From positions 10,666,001-10,730,000 of the forward strand of contig OZ076409.1 in the NCBI GenBank assembly GCA_964187785.1: a stretch of 64,000 nt of DNA, written 5' to 3'. Made by a program: the position numbers and the translations under genes. How positions within the stretch are numbered: position 1 is the stretch's first letter; each line of letters starts with the position of its first letter. This stretch comes from Amphiscolops sp. MND2022. Its lineage: Eukaryota. Positions 1 to 64,000 of this stretch are shown piece by piece. The notes below the pieces were generated by a model, which worked only from the letters and a program-made list of their open reading frames with translations, ran no database searches and had not been told where the DNA came from.

Positions 1-1206
1 CTGTTGTTCTCGAAAGAGAATGATTTCTGTATCTTTTATCAGTTTTTAGAAATATGAGCCACAAATGAGAAAAAAAATTTCGACATTTTTTTTCATTTTT
101 TTGCCCGAAAGAACTATTATGACAAAACTTTTGACGTCATTTTTAGGCTAAAATGTAGCTTTTGAAACGCTTGTACAATTTACGATACTAAGGACTTATC
201 ACTCGGGTACCATGGCTTCGAACACTGGGTTGATCCCCGGTTCCATCTTCAGCTTATACAACCGAAGACCCATACATAAATCTGGATGTTTTTGAGCAAC
301 TTTAATTGGATCATGTTCAAATGTAAAAATGTATAGAAAACGTGCAAGTCATAACGTGACCGTAAAGTGTTTTTCATTCGTGCCAACTAATTTCCATATA
401 TGGAAACATGGTATGAACTATATGTTAGGCCAATCTGGGAACAAAAATTAGTTTGAACATTGCCGGTAAAATATGGTAAAATGTGAAAATAATTCGCGGT
501 TCCATAATAAACCTTCGGGCGATTAGAAGCACGAAGTCTAAATGTCATTTCAATTTCTTCCGAATCGCAAGGTAACGCTCCAACTCATGAACAGATAGAC
601 CTCAATGCAAAACTTTCGATTCAATCTTCTCGAAAAAAAGGAAATTGATTACAAACAAATACGGTATTCTGCCAAATTTTTCTTCACTGTTTTGTTGTGT
701 GGGTGCAATTTTGATGTAGGATGCGTTCGTTCCGTTTTGTTGTGCCATGATCGTTGTTTCAGCTTTATGCGGCTATAAATTTTTGCAAGATAGAAAACAC
801 CTTTTGTTCGAAGCTACAAAGTAGATCGTTTATCACCGAGTGATCTTCATGTGTGTGCTGATACCGAATATACAAGCAGTTTATTGCTATTTGTGGCTCT
901 CAATCTTTTCCACCAAAAACATTAGAGACAAAAGAAGCCGTTTTTAGTTAAATCTGGCCCACCTAATGATCTACAGAACCATATATGGGGCCAGATTATT
1001 TTGATTACCTTTTCCGTTGTTACCTTGGTATTATATAAGTTTAAAATAGTTATGTAACTTAAACCTGAAATCTGGAATTTGAAAAAAAAAAACAATTTAC
1101 TTTGACACCCTATATCTACATTTGAAATGATGATCGTGAAAGTTTGATCAATCATAACTTTCGGCTCGAATTCCTATCATTTCGCAAAACTGAAAAATAC
1201 AGTTCC

Positions 1207-1311
1207 TATAAAACTCTCAAGGAAATTTTCATGCAATAAAATCCAGATTATTCAATATATTGTATAACCTTCTGGATTTTATTGCATGAAATTTTCTTTG
1301 AGGTTTTTATA
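1207..1311. repeat. Small hairpin / MITE-like inverted repeat
   Basis: ~41-bp arms 1207-1247 and 1271-1311 (core ttcatgcaataaaatccaga / tctggattttattgcatgaa). Confidence 0.7.
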
Positions 1312-2517
1312 AAATCACGGAAGATTTGATTGGCAACCTACACAATGTGACAGAAAAAGTTCAACCAATTTCAACCAATGTAGCCATACAACGGCCTTGG
1401 TTCTGAATGTCAAATTCCCAATTTTCCAGATCAACAAAAATTCAGTATAATGAATATTGAACAATGTTTGTCTTCTATTAAATCAGAAAATAACTGACAA
1501 AATCATCACATTATTATAATTGGTTCGTCGATTTTTATTGATTTATTGCAAAAATTTCACCTTTTTACTCACGTTTCCGGCTTTAATTTTCAATTTACAA
1601 ATTTTGTAACCAGTGGATGATCAGCGAAATATAAGTAGTACGGCATGGAGCTTAATGATCCGGATACAGTTGATGAAGCCAAAACTGAGGATAGCCAATC
1701 CGGACTCCTGAAGAAACTTCACACAATGCTGCCCCCTCCCCCGGGCATAAAAACCTCAAAGATGTTGCTGAGTACAGGGCCGCATACTTGCCAGCAGAAC
1801 TCACACAACCCTCTGCACTTCTGGTGGCTCGATCCAGACCTCTGGCTCGACTCGGAGGCAGGCCTGGCTAGTGATTGTTCCAGCTGCCGGATGTTCCATC
1901 AAAAACTCAAGTAAATTGATTTTTTTCTGAAAATTTTTTATTTCTCGCAAGTGAAATAACGCCTAATTGCAAAAAAACGTTTGGAGTCCCAATGTCAAGG
2001 ATGAAAATGACAAAAAATGAGAAAAACTAATAGCTTTGGTTTTTAGCCCGATAGTTTTTGTTGACTTGCTTCTGAAAATCTGAAAGTTTTGAATTTGGAA
2101 AGCGTGCCGAACTTTTGTTGACTCATTAACGCGAGATGCCAGTCAGCAAATTAGACAAGTTGCACCAAAAATTCGAAGTACCTCATGACATGGATCGTGA
2201 AAGTCTATAGAAACTGGTCGAAAAGCAACTAACTGAGAATTGTGCGGTCGAAAACTCGTCGCATGAACAGAGAATTATCTCAGCCAAATGAAGTGCTGGT
2301 TTTGTGATCGTACTGTTATGAAGTTCTACATTATTATGACATATTCCAGGGTAGAGTGTGAAAGTGACACATTTCAGGCAGATATATAACTAAGAAGGAT
2401 ATGTTATGCGTATAGTAAGAAAACATCCCGAAAAAATTCGGAAAAATAATTCGAAAATTAGCACTCGGTAGTCCCTGTGAGTTCACTGCAATATTTCTCA
2501 GAGCTATCATTACGAGA

Positions 2518-3251
2518 TGTAACGACAAGCTCTCACCATTGTCGCCGTAACCATACGAGTTAGAGGAACACATGATATGGGTATTTGCCCGGGACAGGCG
2601 CCCATGACCATGAGCTCATTTTGCCTCTTTCGGGTAAAAACTGTCCCGTCAGAGGAGGATTCCGCTTCTTGTGAAGTGCTCGCCGGCCTGATCCAGTCTG
2701 TAATTGCTATCAGTAGTGCGCATTACGCTTTTTCTTCGAAACCAACACTTAGACAGCCTTTAAAAAATGCATATGGTGGAAAGGAAAAATCAAGTTTTAT
2801 CGAAGTTACACAGGAGATCGAAATGAGTAGCTCACGAGCTGTTACAACAAGAAAATACGAAAATTACTACATAATTAGCACTTTTGAGGCAGCAATTAGC
2901 CGGGGACACAAGCACGGATGCTTGGTCAAGCTAATTGACTCATTTTTGGTAATCACAGCGTCTTGTAACGCTTCGCTGAAGAAAGCACTGGTTGGAAGAA
3001 AGTTCAGTCCGTTTTGGCAGAAATTTGAGTCTTTTTCTGACAGTGGCCGTATTTTTCTGCAATTTTCTTGTTCGGTTGGGGTCTCTCTCGAGTCTTCTGC
3101 TCAATTTCTCTTCAATTCTGTGGGCAGGTACTTGAATAAAGACACGCTGCCATCTAGCGGAATATGACTCTTTAGTAGAGGAGATATAGTCCCTTGAACG
3201 AAATTTTCATCGAAATTTTCGAAATCCTGCACTCGATAGGTAATCGCTACA
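2518..3251 (-). repeat. 3' LTR of the giant Gypsy element
   Basis: TGTAACGA...TCGCTACA (7/8 inverted termini); matches 21014-21747 apart from two visible substitutions (ccatacgag/ccataagag, aatcctgc/aatcgtgc). Confidence 0.97.
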
Positions 3252-3261
3252 TACACTCCCC
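3252..3261 (-). promoter_or_regulatory. Short polypurine-tract-like sequence
   Basis: Minus strand GGGGAGTGTA immediately before the 3' LTR. Confidence 0.5.
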
Positions 3262-4267
3262 GGGGTCTAGTCTTGACGTCCCCGTCAAGTGTGGGTTGGC
3301 GTCATTGAGTCTGTACCCAGAGTCATCTGTGTCCCACTGAGGAGGTAGAGTGCACATCAAGTAGCGCTGGACGGTTCATTGGGACATCGTCAAGTTGGCC
3401 TCGTGGAAGTGTTTTTGACCCAGCGTTGCTGCATTTTGATCAAATCAATACAATTTTGTATACAAATCTTATACGGCAAGGTCATTATTTTTGTAGCCTG
3501 TCGTGAGCAATTCAGGCGTTAAAATTTCTTTTCGGCCATTCAAAAAAAAAAAATTTTTTTATTTGCCGTTAGTGTTAAAACTTGTTTTAAGGTCAACGAC
3601 CATCACATGACTGTTCGAAACTTATTTTCCGAAGCTCGGGAGCTTCGCACTGCTTGGCGTTTGATAAAAGTTCTTTTGGTAAGCAGTTGCCATAAAATCA
3701 ATCAGTTAGTACAGTCAATTTAAAATTTCTTTTGCGAGACTTACTCTCGATCCTATCAGGTAGCTCAAGAAAAACAATGGTCGAGGTTCATCAATCTTTT
3801 TATTCTATCCATTTCTCATCTCTCCCTTTTTGTTTCCTTTTCCTTCATCTTTTTCTTTTTGTCTTTTTCGACAATAGCAACAGTGTAGACAATAACTAGT
3901 AACTAAAAGGGTGTAATAGCACCGAAAATTTAGAGCACGGAGTGCGCACAGCGCATCCACATGTAGCATAAGGTAGCATGAAAAAGCACTAACTGCAAAC
4001 ACAAATTGCAAATTGAATATTGCATCTAACTAAGGCAAGGCAAAGACGCAGTTTCATGGTTGGGTTGCCGGTCCCAAAACGGGATAATAAGGAGGATGAA
4101 GCCCGGGGGCTTCATCTCCACTTGGAGATTTTTACCCATGACCAATTGGCATTTCCATAATCGAAGTTTAGCAACAACAGAGATTGAAACCATGAGATTT
4201 CGCAAAAGTTCATCTAGCATAAGACTATTGAAGTTGGAAATCGAATGACGACAAAGTTAGGTTTGTT

Positions 4268-7200
4268 TTATTGGGTGGCGGAGGAGTGACGCGCTCTGGG
4301 GGAGACGTCGGCCTTTGGTTGCAGTTCGGATAGAGATCCTCTTCGCGTATTTCCTCCTCGCAGGACTGGCCTTGGTTCGGCGCTGGCAGTTTCATGGGTC
4401 CTGGGAGCCGTATTTGAGCCACTAGGGCCATTTTCTGCGGCTACAGGAGTTGAGGCTTCTGGCGAATGTTCTTGCGCTGCATTGGTTGAGTCGCTAACAT
4501 TGGCAGAACTTGTGGTCGACGTGGAGATTGGGATCTGCACATCCAATCTACTGGCATTAAACAGGTGCGGCAGATCCAGCGGTCTATTGCGGGTGGCAAT
4601 GGGTCGTTTCTGCTTCGCACTGAGTTTCGGGCGTAGATCAGGTCGGCCCCAGAGCCCGCAGGCTCTGGACCAGTTGTCCCTGTTAGCATGTTCTATAATT
4701 TGTCTGGAGGCTTCCCATTCGGGTCCGAGGGGATCACTCAGCAATTCCATGACGTGGTAGCAAGTCTCCGCTGGCATGTCGCTTCCCATAGTAACCCTCG
4801 CCTCTGGATTCCAAACAGGCATTGTCAGTGGGGGAATGATCAAACCTTTTAGGCGCCCTTGGCGTTCCTCCAGGGTCCTTGACATCCACACGCCTAGTTT
4901 GTAGTGATCGCGATAGGCGTACTGTTCATCAAAGCCCTTCTCGACCATGCTGATTGGCTTAGCCCGGATATAACCGATGGGTCCTCGCCAGTACCTGGCT
5001 GGAAGCTTGATCATTTGAAAATTATACTCCTGGTTTGTGTGACCGCCCATGGTTTGCACGCATTCGGTCACGTACTTCCTGAGGTGTGCGAAACTCCAAT
5101 TGAATCGCTGTGGGATTCCGAGGTGATCTAGGGGAGAATTGTACCAATTCACCGGGCCGTATTCGCGAGGTAAAGGGCACGCCTTCTTTGTTCGGGCTTT
5201 GAGAATACCGGCCAGGTTTTCGTCTTGCTGCGTCTCATTCTTTATGGTGGTATACATGCGGGGTACTAGCAGAAACAGCCCACGTTCAAGCATCTGTTGA
5301 TAGTTGTGCGGTTTCACGTTCTTCAGATAAGTCAGGATGGATACTGTTAGTGTCTCCGAGGCCAGTCGCAGAGGCTTGGTGGGATAGCGAAGTATCCCGG
5401 TTGGGCCAAATATCGGAGTTAGCACGGGTGCTAACACCGGTACGAGATCTTCGACTTCAGCCAAAGTGAAATCTGCCAGCTGGTTAGGTGTCAAAAATCC
5501 AGCTACCTCGGTCACTAGCTGACGTCCGTCATATAATGGTTGGTGCTTATCCACCCCCACGAAAAGTCCCGAGGCAAAGACCAGACTGCAATATATCCAG
5601 TGATATAATGAAGTTGTCATGCGCTCCAGGTGAGCGGGATAATCCTGAGCGTCTTTTCGTTGTAACAGCTTGGCTAAGGCGGTGAGGCCTGAGATATTCC
5701 CTCGTGCAATCACCAGATATGAAAATAGCCATTCCAGATTACACTCGGTAACTAGGTCGGTCAATATCATCACTGGGCCAGCTACAAAGCGTTTCTGCCC
5801 GAAAGTGAGCATCAGTGCAAAGAGTTCGTTTACTTGCATGGTACCGATAATCTCGCTGATTTCGATCAACCAGTTTTCGTCTAAATCGAACTCGACTCGA
5901 ATAACATCGGGACTCCAACCCAATCCCAAACAGATGGCAAACTGGTCGGTTGACATCCCAAGCTCTTTTGCAATGTCTGCTACGGTGGTAGTTTGTAGCC
6001 GCTGGTACCAGGCGTCGTAGGTGCTGCTGAAGGCTTGGATTTCAGCCTGAGTTTCGCTCGTCAGTTTTGCAGCAATGTACTTCATTCCCACTGATAATTG
6101 ATCGATTGTGAGGTCCTTGGCAAATTGAACTCGCGGGATGGCTCGTTCTACTTCTCGGTCGCTGGGGACTTTGCTCATTATGGCAGTGACTTCTGCAAGA
6201 TCAGTTTTGATACAAGTCTTTCCACCGGAGGAGCGCGCGCGCTCTATCCAGTTATTCAGGCGGATTGCCTCGCATTCAGCCGTACTGGGCTCTGGGACTC
6301 GCCTTTCTCCGTCGTTGTTGAATACTAACAAGCCCATACGAGTGCCGTGATCAAAGTAGATGGCATCGTCGATTGTCAGCTGCGCGTTCCCTGTCTTTTC
6401 CACTGACTGTAGCACTTTAGACACTGAGGCAATATACCCCATGTAGGACAGCCAGGAGGGACGAAAGTCGTTGGAGCTAATCCGCATATTGGGCGCGCAG
6501 ATCGCAAAGTCTATTTCTCTACACTTGCAAACTTCTGTCACCATGTAGATAAATCTCTGCAAGGCGGGGGGCCATTGGCAGAAACCTGGGGGTGTCACGA
6601 ACAGGGCTGGCACCTTGAGTTTATCCTTTAAGATGTTTTGGGCTTTTTCCATGGCTCGGGCCATGTTCAATGCTGCATTGCGTACTGTTGTTCGCTGTGC
6701 TGGACTTGGATTCATAATTTCAACGTTCGCGATCTGGGCCATTAGTCCTTCACAGGCCATGTGATCGAAAACGTTGCTGATGATCACTCTGCGTGGGGGT
6801 GGCTCTTTGAAGGTTCCTGTCATCTCAGGGTCAAACATGGTGACCAACACTTCGGCCATCTCGGGAATACGTGACAGCGGTAGAGTAAAAACCATCACGT
6901 CTGACAGCACATTGTCAATGGGGACATTCTTGAGGAATGTTGAGTCTATAAGTAAGGCGAAGCGCGCACGCTGCAACCTTTCTTTTGGCATTGGTAGCTG
7001 GGCTTCGAGGTCACGGGCGTACCGTGGGTTGATCTCGAAGGTCTCTCCAGCGTTGAGGAAATATCGGTCAGCGAATTGCCCACGAAGGTCAATGTTGAGG
7101 GCATCCAAGTAATTGTCTTCCACGTTTGGCAGCATATTCATTGCCTTCCCTAGCCATGGCGGCTCATTGGTAGGAGTGTGGTCGGGGCGGATTGGACGAT

Positions 7201-8635
7201 TCATGAATACAGGTACATTCGCCTTCTTCAATTTCGCATGCTCTTCGTCATTCGGAGGACACATGTTCTTCTCAAATAGCCATTCGGGCGATACTATAAC
7301 TGCCGATTCCCAGATACGTCGGGAGTCCTTGGTGACCAGTGTGCCCTTTGTGTTTTGCATGGGACTCAGGTACGTCGGCTGTTTCGTAAAGGTCCTCTTA
7401 GTTGGGTGTTGAATCGCCTGTTTGCGGAGTGGGGTTCCAGTTGGACCACTGTTGGTTACCTTCAATCCTGGGTAGTCACCCATTATGTCCTCGACAGTTC
7501 GCTGGGATTCAGGGGTGCCTTGATAACCCACAGTTTGCTCCGTTTGTGGCTGTCTTGATGTGGACGGCTTAGGAGTCGCTCGTTGAGCCAGCGACTCGCG
7601 TGTTGTAGACTGCGTGGATGGTGGTTGCGGCAGTCCTTGTTGTTCGCCTGTTACGTCCGGTTGTGATTGGGGTGAGGGAAGCACGCATGCTTCCGACACT
7701 TTTGACTTCGTTTGGTCTGGCGCTTTGGAGGTTGTGGCCTTCTCGTTGGAAATCTTTTTGTCGGGTGGTGGCTTGCTCGAGGGGCTGTCACGGGCAGTCA
7801 ATGGTTGTTGAGTCTTCTTTGTTGGAGAAGGGTCGTTGCGCTTTCTGGAGGCAGGGCGGCTCTCTCCTCCCCCCTTTTGAGAAGAGCGGGAAGGCGAACG
7901 ACTGCGCTCCACCGTCACGGTGCGGGAGTGTCCTGGCTGTTCAGATTGAGTATTGATGTGAGGAATAGTGATGACATCTGGACGTGCTTGAGTTGAAGTC
8001 ACATTGTCGTTGCGAATAGTGACAGTGGGCAGAGCAATTCGGCGTAGTTCAGGCCAACACTGCTCCATGGATCGCATGAAATCATCGTAATTGGGGTTGG
8101 CAGCCACTGCTTGCAGTGCTGAGATGACTGCTTGCTCCGCCATTGATTGATTGGGCAAGTTAGGCACTATAGGAGCAGGAGTGCGCGCACGCACTACTGC
8201 TTGTGGTGTTGATGCAGGAGGTGGCGGTGGAGGTGGAGGCGGGCAAGAAGGGATCTGTAGAGATCTGGTTTGATGGACTCCGCCATTCGCAGGACTGTAT
8301 GAGATCGCCGCACGATCATCCGTGAAGTGATGCGTGAGATCATGGCCGTGCCACACTCCATCTTGGTATGTCATGGATCGTTGGAACCCAGGAAACCCTG
8401 AAGTAATTGATATTGTCAGCATTGGGGCTTGCAATTGTGATTCCATCTGGGCAATGATTGCCGCCACCCCGGCAACTGTAGCTGGCGACAGACCTTGGTC
8501 GAGTCTGTCTCGAATAAAGGCAATTTGTGGGGTACGTTGGACACGCGCAGTGTCATAGACGCGTTGCCCCAAGGCAGGAGAGTTATCTGTAGACCTTGGC
8601 GGGACGTTGTTGCTTCTATCGTTATCTTGGTTCAT
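4268..8635 (-). CDS. ORF3 of the giant element: 1455-aa protein with an SGNH/GDSL-hydrolase-like domain, function unknown
   Basis: Uninterrupted 4.4-kb ATG-TAA ORF between pol and the 3' LTR; P/S/T-rich N-terminus; motif order LLIDS / VFTLPLSRI / PRRVIISNVFDH / LFVTPP / DFRPS. Confidence 0.85.
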   Translation of the reverse strand: MNQDNDRSNNVPPRSTDNSPALGQRVYDTARVQRTPQIAFIRDRLDQGLSPATVAGVAAIIAQMESQLQAPMLTISITSGFPGFQRSMTYQDGVWHGHDLTHHFTDDRAAISYSPANGGVHQTRSLQIPSCPPPPPPPPPASTPQAVVRARTPAPIVPNLPNQSMAEQAVISALQAVAANPNYDDFMRSMEQCWPELRRIALPTVTIRNDNVTSTQARPDVITIPHINTQSEQPGHSRTVTVERSRSPSRSSQKGGGESRPASRKRNDPSPTKKTQQPLTARDSPSSKPPPDKKISNEKATTSKAPDQTKSKVSEACVLPSPQSQPDVTGEQQGLPQPPSTQSTTRESLAQRATPKPSTSRQPQTEQTVGYQGTPESQRTVEDIMGDYPGLKVTNSGPTGTPLRKQAIQHPTKRTFTKQPTYLSPMQNTKGTLVTKDSRRIWESAVIVSPEWLFEKNMCPPNDEEHAKLKKANVPVFMNRPIRPDHTPTNEPPWLGKAMNMLPNVEDNYLDALNIDLRGQFADRYFLNAGETFEINPRYARDLEAQLPMPKERLQRARFALLIDSTFLKNVPIDNVLSDVMVFTLPLSRIPEMAEVLVTMFDPEMTGTFKEPPPRRVIISNVFDHMACEGLMAQIANVEIMNPSPAQRTTVRNAALNMARAMEKAQNILKDKLKVPALFVTPPGFCQWPPALQRFIYMVTEVCKCREIDFAICAPNMRISSNDFRPSWLSYMGYIASVSKVLQSVEKTGNAQLTIDDAIYFDHGTRMGLLVFNNDGERRVPEPSTAECEAIRLNNWIERARSSGGKTCIKTDLAEVTAIMSKVPSDREVERAIPRVQFAKDLTIDQLSVGMKYIAAKLTSETQAEIQAFSSTYDAWYQRLQTTTVADIAKELGMSTDQFAICLGLGWSPDVIRVEFDLDENWLIEISEIIGTMQVNELFALMLTFGQKRFVAGPVMILTDLVTECNLEWLFSYLVIARGNISGLTALAKLLQRKDAQDYPAHLERMTTSLYHWIYCSLVFASGLFVGVDKHQPLYDGRQLVTEVAGFLTPNQLADFTLAEVEDLVPVLAPVLTPIFGPTGILRYPTKPLRLASETLTVSILTYLKNVKPHNYQQMLERGLFLLVPRMYTTIKNETQQDENLAGILKARTKKACPLPREYGPVNWYNSPLDHLGIPQRFNWSFAHLRKYVTECVQTMGGHTNQEYNFQMIKLPARYWRGPIGYIRAKPISMVEKGFDEQYAYRDHYKLGVWMSRTLEERQGRLKGLIIPPLTMPVWNPEARVTMGSDMPAETCYHVMELLSDPLGPEWEASRQIIEHANRDNWSRACGLWGRPDLRPKLSAKQKRPIATRNRPLDLPHLFNASRLDVQIPISTSTTSSANVSDSTNAAQEHSPEASTPVAAENGPSGSNTAPRTHETASAEPRPVLRGGNTRRGSLSELQPKADVSPRARHSSATQ

Positions 8636-8645
8636 GACGACAATT

Positions 8646-8660
8646 CTGAAAGAGTGCAGG
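8646..8660 (-). promoter_or_regulatory. Putative splice acceptor for ORF3 subgenomic mRNA
   Basis: Minus strand cctgcactctttcAG, then aattgtcgtcATG; the ATG is 10 nt downstream of the AG. Confidence 0.5.
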
Positions 8661-8858
8661 TCGATTGTAGCACACTTGATAGTAGGACAACACCATAGGT
8701 CATTTTAAGGGTAATACCAGGGAGAGTAATAGAATGTCACACACTAACATTAAAGAAAAGGTAACGTAACAGTTTCACATAAACTCCGTGTCGACTTATT
8801 AAACTTAATCGAGCGGATAAAAAACAAAAAAACAAAAAAAAGCGGACAAACGAAAGCT

Positions 8859-11800
8859 TTACGGAAAGCTAGCGACGCTTGCAATAGATACGTAAACGCG
8901 ATCGTGAAGAACGACGGTCAGGGGGGTGTCGGCGAATACGTCCATCAAACAGGTATAAAAATCAAAAAGATTACGTATTGGGCGTTCAGGATCAATGATG
9001 GCAAAGTGTACTTCCATCGCCTCCAAACGCTCGAGTAACATTTTTAAAAGATCAAGACATCCAAAGAGAATATCAGCGAGCATAGGGCAGCGAGGTGTAG
9101 CTCGTGTGATTAAAAGGTGGATAGTTTGAGGATGGCCGTCTATCAAAGATGTGGGTAGCGTTACAATATTGCCAACCTCCGGTCGAAGTTGAAAGATTGC
9201 ATCTGCACCATGCTCACGAATGACGTAACGAAGAGCGGCGGAACTAGTTTCCAGATTTGCGGGACAACATAAAACGATATGATGGGGAGTCTGCAGGAAG
9301 TCCGTATTGGCATACTGCACATAGTCAACCAATTGAGGTCTCACGGCTCCATGGTACACTAACTCTCGTCCGGGGTCTTTGGAGAGAGCATCGTCACATG
9401 CATTCGGGAGGAGGCCCTTGATTGCGCCCAAGTCTTGCCACACAGATCGCGGCAATGATTGATTATCAATATTAGCCCTGGACCATGTATCCAGTGCGTG
9501 CAGGGCCGATTGGAGCGATACAGGACTAGGAAATGAGTGTGTCCATTCGTCCAGGAATCTGATTCGTGAAAAATTCGATAAAACTGCTATAATAAGTTCC
9601 AGCCACCATTCAAACTTAATTTTACCACGATATAGGTCTATGGTGTGGAAACAAGTGATTCTATCAGGAGAGGCCATCGTTCGCAAACTCTCCAGACAGG
9701 TGATCAAGTTAGTGGGATGAACCAGGTCGGATGTTTGTTTGGCCGTAACTAGTAGCCACCAGTTGCTTGTAGGCTGATAAACGTCTCCTGGTTTTGCGGT
9801 GACGTTGTATTTGTCATACAAGAGGTCAGCAGGAATACAGCGTATCATTTGGATAGGCTCTCGCTCATAGTTGAAAGGACCAAAAGCAATATTTGTAGGC
9901 AAAGGGGGAACAGTGATGGGTAAGGTGAATTCCAAACCAACAAGATCATAGGTCCACTCCTTGAACCTTGGGCACGGGGCCTTTGCTATCGTAGAATCTT
10001 TCATTTTGGATAGGATATAGTCCACGGGATATGGAGTGTCGCTGCGTTGTAGCCCAGTATAGGTTTTCTCGGCTCGAATAACCAAACGGTCAACCATTCC
10101 GCTCGGAAGCGATTTCTCCTGTTCACGTGCTAGCAGGACTCCCTGGGATTTGATTGGGAAGCCCGCGTGGACCATGTAGTTACATTCGCAGTTTCGTAGG
10201 CCACATGTTCCGCAACGATATCTGGGAGTACGATTGTGTCGCAGTCCATAACGAGCGTTGGTTGATTCTGGCGGTGCTGCTTGATCTGAGGTAACCGCCG
10301 CGCTAGGGGCAGAAGAGTCAGTGTCCATAGATGGAGTGCTACGAACACGGGCAGGAGTGTTAGGCCTGGCGTGTGTTATACGAGGAGGTCTTCCTCTGGG
10401 ACGCCCTCTTTTGCGAGCGCCTCTAATAGCACCTCTCCGTTGGTGACCACGTGGCAACGAGGCTCGCGGCCTCGCTCTGCCTGGCGGACGTCCCCGGGGT
10501 CCACGCCCTCTAGGAGCATTGGAGAGTTTCGTGGTAGTTGCTACATCGTTGTTGGTGGGAACTGTCGCAGGGGGAATTGATCCCTTTTCGTTATTGGTTG
10601 TTGGTGTTTCAGCACCGTTGTCCTCTAGGGTTGGGTTGAGAACATTGTCATCGATTAGGGGCCAAATGGGAAAGTTACTCAACATATCCGTAAGAGATGG
10701 ATTTGTCAATAATGGGGCGGATGTACCGGTCAAAGAGGTGGCGGCTCTTTTGGTGGGTATGTGGATAGTAGGATTCGGGGCGATGTCCAATGCGTCGGGT
10801 ACTGCTTCATTCTCTGAGAACAGAGCCTCCATTGCAGGTAGTGGTGATATTGGCATTTCGGGAATAGGCGCAGGTTCATCTACATGTGATGACAAGATAG
10901 CACTTTCATCAGGACTAGCCCGAACACTCGATAGGAGTACATCAGAACGTTCATCGTCAGACTCAGTCGAAGAGTAGCCAAATTGTTGATAATGTAGGCG
11001 GCTGCCACCTGCGCGCATGTGTGTGCGTAACCGTGTGTCCATCCAATGTCTTTGTCGAGAAGGCAAAGAGGCATTGCTGGCTTCTGAAATTGGTTCCTCT
11101 ACACGGTAAGAAGGTTGCGAAGCATCGTCTCTCACCTCCTCATGGGATTGTTCTGGATCAGGGTCCATGATAATAGCAACCTCGCCGTTATGCGCAGGAA
11201 CAGCTGCCCATTCTGTTGGACCACCATGATGCGGTTTCAATCGTTCGAAATGCACTTTCTGACCAGTGTCAAGTATGTAGACACGTCCCTCTTGTAGCAC
11301 TCGTGCTACCTTGTGAGGACCACGCCACGCTCTCATCAATTTAGGAGATCCCTTTTGAGGAATGTATCGGCAGAATACCCAAACAGGTTCGCCCACTTCG
11401 TAGGCTTTAGCACGAATTGCTCTGTCGTACTTCAATTTTTGTCGTTGCTGGGCTTGATGCGTGTTGCGACGGACTAAGTCATGAATCTCTTGTTGTCGAG
11501 CCAGCACATGTTCCACATAGGCTTCGTGTGATTCGAATGACTGAGTTGCAAATTCTGGATACAAGAAAGTCAGGGGTATAGCTTTTTCCATGCCTCTGGT
11601 CAGCATATACGGGGAGAATCCAGTAGTGGCATGACGTGTGGAGTTGTATGCACCCATAACTTCATCTAGGTACTGATCCCAGTCACGCATTCGTCTAGAG
11701 CAGAATACACGCAGTAGGGTGAGTAGCGTTCGGTTTTGTCGCTCTACCAACCCTTGAGTCCTGGGGTGGCCAGCAGTTGAGGTTACTTTGGTCACTTGGG

Positions 11801-13328
11801 CTGCTTTCATAAACTCAGCAGATACTGCCGCGGTGAAATTGGGAGCATTGTCTGACTGCATCCTCGTCGGTGTTCCATGGCGAGCAAACCACTTCTGCAA
11901 CAACAACTTTGAAGTGGTCGCTGCATCATACTCATCGTGGTTGCACGGCACAGCTTCTGCGAGCTTAGAGAAATGATCGATAATAACCAAGATCCCTGTG
12001 TTACCATTATCAGAGGGACAAATTTTCATGTGGTCATATTGGACTAGCTCGTTGAAGTAACCGCTTTGGATATTTTTCAAGTGGAAGCGTACATCACCAG
12101 GCTTGTCACGTACTTGTTGACAAGTGATACATTGGCTGACGTATTGTCCAATGGTGCGGCGGATGCCTGGCCAAGTGTGGCGCTCTTGAATTCTGGCCAA
12201 GACTTTTGCGATGCCCTGATGTCCCATCGCGTCGTGGGCCTTGAATAGTATCTCATGCTGATACAATTGTGGCATCACAATCATGCAGGGGCGTTCATGC
12301 AAAGCTCTTTGACTTTTGGAGTATTTTACACACAAAATCCCGTTGGCGTTTATCAGTAGAAGGTTCTTCTTCTGTTTGTGGTAGTTTTTGGCGAAGGCGC
12401 GTACATTTTCCGGAAAGACGTCATTATCTATTGATTCTTGCATTACCAATTTCTTGATAGCCAATATATGGACGTCACGGTTTTGTGCTAGTAGTAGATC
12501 CTTCAACCCATGGACTGTGTTAGCATGTTCATGCAGTTCCATTGATATGCTGTTTACCACAAACGCGGCTTGTTTTACGTGCTCTGGTGCAGTGCTAGTT
12601 GCTTGCTTTTCCGTCAATGGGTAAGTGGTTCTTGATGGTACGTTAGCAGCATGCGTGGGGAGTAAATAGTCTCGTTGATATTCCTCGGTCAGTTCCAACC
12701 AATCCTCAGGATATTCTGGATAAAGTTCGGCAGGCAGTGTCAATTCTGGTTTTGGCAATGTAGGTAGGGGCGCTCTCATGGCTTCGTCGCGTATGGTCGC
12801 ATTTCGTTTGCTTCGTCCGCTCCTTCGCGTGGGAACGGCAACTGTGGTTTCGGGTGAACTTTGGCTAGCCAACCTCTGCAAGTGTGCAGGCAATTCTGGG
12901 TGATTTGGTATCACACGTCCGTGGACATCGAACCATGGGGCTAGCGGGAGTTTGTTATATTCTTCCTGTGATAGGAAATCCCATTTGTCTGCAATTGCGG
13001 GTAAACCCTTTAGTTGCTTTTCGTGTTTTTTGTAATCATTTGTTCGTTTGCTAAGACCGTCAGCATTTCGATGTTGCGTTCTGGGTCGGTGCTCGATACT
13101 GAAGTGATATTTTTCAAGAGCCATAATCCATCGACCGATAATCGCCTGATCCATCGAATATGTTTTTAGCCAGGATAGGGCCTGATTATCTACCCTCAGT
13201 GTGAACTTTCGTGGACAGAGATAACTGTGGTTTTTCAAGATGAAATAGTATGCAGCATACATTTCCAATTTTGGGGCTCCATACTTTGCTTGCGTAGCAG
13301 TTAATTTTTTGCTTCCGAATACAATCGG
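8859..13328 (-). CDS. RNase H C-part, integrase and ~800-aa C-terminal extension (AT-hooks, Cys cluster, 2 macrodomain-like units)
   Basis: DNQAL, NADGLS; HDAMGHQG...CITC zinc finger; YDHM / SDNAPNF / GLVERQN DDE triad; WRGPHKV (GPY/F-like); RGRP repeats; TARG1-like segments at the C-terminus. Confidence 0.92.
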   Translation of the reverse strand, partial: PIVFGSKKLTATQAKYGAPKLEMYAAYYFILKNHSYLCPRKFTLRVDNQALSWLKTYSMDQAIIGRWIMALEKYHFSIEHRPRTQHRNADGLSKRTNDYKKHEKQLKGLPAIADKWDFLSQEEYNKLPLAPWFDVHGRVIPNHPELPAHLQRLASQSSPETTVAVPTRRSGRSKRNATIRDEAMRAPLPTLPKPELTLPAELYPEYPEDWLELTEEYQRDYLLPTHAANVPSRTTYPLTEKQATSTAPEHVKQAAFVVNSISMELHEHANTVHGLKDLLLAQNRDVHILAIKKLVMQESIDNDVFPENVRAFAKNYHKQKKNLLLINANGILCVKYSKSQRALHERPCMIVMPQLYQHEILFKAHDAMGHQGIAKVLARIQERHTWPGIRRTIGQYVSQCITCQQVRDKPGDVRFHLKNIQSGYFNELVQYDHMKICPSDNGNTGILVIIDHFSKLAEAVPCNHDEYDAATTSKLLLQKWFARHGTPTRMQSDNAPNFTAAVSAEFMKAAQVTKVTSTAGHPRTQGLVERQNRTLLTLLRVFCSRRMRDWDQYLDEVMGAYNSTRHATTGFSPYMLTRGMEKAIPLTFLYPEFATQSFESHEAYVEHVLARQQEIHDLVRRNTHQAQQRQKLKYDRAIRAKAYEVGEPVWVFCRYIPQKGSPKLMRAWRGPHKVARVLQEGRVYILDTGQKVHFERLKPHHGGPTEWAAVPAHNGEVAIIMDPDPEQSHEEVRDDASQPSYRVEEPISEASNASLPSRQRHWMDTRLRTHMRAGGSRLHYQQFGYSSTESDDERSDVLLSSVRASPDESAILSSHVDEPAPIPEMPISPLPAMEALFSENEAVPDALDIAPNPTIHIPTKRAATSLTGTSAPLLTNPSLTDMLSNFPIWPLIDDNVLNPTLEDNGAETPTTNNEKGSIPPATVPTNNDVATTTKLSNAPRGRGPRGRPPGRARPRASLPRGHQRRGAIRGARKRGRPRGRPPRITHARPNTPARVRSTPSMDTDSSAPSAAVTSDQAAPPESTNARYGLRHNRTPRYRCGTCGLRNCECNYMVHAGFPIKSQGVLLAREQEKSLPSGMVDRLVIRAEKTYTGLQRSDTPYPVDYILSKMKDSTIAKAPCPRFKEWTYDLVGLEFTLPITVPPLPTNIAFGPFNYEREPIQMIRCIPADLLYDKYNVTAKPGDVYQPTSNWWLLVTAKQTSDLVHPTNLITCLESLRTMASPDRITCFHTIDLYRGKIKFEWWLELIIAVLSNFSRIRFLDEWTHSFPSPVSLQSALHALDTWSRANIDNQSLPRSVWQDLGAIKGLLPNACDDALSKDPGRELVYHGAVRPQLVDYVQYANTDFLQTPHHIVLCCPANLETSSAALRYVIREHGADAIFQLRPEVGNIVTLPTSLIDGHPQTIHLLITRATPRCPMLADILFGCLDLLKMLLERLEAMEVHFAIIDPERPIRNLFDFYTCLMDVFADTPLTVVLHDRVYVSIASVASFP

Positions 13329-14105
13329 TCACAGTTTGCGACTCTCAGGTGGTCCTTGCCATTGGTGCAGAATACCCGATATAGCTACACCACTAGCATC
13401 TGTGTCGAGAACAAATTCGCCTTCAGTGTCAGGTTGCGCCAGAGCAGTGGCTTCCATTAGTGCCACTTTGATGCTGTTGAAGGCTCGCTGCTGCTCCTCC
13501 CCCCATAAAAATGAAGAGGCTCCTCCCGTCATCGCGTGTAAAGGGGCAACTAGTTTTGCATGCCACGGGATAAAATCCCGATAGTAGTTGGCAAAACCCA
13601 AGAAACTCTGCAATTCAGTCTTGGTTCGCGGGATATCCCATTCTTTCAGTTTGGTGACAGCTTTTGGATCTGGCTTGATACCATCTGCGGATACTACCCG
13701 GCCCAAATATTTGATCTCCGATTTCATGAAGTCACACTTGGAGACTCTCATTTTGAACCCGGCCTCACGCAGGCATTGGAATACTTCGCGTAGTCTATCC
13801 ATGTGATCCTCGATGGTCTCGGTAGCAATCACAATGTCATCGATGTAGGCCATAACCATACTTCCTTCACGGTTCACTATTCTTTGTAGCGCTCGCGCTA
13901 TTGCCCGTTGAAATGTTGCTGATGCGTTACACATACCAAAAGGCATACGCCGCCACTCAAATAACCCAAGTTCACAAGGGAAGGCAGTCTTTTGACGATC
14001 GGCTTTTCGGATAGGAATTTGCCAGAATGCCCACGCCAAGTCAATACTGGTATAGATTTTGGCTTTGCCCAATCGGGATAGACTCTCATCGATGCGTGGC
14101 AAGGG
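13329..14105 (-). CDS. Reverse transcriptase core and start of RNase H
   Basis: IDLAWAFWQI, MPFGMCNASATFQR, YIDD (13836-13847), YLG, FLGFANYYRDFI, LDTDASG. Confidence 0.95.
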   Translation of the reverse strand, partial: PLPRIDESLSRLGKAKIYTSIDLAWAFWQIPIRKADRQKTAFPCELGLFEWRRMPFGMCNASATFQRAIARALQRIVNREGSMVMAYIDDIVIATETIEDHMDRLREVFQCLREAGFKMRVSKCDFMKSEIKYLGRVVSADGIKPDPKAVTKLKEWDIPRTKTELQSFLGFANYYRDFIPWHAKLVAPLHAMTGGASSFLWGEEQQRAFNSIKVALMEATALAQPDTEGEFVLDTDASGVAISGILHQWQGPPESRKL

Positions 14106-17100
14106 CTAAGCGTCTTTGATAGTCACTTCATTAAGTGGCCGAAAATCACAACAGAATCGCAATTCACCACTCTTCTTTTTGACCATAACAATTCCACTCG
14201 CCCAAGGGGATAAGGAAGGTTGTATCATTCCCAAAGCTAGCAAGTCACGAACTTCTTGGTTAGCACGTTCTGCCTTGTCAGGCGACATTCGTCTTGCACC
14301 TTCGCGGTGGGGTACAGCCCCTGGCTCTACTTCCACCGAGTGCTTAGCGATTTTACACTTGCCAATGTCGGCTTTGAATTTCATAAACAAATCATCAAAT
14401 TCGTTCAAAAGTTTACTAAGCGTGTCGCTGGCGGTCGATCCCCACAAACCGCGTACCTCGTCGAGTTGTGCTTCCGGGCCCGGTATCGGAGCCATTAACG
14501 CCGGATCGGTTCGTTTTTTTACTTCGCGCTCGGACAAGCCTAGTTCTGACGGTTCGGTAGAGGACAAAAACTCAAATTCAGATGAAGAACTATATTCAGA
14601 AGAAGAATCAAGGTTCATCTGTTCGTAAACTTTACAAACATAATTTGCATTTGACTGCTGAGTTTCACTTGATTGTCCGGGGACAATTTGGGGGATGGCT
14701 TTATGAACCATCGTTACGGGTACCGCGGTTCCTAAAAGGGTGCCCTTTTTAATCCGCTGCACGTTGCTGGTAAGATTTCCTAAACTGACGTAAAGGAAGC
14801 CAGTCTCCCCCACGGTCGCCACGGTGTCCTCTAAAAAGATGGCATTTTTAAACATTCGGTTAGGTGTTAGAAAATTGATTAGCACGGTCCGAAACATGAA
14901 AGGTTCTAAGTTGTCTACAAGCAATTTAGCGCGTAGTATTGCGCGTTCAAAAGGTTGCAACACTACGTCCTGTGCAATCGCAACCGACGAATTGAGTGAT
15001 TCGTTACTTACTTGTGTGTGGACATGGTACCACACTGGTTCAGAGGGAGCTCGGACAATGACTTTCATCGCGGTTAAATCTACCAAGACTTGATAAGCTC
15101 TTAGGAAGTTTCTGCCCAGGAGGAAGTCTTCCACTCCCATAGCGTCATCGACTACCACGAAGTTAGTTTCCAATTCGTAGCCTCCCAATTGGAACTTGAC
15201 TTTCTCCGCTAGACCAAAAGTCTTAATCGTCTTTCCATTCGCGGCATATAAGTCAATACCATAAGGTCGTAAGAGTGTCCCAGTGCGCACAGCGACTCGA
15301 TTGTAGGCTGAGAAGGTGAGGATGGACACTCCTGATCCAGTGTCTATCAGACCACGTAATGGCACGGGAGCAGCATCGGGAACCACGAATGAAACTACGA
15401 GCGACGCACGCTCATCGATTCTCGCTTCACCAGTTGGTTCTTGAGCATCAATGTTATAGCAGCGCAGCTCCTGCGGTCCCAAGCAGATTCCAGGAGGAAA
15501 CGCGTCAGTAATGATAGTGGCACCAAAACGCATGTCATCACCATCTATGCAAACTTTGACTGGAATCGGAGAATAGGCATGATACGTCGAAGTGACACCT
15601 TTTACTTGCCATTCTTCCGGTTGGGGCAGGGTCAATTGTCGGCAATTCTCGTTTGCGGTTATCTCGTCTATCAGGGCGTCTATGGTGAGTTCTGGGCGGG
15701 TTTCTCTCTCAATCGCCAATAGTAATCGGACAGACATGATAGTGCGTCCCGAGGGATCAAAAGTAGTTGGCTCCGGGTTCGTCTGGATTTGGATTTTGCC
15801 ACATGTGACGGTAAGGGGTGTCGTCACGTGAGCGGCTTCAGCAGGGCGAAGCATGAGTACCATTTCGCTGTCACTCATTGTTTGAGAAGTAGATGGCTGT
15901 TCAGCCCAGAGGCTGTAGGCCAAATCCTCATGTACTGGAACATTTTGGCATTGTGATGCAGAGTGTTCGGTCATGCCACAATTTACACAGAATACGGGGC
16001 CAGAACATGCAGAGGCCACATTATTCTCGCATAAGTTTACTCGCTCTTCGGGTGCAGCGCGAGCCGCTGGTTTCCTTGCTAGGTCTCGACTTGGGCATTC
16101 TCTTGCGAAGTGACCTGGTAGTCCACAGTTGAAGCATGCTCCTTGGGGAATCACTCTCGCTGGTTGCTGTTGTGCAGGAGCCTGTTTTACCGATACAGGG
16201 CCTGGTGGAGCCATCTGGGGTTTAGTCTCTCGTTGTCCTTGGTTTGGAGGTAGTACGTTTTGCGGTAGGCCTGGTGCTGGATGAACCAATTTTCCTGGCA
16301 CGAAAGGGTGAGGCCTCGATCTCATTGCATACCTTGGGTCGTAAGGTTTTGATGTGTTTGGGCGATGCCGTTGCAATTGTCTCGTGGTGAACCTTAGGGA
16401 TTCTACAGTTGGTGGTTCGGTCAGATATGCCTCTGCAGCGTACACCACGGCCAACTCTTGTCGCAGCGTCGGGTCGTTAATGCCATCTATAAAACGTTGC
16501 AGGATCTCATAACGACGCGTAGTGATAGGCTCGTCTGGGAAACCTTGGGTGCGCAGACCTTCTAATGCGTCCAAGAATTGCATCCAATCCTCTTTTTCCT
16601 GTTGGACACGAGACATGAAGGTTTGCCTGACGTGCATGCGATTTCCACCGGTTCCAAATCTGCTGGCCAAGAGAGAGAATACCTTGTCGGGCTCGTCTCG
16701 TTCAGGTTCAGATTTGTTGATTATATAATTTCTTGCCTCTCCTTCCAGGTGATCGATGATAGCCCAGGCTCTGTCGATCTTTGGGGATTTTGCATGTACC
16801 CTTTCTAGAAATCGCTTCATCACTGGGAGCCATCCATCGACAGAACCATCTTTTGTGCCTTTGTATACCGTAGGGCGCACCCTAGTTTGATCTCGATTAG
16901 CAATCAGCGGCGCTAGTTCCTTGGACATGGCTTTGGATATTGCCTCGGTAAACCTAAGTTGCTCCGGTGATATAGGCGCTTCTTCACTGATGGCTGGTGG
17001 CGGGATACTGCTGCCTCGCGTTGAGTTGACAGAGTCATCGGTGTTCTCGGGGAGAGTCACTTCTCGACGTCGAGTGCTGCTGGCGCATGGGTTGCCCGGG

Positions 17101-18626
17101 GGTAATTCGTCGTTCGCGGTTTGGAATTCTGCAGCTGATTCTCCCAAAGTTGCATTTGCTGTTTGGAAGGTGCTGGTGACTTCAGTTAGCACGTTTGTGC
17201 GTGTGGGCTCTCGCAGGTCGCTGATACCCATGCTTGAAGTGTCGATAGTTATCATCTCGCATGTTGGTTCTTTCTTGTGAGTTTTGGTCGTGGGTGGAAT
17301 ATTTTTTGTTGATACCGCGGATGGGATAAATTTCGTCGATGTTGACGCAGCTTCTCCATTTGAGACCAGAGTTTGTGGCAGGGGCGCGTACCTGGCCAAA
17401 TGTTGTTTAGAGCCAGATGGGTTTGTTGAAATCGTCACACTCTCTTTTGGCTTGAGGGAGACGCTTTTCATGGGTTTTGGCAGTGATATATCAGTGTCTT
17501 GCAGCAACTCTTTGATGGTGTTGCTTACTGGTGCGGGTTGAGGTTGGATATTCTTCAACATAGTGCCCATTGCTTGTATTTGTGAACATACCTCTTGCAG
17601 TTGAGCTTCCATGCGTACCTCTCTTTCGGTCACCATGTCCTTTATTTCGGCCATTCGATAACCCATGGCATCCATTCGGGCTGCCTGAATTTCATGTCCT
17701 TGCGCTTGTCGCTCAGTCGATGTTCGCAGTTCAGTTTGTACGGCTTCTATCTCCTCCATTATTGACTGATGCTCTCTATCGCACCTTGCTTTACGCTCAA
17801 ACAGTTGTGAAGCAGCTTGCTTCACGCCTATCTGGGCATCTAATAGAGCTTTGCGTGCTTTCGCTGCTTCATGTACGGCTCGATATGCTGAAGATCGGGC
17901 AGATGCAGCTTTTGATGAGGGTGAGGATGAGCGCGAGTCGCCATGAGGTCCGGTAGTACCAGTCTGTGCTAGTAGAGCTGGAGGCCGTACTTGCTTACCC
18001 TTCCCAGATGCTCGGGGGGCCGTAGCTTCTCGAAGACGTGTCCTGGCATAGTTCATACCCCCAACATAAGACATTTGTTGTAATATCTCTGCCGTGTTTG
18101 CAGTGCTCTCGCTGGCCATGCTGGGAGCTTTGAGTCGTCCAGTGGCATTCAAGCAACTCATTTCAGTTTCTTCCTCAGCGTTTGTCCTGTTGGAGTTGGG
18201 CCATGTTCCTGCTTCGTCAGTACCGAAAGGTGTAACGGCTACTTTGGTCAGTTCTTGTAACCATTTGGACGTGTGCGCCTGACTTCCTGTTTCGTCTGCT
18301 GAACCTCCGATATCATCGGTAGCCTTGGCGATTGGCTTAGCCTGATACTCCTCCGATGCGTCGTCTGACATAGGGTCTGAAAAATCGGGTTCCATAACGA
18401 AACTGTCGTCAGTTGGCCAATCTTCCTCCCTGGGGTCTGAGGTCAGGTCTGATATTGCACTGAGATTTGTCTCGCACCCCGTTGGGTCTGGTGTCTTTGA
18501 TGCTTCAGTGCATCGCGAGGTGTCCTTCCTCCCCCCTTTTGAATGATTAGAGCGGCGCTGGGTGTTCGTGCGGCTTAATGTTCTCGTTATAGAAATCCAA
18601 AGGTTACGCAAACTGTTGGGTTTCAT
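14106..18626 (-). CDS. Gag (coiled coil, capsid, 2 CCHC knuckles), pseudo-protease, protease, dUTPase-like domain and RT N-terminus
   Basis: CFNCGLPGHFAREC and CVNCGMTEHSASQC; LIDTGSGVS...FLLGRNFL; SPWASGIVMVKKKSGELRFCCDFRPLN. Confidence 0.92.
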   Translation of the reverse strand: MKPNSLRNLWISITRTLSRTNTQRRSNHSKGGRKDTSRCTEASKTPDPTGCETNLSAISDLTSDPREEDWPTDDSFVMEPDFSDPMSDDASEEYQAKPIAKATDDIGGSADETGSQAHTSKWLQELTKVAVTPFGTDEAGTWPNSNRTNAEEETEMSCLNATGRLKAPSMASESTANTAEILQQMSYVGGMNYARTRLREATAPRASGKGKQVRPPALLAQTGTTGPHGDSRSSSPSSKAASARSSAYRAVHEAAKARKALLDAQIGVKQAASQLFERKARCDREHQSIMEEIEAVQTELRTSTERQAQGHEIQAARMDAMGYRMAEIKDMVTEREVRMEAQLQEVCSQIQAMGTMLKNIQPQPAPVSNTIKELLQDTDISLPKPMKSVSLKPKESVTISTNPSGSKQHLARYAPLPQTLVSNGEAASTSTKFIPSAVSTKNIPPTTKTHKKEPTCEMITIDTSSMGISDLREPTRTNVLTEVTSTFQTANATLGESAAEFQTANDELPPGNPCASSTRRREVTLPENTDDSVNSTRGSSIPPPAISEEAPISPEQLRFTEAISKAMSKELAPLIANRDQTRVRPTVYKGTKDGSVDGWLPVMKRFLERVHAKSPKIDRAWAIIDHLEGEARNYIINKSEPERDEPDKVFSLLASRFGTGGNRMHVRQTFMSRVQQEKEDWMQFLDALEGLRTQGFPDEPITTRRYEILQRFIDGINDPTLRQELAVVYAAEAYLTEPPTVESLRFTTRQLQRHRPNTSKPYDPRYAMRSRPHPFVPGKLVHPAPGLPQNVLPPNQGQRETKPQMAPPGPVSVKQAPAQQQPARVIPQGACFNCGLPGHFARECPSRDLARKPAARAAPEERVNLCENNVASACSGPVFCVNCGMTEHSASQCQNVPVHEDLAYSLWAEQPSTSQTMSDSEMVLMLRPAEAAHVTTPLTVTCGKIQIQTNPEPTTFDPSGRTIMSVRLLLAIERETRPELTIDALIDEITANENCRQLTLPQPEEWQVKGVTSTYHAYSPIPVKVCIDGDDMRFGATIITDAFPPGICLGPQELRCYNIDAQEPTGEARIDERASLVVSFVVPDAAPVPLRGLIDTGSGVSILTFSAYNRVAVRTGTLLRPYGIDLYAANGKTIKTFGLAEKVKFQLGGYELETNFVVVDDAMGVEDFLLGRNFLRAYQVLVDLTAMKVIVRAPSEPVWYHVHTQVSNESLNSSVAIAQDVVLQPFERAILRAKLLVDNLEPFMFRTVLINFLTPNRMFKNAIFLEDTVATVGETGFLYVSLGNLTSNVQRIKKGTLLGTAVPVTMVHKAIPQIVPGQSSETQQSNANYVCKVYEQMNLDSSSEYSSSSEFEFLSSTEPSELGLSEREVKKRTDPALMAPIPGPEAQLDEVRGLWGSTASDTLSKLLNEFDDLFMKFKADIGKCKIAKHSVEVEPGAVPHREGARRMSPDKAERANQEVRDLLALGMIQPSLSPWASGIVMVKKKSGELRFCCDFRPLNEVTIKDA

Positions 18627-20979
18627 GACTTCGCACGTCTCGAAAAAGTCAAAAATCGATCTAGGGGTCGTACCGGCGTGAAACTTACACAGCGCGTTGA
18701 TACCGTGGTGTGGGGCCGGAAACCGTGCGTTTGGGGCTTACGGAATAGCTGATTCGCAAACAATTGGGTTTTTAGACAATTTTTGAGTTTTTTATATTTC
18801 TTTATGAATGACTAAGATGCCTCGAACGCAACGTCTAATCGTCGGAAACACTTGAAAATTGGCCACCTGACCTTGTGGTAGGTGTACTACACGATAGCAA
18901 AATTAAATTTAAGCTAAGGTTTTTATTTCAAGATTCAGGCTGATCCGGACGTTCGGTACCCTTAGTCATCAAGATACGTCAATTTTCATGCTTACTTCAA
19001 GATTATTCTCCATTGAAAAAAGCTAGCGGGCTCAAAATTTACAAAACAACGTAATATCTGGTACAAATGATAGAAATGAACTGCAATTCAACCTCGTTTT
19101 TCAATTAAGGTACTCGGATCACTCAGGAAAAATTTGAAAAATTACCCTCTATGCCCAACTTTTTGAGTGGTACGTTTTTTCTATTTTCTCATCAAGTACC
19201 GGTTGAATAGATACGAAACTTTGTGGTTACAGCCGATGAGTGTGTACAATGCCGGTGAAACCATCAAAAGAAAGGGCGGACGCTTATTTGAGGTTTCGAC
19301 CTTACTTGGACAACACTCATAAAGAAAAACAATTTTGGACTACTTTTTTTTACAAATTGGCTAAGAGGGTCACCTCAAAAAGTGATAGGGCTGAAAAAAT
19401 GGGATTTACGTGTTGCCCCACTACTCGTAGTACTAGGATGAACCCTCGATTAGGTGTGCCCGTTAAACACGAGGCACCGACAGTCCTTCAGTTTTGGATT
19501 ATTTCGGCAGTTTTACAGTCCTCTGAAGTTGAAACGTTAGAGAACTTTTCTCGATTTTGGTGAAAGTTACGTCCACCAAATTTTCGGCACTAGCGTTATT
19601 TTTAGTGGTGGTTATGAAAGTGCAACCACCTTTTGGCTAAGGTCCAAGAATTAATGACCCGACCTTAGCTCAGAGACAGTCCGGATTTTAGGAAAATGGA
19701 GGTTTTTCAGTGCATTTTTCTACTTTTCTCAGCACTGAAAAGGAATTTTGGGATGCGGTCTTTACTGTAGATCGTTAAATTTACCGAATAAACTGAAAAT
19801 GATAGCCCGGGGGCTATTCTAAGCGTAAAAGTGTTCGTCAATAGTCAAGTTGGGTTTCTTCTAAGAATACTATAGAAAAACCTCAAAATCACAGTTTTCG
19901 TAATTTTCTTTAAGAAGCAGTGGTTATAATTACCAAAATGGGTATTGTTGGGTACCGGCAGGTGTACCCCAACCTAATTGCAACCATACGGGGGTGTTTA
20001 AAAGCTTCCATACAAATTCCCCCACAAGTTCAAAGTGCTAAAGTGTTCAGTTTTTCAAAAACGGGGTTTTTTCCTCACAAAACCTATACTAAGTGCCTTT
20101 TCGGGCAACTTTGAGTACTTCGTCGCGTTTTTTGCGAACTCGTTAGAGTCCCGAGCTACTTTTATTTAATTTCTGCAGGTGTGTGGCTATCACCAAGAGC
20201 GCTCGCGCTCATGTAGGTGTTTCGCCTCAAAATGGCCAAATTTGGCACTTTTCGTCGAAAATACATGAAAAAACGCACTTTTTTCGCACAAATAGGTGCA
20301 AAAGCACACACATAGTTGCAGAAGGCTCGTAAAAACATTGGCAAATGGTCGTATACAAAATTTTGAGCGACCCAAAAAATTTTTTCAACCTGACTCAAAA
20401 ATATCATACAACCCGGACTGACGAGTCGTGTCTTCTCGTTCTTTTTGCTCATCATCCAGAACAGCCAGAGACAAACAGGTTGCACCATTAGACACGTCAG
20501 CATTTGTAGTACGTCTCCACCAAATTTCATTTCTCTAGGTTGCTTGTGCGGGAAATGGGATCGGTGAGTCGTATAACTCGTTTCGGCAGATTGTAAGATT
20601 CCTCTGAGCAAGGATCATCCTCTTCTCAACACTCACTTCATTGGTCATAAAAAGCTGAAAAAGGCTGGAAAACACCTGTTAACACTTCTAGCAGCCTCCC
20701 AGCGGCTTGCTAGACCAATTTTATGAGTGACCCGTTAAGAGGGTAGGCTATTTCGATCGTTACCTGTCAACTACTAAAAAAGCATCAAAATCACAATATA
20801 CAACGCTTTTTTACAAGATTTACCTTTATCCACCGGGGTTGAAGTCTTCAATAACACACAGGGTAAAAATATGGAAAAACTCTGCTTCTCTCTTCTTTCC
20901 ATCAGAGTCGGGTCGTACTTGGCGTCAATCACCAGAGGGTCGGCTATTTTAAAACCATTAAGGGAAGCACTTCGAAGCG

Positions 20980-20997
20980 ATCCCTCTGTGGTCGCCA
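20980..20997 (-). promoter_or_regulatory. Primer-binding site, probably tRNA-Arg
   Basis: Minus strand TGGCGACCACAGAGGGAT, complementary to a tRNA 3' end ...ATCCCTCTGTGGTCGCCA, which resembles metazoan tRNA-Arg ends; begins 16 nt from the LTR. Confidence 0.75.
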
Positions 20998-21013
20998 AAA
21001 AATGATGTCTCTA

Positions 21014-21747
21014 TGTAACGACAAGCTCTCACCATTGTCGCCGTAACCATAAGAGTTAGAGGAACACATGATATGGGTATTTGCCCGGGACAGGCGCCCA
21101 TGACCATGAGCTCATTTTGCCTCTTTCGGGTAAAAACTGTCCCGTCAGAGGAGGATTCCGCTTCTTGTGAAGTGCTCGCCGGCCTGATCCAGTCTGTAAT
21201 TGCTATCAGTAGTGCGCATTACGCTTTTTCTTCGAAACCAACACTTAGACAGCCTTTAAAAAATGCATATGGTGGAAAGGAAAAATCAAGTTTTATCGAA
21301 GTTACACAGGAGATCGAAATGAGTAGCTCACGAGCTGTTACAACAAGAAAATACGAAAATTACTACATAATTAGCACTTTTGAGGCAGCAATTAGCCGGG
21401 GACACAAGCACGGATGCTTGGTCAAGCTAATTGACTCATTTTTGGTAATCACAGCGTCTTGTAACGCTTCGCTGAAGAAAGCACTGGTTGGAAGAAAGTT
21501 CAGTCCGTTTTGGCAGAAATTTGAGTCTTTTTCTGACAGTGGCCGTATTTTTCTGCAATTTTCTTGTTCGGTTGGGGTCTCTCTCGAGTCTTCTGCTCAA
21601 TTTCTCTTCAATTCTGTGGGCAGGTACTTGAATAAAGACACGCTGCCATCTAGCGGAATATGACTCTTTAGTAGAGGAGATATAGTCCCTTGAACGAAAT
21701 TTTCATCGAAATTTTCGAAATCGTGCACTCGATAGGTAATCGCTACA
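21014..21747 (-). repeat. 5' LTR of the giant Gypsy element
   Basis: Direct repeat of 2518-3251; lies beside the PBS and upstream of gag on the minus strand. Confidence 0.97.
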
Positions 21748-22030
21748 AGACACATACCGGTAAAGTGGATTTCAGTCACGCAGCGTAATCTGTTTATTCC
21801 GTAAAATGGTCAATCAACGTAAGTCAGTCAAGACGGTCTATGCCTGGACGGTGTAGCTGTGTCAACGCGCGTGCGTAATGGAAAATAGTGTAAATTAGTC
21901 AAGGCGCGTAGTTAGTTTAAAGTGGAAGTCCAAAAATACATTTTTCCGTAATTCAGTCAAATTTTGATTAACTTCCACTTCCACTTATTGCAAGTATAGC
22001 GATCTGCAATTCTCATGATAAGAAGTTGAA

Positions 22031-22551
22031 AGCGGCAGGTCTATGAATGCAAAGAACTCCCACTAATCGAAGAAGTCCCACACAACTCGAAGGGTGCCAT
22101 ACAACAGTCTATGCAAATACTCGCTAACCTCAAGGTGCAAGGTAAACCTCAGTTTAGGAGCTACGCCGTGGCTCTGAACACTACGAAATTACCAGATATG
22201 AATCTGAACAATTTGCAGACAGCCAACACGAGTCTTGTATGTGGACAATTTCTAGAAGGAGGCGAAACATCAAGTCAAATGGCGGAAACAGCCAGCGGCA
22301 GCTCTGTAAAAACGGTTCCACGAGATAAACGGCTGGTCTCTCTCCCAGTTCAAGTAGCCGAGAGTGTGGAGATGAGTGAAATTATGCAACTGGATGGAAC
22401 GCTACAAAATTCTGCAGTCATGACAACCCTTAGAAAAAAGTCAGATCAAAATTCAGGAGCTATATCTCGAATTGATACAGATGCAATAGAATCTGCACTA
22501 TACGAATTGTCGCGTTTGGACCCACCGAACTCACCCCTACAGAAACCATGA
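22031..22551 (+). other. Possible coding segment (host exon or relic), unassigned
   Basis: ~170 open codons with protein-like composition, but I could not splice it in phase to the downstream exons. Confidence 0.25.
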
Positions 22552-23679
22552 TGCCTTACCTGGACAGTTCACAGTCCTAAAGACAATGAGCCCCAGAAGC
22601 ACTATATTTTTCCTGAATAAACTAAGTCAACAAAGCGAAACTAGAAATATGGTGCTACCCAAGTGCATTTTTTAGGCAAAATAGTTGAAGATTTAACAAT
22701 CATTAAAGTGTTTTTGAATTATTTTGTGTTATTCACTTTGTTGTTAATATGTTAACTACCTGGTAGGTAGGCCCCAGCTTGGTACTTATCCCACCATCCT
22801 AAGAAGTGCAATTTAGTATTACAGCTAATCACAACTTTTTTTTTGTTTCCACAAATTTGCAATGAGCCTAAAATTTTAACCAAAGATTGCTAGAGCACTA
22901 GTTTCAAACTAAATTGAAAACCTCTGGTGGCAAAACGATCACAACGTGCTTCAAAAATTGGTGCGGAGGTAAAAATATGAGAACATATTTGAAAAGATTA
23001 TGAATATCAAGTTTCTATATTGCCAGTTTTTCATATTGTAGTTTTTCATATAGGTTCTATAGTGCCATTTTCATATTACAACCCGTTTCTAGCGAGGAAT
23101 CTAAGACAGCCTGATAGGCATGAATAAAACTTGTCCTCCTTTTGGGCAGCAAGTTTCCATTTGATTCTTCAAATGCGAAGATGAGGAAACAGTACCCTTC
23201 GATGATGACAACCAAGACGTAAACGTCCCTCTTCGTTTGCCGAGGACGACAAACTAACGACCCCGGACAGTGATGAAGCGTCCACCAGGTTGATGACAAA
23301 ACGACCACTGCGTGAAATTCATCAAAAATTCGAATTGCCGGACAAACGGAAAATGACCGACTTAGCATGAACATAGAATCAGTATAGAAGTTGTAAAAAA
23401 GAAGATAGACACAGAGACAAACTCAACCACGCGGAACATCACACGCCCCTGTGTTGCGCCAACTCACGTTCGAAAACGTAAAAGGAAGTCCAGAACCGTG
23501 ACATCAAGAGAGAATACACCCGAAAATGTCAAAAATAATTGTTTTTGACAGAAAATTCCAAAACTATGTCTTGTACAATTTTTGGTTTGGAATGTCCCGC
23601 GAGCCAAAGTCTAGGTGAATCAGCTAATAAAATGTATTTCACCTAATGGCCATTTTGGAACCTCGGGAGTATGTAGGAA

Positions 23680-26282
23680 GTCTCGCATAGGCTAGAAACC
23701 GTTTTTCGTGCCTGTTGGGTGTATCTGAACGTTGTGTGTGCCAGCACGTTCCCTCGGATCTCAAAAATGAGGAGTCTTCTTGACGTTAGAAAGGTCCCCT
23801 AAGAGACCGTTTTTGGGAGAACTTTGATGTTTAGGAATGTAGATAGACTGGTCACCTTTCCAAGCACCCTGAGCTTTTCCACAGCTCTAGTGTGTACTCC
23901 TTTGCTTGAAGTGACAGCCTAAAGTTTCAGGAACTCCCGGAAAACAAATAAATGGAATGACTTTTCTAAACTTTAGTTACTTTTAGAGAATCGCTAGGAA
24001 CCTGAACATTTTGAGACTTTCTTGCATCCCAGTTTTCAATCTTTCAGCATTGGTTTCAAACGTTAACGAGGCGATTATGTTGCTTACAATAATGTCCATC
24101 ATCTATGGCACTTGCAGCCTGAGTCTTTGGGGAAAAATTTGATCCAAGGATTCGCCTTCTTATGAGGACATTTCCTTGCTTACAGAAATCCCAAAAAACA
24201 ATCCGTTGAACAATTGAGCATTTTTTGAGACTTTATCGACTATGTACAATTACTAGAAATTTCGTCATCGACAGAAATATCGTCGACACAAATTTCGTCG
24301 TCAGTGATTACGTTCTATAGAACGTTGAATTTCACCTTTTGTATCAGGAATCGTCTATTATTGTTGTACTTACTTCCCATGTTGAGCACTCCCTACGATT
24401 CTGTACAGATCTGTACAGATCCTGGCCGATATTCAGGTTTTGTCGAAAACTGACTAGTCAAAAATACAAATTCGAAATAGAAATTGGTTGATTAAAATTT
24501 GCTCTATAAGATAAACACGCCTCTTAATTGAAGTTTCAATTAAATTTCTGTGCCAATCTGTACAGATCCTGACAAATATTCCAGGATTTGTCAAAAATTA
24601 ACTATACGAAAATGACCAATATATTACTTTATTGTATTCCAAGTTTCTCGAAATTAGTAAAACTACTCCACCACACCATGTTCCCGAAATATTGCAACGG
24701 CAGCATTTTATCAACATCTTTACCAACGCAGACGGTAGCCACGTGTCAAATTTCATTCGTCAGTCGCCAGAATTAAGTCAATATGGCAAACTAACTTCTC
24801 CAATTGAACAATCACTTCAGGAAAGTTCAAGTGAAATGGATAAATTACCGTGTATGAGCAATACAATACATTCCCCAGACAAAAATTACCGTGATTGGGA
24901 CAAGCGTTGCTGCTGGAGAATTTTGAGTGATGGAAAGTTTCAACTGACTGAGACTTGGTCAGCTAAAATACTTTGGTCTTTGGCCTTGGTCTCGCATAGG
25001 CTAGAAACCGTTTTTCGTGCCTGTTGGGTGTATCTGAACGTTGTGTGTGCCAGCACGTTCCCTCGGATCTCAAAAATGAGGAGTCTTCTTGACGTTAGAA
25101 AGGTCCCCTAAGAGACCGTTTTTGGGAGAACTTTGATGTTTAGGAATGTAGATAGACTGGTCACCTTTCCAAGCACCCTGAGCTTTTCCACAGCTCTAGT
25201 GTGTACTCCTTTGCTTGAAGTGACAGCCTAAAGTTTCAGGAACTCCCGGAAAACAAATAAATGGAATGACTTTTCTAAACTTTAGTTACTTTTAGAGAAT
25301 CGCTAGGAACCTGAACATTTTGAGACTTTCTTGCATCCCAGTTTTCAATCTTTCAGCATTGGTTTCAAACGTTAACGAGGCTATTATGTTGCTTACAATA
25401 ATGTCCATCATCTATGGCACTTGCAGCCTGAGTCTTTGGGGAAAAATTTGATCCAAGGATTCGCCTTCTTATGAGGACATTTCCTTGCTTACAGAAATCC
25501 CAAAAAACAATCCGTTGAACAATTGAGCATTTTTTGAGACTTTATCGACTATGTACAATTACTAGAAATTTCGTCATCGACAGAAATATCGTCGACACAA
25601 ATTTCGTCGTCAGTGATTACGTTCTATAGAACGTTGAATTTCACCTTTTGTATCAGGAATCGTCTATTATTGTTGTACTTACTTCCCATGTTGAGCACTC
25701 CCTACGATTCTGTACAGATCTGTACAGATCCTGGCCGATATTCAGGTTTTGTCGAAAACTGACTAGTCAAAAATACAAATTCGAAATAGAAATTGGTTGA
25801 TTAAAATTTGCTCTATAAGATAAACACGCCTCTTAATTGAAGTTTCAATTAAATTTCTGTGCCAATCTGTACAGATCCTGACAAATATTCCAGGATTTGT
25901 CAAAAATTAACTATACGAAAATGACCAATATATTACTTTATTGTATTCCAAGTTTCTCGAAATTAGTAAAACTACTCCACCACACCATGTTCCCGAAATA
26001 TTGCAACGGCAGCATTTTATCAACATCTTTACCAACGCAGACGGTGGCCACGTGTCAAATTTCATTCGTCAGTCGCCAGAATTAAGTCAATATGGCAAAC
26101 TAACTTCTCCAATTGAACAATCACTTCAGGAAAGTTCAAGTGAAATGGATAAATTACCGTGTATGAGCAATACAATACATTCCCCAGACAAAAATTACCG
26201 TGATTGGGACAAGCGTTGCTGCTGGAGAATTTTGAATGATGGAAAATTTCAACTGACTGAGACTTGGTCAGCTAAAATACTT
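23680..26282. repeat. Recent tandem duplication of 1294 bp (23680-24973 and 24989-26282) with a 15-bp junction insert
   Basis: Near-identical copies at offset 1309; the duplicated ORFs at 24588 and 25897 are identical. Confidence 0.93.
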
Positions 26283-26505
26283 GAAGAAGTAGTTGAAGAA
26301 GCGCAAAAATGCAATACATTTTTCCCCTAGAAGCTTCGTGATAAAATATTCCTGAAAAATCCGTACAGAAAAGCTTTGAACATCTGTAAAGATCCTTACA
26401 GATCTGCAGTTGTCCTTACGTAGCAGTGGCTTTTACAGATCCTCAAGGACGGGAAAAAGCTCAGAGATCTGTACAGATTCTCAACCAAGAAAAACTCAAC
26501 ATGGG
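25685..26505 (+). mobile_element. Non-autonomous TIR element, CCC...GGG termini (CACTA/EnSpm-like), 821 bp
   Basis: TIR CCCATGTTGAG/CTCAACATGGG; TT on both flanks; subterminal TGTACAGATC repeats; truncated duplicate starts at 24376. Confidence 0.8.
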
Positions 26506-26707
26506 TTATCTTGATAATTATCGTTAATTGTGCAATAATTGCTATCATCGATTACTTTCGATTATGGTTTTTGGTTTTCAGCCAAAAAGTTTTGCAAACA
26601 AAAGTTCACCTATTCATTATTCTACGCCAAAATTTCCGGATTTGCTAATACGAGAAAATTTCTCGTGACGAAATTTCCGCTTCCCCTATGTACGACTTAT
26701 TTTACAG

Positions 26708-26907
26708 GAATAGTGGTTTTAACGAAATGAACACAGTTCTTCAGTCAGACGAAACCCAGAGTACCAACCAAACATCCGAGGCACCAACAAAAGACAGTGA
26801 AGGAGCGAAAACAGCTGCTACCAAAAATTTGCAGATTTTCCCATTCCCAACAGCAGCACAACTCAACCCATACAGTGCAGCCGTCAGAAAAAGCACCAAA
26901 CTGGCAG
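26708..26907 (+). CDS. Host gene internal exon A (unidentified protein)
   Basis: ttttacAG acceptor, GTTAAT donor, open frame NSGFNEM...STKLA, phase 2 to 1. Confidence 0.65.
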
Positions 26908-27534
26908 GTTAATAATTTTCATTGCTGTGACAGTAAACTGGATTTTATGGAATCATTTCGAAGATTTTTGCCGAAGCAAGTACCCTCATTCAATCAAAGA
27001 AACGGATGAAACTGATACAAACGTCAATGGGAACCTCCGAAGTTTTTGTCGCCATGCTTATTGTAGTTTATACCATGAATGGGGTCGATATATATTTATA
27101 CCATAATCTTCTAGGGTCGATTTCCATTTCCTCATATAAATTGAAACATTTTCTTCATCTTTGAAAACTTTGAAAACAGTTTTATTCATCTTGGCAATTC
27201 TTCTAGGAGCTGAGGGGTCCCCGGAAAGTGAGAGTTAGTGTTTTGAATAATTAATTAGAGTGTTTCAGGTAGGAGAAAGTATTTACTATATGTAAGAAGA
27301 AGTTTAGCATAGTTGAAGATATACTCAAAATAGCGAAAAGAAATGATGGAGGTTCTGGTTGAACGTGTTTACGGTTCGCTTGTTCTCTCAGTTGTCTTCT
27401 GGGTCCACTTCCAGTGCTACAGAGGCTTTCTCATCGTATGCGTGTTGTCTGTGATTGGCTGCCACATCTGATTACTCCACGTCTGTCCTGTGAATACTTG
27501 AACGAAATTTTGTACATGATTCTTGAATCATGAC

Positions 27535-27900
27535 AAGAGCTTACTATTGTATCAGGTATCAGGTTCCAATCTCTCTCAACTCACCGTTGTTGGGTCTTAA
27601 GCAAGCCTTTCATCCCTAGCTTAGTGGTATGGTCATGACAAAGAATCACGCATTTGGTGGAGAAAAGCATAAATGAAAAGAGCAACGGTGAGCAGTCAGA
27701 CCTTTGTGACCTTGAGCAAGTCACTTTGAAATCACAGCTTCAAGTCCATCATTGCTTGACCACTTGGCTGCAAATATGGTACCATAGCTTGCTATGGGGA
27801 GATAGTATCCGAAAGGGCGCGGACATAAAAAAGCAGAACTGCTTATTCGGCGTCCACCCCGCGGAATTGGGGAAATTAACTTCTCTCTCTCCATCAATGA
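27535..27900 (+). repeat. Dispersed SINE-like repeat (inverted copy at ~48230-48553)
   Basis: Clear similarity to the reverse complement of 48230-48553; B-box-like GGTTC(C/G)AATC near the 5' end. Confidence 0.55.
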
Positions 27901-27938
27901 CCGAATAATAACCCATAAGTGGTCGAGTCTACGATCAT

Positions 27939-28146
27939 TGTTAAAGGACACTACTAGCTATTCTGCTAAATACTGATGAATGGTAAATGATGACAAGAAT
28001 GTATTGCTGAACTGTACTTAGACCTTGTGGTGAATGATCTGATTTTGAATATACTTTAGTTCGATTCTTGTTTACAAATATATAATAAAGTTTAGACAAC
28101 ATTTAGTCTTTTCAAGACAGAGAGGTTAACTTAGCTCTCTCTCACA
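27939..28146 (-). repeat. 3' LTR of the Mag-like element
   Basis: TGTTAAAGG...CTCTCACA; direct repeat of 33227-33434. Confidence 0.93.
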
Positions 28147-28469
28147 TCCCTTTGATTAATATTAAACTCCATGGATGGATGTGGGTTTTTTACTTTAACA
28201 GAAAGGTTGCCTTAACGAGGCTAACGTATGACAAAACAAAATTTTGTTGCGTTAATGTATAAATCTTGCAACAAGGTAGCAAGATGAACTTGAGGTTAAC
28301 GAAAGTAGATAAGGCTAGTTGGTACTAGTTAAAATTGTTAGTTTTGTTTCATTTGGGTTTTCAATGTTTTGGGTCACTTTCTTCTTCCCCCGTTGTTCTG
28401 CTGATTCGGGTGACCATTACGTTTTGACCGTAAAAGTGTTCGTTGACGACTGCGTCCTCCTCTTCTTGG

Positions 28470-31400
28470 TCAGTCCGTACTTGTTGACGAGTCCATTTCG
28501 TTTGGTTCTTCGCTCTCTTCTTTTACCTTTTCTTCTTTTGTCCAACTGGTCTCAATATCTTCTTCATCTGTTTCTGGATATATTTCCTCGCTTTCTAATT
28601 GTTGTTTGGCTTTTTTGTTTTTCTTCATTTTCTTCACTTTTTTCTTTAGTGCTTTCATGGCGGGTTCTGGTTTCTTCTTTTGTTCTGGCATTGTGGGGAT
28701 TTCTGGTTCTTTTGTCAATTTTGGCATTATTTGTTGTTCTGCCAAATATTGCAAACTTGTGCTATCGTCGCTGTCTTGTTTGTTTTGGTCGCTGGCTTGA
28801 TTGTCGTCATTGGTAAATTCACCAGGTAGTGTTTGTTCACTGTATTTTCGGATTTCTTCTAGTCGTGTTGCTTCGCGTGATCAGCATGGCTTGTTTTTAT
28901 CAACTGTATTTCACACATCTCTTTCGGAGGTGATTGTGCTTTTGCTACTGCCTGCTGGGTGGAACGTAGTGGTGTGGTTTGTTTGCTCCAGTAGTGTTCC
29001 TTTTCTTTTCTTGTATGCACCTTCCAATTTGGTGCCCCGTGTCCTCTCCCTTACCAAGATTGTTGAGTCCTGTCCAGACTCGAAATCCGTGTCTGATAGC
29101 TTCACTGTTGAGGGTTCTGAAATACACCGAAAGGGTTCTGTTATTAGTTTCTTTATAGTATTTGGTTCTCGGCCTGTGTTTTTCTCGTATGCCAATTTCC
29201 TATTGGCTGATGGATACATCCGCAGAGCGAATAATATCTCTGATATGCCTGAATTGTCTTTACTCACTATTATTTTGTTGTTTGTTCTCAATATTTCGTT
29301 AATTGTATTGGTTTGTCTTTCAATTTTTCCGCTACCTCTGTTGTCACTTATTGGACATTTTATATGTTGAATTATTCGTTTACTGCAAAATTCTTTGAAC
29401 CGTTTACTTCTAAATGTTGTTGCTGGATCGGTTCGTATTGTTTTTGGAATTCCATGTTTTGCTATGTAACTTTTTAAGAAGTCTAATACTTTTTCGGTTG
29501 TTGGTTTTGGTAACAATTCTGCTTCTGGCCATCCTGTGAAATGGTCTATTGATACTAATAGGTACTTTTTGACTTTTCTGGCATTTTGAAATGGTCCTGC
29601 AAAATCGATTGCTATTTCTTGGTTAACTTCAGTGCATTTTGGTAATTTTCCTACTTGTTTTTGTCTAAGTAAAGGTTTGATATTCTTACCATCTTGTTGG
29701 CATTGTTTGCATGTTCGTGCGGGGGATACGAGTTCCCTGTGACGCCTTGGCCACCAGACATTTGACACAGTTGCCATCAACAGTTGCTGTCTCTCCCTGG
29801 GTGACCGTAGTGAGGTGAGCGGATAATAATTGTGCGAAGGTTTTTTGGGATGACTAGACGCTCATCCATATATAGGAAGTCGTTGTTGTCCAGGCTCAAA
29901 TTTTCGAATTGTTCCCTCCATGGGGTTGTTGGTAAGCAGGTGATTTTGGTAGTATTCTGCTTTTTTATCAATTTTATAATTTTTTGTAGGAATTCATCAG
30001 CTTCGTATTGCTAGGCAAATGCGTGCTTTCCCAGAGTTTGTATGACTTCTATTTGATTGGTAGAATAGCACATTGGTGCTTTTAGTGGTGGTTGATTTGC
30101 TGCATCAATTATGTGTTCACTCATTTTGTTTTAGTCGTCTGTTTCTTGCACGCAGTCACTTGACACTGCCGGTTTAATTGTTGCCACAACTTCTCTGATT
30201 GTTTTTTTTACATTTGTGCTTTCCGCTTCATTTGATTCTTTTACGCTTTCTTGCATTTCGTTCTCACTTGCCAGCTTCAATTTGATTGGCAGCTGTGTGG
30301 TGTTCTGCTGAGATGGCTTTTCAGAAACAATTTTGCATTTAGTTGTTTCGTTTACAGTGAACCAGTTGTTCCATAATTCTTCTGCTTCCATTTTTTGTTC
30401 GTTTTTGTTGCTCGGCGATGGGTGGCGTGATAGGTAGTCTGTCATTCCCATTGTTCTACCAGCTGCATGTACTACTTTGAACTGAAGTGGTAATAGCCTA
30501 TCTACCCAACGGGTAAGTCTAGATGAATAAGTTTTACTTGCCATATTATCTTTCAATACTGTCATTAATGCTTTGTGGTCTGAGACTACTTCGGATTCTG
30601 TTCCATATACGTAATTTTTAAAGTTTTCGATTGACCACACTACTGCATATAGTTGTAAATCATTTATTGAGTACTTTTGTTCAAATGTTGTCAAAAATCT
30701 GGATGCGAAGTGTGTTGTTACCCATCCTTTTCTTGTTTGTTGCTGTAAAACGGTTTCCAAGCCTTCCTTGCTGGCATCACATATTATTCTCAATGGTAGG
30801 TTTCTTTTAAAGTGCTTCAATCCATTCATTTTTTATGGCTTCTTTTATTTCTCCAAATGCTTGTTCATGTTCTCTTTTCCATACACTTTCTCCATCGTGT
30901 TTTAATAGTGGTCTCAGTGGTGCGCATAAGTTCGCTAGGTTGGGTATGAATTTGTTCATTTGATTGATTGCTCCCATGAAGGATCTCAAATCCTTCAAAT
31001 TTTACAGGATCAGTTTTTCTGTTACTGCTTGTACCTTTTCGTCAATGAGTTTGATTCCTTCTCCGGATAATTTGAACCCCAGCCATTCAGTTTCTGTTTT
31101 TGCGATAGTGCATTTCTCCCGTTTTAATCGTATTCCTGCATTGTCCTAGGCTCTGATTGTGTCTTCTATTTCTTTCAATTGATCCGCTTTGCTGCTTTTT
31201 GTTACAATTAGGATGTCATCTATGAAGGCGAAAGTTTTTGTCTTTTTATGTAATATATTGTCGATAATCTTCTGAAATTCGAGCGGCATTATTGTCAGGC
31301 CATAAAATCCTGTTTTGAACGCGTATGTGCTCGTGGTCTCGCCTCCGATTTTTTGCAAGTTGCAGTGTTTTGCTGTTTCCGGATGTAGTGTTGTTTGTCC

Positions 31401-33227
31401 GTATGCATATAGCATGTCCAGTGATGTGAATCGTACTTCTCCTTCTTGTTTGCCATTTACGATTTCCGCTATCTTTTCCATTGGGCTGTCCAGATTTGGC
31501 ATTTGGTATTTTTCTTCCATAATGGCATTGTTGAGTGATCTGGCATCCAATGCGATTTTGACACTTCGATCCTTTTTGACTCTTATTACCACTGGTTGTA
31601 TAAACATTTCGTCTGATATTTTGTCTACTCGTTCGATGTGTCCCACTTTTATAAGATTCGTTATTTCTGCATCTTCTGCTTTTTGGAGTTGTAATAGTAC
31701 TCTTCTACTCTTCTTCATTTCTGCTGTGTTGCTTTGGCTCCTTCCTTGACTTCTGTTTGAATCATGTGTCCCACAATTTTCCCTTGTCTGCTAAAACTTT
31801 TTGCAAACTTTTGTTCTATTCTTTTTAGTTCTGGCGATAATTTTATCTTTTCTATTTCCTTGTTGTTACTATTTATATTATTTAAACTATTGTTATACTC
31901 ATTCAAGTTGTTTATGTCAGCTACTCTGAAGTTTAGACTTGTTAACCAGTCCCTTCCGATTAGTGATTTCTTTCCGTCCCGTGTTATCACTACTCTGGCC
32001 TTCTTGATCTCTTTCTTTCCTACCTTCACGTCTACAGTTGTGAACCCTAGTAGCTTGAGTGGTCGTCCGTTGTAGTCTACATATTCTTCTCCATTTGGGA
32101 TTGGTCTGGCAAATAATACGTCTTTTTTCAGTATTTCTCTCAAATCACCTTGTGTGAATATTGGTATTGGAGAACCTGAGTCGATCATTGTGGTAAATGC
32201 CACATTATTGATTTTCCCTTTCAATACAAATGGTGGTGTTCTGTTTCCCCCTACTTGCAGTATCATATTCTCTGCGTCATCTTCTGTGCTGTTTTCTGAT
32301 TGCTTGTTTGCTTGATCAATCAGGTTGATTCTTCTCATTCCGCCTATCTGCGCGGTGTTGTTGTTTCCTCTGAAATTTCCATTTTCTCTCTGGTTGGTCG
32401 GATTCGCTCTTCTACACATTCGTGCGAAGTGACCATTCCCGCCACAACTGCGGCGTTGTTCTTTTACTGCTTTGCATCTCTGTAGATGATTTGTCGTAAA
32501 TTTGGCTCCACACCTTGTGCATGGGTTTGTCACTCGTTCATTGATTTGGTATACTGGTTCTGTTTTCGTTTCGTTTCTGTTGGCTGATGCCTTCTTCGAA
32601 TGCTATGGCAAATTTAAGCGCTTCTTCTGGTTCTTCTTTGGGCTCTGTGCACAATCGTTGTTGTACTGTCTTATTGTTCATGTTTTGTATGAACGCGTCT
32701 TTGATTAGACTTTTTGTCTGTTCTCCAAATTCGCGTCTTGCTGCTAGCCCGGTCAGGACCTTCCAGAACTGTCTGAGTGTCTCATTTTGTTGCTGTTTTC
32801 TTGCAAAGATATTATATCTATCCAGAGTTCGGTTTCTCGGTTTTATGAAGCAATTTTCACAGTTCTCTTTGATTTCTCTCATCGGTACTGTTGCTTCATC
32901 CATGTAGGGGAATTTATCAGTTAGGTGTTTTCGTCCTGCTTCTCCTATTGAAAGCAATAGTATACTGACTGTTTTTCTCTCCGCTGCTTCCTCGTTGAGG
33001 TTGTTTATCAATGCTGCTTGGCGTTGTTGTGTCGGGACTCTTGTTAGTTCTGTAACCGAAATGGAGTATTTTGCATTTACTGCCATCAAGAACAAATCCC
33101 ACCATTTTTCCCATTCTGTTTCAGGAGGGCATTCTGGCACATCCCAATATTCTGGCAGTCCTGCTAGAGCTGATGCTCCGCCTGCTCCTGACTGCCCGCC
33201 TGCTTCTGTTGTTTCTCGCAGCGCCAT
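28470..33227 (-). pseudogene. gag-pol: Frameshifted gag-pol of the Mag-like element
   Basis: Fragments: gag (WEKWWDLF), knuckles (CTRCG..H..C, CGGNGHFARMC), protease IDSGS/LIGRDWL, RT FIDD, RNase H CDAS/SDHKAL, integrase IDFAGP/TDPAT/GKIER, Lys-rich tail; several frameshifts and stops. Confidence 0.9.
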
Positions 33228-33434
33228 GTTAAAGGACACTACTAGCTATTCTGCTAAATACTGACGAATGGTAAATGATGACAAGAATGTATTGCTGAAC
33301 TGTACTAAGACCATGTGGTGAATGATCTATTTTTGATTATACTTTAGATCGATTCTTGTTTACAAATATATAATAAAGTTTAGACAACAATTAGTCTTTT
33401 CAAGACAGAGAGGTTAACTTAGCTCTCTCTCACA
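33227..33434 (-). repeat. 5' LTR of the Mag-like element
   Basis: Direct repeat of 27939-28146; followed on the plus strand by the ATCAT TSD. Confidence 0.93.
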
Positions 33435-33616
33435 ATCATCCTGTAATCATGGACATGTAATCGCATATGTGATGATCCTGTTTACACTAGACGTGTTAGA
33501 CAATACAATGGTTCGCTTTGTAACAAAGAGGACCAAACTTTGACAGTTCCAAGTTTTTTGTCAGACCTCAGATCTCACTCCACTGATTGGTCAACTTTTT
33601 GACTGCGTTTGCTAAT

Positions 33617-33672
33617 GCCTAGTGGTTACGATGTATGATTCCCAACCACGAGGGGTTTGGGTTCGAATCCTA
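33617..33672 (+). repeat. tRNA-derived SINE-like head
   Basis: A-box-like GCCTAGTGGTTA and B-box GGTTCGAATCC at tRNA spacing, no intact acceptor stem; similar heads at ~37003-37059 and ~62948-63006. Confidence 0.5.
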
Positions 33673-33873
33673 TTCAAATTAAAAAGCTTTTATGTTTGCA
33701 AATCTCGGCGGTTTTTTGGCAAGGATGCGATATTTTTCCATCAAAGTGTCACTATTTTCTTCATGTTTTCACTTTGGAAAGGTCTACATGTGGGTTGTTT
33801 GACAATGTGTGACTTTTTTTCATGGGAATTTTTGAAAATTTTTTCCTTTGCGTTTGATGATGTTTTGTGTTAG

Positions 33874-35577
33874 AGAAAAGAACTATTGAGTTCAAAGGGC
33901 GCGTTTCCAATTTTTGACAATGAGAATTTGATGAAAGCCATCCTGAGCATATTATTCAAAATTTGAGCTTTTTGACCCTTAAGACCAGTGCCGACTTGAG
34001 ACGTTCTCGTCTTGTTCATTTTGAAATGGGGGAGAAATAAACTAGTGTCTCAGGGTGAAATGGTTGAACAAAGGATGCAAAATGCGTTTTTCAGTAACTT
34101 TTCAAAGTAAATGCGACCGGAAATTGATAATGAGGTACTTTAACCAAAGTGTGGAATTTCTAAGGCTGCCCCCTGTTTGAGATCTCATTCATAGTCCAAA
34201 CTTTCCGCTCGAAAAAAGTAAACAAAAATTATTGTTCCTGAATGTTTTTTTTTCGTCGGAATTGTTCGAGAAATGTTTAAAGGTTGCCACTACTTTTTAT
34301 GACTTTCAAAACTTCTTGTTTCAAAAATATTCATGTAAAAATATTTCCCGGGTTTGCCGACCGGGCCGATCATAATCTGATCATAATATGTGACCATACA
34401 AATCATACAGATTTCCTTACTATGATCTCGCCATGATCGGCCTGGAATCATATATGGTCCAGAGTATGATCGGCCTGGAATCATATATGGTCCAGAGTAT
34501 GATCAGCCTGGAATCATAAATTTTTATTCCAACCGCGGGTTGACGTGACATGCAACCCAAACAAAAATTTTCAAATATTGAGAACAGCCAGCTTTATAGG
34601 CTGAGGGCAAAAGAGCCATATTCGACCTTTTGTATCTGCGAACGATACATTGCAGGTCAGAACTCCTTTAAACTCTTAGCGGAGTTAAAAACAAACTATA
34701 GTCACTCAATTTGTTCTCAGCCACTAGAAAAGAACTATTGAGTTCAAAGGGCGCGTTTCCAATTTTTGACAATGAGAATTTGATGAAAGCCATCCTGAGC
34801 ATATTATTCAAAATTTGAGCTTTTTGACCCTTAAGACCAGTGCCGACTTGAGACGTTCTCGTCTTGTTCATTTTGAAATGGGGGAGAAATAAACTAGTGT
34901 CTCAGGGTGAAATGGTTGAACAAAGGATGCAAAATGCGTTTTTCAGTAACTTTTCAAAGTAAATGCGACCGGAAATTGATAATGAGGTACTTTAACCAAA
35001 GTGTGGAATTTCTAAGGCTGCCCCCTGTTTGAGATCTCATTCATAGTCCAAACTTTCCGCTCGAAAAAAGTAAACAAAAATTATTGTTCCTGAATGTTTT
35101 TTTTTCGTCGGAATTGTTCGAGAAATGTTTAAAGGTTGCCACTACTTTTTATGACTTTCAAAACTTCTTGTTACAAAAATATTCATGTAAAAATATTTCC
35201 CGGGTTTGCCGACCGGGCCGATCATAATCTGATCATAATATGTGACCATACAAATCATACAGATTTCCTTACTATGATCTCGCCATGATCGGCCTGGAAT
35301 CATATATGGTCCAGAGTATGATCGGCCTGGAATCATATATGGTCCAGAGTATGATCAGCCTGGAATCATAAATTTTTATTCCAACCGCGGGTTGACGTGA
35401 CATGCAACCCAAACAAAAATTTTCAAATATTGAGAACAGCCAGCTTTATAGGCTGAGGGCAAAAGAGCCATATTCGACCTTTTGTATCTGCGAACGATAC
35501 ATTGCAGGTCAGAACTCCTTTAAACTCTTAGCGGAGTTAAAAACAAACTATAGTCACTCAATTTGTTCTCAGCCACT
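33874..35577. repeat. Head-to-tail tandem duplication of 852 bp (33874-34725, 34726-35577)
   Basis: Near-identical copies (one visible substitution, cttgtttc/cttgttac); no spacer. Confidence 0.93.
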
Positions 35578-36160
35578 CCTTAGTTAATAACTAACTCTTT
35601 TGTCATAGCAGTACTCACTTTGCAGTGTGATTTTCGATTATTTCGAGAAAAATTACCAATAATTCAGCAAAAGCTGCCAAAAATTGATGATTGCTACCTT
35701 GTTTTCAATTTGGTGATTGTATTGGACCTTTGATTGAGAAATATCTTGTAATTTCATCAGTGTATGCGTTAATTGACTACATTATCCTTATTTTCTTTTT
35801 ATGGCTCCAGGTTGACCATACTCTGGGCCATAAAGGTTTATGGTTCCAGGCTGATCGTAGAGTGAACCATATATGGCCCAGAATGTGGTCATGCTGGAAC
35901 CATAAACTTTGCTTTTTTAATGGAACATGGCGTATCATAGACTGAACCATATATGGCCCAGAATATGGTCATGCTGGAACCATAAACTTTGCTTTTTCAA
36001 TGGAACATGGCGTATCATAGACTGGACCATATATGCGCAGAGTATGGTCAGCCTGGAACCATAAACCTTCATGGTCCAGAGTATGATTAGCCTGGAATCA
36101 TACTGTGAGTATGATGGCAGAGTATGATTGACCTGTTTGTGAATGGGAGGGAAACCCGGG
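35199..36160. mobile_element. Non-autonomous CCC...GGG TIR element with 33-bp subterminal repeats, 962 bp
   Basis: CCCGGGTTT...AAACCCGGG; TT on both flanks; repeated TATGATCGGCCTGGAATCATATATGGTCCAGAG-type units near both ends. Confidence 0.75.
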
Positions 36161-36697
36161 TTTCGTTTGTACTTGACGTTTTTGAAGCTGCTCTAAATTT
36201 CAAAAATTTGGCGACACTTTGAATCCGTTATTGTTTTGCTGGTTTTTAAAACGTTATTTGTGCTTTTTTCTTGTAGCTGAAATTTCATCGATTATACCGC
36301 CATTTCATGGAAACGTTTTTTCCGCCACGATATAAACTTCAATCCAGTATCATCTTAAGCGTACGCGGATCTTTATGAGGTTTGAATGCTTTTCATACAC
36401 TTGTATGGTCATCTTATGACGTAGCTGATTTTATACAGCACCATATACACCGTTTTATAATCTAGGCGTTTTTTGTATGGAGGTCGAAATGGGGTTCTTT
36501 TTGAGATACTTTTGATAAGAAAAGTAGTTGAGAAATCAAAGTTTGAATTCTGTGTTTTGAATCTGTGTTGGTAAGGAAGTGGCATATATTTCGAAGTAGT
36601 ATAAACTGCATTGTAATCCTATGAAGTTTGAATGCAGCGTGTAAAAAGTTTGAAAAGTTTTATACAAAGAATTGCTGAAGTTTGAACTTGCTTTCAG

Positions 36698-36866
36698 CTC
36701 AGAACTACTACCGGAAATCCATCTTGCAAAACGGAGGCTTCGTGCCTCTTGACTTGGAGGAGGATTTGTACCCCCCTGAATTGGACTGTACGGTGGAGAG
36801 AAAGGCCGTTTCTCAGCTGCTGCAAGCCAGCTTTCAAGATGACGATTCTAATTATATAGAAATCAC
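36698..36866 (+). CDS. Host gene exon B
   Basis: gctttcAG acceptor, GTTAGA donor, frame AQNYYRK...YIEIT, phase 1 to 2, fits both neighbours. Confidence 0.65.
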
Positions 36867-37337
36867 GTTAGAGTCTTTATAAGTATTTCTACCCTCGTTA
36901 GTCTGGTTTTCTTGGAAAAATAGTGATTATTACAGTGGCAGGTTTTTCTCCAGATTTTGCTGAAACGTCAACTTTTATTGCAAAGTCAAACATCAGATTT
37001 ATGATGGCCTAGGGGCTAGGGCGCGGGTTCGCAAGCAGAAGGTTGCGGGTTCAGATCCCATTGATGCATTTTTTTCATGTACTAGGATTGTGTGACATGA
37101 CCAAAACACCCTAACGTATTTACACGGGATACAGCGTACAGAATTGGGAAGAAACTTATTCGGTTATTGTAAGTATTTTTCTAATTTCTGGAAAACATTG
37201 AAAAGCTTCCTCTTTGTTTGAATAATTTTTCTCAACAAAACAGCTCAAATATCTCCTCATTGAGTTGTTTCACCATTTTGAGCACTTGCTATTTCTTGTT
37301 AGATTTTGAAGTTTTTGATTCTCCAGTTTAATTTCAG

Positions 37338-37582
37338 TGAAGAATTCAATCTCGACTCGAAGTTCCACTCCAAAATGTCTCTCTCCTTATTACTTGGAGA
37401 GAAACGAAAGCAGAACTTTGCTAAGTGGCAGATGAAACTACAAGAAGGAATCACTGGCATTCTGAATCAGAAGAAAGGCTTGACTGAAGCTGAAAACGAT
37501 CCTATTAAACGATTTGAAGTGAAAAGCAAGAAAAGTCCTCAGCCATATGATGATGTAGAAGGGTTTGAGTTTGCTGATATTG
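37338..37582 (+). CDS. Host gene exon C
   Basis: aatttcAG acceptor, GTGAGT donor, frame EEFNLDS...FEFADI, phase 2 to 1. Confidence 0.75.
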
Positions 37583-40500
37583 GTGAGTTTTACCTTTGGA
37601 AACATGCAAAAAGGTGTGATTCAACAAACGGTGAATAAAAGTCACGCCATCTCAGGTTTACAGGTCATGGCTTCTCATACATGATTCAGCCTGATGCATG
37701 AGATCTATGCCGACAATCAATCTATGATCATGGAAAGATAGATATCCATGATTGATCATGAATGATGCCATGGATGTTCGTAGATGGAAAACTATAATGC
37801 CATGTATGATCATGGATGAAAATCCATGAATTCAACCAGGAAATTTCCGAAATTTCATTTATTTTGGTTGAACACTACTGGAACAGGAAATAACAGAACT
37901 GAAACTATCACGCACAGAACTTAGAAATGTTTGCAAACAGTTGCGTAAAGCAAAAGTGAAGTCGAAAGCCTTTGCGTTGAAACAGCCATCCATGGACAAG
38001 GTAATCATTCGAGAGGTTGGAAAAACGTAGCAAAAAGAATGTTTTTCTACTTAAACGAATCTTTATAAACGAATAAACGAAAAAAAGAACAGAACTCCTT
38101 GAAACTATTATTGATCCAATTACCTACCCGTATGGACAACACCAACCAACTGATAGTAAAAAAAATACCTTTTATCAACGCAGAAACCAACTTGTGATGC
38201 AAGCTCATGAGAACAACTGCAACCAAAAAAGTTAGTACAGTCGCAAGTTCTGACAATGAAAACTCAAACAGATAATCTAGTGATTGGATCTAGAATAATC
38301 AAGCGAATGTGGAATAATTCCCTACCCAAGAATTCTAATACTTGTCTTATCCTGGCTCAACCAGCAAAAAAACGTGAACATGTCCAGAAATATGAGATTG
38401 AAAAAGCCTATAAAATTGTTTTTGTGTGAAGTTCCGCCATCACGCCGTTTCGGAAGATACCTTATTAAGAACTCCTAAATTGACAAGTGGAACAGTTTAC
38501 AACATGATAACTTCGAAGAAGTTGAGTCTATTCAAATTATCAAGCACGATCAACTAATAAACGCCTTCAACAACGCTGATCAAAAATGTTAGAAAGAAAT
38601 ACAATCCCTAGAATTCCAACAACCTACCGCAGGACATGGGCTGTCATCATAACTTTCGGTATAACAGTAATGTCCCGATCTCTTACCGTCATCAGTCTAC
38701 TAGCAATTTTAGAAAAGGCTATTAGAATTTCTAGTTTTTCGTCAGTGTTTTTTTCGATACATCTGGAGTGACCAAAATACTTCGAGCAAAAGTTCCACAA
38801 AATGTAAAGGCGCCAAAATGTTTCTTTTGGCCCAAGGAACTGAACCAAAAACGTCTTTCCTTTTTTCTGCTTTACATACAATACTGGGTGGGACTTAACG
38901 GTTTTCCTTCCATTTTTTCCGGCATCGTGCGAGATTTTTTTTGCTGAAAATATCCTCAAGGGGTCCCTTTTCATTTTTTTTGGAGTTTTGCCTCTAAATA
39001 AATGTTGAAAAATATCAAAGTGTCCCCCTTTCAGATTTTTGGTTTTGTGAGATTTTTTTCAAGAGAATTTTTTTTCATCAAAGAGTCGCTCCTTCAATGT
39101 TTTTGTTAATTAGCGACAAAATTTATAAAACATCGAAGGACGTCCCCCTGGCGCGGCAAATTGGTTCAACTTTCGGGTTTTTCGTTTGCTGTAGAAGGGA
39201 ATACTTTGAAACTTCGGAGTCATTTTGCTATTTTTGATCCTCAGATATGGCGCCGACTTAGGCCGTTACCGCTTGTTATTTTTTCGAAGTTGATTTTTTT
39301 AACTTCAAAAAGTGCCTGTGCGATTCACTTCTTCCACCGCTTCTGGCAACATAGGACGTAAACTTGCTATCAATGAACGTACTTCAATTCTTCGAACAAC
39401 ATTAAACCTCTTACGTAACAAAAACATCATATTCATTAGTACTGTCTAAGAAATTTACAAAGATAAAAATGCGACGACGTCGAATCAAACCCCGGACCAT
39501 TGGTCAATAATAGGACCGTCGTTAAACTTAAAGAACTCAACAAAAGACTAAAGCTTTTCAACATCAAAGCAACAATGAAACAAAAACAAGTTATCAATAT
39601 TAACTACAACTACAGAAAAGTTTATATCATCTTTCTCCTGAACAGCTATCTTTGAGCATTGATTTTGCAGTAACTGAAAAAACTAATCACTCTTATGGGC
39701 AAATACATCAATCATTGATTACACGAGAACGCGCGAAAAAAAAAGATTTGGACACCTTTATTTTACGCTTGAAGAATGTTTTCGCTGTTTGTAAATTCCC
39801 ACGAAGTGCTTTGGAAAAGTCAATTTTTAGAAGACGCTTTTCAAACCGCTACGATAAAAACGAATTTCCAAATGTGGATAATGACAGATACCAAGCAATA
39901 TTTCTAAGATAAATAATCTTCCAAGCACTCAATCGTTATAGTTTTTCTCCACTCTCAAAGAAGGTAAATGTAAATCGTCAGCTTCAGAGAGTTTCTTCCA
40001 ACGATCTCTTTCAGAAGTTCGTTTTAAAATTGTTGTTCGAGAAGTGAAGTGCCCCATTCGTTTACTTCTGTAAAATCTGCGTACTAGGTCACAGTGGTAT
40101 TATCTTTCAGCAAAAGCTTTCTTAGATGTTTGTGTTTTTTTTGGAACGCAGCAGAACTTTTTCCTTGGTTGCATTTAAGTTCTACATTAAATCGGTTTTT
40201 CGTAGTGAGAAAGAAAGTTCTGTACTGTAAAAAATTGTTTAAAATGCATGTCCGGAATTGTTTTGTCGATAGATCTGAATTTTGGTCCACATTCCATGTT
40301 TAAAATGATTCCCAGTCAAGAGTTTTTGAACATAGATTCGTTCGTGATTAAACCGGAAAACTTTCTGGTAGACTTTGAGAGGATTATTTAATACTCCGAG
40401 AAATTTTCATCAAAGTAAACACTCATGGATTATCTATCCCAAAGGATCAAATCCTGTTAAATTATACCAGAAAATCATGAAAAGCGAATTTGCCAAAACG

Positions 40501-40638
40501 TTGTATGTTCTCGCTGGAATGAAGTTTTTCCAAACACTTTACGATAACATGCACTTGAAACTGTTCTGGAAAATCATATTCAGGTTCAATTTACTTATAG
40601 CAAAATCAAATTGAGTTGTGGTGTCAATTGTATTTCAG

Positions 40639-40768
40639 GAGAAGCAGACGCCCCTGCTTTGCGCTATTTAGGTTCTTCCTATCCAGAAACCCAAACAAAT
40701 GAGCACCGACTTGTTATTGGCACCAAAGAATTCGACAAAATGAAATCGACCGATACCGATCATCACAG
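40639..40768 (+). CDS. Host gene exon D
   Basis: tatttcAG acceptor, GTAGAT donor, frame GEADAPALRY...DTDHHR, phase 1 to 2. Confidence 0.72.
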
Positions 40769-41416
40769 GTAGATTGATTATCACTGAGGTTTTTTAAGAG
40801 CCCTCTCACTGACATTATGTTATGACAACGAGTGTTCAATTGAGCCGTACAAAGGAAAACTGATTCATAAACGTTATTCTTCACATTAATAGGGTTTTTG
40901 ACTACGTTATCATTACGACTATGTAAAAAATGCAGGGGGTTCTCATGGTTCCATGCGAAATACCAATATTCTCCATACTTTTTCAACCATACTTTTCCAT
41001 ACATATGGAAAGTATGTATGTCAATGTATCATGGATGGAATCACTTGAGGCGTATTACAAGCTCGAATGAAAAAAGTCATTTGCCCAGTTCAGAGGATGG
41101 ACGCCGAATAATTAGTTCCGCTTTTCCAAGTCGGTGCCTTTATTTTCTGGGACACTATCTGGTTATTTCAATTCTTTCAGCAATTTGAGCACACAGAAAT
41201 TTTTATGTGCCGTCATTAAAAATCTTCTATGTTGATAATACTGTTGGAGACTGCTCCTTCTCTCTTAGTGTATTAGAGAAAAAACTTTGAAAAATGATTG
41301 AACTTCATTCAAGCGCATGTTGTATCAGTGATTGTCAATTTGATAAAGCTCGAAAAAACCTCCAAATACCACGTCAGTTTTTGCTAATCACTTGCTTTCC
41401 TTGCTTTCCGTGGTAG

Positions 41417-41611
41417 GGAAAAATCGGCGCATGTCGGCAAAAGTCACAGTGCTTCCAGGAAAACTGAATTGCATCTCAGAATCCCGTCCGGTTCAAGCCC
41501 ATCAGAAGCAGGATTCGATTTCAGCGGGATGAAGGACGAAACCCAAACAAGGAACATCTCAACTATGCATGTTCCAGGAAATTCTACCGGGCTCGAATCT
41601 TTCGAAGAAAG
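41417..41611 (+). CDS. Host gene exon E
   Basis: Pyrimidine tract then tggtAG, GTTACA donor, frame EKSAHVG...ESFEER, phase 2 to 2. Confidence 0.68.
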
Positions 41612-41644
41612 GTTACAAGTTATTCATCAATTCGGAATTTCGAT

Positions 41645-43525
41645 TACCAGAAAACTCAACACAAGAAAATTCAACACAAGGAAACTCAACACATTTTAAG
41701 CATTTGATAATCGTGATATATATTATACATGTATATTCCTTGTTTTTAGGCATTTGACACAATTTTTCTGAAATATTTGTGTTTGCGTTTACAATTTTTC
41801 TGTCGCTTTGATTCATGGTTTGGGCCGATGTAAACAGCGTTTCAAAGTGAAAAACAGATTAATATAGGACAAGTCGCAACCATGATTAGGTGTAAATAAA
41901 ATTATACGTCTTTATATGTCTTTGAAATAAATCGAAATTGTGACTAAGTGTGAACTAGGAACCGAAATTTTTGGCGTTTTTTTTTCATTTTTCGGCGGCG
42001 GTATTAGCACCCGTTTTCGGCGTTAAAAAAAGTGATTTCGGCGAAGAATTAAATTGATGAATTATAACGTAAAAACATGTATTTATCAACATTCTCATCC
42101 AAAATGTTTGGCCGATCGCTCAAAAACGAATTTAAAATTGAAAAAGTCTCTCAACGTCAATGTTTTGTGCGGGCGCAAAGGAGTATGCAACAATTTGTTG
42201 AGGGTCTGTCACTCCAATGCCTCTTGCTAATTGAGCCGCTTTCTGCAGACCATCATTTTTGGCGACAACTTCGTTCAGTTTGTTCAAAGCAACTTCAGCA
42301 ACTGGATTTTATGGTTCCAAATTTGCGAGGTCAATTAATTTTTCTGTCATTTTTTGATTGACAATTTCTGCTTTTGGAATTGTGTAATTTCTGGCCTCCG
42401 ATTCTGTAATGAATCCACATAAAAATTCCACGTTGTGTACATAACCAATACGGGCAATAATGTCAGGTTTTTCCATAATTTCAATTGCCTGGTGTCCAAC
42501 TGTGATTTCAATTAAGTATGGGGGCTTGGGTTCACTTCCCAGCTCACCAACAAGAAATGTAAAGTATTTTTTTCCATTGTAATCAGCTTCGTCAAACATA
42601 ACATAAAATGACTCAAAATTCTTGACAATATCTTTGAGTAATTCTAGTTTAGACTCGTAATTGTTTTTAATGTAACTCGTTTGCAATGTTTTCGAAGTTG
42701 GAATTGTTCGCCTCATGTTTTTTCCATGAAATTTTTTAGCCTTTCATTATTCAACGCGTGCAATGGTAATCCGGCGCCGATCCAAGTATTTACAAGATCT
42801 CGGATGAAATGATCTTCGACTGAAAAATGCATATTTTATTATGTTATTATAAATTATTATATAAAAATAATATAATGCAAAGAAGTGCTTACCCTGAATT
42901 CCCGATCCCCTCAATTGTAATGTGGTTTGACGCTTCTGCTGAAGACTTAAAGCCCGGGAATGTCCAGTCCCACGTATATGATCCGAGACATGATTTGTTT
43001 TTTTTTCACATCGAACGATTTGCCACATAGGGAACAAAGTACTTTAAATCCATCTGTTGGTGTGGTAGATAGGATTTCCAAACATTTATGTGATGCAATT
43101 TGGGACTTTAAGGTAACATATGATGCAGCTCGAGACATTACACTGGTCTGAATTAGTTGACTGTAATGTAATAGTAAGTAAACAAACACGCAACAAGACT
43201 GTTTGACGCTTGTTAAGCAAAGGCACGCGGGCCGCCTATTCAATTTTAACAATTAATTGCCAAATTATCCCATTGGCTGTTTTCGGCGGTTAGATGACCT
43301 TATTCAGCGTTTTCGGCAACCGCCGAGAATTTCGGTTCCTAGTGTAAACGCAAATAATACGGATTTAACAATTAGTTAGATTTCGGAGAATAAACTCAAT
43401 TTATGTGTTAACTAAAATCAATTAAATGTTTTGAAATGTGTTGAGTTTTTGTGTTGAGTTTTCTGTGTTGAGTTTTCTGTTTTTTACTTTGTGTTGAGTT
43501 TGCTTGTGTTGAGTTTTCCGTACCC
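41645..43525. mobile_element. MITE-like element with AAACTCAACACA subterminal arrays, split by a hAT insertion
   Basis: Arrays at 41651-41697 and, inverted (TGTGTTGAGTTT), at 43434-43518; exact ends uncertain. Confidence 0.6.
41956..43341 (-). mobile_element. Internally deleted hAT transposon with a CGGBP1-like transposase relic
   Basis: TIR TAGGAACCGAAATT; 8-bp TSD GTGTGAAC/GTGTAAAC; LCSLCGKSF...HVSDHIRGTGH zinc finger; FYVMFDE first catalytic Asp region; APAQNIDVERLF C-terminal motif; intron 42820-42892. Confidence 0.85.
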
Positions 43526-44579
43526 CAGAATTTCTACGATTGACTTTAAAATCAATTTTGGAAAATCTAGAATTGTGATATATATGAGGTTTTGTCACCT
43601 AGACCTCAAAGATGTGAATTTTCAACGTGTATCAATTTCCACAGAAATGGAAATCTAGCAAAAATGTTAGATGGGAATTATTCATATTACTTGGCCTGGT
43701 AAACATTCTTTTAGAATGTTTGCTTGAGCTAAATTAGCAGATTTTTCACGGTGAGTGATTGCAATGAAAAAACACGATGATCTTTGCGAGTATGATCATA
43801 TTATGAAACATGGTCACATGAAATGACCATGATCCTAGCATGATCTTAGCATAGTGAGTATGTTGGGTCATCCCGAATAGTTTATACTAGGATGTCTTTA
43901 TAAAAGCAGAAAAACTCAAAACTCAAAGCTCGTGTGAAAATGAAATGTACTAAAAAAATTGGCCCACCTAAACAGAACAGAATTTAAAACGAGAACAATG
44001 CTTCACTAGTTGGTCAATTACCCACAGTTTTGGCATCGAACAGATTATAATAAGTATGCTTTGGCCTTTTCCATAAAAACGAAATAGAAGATTTTAAAAT
44101 GACATTATATTTCAAATAGATTATGTATTGATTACCTTTAATTTTATTATTGGCGCTTTATGAAGTTTTTTCATCGTTTTTTAAAATAAAAAAATCATTC
44201 CAACCCGGTAGAATTAAACAGAAACATTTTTTAAAAATACAAAGTTATTTAGAGTTTTTCGCATATTAGTTTTCGATGTTTCCACTCAAAAATACCCAGT
44301 TAGGCCCATATTATCCTTCCTTCAAAAAAAATTGGCATTGTAAGATTGTTAGTTCTTTATCTAGAAAAACTTTTTTTCTAGAAAATCATGTTTAAATTCG
44401 ATCTACGCCAGTCCCGACTTGATTTAGGTAATTGTGACTTGAAATCTTTATATCTTTTTCATAATAGAAAAAAGACTGTTAGTTTAATTGGGTATTCGTG
44501 ATAGAAACCTCAATGAATACAACTACAAATTTTACCGACGGCGAGAAAGGAGCACTATTGTTATAACTTATTGTTCCAG

Positions 44580-44771
44580 ACGAGCAGATATGGCCAAGAG
44601 GTTGTCTGAAGCCCGGCGCGAGGCGGAAGAGAAGACGCGACTAATCATTGAGAAGTTGGAGAAGAAAATCAGTGACATCGAACAGAACCGGGCCCTTGTC
44701 TCTAACGCGCCCCAAGTGCCCCTAACCTCCATGAAAAGCTACCCCAACACCCTGCTTCAACCCCGACCCAG
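44580..44771 (+). CDS. Host gene exon F (coiled-coil segment)
   Basis: tgttccAG acceptor, GTAACA donor, frame RADMAKRLSEARREAEEK..., phase 2 to 2. Confidence 0.78.
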
Positions 44772-45358
44772 GTAACAGCTGTTGTTGAAAACATCACCCA
44801 GTTTTTGCACCATGGCGCCCTTGCCAAGATCCATGGCAAGTTCCTTGCTAGCCTTACCAAGATCTTGCCATGACCATGGCAAGCGTTCCATGGCTTCAAC
44901 CACTGGGTAAGGATTCGAAGAAAATGATAGAACAGCTGATTTGGTAGCATATTTCACTTTTTATGCGTGCAAATATTAAATACCACAACGAGATCACGAA
45001 TTTTTAGAAAAAAGATCAATGCGTGCGGTAAAATAAAACATCGACCCAGTTTTTAGTTCATGTTTTTAAAATAACAATAATGGCAACTGGCCAAAGGGTT
45101 CGAAGTTATTATCTGCGTGACGGTTACCTTAAAAAACCCCTGAGTATGTTTCAAATTCTTTGCACCTTTTGAGTCTTAGACTTGATACGTAATATATTTC
45201 CTTTTCTTGGAAATGATTTCTGTATTTACTTCATGCGAGCATGAATGACGCTCTCATATTGTTCCTCATTCCCCTGACTAAGCAATAGCCAAGTCTTTTT
45301 TAAAACAGTTTTTCCTGTATAACGGAATTATTTGATTCCACCCAACTGGTTTTTGCAG

Positions 45359-45580
45359 CAAACGACTGGACAAAAGCCTGGATGTTTGTCTGAAGTCGGA
45401 GGGGGTCGCGGTGACCTCTCAGAAACACAAGTCTTCATTCAGCTCGTCTTCTTCTGGGGGCTGTGACAGACTGCAAAAGACCCGTCTACCCTCCACGTGG
45501 ACACCCAATGCCCTGGATGTCTCAGTGGCCCAGAGTGTCGCCTTCACGCGCTCTTGTGTCGACATGAGGGAACATAACAA
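45359..45580 (+). CDS. Host gene exon G
   Basis: ttttgcAG acceptor, GTGGGC donor, frame KRLDKSLDV...MREHNK, phase 2 to 2. Confidence 0.72.
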
Positions 45581-45709
45581 GTGGGCTCATTTTGATAAAT
45601 TTGATCTAACAACAAGCCGGGAACGGCCCAAGTCGTCGATGCCATTTATAAGGCTCAACAATTCATAGAGAAATTTTGGGGATAAGATTGAAAAAAATGG
45701 GGGAAAATG

Positions 45710-45845
45710 AAAACGTGATATCCGAACTTTGAAAACGGTATATCCGATTTTTAAAAAACGTTATATCCGAACTTTGAAACCGTTACATCCGAACTTTACC
45801 TTTGAAAACGTTACATCCGAACTTTGAAACGTTATATCCGAACTA
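45710..45845. repeat. Tandem TTA(T/C)ATCCGAACTTTGAAA-type repeats, probably transposon subterminal
   Basis: About 6 units; the same motif recurs at 54249-54360. Confidence 0.6.
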
Positions 45846-46837
45846 AAATATCTCATCTAAAAAGTTGAACAAATGAACAAAAAATGTGGACCATGCAGAG
45901 TGAACTGAAAAAAAACTACCCACTGCAATAGTCGGGCTTTTCTTCCTTAAGGGAAAAAGCGCAGACTAAAAAACAGATCTCTTTCACTATTTCTCCTGTA
46001 TAGCAAAAAGGGCTAACGAAATGACGACTTTCAAATACATGGATGAAGTCTAATACTAACTCTAATAGCGCAGATCTCCTCTTATAGATCAATGCTTCTG
46101 ATTGGCTGAGTGGGGATTTTGATAACAAGAGCCAATAAAAAGTTTTGATATATATGAAGAGATCATTTAAGTGAAAGCATAGCACGGGAGTTTTGCGTAT
46201 AGGAGATAAATAAAAATGAGCCCGTTGCATTTTTCCCCGTGGAGCATAGTGTACAATATCCCAAAAAAACAATGAAAATTGTGAAAAAAACTTCTTATCC
46301 GAGTAAATAAGCAAAGAGGGCAAAAAACAAATCACATTTTAGTTTTGATTTTTGCTGTTTAGCAACAGTTATAAATTGCCACTCTTTCAAAAGAGAAACA
46401 AATATGAAACAAAATTAGTTTAATTGGAGAATCATCAATAAAGCAAATCCCATGAAAATGGTATTGTCTCAGTGTTCGAAGCCATGAACGCTTACCATGA
46501 ACATGTTTAATGCTGCTGAATAATGGTTAACCATGGTACCCTTGTCATGAAACGCTTGTCAATATCATGGCAAGATCTTGGCAAGATAACCATGGTTTGT
46601 CATGTTTCTTACCAAGGATATAATGTCAAAACCATTTTCAGTTACTGACCGTGTCCCAACTAGTTGGAAGGCCTCTTTATCAATGTGAATACCAGGAATA
46701 ATATCTAAAACATCCAAAAAACGACAAATAACGTCCAAAATGTGAAGTAATGTCTGAAATATCAATGATACCTATCAATATCATAACGTTTCTAACATGA
46801 AAACGATGATTCAGTTCATTTTGTTGTGGCTTTTTAG

Positions 46838-47108
46838 ACTGAAGTCACAAGCGAAGAGTTTGAAACTCCGCGAAGAGGCATCGACCGGTGTTTGGACGCC
46901 ACACACACGAGGAGTAACCAATTCTGCAAACTGCTACCTTCTACCTTCCCACAGCAGCCACGTGAACTACTTCAAGCGATCGACAATCTCTGACTCAACC
47001 ACTGAAACTGCAAACAAGCTACTGAAAAAACTGAAACTCTCTGCTATGGTTCCACCCACTTTCAGCTATACTAACTCAAAAATTGATGATCGGTCTCCTT
47101 TTCAATAA
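46838..47108 (+). CDS. Host gene terminal coding exon H
   Basis: ctttttAG acceptor, frame LKSQAKS...RSPFQ-TAA; AATAAA overlaps the stop and recurs near 47354. Confidence 0.72.
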
Positions 47109-49087
47109 ACCGTATCCATTCACTGTTGTTATCTGTTGAAAAATTCGCCCAAAGACAAGCAAGGAAATTCAACACAAAGGAGTATTCACATAACTTTTTT
47201 TCACCCTAACTGATCATCTTGACTCATATGGGCTTTCCTTCATTACCGTTGTTATTTATTAGCCTCATTTGGTTTCAGGGATAATAATAATGAATGATTT
47301 TTCAATACATTTTAAACTTAGATGATCCTTGACCTTAAACATTCGATTGATAAATAAACAACTATGTTTATGGCCATGATGAGAACCCATGAATCATTCA
47401 TGAAGATCCATGACCGAATATGACACGTTCTGTTAATCATATGAACGTTTTAAGCATGTCTGCGATAATATAGTCTTTTCCGCAAAAACCAATCAGGAGC
47501 GTTCGAATGGGATGAATGTTGTTCACAATCGTTTTTCCAGTGAGACATTCTCTGAACAACAAAAATCGAGTTTCAAAATGTGTTCGTAACGTATTAAATG
47601 AACAGCAAAAGCGGTACAAAGCGCAGCGTTTCTCAGTTTTCACTTCATGTGTTTGAAAGCATCACCAATACAAAGATGAATGGAAGCTCGGGCCTTCTTG
47701 CGCATCTAATTCCATAGAATATGCCATCACGTATGGTTAAGTTCGTAGGTTTTATCGATTATATTTTGGTTTTTCATCCTTAATCATCCATGATCTTCCA
47801 TGAATCATGGAATGATTCTGAGCTAGGCTAGCCCATGATTAATGGATGAACAAATATGTAAACAATGACTTGTAAACCTGTGAATTCATCCAATTTTGTT
47901 TTGAAAACAATTTCCTAAAGAAAAATCTATACAATCTTTTGCCGAAAATTTTGCAAAATTTCAAAAGTTCAATGTCAATTTAAGTTTGACCAACTTGAAT
48001 TGAATGAGGTTCCGAAAATCCCATTTTTAGTTTAAAAGCTGTTTAGTACGTCAAAGACTTCTCCCAAAACTTCGACGGGGAAGTTTAATATTCTTGTCAA
48101 GCACTTTTCGATAGTCAAAAAGGTGTTTTCATGCCACATTTTTAAGTTTTAAACAATAGTAACATTCAAAACAAGCTGTTATGAGTGACTTATGGGCAAG
48201 GAAGAAGAAATAAAGTTGAACTATTACGCAATTATGGTAGATGAAAGTTCATTTCCCCAATTTTGCGGTGTGGTGCTGCTTTTCAAGTCGGCCCCTTTCG
48301 CCATGGTACCATATTTGCAGCCAAGTGGTCAAGCCGTGGTGGACTTAAAGCTGTGGTTTCCAAGTGCCTTCTTAGGTCACAAAGGTCTGACTGCTCACCG
48401 TTGCTCTCTTTATTTATGCTTTTCTCCACCAAATGCGTGATTTTTTGTCATGACCATACCACTAAGCTAGGGATGAAAAAAACTTGCTTAAGGCCCAACA
48501 ACGGTGAGTTGAGAGAGATTCGAACCTGATACCTGATACAATAGTAAGCTCTTAATACGTGTAAAAACAAAATGATCCATTTTTTACTAGTGCAATTAAA
48601 ATAAAATGAAAGTTTTTAGGAGTTCGAAAATACTCAATAATAATGATAAAAACAGTTCTGTAAAACATTTGAAAAATCCTAGTCTGTCATTTTGAGGTTT
48701 TGCAGGAGAAGGTTTATATAAAATGGATATAATGAGTCAAAGCGGGAAACAATGCAGACTTTTAAGACTTTTCAGCTTTTCCTTTTAAGGCCTTTTTGTC
48801 CATCTAGCGTATAACTATCTTTTTGTCTTTTTGTCCTCCCGCTTTAAATTTGAATTGCACGCATGCTTATATAATTTTCTCCCTGGTATCTGACAAAAGA
48901 ATTAGATCCCTAATTTGATTCCAATTTTTCACACTCTGCAATCACACATGAACCCTGAGTTCACCTTCTGATCACTATTTTCCAATCGTTTCAAGTCGGC
49001 TCCAATAATGTCATTTCTGTCACCTAGGAGCAATCAATCAAGACGTGAACTGGTTCTATTGGACACTTGAAAACAACTAATCGGGTA

Positions 49088-49324
49088 CATTACGAGGCCA
49101 AAGTGGGAAAAACGTGAACTACAACGATTTCGTTGTAGTAATTTTTGAATTCTTGAACTAATGGTAATACATACAAATTTCAAGAATCGAGAAAAACTAA
49201 GCGAAAGCAAGTGGGGATTTTTCTCGATTCTTGATTTAAATATAGACTACCACTTTTTAAATTTAAACTACCACTTTTCTTGATTCTTGAAAAATTGAAC
49301 ATTTCCCACTTTGGCCCCGTAATG
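49088..49324. mobile_element. MITE with TA target duplication
   Basis: TIR CATTACG(A/G)GGCCAAAGTGGGAAA, TA on both sides. Confidence 0.75.
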
Positions 49325-49537
49325 TAGAAGAAACAATAATTCAATTTCCAACTGAAAACTGATCAGTTCCAAGTCAAATAAAAAATGCTGATTAAACCTC
49401 TTCTGTCACCTGGGCACAAATCAGCAGTTCAAAGAGCAAATGTGAGATGATAAAAATCATTGAATGTTATCACAAAATTTGATTAGTGTTTTTAGTGTTT
49501 TGCAGTAGATCATGAAAGAATGAACAATCGTTAGTAT

Positions 49538-50357
49538 CCCAGGTTTTCGATCTTTGCGAATCTGTGCAGATCTGCAGAATTTTTGCAGATCTTTGCAGAT
49601 ATGTGCACATTCGAAAAAAAACTGACAAACTCAGAAACGCAATAAAACCCCCACAGCGATGTCAAACGAATAATAAAAATCTTTAAAACTGGAGCAAAGT
49701 CTCATTTATGTCAAAATGATGAAACATTTTTCTGTAGCAATCTGTACAGATCTGTAGAGATTACAGATCTTTACGGATCTTTACAGAGCCAAACAATGAC
49801 CAATAAATTACTATAACGTATTCCAAGTTAACAGCAATTACTAAAAATGCTCCAACAAACTATGTTGCGAAAATATTACAAAAACAAAACTTTATCAACA
49901 CACCGACCAATCCAGAAGGGTTGCCACATGTCAAATTTTATCTGTCAAAACGAAGTCAATATGGCAAACGAGCCTCTCAAAGTTTAACAACCACTTCTGG
50001 AAAGTTCGAGTGAAATGGATAAATTACCGTGTTGTACCAAAACCGCAAAATTACCGTGATGGGAACAAATTTTCCTTCTCAAGAATTTTGAGTGATGAAT
50101 AGTTTCAACTGACTGACCCTAGGTCAGCGGCAATACTCGATAAAGTAATTGAAGAAGGCCAAAAATGCAGTATATTGGTTCCTTAGAAGCTGCGGAAAAA
50201 CATATTTCTGCAAAAATCTTTAAAGAAAACCTGCACACTTTTGTAAAGATCTTGCAGATCTGTATGGATCTTCAAGATTCAGTGCAACGATCTTTGCAGA
50301 ACCCTGCAGAAAAAATCCTGCAGATCTGCACAGATTCGCAAAGATCGAAAACCTGGG
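49538..50357 (+). mobile_element. Non-autonomous CCC...GGG element, 820 bp, 40-bp perfect TIR
   Basis: CCCAGGTTTTCGATCTTTGCGAATCTGTGCAGATCTGCAG and its exact reverse complement; AT on both flanks; interior homologous to 25685-26505. Confidence 0.85.
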
Positions 50358-51000
50358 ATAACAAGTGAAATACTAATTCATAGATTTCATCTTTAACTTA
50401 TGAACTAAAAGATCCGTCCGTTTCTGTCGTTCGTTTTATCTCTTGTAGTATTAAAAATTTGTGTTAATGTTAAAATGTTGCTAACTAAAATTACTGTTGC
50501 GTTCACGTATTAATTGACGTCGTTATGTCGGCCAGCAAAGCATTATTAGTGTGTTAATTTGTATAATTAGATAAAGTGGTTTTTCAATTCTGCTTTATAC
50601 GATCTTCGAAACGGCTGTTCCTTGGTCTAATTTATACATCGTACTTTTCTTCAAAAACTTTGTGGCTGACTTTGTTTTTGTTTTTTTTGCAACTTCCCAC
50701 TGTTCTAGGGGATTTCTGAGTACTTAAAACTAGAAAGTCCCTTTTGTGATTCTTTTCTGTGTCTTGAGCCTGCAGCCGTAGAAAACTTCCACCAGATTTG
50801 GTCGACAAAAGGGCATTCTGTTCATACATTCGGAAGGCAATCCAAAAAGAGTTTTGCAAGATTACCGTTTCCATGACTATGGCGATGACACACTTTGCGT
50901 CGCGTTTTTGTCTTTAAGAAAAGCAAAACAGCGGATTTTTGATCAAACGATAACCAGTTGTGTTGGTTCACAAAACTGAATGACGAGAAAAAAAGATAGC

Positions 51001-52787
51001 TGTCGCAATCTTGTACAATGGCCTGGGAGTCTACTGAGATCTCCCAATTTGAAGCTACATGACTGCTAAAATTGGAATTTAATTTACTGCGGTCTTGCTG
51101 GTCCTGTTGACCAAAAAATCCTAATGGGCTCCTGTCTAGTCCCGTGGGCCTGTGGTCAGTCTGGTCAGGATAACCTCTGGAGCTTCTGTCTAGCCGCCTA
51201 GCCCTGTGGTCCACTTGACTAAATTGACCTCCAAGATTTTCGTCTAGTCTACCGGACCGGTGGTCCATTTGACTAGAATGGCCTCTGGGACCCTCGTTTA
51301 GTCACTGGACCGATGGCCCATATGGTTGAAGATCTCTCTGGGCCTCTCATCTAGTACTCTTGACCGGTGGTCCATATGGCTAGAATGATCATCAGGGCTC
51401 CTGTCTAGTCTACCTGACCGTAGTCCATTTGCCCAGAGTAGTCTCTGCGGCCCTCGTTCAGTCTCCTGTACCGGTGGTCCATTTGGCTAGAATGGCCTCT
51501 GCGACACTCGTTGAGTCCACTGGACCGGTCGCCAATATGGTTGAAGCTGTCTCTGGGCCTCTCATCTAGTACCAATCTAGGACCGGTGGTTCATATGGCT
51601 AGAATAATCTTCTGGGCTCCTGTCTAGTCTACAGGACTGATTGTCCCTCATGGTATTTAAACCCAATTTTTGAGCTCCTAGTACATTCTGAACACTGGGA
51701 AGCACCCTTCCAGCAATCGCTGAGTTGATAACTTCTAAAATCTGAGTATTCAAGTCTTCTCTAATTATGTCAAGTTTTCTAGTAAGTTTGGTAGTAACTA
51801 GATCATTTTTAGAGTAATTTCCTGACATTATATCCATTTTTCCCAAGTCGGACATCACGTCCGATTGTCTAGACCTTTTCTCCGTAGCCTTCTGCTTCCT
51901 TGACGAGGGCATTTGAAAATTTCACTGCTGGAGAAAAATTATATTTGAGCTTTTATCCGTTAACCAAATTCGAACTGATAGAACGTAAAACAGAATGAGA
52001 ATATAGCAAAGTTTCACTAATGAGCAACCGATTGTGTTTACTGATTTGTAGCGTCGTATTCAAAGATTGTTTCTTCGTACTACGGGGACCCGCTATTTAT
52101 AATAAATGGAGCTTGACTAGCAAAATTATGATATCTCTAAAAATAGTAACTAATGTGGGTTAAAAAGTCTTTGGTGCGACGTCTATTTTACATCACTATT
52201 AGGTTATGTCTGAAAATTCCATCGATTGGGCCTTGAACCTATAAATAGAATTGGGGGCTGGAAGGCGGTCTGCCTTTAAAGTTATAGCAAATTGTTTGAT
52301 GACAAGCTTTTGTTTACTTAATGCTCTACATGAGAGTAATAGAGCATGGCGGACTCGTAGTCCGAATGACTAAATAATATTCGCAACTATAGCATATTGG
52401 ACTGGTGGTCTAAGCGTCTCGAGAATACTAGCACGTGGTTGGTCAATAATCATCAGGGATTGCGGGTCGAGTTGACTAGAGTAATTTTCACTTCGAACGC
52501 GTTTCCTTTATTGCATACATTTATTTTACTGTACTTGCTTCGAATAATAAACTAAAACTACAACAATTCTTTCCTGGTTTACATTAACACTGGCATATAT
52601 TGCATAACTAATACCAATAAATTTAAATAATTTACATGTAAACCGAACAAATTCATGTCTAAAAGTTGTTAGCTAATGGATATACGGTCTCGTGATTACA
52701 GGGGTAGTACTCCGAGTATGAATGGTAGGTCGTTGTCACTAGGAGCCACCTGGTATCGATTATCGTCACAGGCGGCAGCCTGCGACA
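51001..52787 (-). mobile_element. Probable solo LTR containing a coding region and a 54-bp minisatellite
   Basis: TGTCGCA...TGCGACA termini; flanks ATAGC/ATAAC (4/5 TSD); minus-strand MPSSRKQK... frame runs, with disruptions, to the element end. Confidence 0.65.
51100..51640 (-). repeat. ~54-bp degenerate tandem repeat (~10 units) encoding DHRSGRLD-type 18-aa repeats
   Basis: GTGGTCCAT-like cores every 53-54 bp. Confidence 0.85.
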
Positions 52788-53523
52788 ATAACATATGTGA
52801 ACCCTGGCTGGAAGATGAAAACATGACTTCATTGAAACAATTAACGGAAAACATAATGAGTTTCAGTTGGACTTCTTGTTTTTACCACAACACTGATGTT
52901 TACTGAACTACCGCAAATTGTCAATTTCCACGTGGCTTAGGAGGCTTTGAAAAATTCGTTCTTGTACACTGCAATAAACATGAAACTTAATAGTTCTTTA
53001 GATGGTCCCCTTTCGCAGGAACAACTTCGATTATTCTCTGGGGAAAGACCTTGCAAGATTTTTAATCATGTCATTTTGAAAGACCGTTTGCAGTTACTCA
53101 AGGTTTTCGTAATGTTTACAATTAGGATATCTATGTCGATCCAATATTCCCACAGATCCTCTGTTTAGTTACAATCCGGTGCGCATGGTGCCCAGTCTAG
53201 TTTCTCAAAACCTCATGTGCTTGCAGATTGTGATGTTTAGGATGTCGCATTGTCCTGCGTCAGAATTGTAATATTAGAACTGACATATGTCATTCATGTT
53301 GTTATTATTTTCCACCCACCAATAATGGGGTAGGAAAATTATGATCTGTGATGCATTTTTCCCAAATTCTGCCAAATCTCAACACTCTCCATCACTCGAC
53401 TTTTTTAACTACTTGACTATTTTATATAGTTACTTGACTGTTTTAGTTACTTGTTATTCATTCATGACTCGTTTTGTTTTATGTATTTAGTTTCAATGAG
53501 GAGGAAGCAGAGGTTCGAAAATA

Positions 53524-54239
53524 CAGTATGGTTCCAAAATGTTGAATACGGCTTTCAAAGCTGGAGAAATTTTGCCAGCTGAATATTGGTATTCTGTACT
53601 GTGAATGAAAGACGAGTGAAGCTCACAAGTGACGGAATTGTTCGTGTTTTTCGCAAAAAAACACTCGTTACGCGCAAAAAACGTCAAAAATGTGACACCT
53701 GACAGACGATCGCTGATGTTTTGAGGTGCAATTCAATCGGATGGCCGGAAATGTTAGTTAAATGCCCCAATATCCTAACAAGCAGCAGTTATCTTGATAT
53801 TCTGAAAGATTAAAACAAAAAATTGCATTTTCCGGACTTAGTTTTTCAACAAGACAACGCGCTCACTCATAAAGCTTCAATTGTCAAGCGTTTTTTCCGC
53901 GCAAATGAATGGGAAGTACTGGATTGGCCACCATACATCCCTGATCTGAGCAGTATTGAGAACCTTTGGCAATTGTGAAGAAAAGATTGGCGAAACAAAG
54001 TGTTTCATGGGAGAATTTAGAGGAAAAAGTGCAAGAACTTTGGAATTCGATCGAGTTAGAGACTGTTCAAAAACTTTATGATAGCATTCCCGAGCGCCTA
54101 GAAGCATTAGTAATGGATTCATTTCCCGATTTTGAAATAGTTGCTTTGATATGCTTTCTTTGTCTTATGTTCAGTTCATGTTGATTTTTCCGTTTTTTAA
54201 AAACAGGTTTGCCGTATTCAACATTTTGGAACCATACTG
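53524..54239 (+). mobile_element. Internally deleted Tc1/mariner transposon
   Basis: 29-bp perfect TIR CAGTATGGTTCCAAAATGTTGAATACGGC; TA TSD; FQQDNA..H, WPPYIPDLSSIENLW, LYDSIPERL motifs. Confidence 0.93.
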
Positions 54240-56045
54240 TATTATGATATATCCGAATTTAGGACGTTATATCCGAACTATGTTGCATTATACCAAAAAA
54301 GAGGCGGAGGTTTGCAATTATTGCGCCCATTTCCGAATTTTTGACGTTACATCCGAACTATATTGCGCTATGCTAAGGAGGAGGCGGAGGTTCGAAAAAA
54401 CCCTTGCATTTGAAGGCGGAAAATATCCCGGTGCACTGCGGGCGTCTTGTTTCTATTACCCTGGTTGAACTTGCTTGAACTTTTCATATGTTCTCTAAAG
54501 TTGCCAGCAACTTTTTCAATGATTTTCTAAATCTCTTACGGAAATTTTATTGCGTTAATATTTCCCTCTTGTCATCAACTTCTATCAAGCTGCTTGAAAG
54601 AATCTTCAAAGTTTTGGCGGCAACTTCAAGCTGTGAAGTTTTGCAGGTTTTATTATGCACCAGTTCTGTTTCTGAAAGCAATTGAGAGGTCAACGATTTT
54701 GCCGCCATATTAATGCAAATCAACTTCATTCACAATGTAAAAAAGAAATCAGCGTCATCTTCAGCATCCTGTGTGAGAAACGGTGATTAAATCAGAGTAG
54801 TAGTTGAGAAATAAATGTGTGAATTCAACGTGATCAAGCCAATAACGAAAGGGGAAATTTTTTCAAATTCAGTGTACAGTACAAATTTTAGAAAATGCAG
54901 TGTTCACAAGCTCGTCTTGTAAATTATTCAAGAATGTAGCCGGGCTGACGAAAAGACAGCCAGTGATTTGTGAGAAAACTTTCGAAGTTTATGTTTTGAT
55001 TGCAAGTCCAGTGTAGTTGTTACGTTAACTCTGAACCACCAAAAGCCGTAGCACCTTTGGAAAGCAATGTTTCCGATCTACTCTGAATGCTAACTACACG
55101 CCCGCAAAAATACCGCATGCCATCGGGCACTTCATCAGGAAATGTGTTTGCATCGCTGAGCGTGTTGTTGTTGATTCTGTTCAATGTCAACCCGTTTGAA
55201 CCAACCATTCCAGATTGTTGTTGATGTTTACTTTGGTGCTTTCAATGCTTTGACGTTTTAAGTCGGCGCTTTTTCTAAAAGAAGAGTCGACTATAGTCAT
55301 GGCTTTTCGTCAATATTTTTTTGATACACCTGAAGTGACCAAAATAGGTCTACCAAACGTTCTACAAAATTTTGAATTGTACCTGTTGGGCCAGGGAACT
55401 GAACCAAAAAGTTTTTCTTTTTTCCGCGTAACAGATAATACCGGAAGAGACAAAAGAGTCCCCTTCACTTTTTTGGAGTTTTGAGAGAAAGTTGGTGTTG
55501 CAAAATCCCAAAAGGTCCCTCTTTCAGATTTTTTTCGGCATTATGAGAAATTTTCAACATTTTGTTTCCACCAAAGGGTCCCATTTTATTGATTATTCGC
55601 GACCCAATGGATGAAAATCTCGAAGCGTTCCCCTGGCGCGCCAATTCGGAACTTTTTGCCACTTTCGGGTGCTGTAGAAGAGAACACTTCGACACTTTGA
55701 AGTCGTTTCGGTTTTTTCGAGCCTTTAATATGGCCCCGACTTGAGTCGGTCCCGGCTTGCTTAACTTTTTCTTAGGAAATGTCTTCGTAAGTCCTTGGAT
55801 ACTTTTGTTCTCAAGTCAGTTGTAACATTTTCTTCTGGTTGTTGGAGGCTGACTCCATAACTATACCCTAACAAGGTGTAGTTCAGTTTTTTCATCGAGT
55901 TTTTGTTTTCGTCCACCACCACGCTTGAAAAATGTATATCTTGGAATTTTTTCACATAGTCGTAACTGCTTCCCTTGGTTCTTCAAAATTTCCTGATTCA
56001 GCCCAACAAATCTGAAGGCAGAGAAACTTTTTTGGGACTACCTAT

Positions 56046-57679
56046 TGTAACAAAAGCGACGGCATTTTGTACCAAATTACACCGGAAACCGATAACACAC
56101 TGCTCAGGCGTCCTACCGATCTGAACCTAATCCTAGAACTCTTAACTTATGCTTAGTTTATTAATCTAGTAAAGTGTTCAATTGCGTTGAATTTTACCTG
56201 TTTAAACCAGTTATCCAGTTTATTATTTTGACCTAAGGTCAAACTGACTGCGTGCAAAATACTTATTGACTCTTATCAATCAATCAACCATTATGCTGTT
56301 TTATAGATTAATGTATTTGTTTTGATGCATAATTGTGAACCAGTCCTCAAAATCTAAAGTGCAAAGAAAAATAACGAATGTAAAAACAAATGAGATTGCT
56401 TTCAATACATTAAAGTTTTGATTGAGATGCTAGTAATTGTGAGAAGGAAACGCGTTCAACTGGTATTGCGATGCAGTCCAGTTGACGCGTGGTCACATTA
56501 GCAATTACCCAATCAAATTGCTTGTGCAATTAGTTATTACCTACAATCAATAGGACGATGCGACCATTTTCAAATACATGTAGTTAGTTAGTCTGTTGGT
56601 GCAGTTACTCTGACGATAAGTCAAGTGTTTGTTTAGTAGTCAAATGCATGAAATGTTGCTGTTAGCAAGTATGTAAAAATATCATATTTACTAGTATAAT
56701 TCCCATGACCTGTTATGTAAGTTGACGTCACATCCCATTTGCCTTATGTCCTATTTATAGATACTATGACGTAATTGATAGGGTGTATCTATTTATATCA
56801 TGACATCATATGCCATTTCTGTAACATGACGCCCCACATATTGAGTGTCATGGTGCGATAAGTATGAATATCGGGATGATAATCATACTGCGATACCTCT
56901 ATTCAGTCAGCTTGTTCAATCTCAAACTCGAAATATCACTCTTGTTCTTGTGACGATAGTAGTCTTCATTTTTCAATTTGATTCCTATTTGTGCCTTAGG
57001 TCTAATAGTCTGACTTGATGATCAGTGATTTCAACAAGAAATTCAATCTTACAACTCTTTGTCATGCCTTCAACTAGGAAGCAAAAGGCGCTCTAGAAAA
57101 ACTCTAGAGAATGTGGATATCATGTTAGGTAAAATCCCTGAGAAAGGTTTTGAAAGATATGAAGTCGTAGGAGAGTTAGAAACTGACCTTGAGTCAGAAG
57201 GACTGCAAAAAGAAACTAGCCAAGCAGGCGAGAAATTTAGATCACTACTAGACACTGATACTAGTGTAAATAGTGAGATAACTGCCGAAACTAGTGGTGC
57301 AATTTATTCAGAACTTACTTCGCAAATATCTAGAAAGTTAGAAGAGGTCAAAATGGATCTAAATGCTCCCATTCTTGAAGCTATTATTCTGGCAATTGAG
57401 GACAAGGTATTACCAACCATCCAAATGCCCTAAATTTGTACAATGCCGATTCTAGTGAAAATTTGGATATTCAGTCAGACAGACCGCATCAAAGCAAAAT
57501 TGGCCAAATGACTCTGAAATGTGACCCTCGGTCAGATGGACCGCATCAAAGCGAGAATAGCAGATCAAGCTGCAAATCACGTGTAGATCTTCGCAAAGTG
57601 AATTCTACAAGGAATACCCGCAATAATCACCTCAGTGAGAGTTCCGTGCACTCTTATGAGAGTGTTGAAGGTTATGACT
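56046..57679 (+). mobile_element. Probable degraded solo LTR related to 51001-52787
   Basis: MPSTRKQK at 57064 and homologous peptide ...SRKLEEVKMDLNAPILEAI...KVLPTIQ; ends TGTAACA...TATGACT with CCTAT/CATAT flanks (boundaries tentative). Confidence 0.5.
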
Positions 57680-59705
57680 CATATCGTTGAGTTTCTCAAC
57701 CTTGGTTGTCAGCATCAAAAGGTTTGTTCTCAGGAAAGGTTTTAACTAGTGATTCAATATTATATTCAATCAATCAATATTATATTCCGGGAACCCATCT
57801 AACCTGTGCATTGTTTTTTCGCAGTCTTGATAAAAAAATTTTCACTGAATACTGAAATTATTCCAAGATTTGACCAACTGTGTTCCTTGTACATAATGAG
57901 ATTCTATATTTCTGTGTAACTACTTCGTTCAATACTGTATTTCAAAAATCATTTTGTATTGAAGGCGCAGTGGTAATGTTGAAATTTTCGTATCTTGTTG
58001 CAAGATATCCTGAAACTTTGATTAATTGTGAATTTCGAAAATTCAAAAAATAAAGTTACAGAATTCTCTGACTAGAATGAAGGCTTCTACAGAACCAAGA
58101 GGTCAACCAAGGAAACCAAATGGTTTGCAACCGAGAGTAAAACAAAGTGGTTTGCAAATGGGCATTATCCAAAAAACAAGCAAAACAACTTGTAGGTAAT
58201 CCCTAGTTGAAACAGCAGCAACTTTTTACATGCTGCAGGCCTGCATGCGGGGTAATTTTTAAAAATAAAACCTAAAAAACTTAGTAAACGTCGGGTCATA
58301 AATCATGTACAATTACGCTGCATTTTCCACTCCTGCAATTAAATTTGAAAATAAATTCCGCTCCATTACCTACACGATCACTTTGTAATCGCACTTTGTT
58401 TTCCTAACTTCTCATCAGATTTGATCACCGGTTCTCAAGTAGCATGCTAGCATGCTAAACAAGACGCTGCTTTGCACTTTATTACGCGACTGAAAAATTT
58501 TGCATCAATTTAGAGATATAAGTGATATCAACTTATTTGCTTTCAAAATTGTGACTGCTGCTTATTGAAACTTGCAAAACTTGATGGCTTCAATTTGCTG
58601 CCAACACTTTGACGAATCTTTCATGCAACTTGATGAAAGTTGAATACAACAGGAAAGTATTTTCGCATGAAGGTTTCTGTAAGAGTTCTAGACAATCATA
58701 GTAAAAGTTGCTTGCAACATTGAAGTACATTCAAAAAGTTCAAGCAGTTTTAACAAGGGATTACATGACATCTGGTGTAATTGAATGTAGTCAGATTGTC
58801 AAGTACCTGCTATCAGTTAATTGTGAGAAAGTCCCACTCACCAGTTTTAGTCAAGATACGCATACTTGCCAATTTAAAGTTTGTTGCCAACTCCTGTTTA
58901 CTTGCAAAGTTCAGTTTAGCTAGCGTTACCAAAACACTTACCTGCATTTTTAAAATTAGCACAAAACAATTCCTAGACGGTATTTTAAGGACACGTTGAC
59001 AATAAAGCTTCGCAAAATCTCCTGAAAAACTTGACTTCCTAATTTTTTTTGCCACAGAAAGTCGAAAACACGAACACTTTCCGCAATCAAAGTTGGAGCA
59101 ACAACTCATGTAAACTCCCCTGTCGATTGTCAACAAGTTCGTGACAGTTTGAATCTCAAGAAGTCTTTTTTGTTTCCAGCCAAGACCGAAGCAATTTTAT
59201 CAAACAAAATACTTTCTCAAAAACATATGTTTCTTTTCTATTTATCAAGATGATCTTGATTTGACAACTTGTTCGATTAGTAAGGTTGAAAGCACCTGGT
59301 TATTATAAAACAAAATACAACCCTAACTTCTTTATCACAGGTTGAACATCTTGGCCTGACAAGTCCACTCCTCAGTCGACAATGCATCGTTCGTTCAATA
59401 AAGCCCTATTTCACGCAACATGGAGCTCCGAAATATATATGTTTCAAAATGGTTAGCCTAGGCATTGATCAGCATTTTGAAATCAGGTTGCGTTTAACTG
59501 GAATAGAGCTTGAAAGTTTGAACAGGTTGAATAGGTGAGTTAGTCTAACAAAGCCACCTAACAACATCAATGACTTTGTGACTCCATTAACTAACGCTGA
59601 ACCATCAATTTAGAATGTTTGAGTTGCTCTAATTGAAGTTTTCTGTCTCAAGTTTTTTGGTCCTTGAACTTTGACTATATTGTTCATTTCTCCATACAAG
59701 GCTAA

Positions 59706-60300
59706 ACAAGCCGGAAACGTCATAAATTGGCGGATTATCTAAAGCTCAAAAATAGCAAAAGAACTTCCGAGTGTCAAGGATTCTCTTTTGAAGTACCCGA
59801 AAAACCCAAAAGTTGGACCGAATTGGCGCGCTAAAAGCGGGGACCCTTTGGGATTTTTCAACATCCATTCTGTTGCAAAACATCAAAAAATGATATTACA
59901 TGGAGACCTGATATTACATGGGACCTTTTGGGGACCTTAAAATTTTTTCGAAAAAAGTCTCACAATTCCGAAAAAACTGAAAGGTGACCTTTTGTGATTT
60001 TTCAAAATCCGTTCTGTCGCAAAACATCAGAAAAATTGAAGGGGGCGCTTTGGAGAAAACAAATGTCAAAAAAGTCTCAAAAGGCAAAAAAACTGAAAGG
60101 GGGATCCTTTAGTCTCTTTCGGTATGGTATGTTACGCTGAAAAAAAGGAACAACCTTTTTGGCTCAGTTCCCTAGGCCAAATGGTTCAATTTGACACTTT
60201 GAAGCTTAGTAGAACTTTGTAGAACTTTTTTGATCAGTTCGTGTGGAAAAAAAGAGTCACTAGTTCATTCGTGTTCCACTTTATGACGCGCCGACTAAAA
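59706..60300 (-). repeat. Abundant dispersed repeat family (also ~38790-39277, ~55260-55760; end fragments near 34016, 34868, 45610)
   Basis: Shared GGAACTGAACCAAAA, TTTCAGATTTTT and terminal GCCGACTT.GGCCGTTCCCGGCTTGTT-like motifs. Confidence 0.65.
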
Positions 60301-60835
60301 AGAGGTTTTTTGTCGAACCGACGAACCATCAAGACGAAGCAGTCTGTTTCCAAGAATTTGTTTCATATTTTAAACCATTGCAAATGAAAGAATTGTACCC
60401 ACAAGTTCCAACATTGATTGAGAACCTCAGATGATTTCATCATTTTTTAGGCAACGTTAAGTTACCAATTGGTTTACAAAGGCTGTATGCACTTCAAGTG
60501 TGAAACTGTCTATGATAGGATAACGTTGCTCTTGTTGAGTCGCTTGAAATACCTGCAAACTTTTTATACTGGAAATTCCGAAATGTTACGCTCTTGCATG
60601 ATACATTCCTCTTTGACCTTTTCATCGAACTTTTTTGTTCGGAAATAATTTCCCCTGAGTCTAGTTACTTTTGCAAGCCCAAAAATTGACACCGTGATCG
60701 TATTTTTCACATTTTCTTCAAAAGGTTTCTTTTACACTGGCTTCAACTTTCTTTCTGTGAGACCATTTGACAGGGGTTACTTTCTCATTTTCCTGATGAG
60801 CTTTAAAATTTAATTTGCATTTGAGCTCAATTTGC

Positions 60836-61351
60836 ACACCATCGATGGCATCACAACTTTTTCCGATTGGCATCGATGGACCATCGATGGTCATCGATGG
60901 GATTTCAATTATAGCGCAACGCGTTGTGGCCCCTTGGGAGCCTTTTAAAGCGCTTTTTATCGCGCCTGAAAATCACTCATTTCGATTTTTTTGCCAAAAC
61001 TGGTTCTTTTTAATTGGTTGTTGCTCAACTAGTAGCAGTGTGACGTCCGAAAAGTTTCCGCTACATAATGCAGTTTCGCCAGAAACAATTTGACAATTTT
61101 GAGATCTGTCAAATTTAGGGCGTAATTGTATCGAAAACGGAAAATCTTCAGATACAACGATGCCCGATCAGTAGATTTGAGTCTAAACGACGTGAAAAAT
61201 TGCAGTTTTGGTTGAATCTATAGAATCCGCCGAAATTTTGAACATGGACGTTTCGAACGAATTTTTGTGATTAAAAAAATTCAAGTTCCATCGATGGAAT
61301 CATCTCACAAAAACCAATGGACTGCGATGGCCATCGATGAAATGCGATGGG
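60836..61351. mobile_element. MITE-like element with CCATCGATGG palindromic subterminal repeats
   Basis: CATCGATG clusters at 60839-60901 and 61288-61351. Confidence 0.5.
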
Positions 61352-61901
61352 ATCCCAGTACGGGCAGCTTCTTGCTACTTGTCTTTTTTGTGCTCAACAG
61401 CTTCTTAACAAATCATAGCTTCACTGAATGCTTCTGGTTTCTTGGAATTTTGAGTTTTGAGACTGCAACTTTTACCAAAACACGCATGTGATTTACTGGA
61501 TTTTTTTCTCGTTTCATTCTTTTTGCTTATTTTCATCTGACAAGTTTTTAGTTTCACTTCATTATTGTATCGTTAAAAGTTTGTACACACTGTTCAGTAG
61601 GTATAGCGACATTTGTTATCAAGCGACATTTGTTATCAAACGACATTTGTTATCATTTTTGAAAAAGCGACTTTTGTTACCATTTTTGAAAAAGCGACTT
61701 TTGTTATCAAATCTAAAAAGGGTACATTTGTTATCAAAACATGTATAGTGTTTTATATACTCAAACATTATAACGATAATCTTACACCCCGTTCATTTTG
61801 AGAATTTGTTTGCTAGCAAAAGGGATTTGTGCGAAATAGAAAGTTTTCGTTCACTTCATCGGCTCATTTTTTTCCATATGTCGTTATAACTAGATTCTTG
61901 A

Positions 61902-62720
61902 CCCATGTTGAGCTTTCCTTGACAATCTGCACAGATCTGTGAGACTTTTTTCCTTGAGGATCTGTAAAGATCGTGCCACTGCTACGTAAGGACAACTGCA
62001 GATCTGCAAGGATCTTTACAGATGTTCAAGGATTTTCTGTACAGATTTTTCTCGAAATTTTTTTCCGGAGATTCTGGGAAACAATATACATGTATTGCAT
62101 TTTTGGGATTCTTCAACAAGTATTTTTGCAGACCAATTCTCAGTCAGTTGAAAGTCTTCATCGCCCAAAATTCTTGAGCAGGAAAGCTTGTCCCCATCAC
62201 AGTAATTTTGATGTGGGGAATGTTTGGTATTGGTTTTGCACGCCAATTTATCCATTTCACTTGAACTTTCCAGAAGCGGTTGTTCAACTTTGAGAGGCCT
62301 GTTTGCCATATTGACTTCGATTTGGCGGATGTAATTAGACATGTGACTACCGTCTGGGTTGATCGAGGTGTTGATAAAGTGACGTGGTTGTAATATTGCG
62401 GGAACATGGTTTGCTGGAGTAGTTTTAGTAATTGCTCGACACTTGGAATACGTTATAGTAATTTATTGGTCATTTTCGTATGGTTAATTTTTGACAAATC
62501 CTGGAATATCTGTCAGGATCTGAACAGATCTGTACAGATTCGCACAGAAATTTTTTTCAAAACTTCAACTAGGAGGCGTGTTTATCTTGTAGTGCACTTT
62601 TCATTCAATTAGTTTCAATTTCAAAACTGTTTTTTGACTTGTTTTTTTCCGACAAATCCTGGAATATCTGTCAGGATCTATACAGATCAGTACAGATTCA
62701 CAGGGAGTGCTCAACATGGG
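61902..62720 (-). mobile_element. Inverted copy of the ~820-bp CCCATGTTGAG element
   Basis: Same TIR as 25685-26505 and homologous interior in reverse orientation. Confidence 0.82.
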
Positions 62721-63082
62721 GTTTTCAATAGATAGAAAAGACTTCAAGTCTTACAGCCAAGTCTTACAGAAAGTTCCGTGTTACAGCCATCAGTTCTGAA
62801 AAGCTTCAAACTGTGGTTTCAGTTTCTCTCGAAGTTTTGAACAAGCGGCTGTTCACGTCTTAGGTTTCTGCTAACTCAACCTTCCATGATATGAGACTTG
62901 ATGCTAAACTTTCCCTGTGTTGCATTCGCAATAAGATTAACATAAAATAGCACGGTCGGTAGAGTACGGGATGCCGAAACCTAAGGTTACCGGTTCTATT
63001 TCCGGTAACAGTCAATATTTGTATATGGAATATTCTGTTATTTCAAATATTATGTTTTTCTAATGGACTAAAATACTTTCGA

Positions 63083-63240
63083 AGGGGGCACGACAATTCG
63101 TGCACACGGCATTTCGTACACACGAAATCTCGTACAAAAACCAAAACCAGACATTTCGTACAAAAGCGAAACCAGACATTTCGTACAAAAACGAAACCGG
63201 ACATTTCGTACAAAAATGAAACCCGACATTTCGTGCAATT
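63083..63240. repeat. ~24-bp tandem GACATTTCGTACAAAAACGAAACC array
   Basis: 5-6 units following GGGGGCACGACAATTCGTGC. Confidence 0.7.
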
Positions 63241-64000
63241 TATATTATACAACTTATTATAACGCAGTCAGCTATGTTCACATACCCTTAGTGCCCTAAA
63301 TGCAGGAGCGAAGCGAAGCGGAGCGACGTGCTATACAACATATATGCTAACCTCTTTAATTGAATCAAGTTCCATACATATTGGCTGTAACAGCACTGAA
63401 AGCTAGTCCTAGCTTCCTAATTTTTTTTGCCACAGAAAGTCAAAAACACGAACACTTTCCGCAATCAAAGTTGGAGCAACAACTCATGTAAACTCCCCTG
63501 TCGATTGTCAACAAGTTCGTGACAGTTTGAATCTCAAGAAGTCTTTTTTGTTTCCAGCCAAGACCGAAGCAATTTTATCAAACAAAATACTTTCTCAAAA
63601 ACATATGTTTCTTTTCTATTTATCAAGATGATCTTGATTTGACAACTTGTTCGATTAGTAAGGTTGAAAGCACCTGGTTATTATAAAACAAAATACAACC
63701 CTAACTTCTTTATCACAGGTTGAACATCTTGGCCTGACAAGTCCACTCCTCAGTCGACAATGCATCGTTCGTTCAATGAAGCCCTATTTCACGCAACATG
63801 GAGCTCCGAAATATATATGTTTCAAAATGGTTAGCCTAGGCATTGATCAGCATTTTGAAATCAGGTTGCGTTTAACTGGAATAGAGCTTGAAAGTTTGAA
63901 CAGGTTGAATAGGTGAGTTAGTCTAACAAAGCCACCTAACAACATCAATGACTTTGTGACTCCATCAACTAACGCTGAACCATCAATTTAGAATGTTTGA

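Follow-up and report, generated by a model that had tools for sequence, protein, structure and literature searches.

The window analyzed here, a stretch of 64,000 nucleotides, contains at positions 2518-21747 one LTR retrotransposon of 19,230 nt on the minus strand. The element represents a real Ty3/Gypsy lineage that has been active recently, with roughly three times the coding capacity usual for Ty3/Gypsy; the functions of its add-ons are inferred. It is very likely a recent copy of a high-copy Ty3/Gypsy family that carries add-ons on its integrase and encodes a proposed helper protein in ORF3. The accessory-domain set is unusual for such elements; single pieces of it have precedents.

Element anatomy and boundaries

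The 19.2-kb size, the near-identical LTRs and the leader of about 2.4 kb described in an earlier note on this DNA were all reproduced, with the following parts:

21748..21750, no strand: target-site duplication (TSD) AGA on the 5' LTR side, a perfect 3-bp match to the other copy
21014..21747, minus: 5' LTR, 734 nt, TG...CA ends, 2 mismatches against the 3' LTR
20978..20997, minus: primer-binding-site candidate, starting TGG, 16 nt past the LTR behind a T run
18627..21013, minus: leader, 2,387 nt, preceding the first ATG of the gag-pol frame
3256..3261, minus: GGGGAG, a possible short polypurine tract, 4 nt ahead of the 3' LTR
2518..3251, minus: 3' LTR, 734 nt, 99.7% identical to the 5' LTR
2515..2517, no strand: target-site duplication AGA on the 3' LTR side, a perfect 3-bp repeat

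The internal region spans 17.8 kb, and no LTR-like direct repeats were found inside the element. Copies were compared as a set of 11 (the window copy plus 10 fetched siblings), all of which had a perfect 3-bp TSD, as did one copy of the related family C; transposition is by integrase, leaving this 3-bp duplication. The primer-binding-site candidate had the same sequence in all 11 copies and in family C, and no tRNA match was obtained for it. The 30 nt preceding the 3' LTR were likewise identical in 11/11 copies. In the leader, no long ORF common to the copies examined was found. A small tandem repeat lies within it at 20287-20324.

Gag-Pol frame and core enzymes

Downstream of the leader, the gag-pol frame begins at an ATG (window position 18626) that was present in all 11 copies, and encodes the core enzymes:

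8859..18626, minus: gag-pol frame of 3,255 codons, counted from its ATG to the stop codon at 8859-8861
15945..16139, minus: two CCHC zinc knuckles of Gag (Pfam zf-CCHC, E 1.1e-7)
15393..15770, minus: segment preceding the protease that weakly echoes the retropepsin C-terminal half (hhalign)
15099..15362, minus: aspartic protease of retropepsin type, DTGS (Pfam gag-asp_proteas, E 1.7e-5, just under the cut-off)
14106..14108, minus: in-frame TAG in the reverse transcriptase, private to the window copy (0/10 siblings)
13701..14270, minus: reverse transcriptase (Pfam RVT_1, E 2.5e-32)
13329..13331, minus: in-frame TGA in RNase H, private to the window copy (0/10 siblings)
13107..13505, minus: RNase H (Pfam RT_RNaseH_2 and RT_RNaseH)
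11763..12272, minus: integrase with an H2C2 zinc domain (Pfam Integrase_H2C2, E 2e-16) and a catalytic core (Pfam rve, E 1.1e-8)

The length of the single Gag-Pol frame, about 3,255 codons in the earlier note, stood, but the note did not mention that in the window copy this frame carries two in-frame stops and thus is not one ORF. Because of these stops, the window copy is unable to make its own reverse transcriptase, RNase H or integrase. A database protein 97% identical to it reads through the position of the TAG. The proposed tandem protease was not supported: the segment at 15393..15770 gave a weak echo of the protease by hhalign (E 0.016 over 39 columns), had no Pfam match and no conserved catalytic Asp motif, and Pfam sees one protease.

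The Pfam domain order was PR-RT-RH-IN, and the closest solved relative of the 97%-identical sibling protein was Ty3 Gag-Pol (E 1e-100), with lower matches to Caulimovirus (1e-45), foamy virus (1e-39) and MLV (1e-34). Domain order and closest solved relative together identify the element, by sequence, as Ty3/Gypsy (Metaviridae-type).

Integrase C-terminal extension

Between the integrase core and the end of Pol, four further features were recognized:

10368..10499, minus: basic stretch with three RGRP cores that resemble AT-hooks (motif scan)
10182..10250, minus: Y..LR..R.P.Y.C.TCG.R.C.C motif with four Cys, in invariant columns of two alignments
9471..9899, minus: Pol C-terminal domain A, macro-like fold (predicted structure, pLDDT 63-87)
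8892..9350, minus: Pol C-terminal domain B, TARG1/DarG-like macro fold (structure comparison of the model)

The AT-hooks reported with the integrase were found again as three cores whose R-G-R-P is nearly invariant among relatives; the stretch had no Pfam match. The four-Cys motif is possibly zinc-binding, and the structure model has low confidence across it.

Two macrodomains had also been read with the integrase, which they follow, and structure comparison bore this out for both, to different degrees. The AlphaFold2 model of the Pol C-terminus was built on 14 sequences and was of no more than moderate quality, with a mean pLDDT of 52 (60-74 for domain B). In that model domain B matched TARG1 with Z 14.4-15.2 and DarG with Z 13.1-13.6, over 135-145 of ~150 residues at an rmsd of ~3 A and 12-15% identity. 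Foldseek matched domain B with E 6e-7 and TM 0.73, and returned 107 matches at E <= 1e-3, with PARP14 macro1+2, TARG1 and DarG on top. This last Pol domain is thus predicted to have a TARG1/DarG-like macro fold, an assignment made at the level of the fold. Domain A appears macro-like, more weakly so than B, with Z values of 7.0 and 6.8 against SARS-CoV macrodomain II (102 residues aligned, rmsd 2.8). The PARP14 macro1+2 tandem spanned both A and B (258 residues aligned, model residues 123-459); hhalign of A against B was not significant (E 0.08 and 0.18).

ORF3

The separate 1,455-aa ORF3, said to be intact, has zero stops in the window copy, and its ATG at 8635 was present in 11/11 copies:

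4268..8635, minus: ORF3, 1,455 codons, uninterrupted in the window copy (stop 4268-4270)
8285..8635, minus: N-terminal conserved region (dN/dS 0.05)
6386..6970, minus: SGNH/GDSL-hydrolase-like domain (pLDDT 85-97)
5618..6130, minus: helical domain (pLDDT 82-98), outside the coverage of the structural match lists

Relatives of ORF3 were 38-96% identical. The SGNH reading gained support at the fold level: in a structure search independent of Foldseek, all of the best 50 entries had an SGNH/GDSL fold, at Z 7.5-10.4 against a stated background of Z 7-8, so that even the top value of ~10 is not far above it. The top match was PAF acetylhydrolase Ib (PAF-AH Ib; Z 10.4, 178 residues aligned), which is the relative named for LINE esterases. 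Foldseek gave zero matches at E <= 1e-3, and its weaker matches in PDB and BFVD also point to SGNH. Two residues are conserved among relatives: 27 of 35 sequences have a Ser directly after strand 1, and 40 of 43 have an Asn after strand 3. The block II Gly and the block V Asp-x-x-His could not be placed, and His786 was retained in only 23/41 sequences. ORF3 starts with a hydrophilic N-terminus and lacks a signal peptide. No clear membrane segment emerged from a Kyte-Doolittle scan, in which the single hydrophobic stretch (1087-1105) was marginal and Pro-rich.

Neither the macro nor the SGNH parts had a match in Pfam (E <= 10), PADLOC or NCBIfam, nor did phmmer or a family profile return anything for them among PDB sequences. 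Both assignments rest on AlphaFold2 models because no sequence profile recognizes either.

Copies, relatives and selection

The family is abundant and young, and the window copy was recently inserted. A first look at the element's own genome gave 1,830 LTR candidates. All 40 of those scored were 98-100% identical, and 32 of the 40 formed 16 pairs, 14 of them spaced 18,469-18,498 nt apart. The 10 siblings, on 7 other chromosome-scale contigs, measured 19,225-19,232 nt with the same order of parts; a check for siblings without the extra modules found the full 19.2-kb architecture in every one fetched. LTR pairs differed by 0-3 mismatches per 734 nt in all 11 copies (99.6-100% identity), and siblings diverged from the window copy by 2.0-3.4%. 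Of the 11 copies, 4 had an uninterrupted gag-pol frame and 7 an uninterrupted ORF3.

The Pol macro module is also retained by two diverged families of this genome, whose gag-pol identities are 63% and 45.5%; an ORF3 of 1,430 aa (38% identity) is present in one of the two. A 2,998-aa relative also carries the macro module (41% identity, E 4e-110). In the one copy of family B examined, ORF3 is short and without the SGNH part, and residues 57-197 of the ORF3 frame, which belong in part to the N-terminal conserved region, match it by tblastn; the SGNH module is therefore dispensable for some relatives.

Nei-Gojobori dN/dS, pooled across 55 pairs from the 11 copies, was 0.03 for PR, 0.05 for RT-RH and 0.07 for IN. 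In the Pol extension it was 0.12 for macro-like domain A and 0.10 for macro domain B, and in ORF3 it was 0.08 for the SGNH domain, 0.10 for the helical domain, and 0.05 for both residues 1041-1360 and the N-terminal region. All accessory modules are under purifying selection (dN/dS 0.05-0.12). The add-ons, being kept by this selection, therefore serve the element.

Possible roles of the accessory modules

We propose that the AT-hooks and macro tandem travel on the integrase within the pre-integration complex, where they would most likely bind or remove ADP-ribose on element proteins or cDNA and in this way counter host ADP-ribosylation. They might also anchor the complex on AT-rich chromatin. 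ORF3 would be a cytosolic, esterase-type helper and not an envelope, by analogy with the esterases that rotifer LTR elements and CR1/L2 LINEs encode.

It is possible, if rather unlikely, that the accessory domains are instead pseudo-enzymes whose roles are structural. On this reading the macro tandem would be a reader or nucleic-acid binder (compare SARS-CoV macrodomain II/III, macroH2A and ALC1) and, with the AT-hooks, would anchor the intasome on chromatin in the manner of a chromovirus chromodomain; the SGNH-fold domain would bind RNA or protein without hydrolysis, like the OSK domain of Oskar. Domain A is closest to the SARS-unique macrodomains (Z 6.8-7.0), which are not known to bind ADP-ribose, and the macro domains of ALC1 and macroH2A are among the structural matches of domain B; its nearest hydrolases, however, TARG1 and DarG, score higher (Z 15 and 13.6) than reader macro domains (~9-12). 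Likewise, the matches of ORF3 include Oskar OSK (Z 8.3) and the canonical blocks II and V are not placeable, whereas the Ser and Asn after strands 1 and 3 are conserved, as would be expected of an active SGNH enzyme. The lack of macro and SGNH profile matches fits this reading, as does the position of the AT-hook cores directly upstream of the macro tandem. On the other side, the eleven 3-bp TSDs (7 of their 33 bases are G or C, in a genome of ~37% GC) are not enough to reveal a preference for particular targets.

Far less probable is an envelope-type ORF3 in an errantivirus-like element, its SGNH domain serving as a receptor-destroying esterase like the haemagglutinin-esterases that influenza C virus and certain nidoviruses carry. 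ORF3 does occupy the env position of retrovirus-like Gypsy elements. SGNH-fold esterases occur in certain surface proteins of viruses and in tail fibres of phages, and the ORF3 matches include phage G7C gp63.1 (Z 8.9) and the N4 tail (Z 8.1). Yet its N-terminus is hydrophilic, signal peptide and clear membrane segment are lacking, no fusion-protein fold appeared among its structural matches, and rotifer GDSL ORF3s were judged non-env-like on the same grounds in the relevant section of PMC5408684. That the extra length is extraneous (nested insertions, captured host gene fragments or an assembly artefact) was raised because 19.2 kb far exceeds typical Gypsy size, found no support, and is rejected: 10/10 siblings on 7 other contigs agree in length within 7 nt, the add-ons are parts of continuous reading frames on which purifying selection acts, diverged families share the layout, and the element showed no internal LTR-like direct repeats.

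Comparison with known systems

The reading we favor, a Ty3/Gypsy element with integrase add-ons and an ORF3 helper, has a close parallel for ORF3 in Vesta and Juno, bdelloid rotifer LTR retrotransposons whose ORF3 encodes a GDSL esterase (Rodriguez et al. 2017, PMC5408684). As portrayed in the part of that paper on ORF3, they too are Gypsy-like, their third ORF after pol encodes an SGNH/GDSL-type domain, and, like ORF3 here, it has no coiled-coil or membrane segments and was judged non-env-like. The rotifer ORF3s, in contrast, are recognizable by sequence with S-G-N-H intact, whereas here the match is one of fold and blocks II and V are unclear; the present ORF3, at 1,455 aa, contains additional domains; and the rotifer elements, in the same part, have a dUTPase or DEDDy exonuclease and no macro domains. 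ORF1 esterases of CR1/L2/RTEX non-LTR elements, for which that text relates a proposed aid to particle assembly or membrane-linked transport (PMC5408684), are likewise retroelement-encoded SGNH proteins, a likeness that here would be one of predicted fold, with PAF acetylhydrolase Ib as top match.

Macro domains are known from epsilon-like ERVs of ray-finned fish, which, in the excerpt of PMC4977317 citing Basta et al. 2009, have extra ORFs for macro-domain proteins. These are also reverse-transcribing LTR elements with a macro domain; they belong to Retroviridae and carry it as a separate ORF, whereas here two macro-type domains are fused to the integrase C-terminus behind AT-hooks in Ty3/Gypsy. 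A Gypsy Pol of a brown alga, according to the portion of PMC12477816 that treats it, captured an ADP-ribose-related domain (NADAR) conserved across the families of its lineage, much as here. Unlike human TARG1 (C6orf130) and bacterial DarG, domain B sits in a retroelement polyprotein and is without a profile match.

In size, the element resembles two giants among Gypsy elements, Burro of planarians and Ogre of legumes, as these are summarized in passages of Arkhipova and Yushenova 2019 (PMC6431247): all are oversized, Gypsy-like LTR elements with many copies and accessory coding capacity. Burro exceeds 30 kb there, with AIR1, Smc, MATH, BIR, ankyrin and an in-frame env, none of which Pfam found here, and Ogre owes its size largely to long LTRs. 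Because its internal region is 17.8 kb, the element falls below the 20-kb threshold for "giant" used in those passages.

A known Gypsy accessory domain after the integrase is the chromodomain of chromoviruses, as mentioned in a section of PMC6338049. Pfam found no chromodomain in the element, which has AT-hooks and macro domains where chromoviruses have theirs. In both, an accessory module for chromatin or ligand binding (here predicted) is fused to the integrase C-terminus, a natural site for a module steering or protecting integration.

Structure and identity of the element

The element under study (window 2518-21747, minus strand, 19,230 nt) is bounded by two direct repeats of 734 nt each that are 99.7% identical, have TG...CA ends, and mismatch at two positions only (2556 and 3227), bearing out the near-identical LTRs that the earlier note had described. 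The element is read on the minus strand, which makes the repeat at 21014-21747 the 5' LTR. The features are as follows.

21014-21747, minus strand, 5' LTR
18737-14106, 14105-13329 and 13328-8859, minus strand, three abutting same-frame pieces of the gag-pol frame (stop to stop, standard code); first ATG at 18626
9471-9899, minus strand, domain A of the Pol C-terminal part
8892-9350, minus strand, domain B, the last domain of Pol
8704-4268, minus strand, stop-to-stop frame of ORF3, the separate third gene (1,478 residues); first ATG at 8635
2518-3251, minus strand, the other LTR
2515-2517 and 21748-21750, target-site duplication (AGA, 3 bp)

Both first ATGs were kept in all 11 copies compared (the window copy and ten siblings from the host genome), and counting from them yields a leader of 2,387 nt, a gag-pol frame of 3,255 codons, and an ORF3 of 1,455 codons. 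The leader and ORF3 sizes agreed exactly with the earlier note, as did its codon count for gag-pol, although the frame described there is interrupted in the window copy by two in-frame stops that had gone unmentioned: a TAG at 14106-14108, within a conserved RT motif, and a TGA at 13329-13331, within RNase H. An alternative genetic code was rejected as the reason for these stops, one being TAG and the other TGA, with neither shared by any of the ten siblings and a 97%-identical protein reading through both positions. Since no sibling has them, neither an unusual code nor programmed read-through is needed as an explanation.

In order along the gag-pol frame, Pfam matched two CCHC knuckles, a retropepsin-type protease, RVT_1, RNase H families characteristic of Gypsy and Bel elements, and, for the integrase, the H2C2 zinc domain followed by the rve core. 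The 97%-identical database protein (P0008; 2,175 aa) covers Pol from the protease to its C-terminal end with no stop, and among PDB sequences it matched Ty3 Gag-Pol at E 1e-100 and Ty3 RT at 1.8e-69, followed by caulimovirus (1e-45), foamy virus (1e-39), and MLV/XMRV (1e-34) proteins. The order of the Pol domains, together with Ty3 Gag-Pol as the best solved match, identifies the element as a standard, integrase-mobilised LTR retrotransposon of the Ty3/Gypsy (Metaviridae) type. Its nearest named database proteins were uncharacterised amphibian proteins at 39-41% identity. A candidate primer site, a 20-mer located 16 nt past the 5' LTR and behind a T run, begins with TGG, the start expected for a tRNA primer site, and a candidate polypurine tract (GGGGAG) lies 4 nt ahead of the 3' LTR; both were invariant in all 11 copies.

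Every one of the 11 copies was flanked by a perfect target-site duplication of 3 bp, with different sequences among copies, and the one copy examined of a diverged relative (family C, 63% identical) likewise had a 3-bp duplication, AAT. Duplications of 4-6 bp are usual for Ty3/Gypsy and retroviral integrases, and our search of the literature for 3-bp target-site duplications in Gypsy elements returned nothing relevant.

The tandem protease proposed in the earlier note was not supported at the sequence level. Pfam identified a single protease stretch in gag-pol; the roughly 125 residues ahead of it resembled the C-terminal half of the protease only over 39 columns (hhalign E 0.016), and an Asp-containing stretch there, a possible catalytic motif, was not conserved in a second diverged relative (family B). 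The segment appears to be a weak echo, too faint to be called a domain.

A young family under purifying selection

A search of the host genome (1.07 Gb, 1,929 contigs) with the LTR returned 1,830 first-look candidates, and all 40 that were scored were 98-100% identical over the full 734 nt. Of these matches, 32 formed 16 same-strand pairs, with a spacing of 18,469-18,498 nt in 14 pairs, 18,346 nt in one, and 16,746 nt in one (18,496 nt in the window copy). The earlier note had raised the possibility that siblings lack the extra modules; the ten copies fetched were all full length, at 19,225-19,232 nt, and were 96.6-98.0% identical to the window copy. LTR pairs within copies differed at 0-3 of 734 positions. 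That copies stand 2-3% apart while their own LTR pairs are nearly identical indicates that lineages diverged while replicating and that each copy was inserted very recently. The gag-pol frame was uninterrupted in 4 of the 11 copies and ORF3 in 7.

Since most divergence between copies predates their insertion, dN/dS between copies is informative. Ratios were low in each of the add-ons, so purifying selection maintains every one of them at a level near that of the core enzymes; the extra modules are both conserved and under selection.

Pooled dN/dS by region (Nei-Gojobori, 55 pairs among 11 copies)
Region; dN/dS
Protease; 0.03
RT-RNase H; 0.05
Integrase; 0.07
Pol domain A; 0.12
Pol domain B; 0.10
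ORF3 N-terminal region; 0.05
ORF3 SGNH-like domain; 0.08
ORF3 helical domain; 0.10
ORF3 residues 1041-1360; 0.05
Gag, long N-terminal part; 0.10-0.14

Gag itself carries about 580 residues ahead of its capsid-like region (window 16880-18626, frame positions ~38-620), an unusually long, low-complexity stretch that is predicted to be helical or coiled and whose only Pfam match was DUF2203 at chance level (E 1.6); yet its dN/dS was as low as 0.10-0.14. In the same 11-copy alignment, synonymous sites (pS 0.02-0.09) were more diverged than the non-coding parts, where the p-distance was 0.015-0.016 in the LTRs, 0.016 in the 3' untranslated part, and 0.028 in the leader, a hint that all three are under constraint.

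AT-hooks and predicted macro-type domains downstream of the integrase

Past the integrase core and its GPY/F-like tail, Pol continues with a linker that is acidic and rich in Ser, followed by a basic stretch holding three RGRP cores, an invariant four-cysteine motif, and about 440 further residues. AT-hooks are defined by an R-G-R-P core with basic flanks. The three cores (gag-pol frame positions ~2749, 2778, and 2782) are flanked by basic residues and nearly invariant across relatives, so the AT-hooks that the earlier note had ascribed to the integrase are upheld at motif level; the stretch had no Pfam match.

The Pol C-terminal part matched 14 database clusters, some of which also contain integrase domains, with identities of 37-97%. 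No sequence profile recognised it: the last 846 aa matched no Pfam family at E <= 10, the macro-type region matched nothing in PADLOC (including DarG) or NCBIfam at the same threshold, and comparison of that region with PDB sequences, by phmmer or with a six-sequence family profile, gave either no matches or chance-level ones. The last 471 residues were modelled with AlphaFold2 from 14 sequences; the mean pLDDT was 52, with better values at model positions 130-240 (63-87) and 330-457 (60-74). With this model, Foldseek returned 107 PDB matches at E <= 1e-3, headed by PARP14 macro1+2 (E 2.7e-7, 393 columns), TARG1 (TM 0.70-0.73, rmsd 2.3-2.8 A), and DarG. For domain B (model 309-461), VIA-align found matches among macro-fold proteins.

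Structural matches of Pol domain B (VIA-align)
Target; Z; extent
TARG1; 14.4-15.2; 135-145 residues aligned, nearly the whole target
DarG; 13.1-13.6; nearly the whole target
ALC1 macro; 11.8
Poa1p; 11.4
Alphavirus, rubella virus, and coronavirus macro domains; 8-10

We conclude that domain B is predicted, from a model of moderate confidence, to adopt a three-layer alpha/beta/alpha macro fold of the TARG1/DarG type. Domain A (model ~126-246) was matched, independently of Foldseek, to SARS-CoV macrodomain II (Z 7.0, with 102 residues aligned and rmsd 2.8, and Z 6.8; 102-104 aligned) and also to the macro-like N-terminal domains of leucine aminopeptidases, and PARP14 macro1+2 aligned with 258 residues across domains A and B. 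In the model, the eight secondary-structure elements of domain A follow the same order as those in domain B. As a test of internal duplication, hhalign of A against B gave E values of 0.08 and 0.18, which are not significant, and the ESM Atlas yielded sub-threshold leads only, including a macro cluster at 0.86. Domain A is thus probably a degenerate macro fold, as far as the model allows. Of the two macrodomains claimed in the earlier note, the second is supported at fold level, by its TARG1 and DarG matches, and the first more weakly (Z about 7), and neither has a sequence profile match.

ORF3

Relatives of ORF3 were found at 96, 83, 57, 43, 41, and 39% identity, and an exhaustive HMMER search with a cut-off of E <= 1e-3 gathered 448 representative proteins, most of which were fragments. 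ORF3 itself matched no Pfam family at E <= 10, nothing above chance among PDB sequences, and nothing usable in the ESM Atlas. Built from 141 sequences, a model of residues 470-1360 reached a pLDDT of 85-97 in an alpha/beta domain (model 110-350) and of 82-98 in a helical domain (model 390-560) and was poor in the remainder. Foldseek searches of PDB and BFVD with this model gave nothing at E <= 1e-3; the weak matches in PDB and the viral library were mostly PAF acetylhydrolase Ib, GDSL lipases, and phage SGNH proteins. In a wide VIA search of 48,161 representative chains, run without Foldseek, the best 50 entries were all of SGNH/GDSL fold (Z 10.4-7.5, model ~110-304). The domain is therefore assigned, at the level of the predicted structure, to the SGNH (flavodoxin-like alpha/beta) fold, and the SGNH-type ORF3 of the earlier note stands at fold level, with no sequence profile match.

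With strands placed from the model to locate candidate catalytic positions, the Ser of a D-S-T motif after strand 1 was present in 27 of the 35 sequences covering that column, and an Asn after strand 3 in 40 of 43. His648 was conserved in 37 of 42 sequences, and the candidate catalytic His786 in just 23 of 41; no clear counterparts of the SGNH block II Gly and block V Asp-x-x-His were found in ORF3 relatives.

An envelope-bearing, errantivirus-like Gypsy, with ORF3 in the place of env, was considered and rejected. ORF3 has no N-terminal hydrophobic segment or signal peptide and no clear membrane segment, with one marginal Pro-rich stretch, and no fusion-protein fold appeared among its structure matches (PDB, BFVD, and the wide VIA search); lacking both signal peptide and clear membrane anchor, it is not an envelope protein. 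We favour a role as a cytosolic esterase-type helper, by analogy with what has been proposed for rotifer LTR elements and LINE esterases (PMC5408684).

Diverged families and other relatives

Proteins that match the diverged database relatives at 98-100% identity are encoded in the same host genome, where first-look candidates number in the thousands. Two diverged families were examined, each in one copy.

Diverged families in the host genome
Family; property
C; 18.9 kb, LTRs 714 nt, TSD 3 bp
C; gag and pol in two overlapping frames, Pol 63% identical to the window element, macro module present
C, ORF3; 1,430 aa, 38% identical
B; ~16.4 kb, LTRs ~600 nt
B; one gag-pol frame of 3,220 codons, 45.5% identical to the window element, macro module present
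B, ORF3 region; two short ORFs, match limited to the ORF3 N-terminal region, no SGNH part

A further relative of 2,998 aa matched the whole Pol C-terminal module (41% identity, E 4e-110). The presence of the macro module in this protein and in all families seen makes it a character of the lineage; of the three families examined, the window family and family C have a long ORF3.

Several features of these relatives appear worth recording. In family C (L044-L046, reverse strand), a gag of 832 aa and a pol of 2,418 aa overlap at element positions ~12350-12540, whereas the two are fused in the window family and in family B; in this one copy the split could reflect a programmed frameshift or a mutation. 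A Pol relative with 56% identity over RT-RNase H (P0251) has a match to Lipase_GDSL_2 at residues 1328-1469, at 30 bits against a cut-off of 32.9, located after the integrase, where the window element carries the macro tandem. A link between ORF3 and this GDSL-like domain was rejected, as BLASTP detected no similarity. A 3,697-aa protein with 45% identity over part of RT-IN (P0284) carries superfamily-1 helicase families (PF13087, PF13086, PF01443, PF13604, and PF13245) beside RT and integrase, which suggests, from domain matches, that relatives of this Gypsy group may take up varied accessory enzymes.

Other repeats in the window

A small second LTR element lies at 27939-33434, with 208-nt direct repeats (27939-28146 and 33227-33434; 96% identical, spacing 5,288) between which open frames of 316 and 295 aa run on the minus strand; it is probably the Mag-like element of the earlier note. 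Three more identical direct-repeat pairs of at least 300 nt occur at 23680-25288, 33874-35025, and 59035-63712, with start-to-start distances of 1,309, 852, and 4,378 nt, respectively.

Proposed function of the integrase add-on

TARG1 and DarG enzymes remove ADP-ribose from proteins and from DNA, and they are the closest structural relatives of domain B. The AT-hooks, the four-cysteine motif, and the macro tandem are covalently continuous with the integrase in Pol and so would travel with the cDNA-integrase complex, where the AT-hooks would help to hold AT-rich DNA. By analogy with those enzymes, we prefer a reading in which the module would bind ADP-ribose on the integration complex, or remove it, and so counter host ADP-ribosylation. 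Given roughly equal weight is a role in which the macro module acts as a non-catalytic reader or tether; the resemblance of domain B to ADP-ribose-removing enzymes speaks for the preferred reading, that is, binding or removal.

Fish endogenous retroviruses with macro ORFs and a brown-alga Gypsy Pol with a NADAR domain represent independent uptake of ADP-ribose-related domains (PMC4977317, PMC12477816). A bolder extension, to which we give rather little credence, holds that the macro tandem actively erases ADP-ribose from cDNA, RNA, or integration-complex proteins belonging to the element, that host ADP-ribosylation is a defence against retroelements, and that ADP-ribose-reversing domains were captured repeatedly as a counter-defence. 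Were this so, this animal host would be using ADP-ribosylation of nucleic acids or proteins against retroelements, and retroelements would have answered more than once, with macro domains here and in fish and with NADAR in the brown alga. An active domain B would make such a defence testable in animals.

Comparison with known systems

Extra protein domains seldom become fixed in LTR retrotransposons, and any that do mark a stage of the life cycle where element and host meet. Here, a young and abundant lineage has added AT-hooks and two predicted macro-type domains to its integrase. Protein collections list this family and its relatives as thousands of nameless "genes," with clusters of 657 and 1,094 members; recognition as one lineage of transposable elements would lead to cleaner annotation of the host genome.

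In our search of full-text literature, no paper reported a macro domain in a Ty3/Gypsy Pol or a Ty3/Gypsy integrase extended by macro-type domains, whether AT-hooks and an SGNH ORF3 were present or not; a description that is unpublished or held only in databases may exist. Assignment to Burro or Ogre was rejected: the add-ons of both differ from those of the window element, and its internal region of 17.8 kb is below the 20-kb threshold for giant transposons given in a review on them (PMC6431247). The accessory set listed for Burro in that review comprises AIR1, Smc, MATH, BIR, ankyrin, and an in-frame env (PMC6431247), none of which was among the Pfam matches of the window element, even at E <= 10.

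Each single add-on does have some precedent in a retroelement. ORF3 represents a second, independent case of an esterase-fold ORF3 in LTR elements, after those of rotifers, and supports the esterase fold as a recurrent helper module of retroelements. If the macro module proves active, a DNA-integrating element would join the known viral macrodomain counter-defences, and the doubtful eraser reading, if true, would place it in parallel with both the macrodomains of RNA viruses and the bacterial DarT-DarG pair.

Follow-up and report, generated by a model that had tools for sequence, protein, structure and literature searches.

ORF3, the third ORF of a 19.2-kb Ty3/gypsy-type LTR element in the window (the whole stretch of 64,000 nucleotides analysed), appears to encode an SGNH-derived, probably non-hydrolytic accessory protein rather than an Env, which would bind an anionic ligand and serve the element's RNP or virus-like particle in the cytoplasm, a reading to which we assign a probability of about one half. 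The extra ORFs of LTR retrotransposons are usually named env from position alone. ORF3 is found in thousands of candidate copies and is under purifying selection, and despite its env position has no Env features. Its fold ties it to the SGNH modules of LINE ORF1 proteins and rotifer LTR elements, with the catalytic base replaced family-wide, making ORF3 a testable case for whether the SGNH domains of retroelements serve in binding or in catalysis, and its helical domain offers a second uncharacterised domain to study.

The host element and its copies

The host element has LTRs of 735 bp each, differing by two mismatches, which flank gag with its CCHC knuckle, protease, RT, RNase H, and integrase in the order expected of a Ty3/gypsy element. 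Its features, from the 5' end of the element, are:

21013..21747 (-), 5' LTR (TG...CA)
18627..21012 (-), non-coding leader of 2.4 kb from the 5' LTR to the gag ATG, without a long ORF
8859..18737 (-), gag-pol frame of 3292 codons, with CCHC knuckle, protease, RT, RNase H, and integrase, then an extension of ~770 aa
8646..8656 (-), CACTCTTTCAG, a splice-acceptor-like pyrimidine tract and AG, 10 nt ahead of the ORF3 ATG, function putative
4268..8635 (-), ORF3, 1455 aa plus stop
2517..3251 (-), 3' LTR, the same as the 5' LTR at 733 of 735 bases

The earlier note had contrasted an intact ORF3 with a defective pol, and the gag-pol frame of the window copy is indeed broken by in-frame stops at 14106-14108 and 13329-13331, being otherwise a single frame; the contrast is however peculiar to this copy, with an open frame of at least 3290 aa in 68 of 148 scored copies (hand count). 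The leader is full-length in all 40 scored matches, at 94–100% identity. ORF3 is a separate ORF downstream of pol, starting 223 nt past the pol stop and in a different frame in the window copy (subfamily A), with distances of 208 nt and 295 nt in subfamilies B and C respectively. Subfamilies B and C have YYYYYAG motifs similar to that of the window copy 10–12 nt ahead of the ORF3 ATG, and to judge from these sequences translation of ORF3 probably proceeds from a spliced subgenomic RNA.

The genome carries thousands of candidate ORF3 copies in at least three diverged subfamilies. Subfamily A, that of the window, yielded 7023 first-look candidates, with a stop-free ORF3 in 30 of the 32 copies scored, and ORF3 of subfamily C (44% aa identity) is stop-free in 29 of 33. 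With P0006 of subfamily B (84% aa identity) as the query, 25 of the 39 scored matches are stop-free, and the weaker matches, at ~80% identity, probably belong to other subfamilies. Across 66 pairs from 12 copies, pS is 0.081 and pN 0.0062, a ratio of 0.076, with pN biased downward by the choice of the best protein matches as the 12 copies. Between subfamilies A and B, dN is 0.13 and four-fold sites differ by 0.586, with NG86 synonymous sites saturated, and the protein remains alignable at as little as 26% identity between lineages (E 1e-46). Strong purifying selection acts on ORF3, as opposed to the neutral evolution among copies that the earlier note had named as evidence against its reading, and the view of ORF3 as a selected gene integral to the element is upheld by the stop-free copies of subfamilies A and C and of the subfamily B search, together with the low pN/pS. 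A host gene captured only in one copy is ruled out by the many stop-free, selected copies over the subfamilies. The host family is a young and very abundant 19-kb retrotransposon, and its many near-identical copies in a genome of 1.07 Gb suggest that it is probably a major genome component.

Architecture of the ORF3 protein and the Env question

The ORF3 protein can be divided as follows:

8036..8578 (-), aa 20-200, N-terminal region, holding a poly-Pro run and conserved segments such as WxGHDLTHxF and EQAVIxALQAVA (alignment of 11 proteins)
7304..8035 (-), aa 201-444, basic low-complexity S/P/T/Q-rich linker (PSTQ 0.48, K+R 0.15)
6311..6970 (-), aa 556-775, SGNH-hydrolase-like alpha/beta domain (AF2 model, VIA-align, column counts, and cross-lineage alignment)
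5546..6136 (-), aa 834-1030, all-helical domain (confident model, pLDDT >90 over most of it)
4526..5545 (-), aa 1031-1370, conserved region with a low-confidence model (pN/pS 0.025)
4271..4525 (-), aa 1371-1455, S/T/P-rich tail, under the weakest constraint of all parts (pN/pS 0.37)

The extent of ORF3 and the sequence features listed in the earlier note are all present, with a ten-proline run at about aa 132-141, the motifs FALLIDS, VFTLPLSRIPEM, PRRVIISNVFDH, ALFVTPP, and NDFRPS in that order over aa 559-727 (window 6455-6961), and the hydrophobic stretches LFALMLTFG (aa 938-946) and WIYCSLVFASGLFVGV (aa 1013-1028). The description of the N-terminus as disordered and P/S/T/Q-rich suits the linker, which is 48% P/S/T/Q and differs in length among subfamilies, but not residues ~20-200, where segments are conserved at the 44% identity between subfamilies and pN/pS is 0.05 (12 copies). 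The helical domain matched no solved structure when its model was compared with them.

A rough hydropathy and motif scan, with a membrane threshold of 1.6 over 19 residues, found no signal peptide, convincing transmembrane segment, or furin-type site in ORF3. The first 25 residues are hydrophilic, with a mean Kyte-Doolittle value of -1.8, and the R-x-K/R-R site is absent. The hydrophobic stretches LFALMLTFG and WIYCSLVFASGLFVGV reach 19-residue values of 1.17 and 1.54, below the threshold, and lie within or at the edge of the confidently modelled globular helical domain; the sole stretch above 1.6 is the Pro-rich aa 1064-1082, with a best 19-residue window of 1.73. Whilst the position 3' of pol and the splice-acceptor-like motif before the ATG would suit an envelope-like membrane fusion protein, the hydrophilic N-terminus, the Pro-rich nature of the only stretch above threshold, the missing cleavage site, and the globular helical model of the region following the SGNH-like domain make such a protein very improbable. 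Lacking these features, ORF3 offers no support for the proposal of the earlier note that it provides an alternative to Env for cell-to-cell movement. We regard the ORF3 product as a soluble protein of about 160 kDa, encoded by a functional accessory gene of the element.

The SGNH-like domain and its putative former active site

The AF2 model of aa 445-800 has a pLDDT of 72.7 and a pTM of 0.75, with a pLDDT below 50 over aa 547-577, which hold block I. Comparison of the model with 48,161 chains in VIA-align placed a PAF acetylhydrolase first (1bwp_A, Z 8.2, rmsd 4.1, 184 residues aligned), with a second look giving 1bwq (Z 8.5, rmsd 3.9, 178 aligned) and trimming of the low-confidence stretches giving Z 8.3, values of Z ~8 being barely above the tool's "common arrangement" level. 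By their titles, ~40 of the best 50 rows are GDSL/SGNH-type esterases, lipases, acetylhydrolases, or O-acetyltransferases, and one, formyl-THF synthetase, is clearly different; the Oskar OSK domain is also among the matches (Z 6.7–6.9). As modelled, the domain is a three-layer alpha/beta/alpha fold that superposes with a moderate score on SGNH hydrolases of solved structure, and the SGNH-like core that the earlier note had read from the sequence is borne out at the level of the fold, with SGNH-type chains leading the best 50 rows.

Sequence and profile comparisons gave no such match. Foldseek with the ORF3 model returned nothing at E ≤ 0.001, all E-values being above 0.05. P0001 matched 0 Pfam families at E ≤ 0.1, the GDSL models Lipase_GDSL and Lipase_GDSL_2 matched 0 of 73 family members at E ≤ 10, and a PDB profile search with ORF3 gave 0 matches. 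No ORF3 copy was among the 50 matches listed for PF13472 in the genome, and hhalign between ORF3 and the retroelement esterases of the same genome gave no significant match (probability 0.2–0.3%). These negative results, a Z close to the background of the tool, and the low confidence over block I would be expected if the SGNH likeness reflected merely a generic three-layer alpha/beta sandwich, the domain being of unrelated origin and function. This appears quite unlikely, however, as the best 50 chains come mostly from one superfamily and not from other Rossmann-like or flavodoxin-like folds, the conserved residues follow the strands at which blocks I, III, and V are placed in SGNH proteins, and a block II-like PGST motif occurs in a distant lineage.

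The key residues of the domain are D564-S565-T566, N621, D624-H625, P682-P683-G684, C713-A-P-N716, and R725-P726, for which we give column counts within the ORF3 family and, separately, the cross-lineage alignment. The Asp-Ser of block I is retained (D564 in 42 of 44, S565 in 37 of 44) at a site of low model confidence, and DS(T/S) is found in all 11 sequences covering it. In block II, position 587 is Leu in 42 of 48 and Gly in 0 of 48, with the oxyanion Gly confined to the distant P0210/P0220 lineage, whose MPGST compares with MPGDTT, tabulated as block II of 1YZF (PMC10792757). The oxyanion Asn of block III, N621, is conserved in 47/50 and kept in every lineage aligned, with the Asp that usually adjoins it displaced to N+3 (D624, 46/49); H625 follows (46/49), but is Asp in the P0210/P0220 lineage. 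Block V lacks the Asp-x-x-His pattern, with R725 in 42/50, His in 1/50, D723 in 31/50, and P726 in 41/50, and all 12 sequences covering the His position in the cross-lineage alignment have Arg there. The equivalence of this Arg to the His is by motif order (FRPS against the block V motif IHPN tabulated in PMC10792757) rather than 3D coordinates, and needs an Asp-to-base spacing one residue shorter. The earlier reading of a kept Ser and a His apparently replaced by Arg agrees with these counts. As judged by residue pattern, the block I Asp-Ser and the block III Asn mark a retained nucleophile/oxyanion zone; ORF3 has no sequence recognisable as GDSL in which S, G, N, and H are all intact, of the kind in Vesta ORF3 and CR1/L2 ORF1p.

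Because the block V His is replaced by Arg in all lineages aligned, we infer that the ORF3 pocket no longer hydrolyses esters through a canonical Ser-His-Asp triad. The former active-site pocket may instead have come to bind an anionic ligand, for example the head group of a phospholipid or a nucleic-acid phosphate, and the protein would work in the cytoplasm in the assembly, membrane association, or trafficking of the element RNP or virus-like particle, by analogy with the role proposed for the CR1/L2 ORF1p esterase domain. Non-canonical catalysis would also be compatible with the near invariance of Ser565 and with the D624-H625 pair.

An active esterase, lipase, or acyltransferase, using Ser565 with a non-canonical base (His625, or Arg-assisted) to modify membrane lipids and help particles leave or enter cells, is essentially what the earlier note envisaged. 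A dead enzyme would not usually keep Ser565, Asp564, and Asn621 as nearly invariant as they are here, most lineages retain D624-H625, and retroelement esterases with both activity and liposome binding have been described (PMC3905857). Furthermore, at loci L029-L032 of the same genome another gypsy family has a canonical GDSL esterase immediately behind its integrase or fused with it, in an ORF of ~320 aa with the motifs GDSIT, GFSGIT, GTND, and DGIHPN that matches Pfam Lipase_GDSL_2 at E 4.9e-14. We nevertheless consider an active ORF3 enzyme unlikely, given the near absence of the block V His, the Asp in place of His625 in the P0210/P0220 lineage, the missing block II Gly in the window lineage, and the lack of a transmembrane or secretion signal in the hydropathy and motif scan.

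ORF3p could also target host factors or RNA rather than lipids, as an Oskar-like RNP-granule scaffold, in which a folded domain is joined through a disordered linker to an SGNH-like RNA-binding domain, or an antagonist of host silencing. The long basic low-complexity linker, the Arg in the former active site, and the presence among the structural matches of OSK, described as an RNA-binding domain of SGNH-like type in which the catalytic serine is missing (PMC10792757), are consistent with this. OSK is however ranked under many true esterases, and the ZfL2-1 esterase is reported not to have bound oligo(A) RNA (PMC3905857), leaving such a role rather unlikely.

Returning to the non-hydrolytic accessory protein, a tentative and more specific version of it is that ORF3p might found a new accessory-protein class, in which an Arg-for-His pseudo-esterase with an anion-binding pocket, a helical domain of new fold, and a basic disordered linker would together organise the element RNP at membranes or granules, as Oskar does germ plasm. 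If such a class exists beside the esterase of the second gypsy family, retroelements would repeatedly have acquired SGNH modules and then turned enzymes into binders.

Comparison with known systems

The precedents cited by the earlier note exist, namely the GDSL esterase/lipase ORF3 of the Vesta LTR retrotransposons of bdelloid rotifers (Rodriguez et al. 2017, PMC5408684) and the esterase domain of CR1/L2 ORF1p (PMC3905857). Vesta ORF3 likewise follows pol as an additional ORF of a gypsy-like LTR element and carries an SGNH-type module, and is described as having no coiled-coil or transmembrane domain, the authors arguing for an auxiliary function rather than Env (PMC5408684). The Vesta ORFs differ in having recognisable GDSL sequences with the invariant residues intact, and in the reported absence of significant departure from neutrality within the genome (PMC5408684), whereas ORF3 here is under strong purifying selection, is 1455 aa long, is invisible to GDSL profiles, has Arg at the His position, and bears an extra helical domain. 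The GDSL derivatives of Athena-L (Terminon) elements are likened to ORF3 by description only, as retroelement-borne SGNH derivatives with catalytic residues lost, but belong to Penelope-like elements of rotifers (PMC5408684).

The second gypsy family of the same genome has its esterase in the same position behind an LTR-element integrase, but that integrase is only 29% identical to that of the window element, and the profile match of the esterase to ORF3 is not significant. ZfL2-1 ORF1p (PDB 4c1b), which is not among the best 50 VIA-align rows in either look, has a retroelement SGNH fold that is proposed to bring the RNP to anionic membranes, with membrane binding reported to be independent of the active site; unlike ORF3, this domain lies within a LINE ORF1, behind a coiled coil, and is catalytically active (PMC3905857).

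Among solved structures, the PAF acetylhydrolase Ib catalytic subunit (1bwp, 1bwq) is the best match, with 178–184 of 212 residues aligned at Z 8.2–8.5, but at 10–11% identity, and is a canonical Ser-His-Asp enzyme. The OSK domain of Drosophila Oskar (5a4a, 5cd9), despite its lower score, shares with ORF3 an SGNH-like fold without a working triad, a use in binding, and a long disordered linker in the protein, whilst having Asp in place of the serine where ORF3 keeps the Ser and lacks the His.

Structure of the element and its pol gene

A single LTR retrotransposon spans positions 2517-21747 on the minus strand, with only 2 differing positions between its two 735-bp LTRs, a divergence of 0.27%.

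Features of the LTR retrotransposon
21013-21747 (-): 5' LTR, 735 bp, starting with TG and ending with CA
18627-21012 (-): leader without long ORFs, 2.4 kb, non-coding
18737-8859 (-): single gag-pol frame, 3292 codons
223 nt: spacer between pol and ORF3
8635-4268 (-): ORF3, 1455 aa, in a frame different from that of pol
~1 kb: 3' untranslated sequence after ORF3
2517-3251 (-): 3' LTR, 735 bp, starting with TG and ending with CA

The leader, of lower GC content (~0.39), is full-length in all 40 scored matches at 94–100% identity, making it a constant part of the family; its length of 2.4 kb is unusually long. The sole sequence common to both flanks is TCT, which at 3 nt is too short to count as a target-site duplication. 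A candidate primer-binding site starting with TGG lies at 20980-20997 (-), ~17 nt past the 5' LTR; a short purine run, GGGGAG, sits at 3256-3261, 4 nt before the 3' LTR. The 3' LTR also holds a 196-aa ORF on the opposite strand (2577-3167, +) with no Pfam match, and the other LTR a 214-aa open stretch on that same strand; the 196-aa ORF is probably not a gene. Two direct repeats just outside the element (23680-23979 and 24989-25288), 1309 nt apart, are identical over at least 300 nt. The remnants of a second, degraded gypsy-type element occupy 28911-33239 (-), with its protease, RNase H, and integrase core in separate ORFs.

Pfam models identify a CCHC knuckle, aspartic protease, RT, RNase H, and the zinc and core domains of integrase in gag-pol, arranged in the Ty3/gypsy order. 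The gag-pol of this copy has no frameshift and contains two in-frame stops (14106-14108 and 13329-13331), in agreement with the earlier note's observation that ORF3 is intact whilst pol is not. However, this does not extend to the family. A search using as query the 257-aa stretch of RT that lies between the stops yielded 148 scored copies; in 68 of these (counted by hand from the table), the frame around the RT match stays open for at least 3290 aa, giving an uninterrupted gag-pol. The contrast between an intact ORF3 and a broken pol therefore indicates nothing special about ORF3. At its start (16950-18626, -), gag comprises ~560 aa that are Ser/Thr-rich and helical and have no Pfam match, followed by the conserved capsid-like part and the CCHC knuckle. 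Pol runs ~770 aa past the integrase (8862-11168, -), through an acidic and Ser-rich stretch and RGRP repeats, which we take to resemble AT-hooks, into a region without Pfam matches; its C-terminal end is conserved in subfamily A (the lineage of this copy) and the diverged subfamily B of the same genome, and partly in a further diverged subfamily, C. Comparison of this extension with ORF3 revealed no similarity (best E 0.18).

Predicted fold and active-site residues of the ORF3 core

The sequence features listed for ORF3 in the earlier note were all found in place. Sequence searches gave no family assignment, with no Pfam family matching ORF3 at E <= 0.1, no relevant Pfam match among 10 of its relatives, and no match at E <= 10 either between GDSL models and 73 aligned family members or in a sequence-profile search of the PDB with the 73-sequence alignment. 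Feature searches of the ESM Atlas returned a best score of 0.76 for aa 470-800, which is below the useful level, and no usable match for aa 800-1370. Alignment of the core to esterases of the same genome with hhalign was not significant (probability 0.24% with nine esterase ORFs, 0.29% with one), the sole aligned stretch in the nine-ORF comparison placing blocks I and II in register.

The AlphaFold model of aa 445-800, built on a 73-row alignment (pLDDT 72.7, pTM 0.75), alternates between strands and helices from aa 580 onwards, with confidence falling below 50 over aa 547-577, the stretch holding the FALLIDST motif. Foldseek returned no match to this model at E <= 0.001, and the rows with a probability of ~0.8–0.9 comprise only GDSL lipases/esterases and one designed scaffold (9hi5). 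VIA-align, run independently of Foldseek against 48,161 representative chains, placed the PAF acetylhydrolase 1bwp_A first (Z 8.2, rmsd 4.1, 184 aligned), although a Z near 8 can reflect a common arrangement. Judged by their titles, ~40 of the 50 VIA-align chains listed belong to GDSL/SGNH-type enzymes (esterases, lipases, acetylhydrolases, or O-acetyltransferases); one, a formyl-THF synthetase, clearly does not, and the titles of the remainder are uninformative. Re-alignment of the Foldseek top 1000 gave 1bwq at Z 8.5 (rmsd 3.9, 178 of 212 residues), or Z 8.3 once low-confidence stretches were trimmed, with TesA at Z 7.0-7.4 and the OSK domain of Oskar at Z 6.7-6.9. The proposal that ORF3 contains an SGNH core is supported at the level of the predicted structure, and, because the match list is near-exclusively SGNH and the residue pattern fits, an SGNH-like fold is considered probable, at roughly three chances in four.

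The conserved residues of ORF3 fall directly after modelled strands, at the places of the SGNH blocks.

Conserved residues of the ORF3 core, with the fraction of sequences carrying each
After expected strand 1: D564 (42/44), S565 (37/44), T566 (41/44)
After strand 3: N621 (47/50)
After strand 3: D624-H625 (46/49 each)
After strand 4: P682 (44/50), P683 (42/49), G684 (44/49)
After strand 5: C-A-P-N716, then R725-P726 (R725 in 42/50; His at 725 in 1/50)

The block table of PMC10792757 gives D-x-I-H-P-N for block V of thioesterase I. The counterpart in ORF3 is D-F-R-P-S, compared with DGIHPN in a canonical esterase of the same genome, with the Arg preceding the conserved Pro and the spacing after the Asp shorter by one residue. 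Arg occupies this position in 12 of 12 covering sequences, including lineages at 26–35% identity, consistent with the earlier reading that the catalytic His is apparently Arg, the equivalence being set by motif order and not by coordinates. The block II Gly is missing in the lineage of this copy (Leu in 42/48, Gly in 0/48), whilst the distant ORF3-related lineage P0210/P0220 has MPGST at block II, comparable with the MPGDTT listed for 1YZF in the same block table (PMC10792757). His625 is Asp in the P0210/P0220 lineage and hence cannot serve as a family-wide substitute base. As read from these motifs, the S and N of the SGNH set are kept and the G and H are not, and canonical esterase activity of ORF3 appears unlikely.

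Selection, helical domain and possible expression route of ORF3

A first look at the 1.07-Gb genome yielded 7023 ORF3 candidates. The 32 scored copies of subfamily A are all full length and 98–100% identical, 30 of them having no stop, and no stop is present in 29 of 33 scored copies of subfamily C (P0007 type, ~44% aa identity). A search with P0006, representing subfamily B (~84% aa identity), gave 25 of 39 scored matches without a stop, the weaker matches, at ~80% identity, probably belonging to other subfamilies. These numbers, spread over three subfamilies, argue against a host gene captured only in this copy.

For the 66 pairs formed by 12 subfamily A copies, pN is 0.0062 and pS 0.081, a ratio of 0.076 which speaks against neutral evolution of ORF3 among copies, with pN biased downward as the 12 were the best protein matches. 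The ratio is lowest over aa 445-555 (0.009), followed by aa 1031-1370 (0.025) and then the SGNH-like part (0.046), and reaches its maximum of 0.37 in the C-terminal tail. At 8%, synonymous divergence lies far above the 0.27% by which the LTRs of this copy differ, indicating that most of the differences accumulated while the lineages were replicating. Comparison of subfamilies A and B gives a dN of 0.13 at saturated synonymous sites, with four-fold sites at identical residues differing by 0.586 and a nucleotide identity of 0.729. The copies of subfamily C are younger, with 4–43 differences in 4.3 kb; a ratio of 0.835 obtained for this family was rejected as an artefact of the row of locus L016, one of seven copies, which was dropped from the positional comparison as its in-frame indels shift the register.

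A HMMER pass over 1.84 billion representatives returned 453 proteins at E <= 0.001, mostly short fragments, at 26–99% identity. P0210 (1187 aa) aligns with aa 539-1170 of ORF3 at 26% identity (E 1e-46), an alignment that takes in both the SGNH-like and the helical part and indicates that the two stay linked even in distant lineages. In sum, ORF3 is an integral part of the element, maintained by selection across a large family.

In an AlphaFold model covering aa 790-1380, an all-helical domain at ~aa 834-1024 is predicted with confidence (pLDDT mostly >90), and the rest of the model is of low confidence. No credible structural match was found for this domain by Foldseek against the PDB (best E 0.37) or BFVD (best E 3.5e-3, but with a probability of 0.23 and TM of 0.08), or by wide VIA-align (best Z 3.9, on a single helix), the model exceeding 400 residues, a length at which domains can be missed by such searches.

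In all three subfamilies, A, B, and C, the ORF3 ATG is preceded at a distance of 10–12 nt by a pyrimidine tract ending in AG, despite the saturation of synonymous sites between A and B; the tract would fit a splice acceptor for a subgenomic ORF3 mRNA, as used by env genes. The earlier note had viewed ORF3 as an Env alternative for cell-to-cell movement. The absence of a signal peptide fits a rough scan showing a strongly hydrophilic N-terminus. The description of the N-terminus as a long disordered region is too simple for the first 200 residues, where segments are conserved between subfamilies with ~44% identity. The two hydrophobic stretches are present, with 19-residue Kyte-Doolittle values of 1.17 and 1.54, and both lie in or at the edge of the globular helical domain of the AlphaFold model. 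Four prolines fall within the only ORF3 segment to exceed 1.6 (aa 1064-1082, 1.73), and a rough motif scan found no R-x-K/R-R site. Taken with the hydrophilic N-terminus, these rough scans leave the Env-substitute idea unsupported.

Comparison with SGNH-bearing elements

A search of the genome with Pfam Lipase_GDSL_2 gave 50 matches, none of them ORF3 copies. The best matches are a ~320-aa canonical GDSL/SGNH esterase ORF with GDSIT, GFSGIT, GTND, and DGIHPN (Lipase_GDSL_2 E 4.9e-14, OSK E 2.1e-9).

Loci of the same genome that carry this esterase
L029:1438-2406 (+)
L032:124-1599 (+)
also at L030, L031, and L041

This esterase immediately follows the integrase of another gypsy family and in one copy shares its reading frame; that integrase is 29% identical to that of the element described here. 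Seven further loci (L033-L039) carry multi-copy ORFs of ~300 aa in which a helical N-terminal part precedes a GDSL-type esterase with GDS or GSS at block I and G-x-N at block III; these presumably resemble CR1/L2-type ORF1 proteins.

As a mechanism, we infer that ORF3p would act as a soluble accessory protein around an SGNH-derived domain that keeps the nucleophile/oxyanion zone and has Arg at the base position. This residue pattern would favour binding to an anionic group over canonical hydrolysis. In function, the nearest parallel is the esterase of ZfL2-1 ORF1p, which binds anionic liposomes independently of its active site (PMC3905857), and the OSK domain offers a precedent for an SGNH fold that has become a binder (PMC10792757). 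A limited literature search, not targeted at this family and including the review PMC6431247, found no description of an ORF3 like that studied here. Rodriguez et al. (PMC5408684) report GDSL ORF3s from LTR elements of rotifers, as well as GDSL derivatives in Athena-L that are catalytically degenerate, such that the kind is already known and the present ORF3 is a divergent variant of it.
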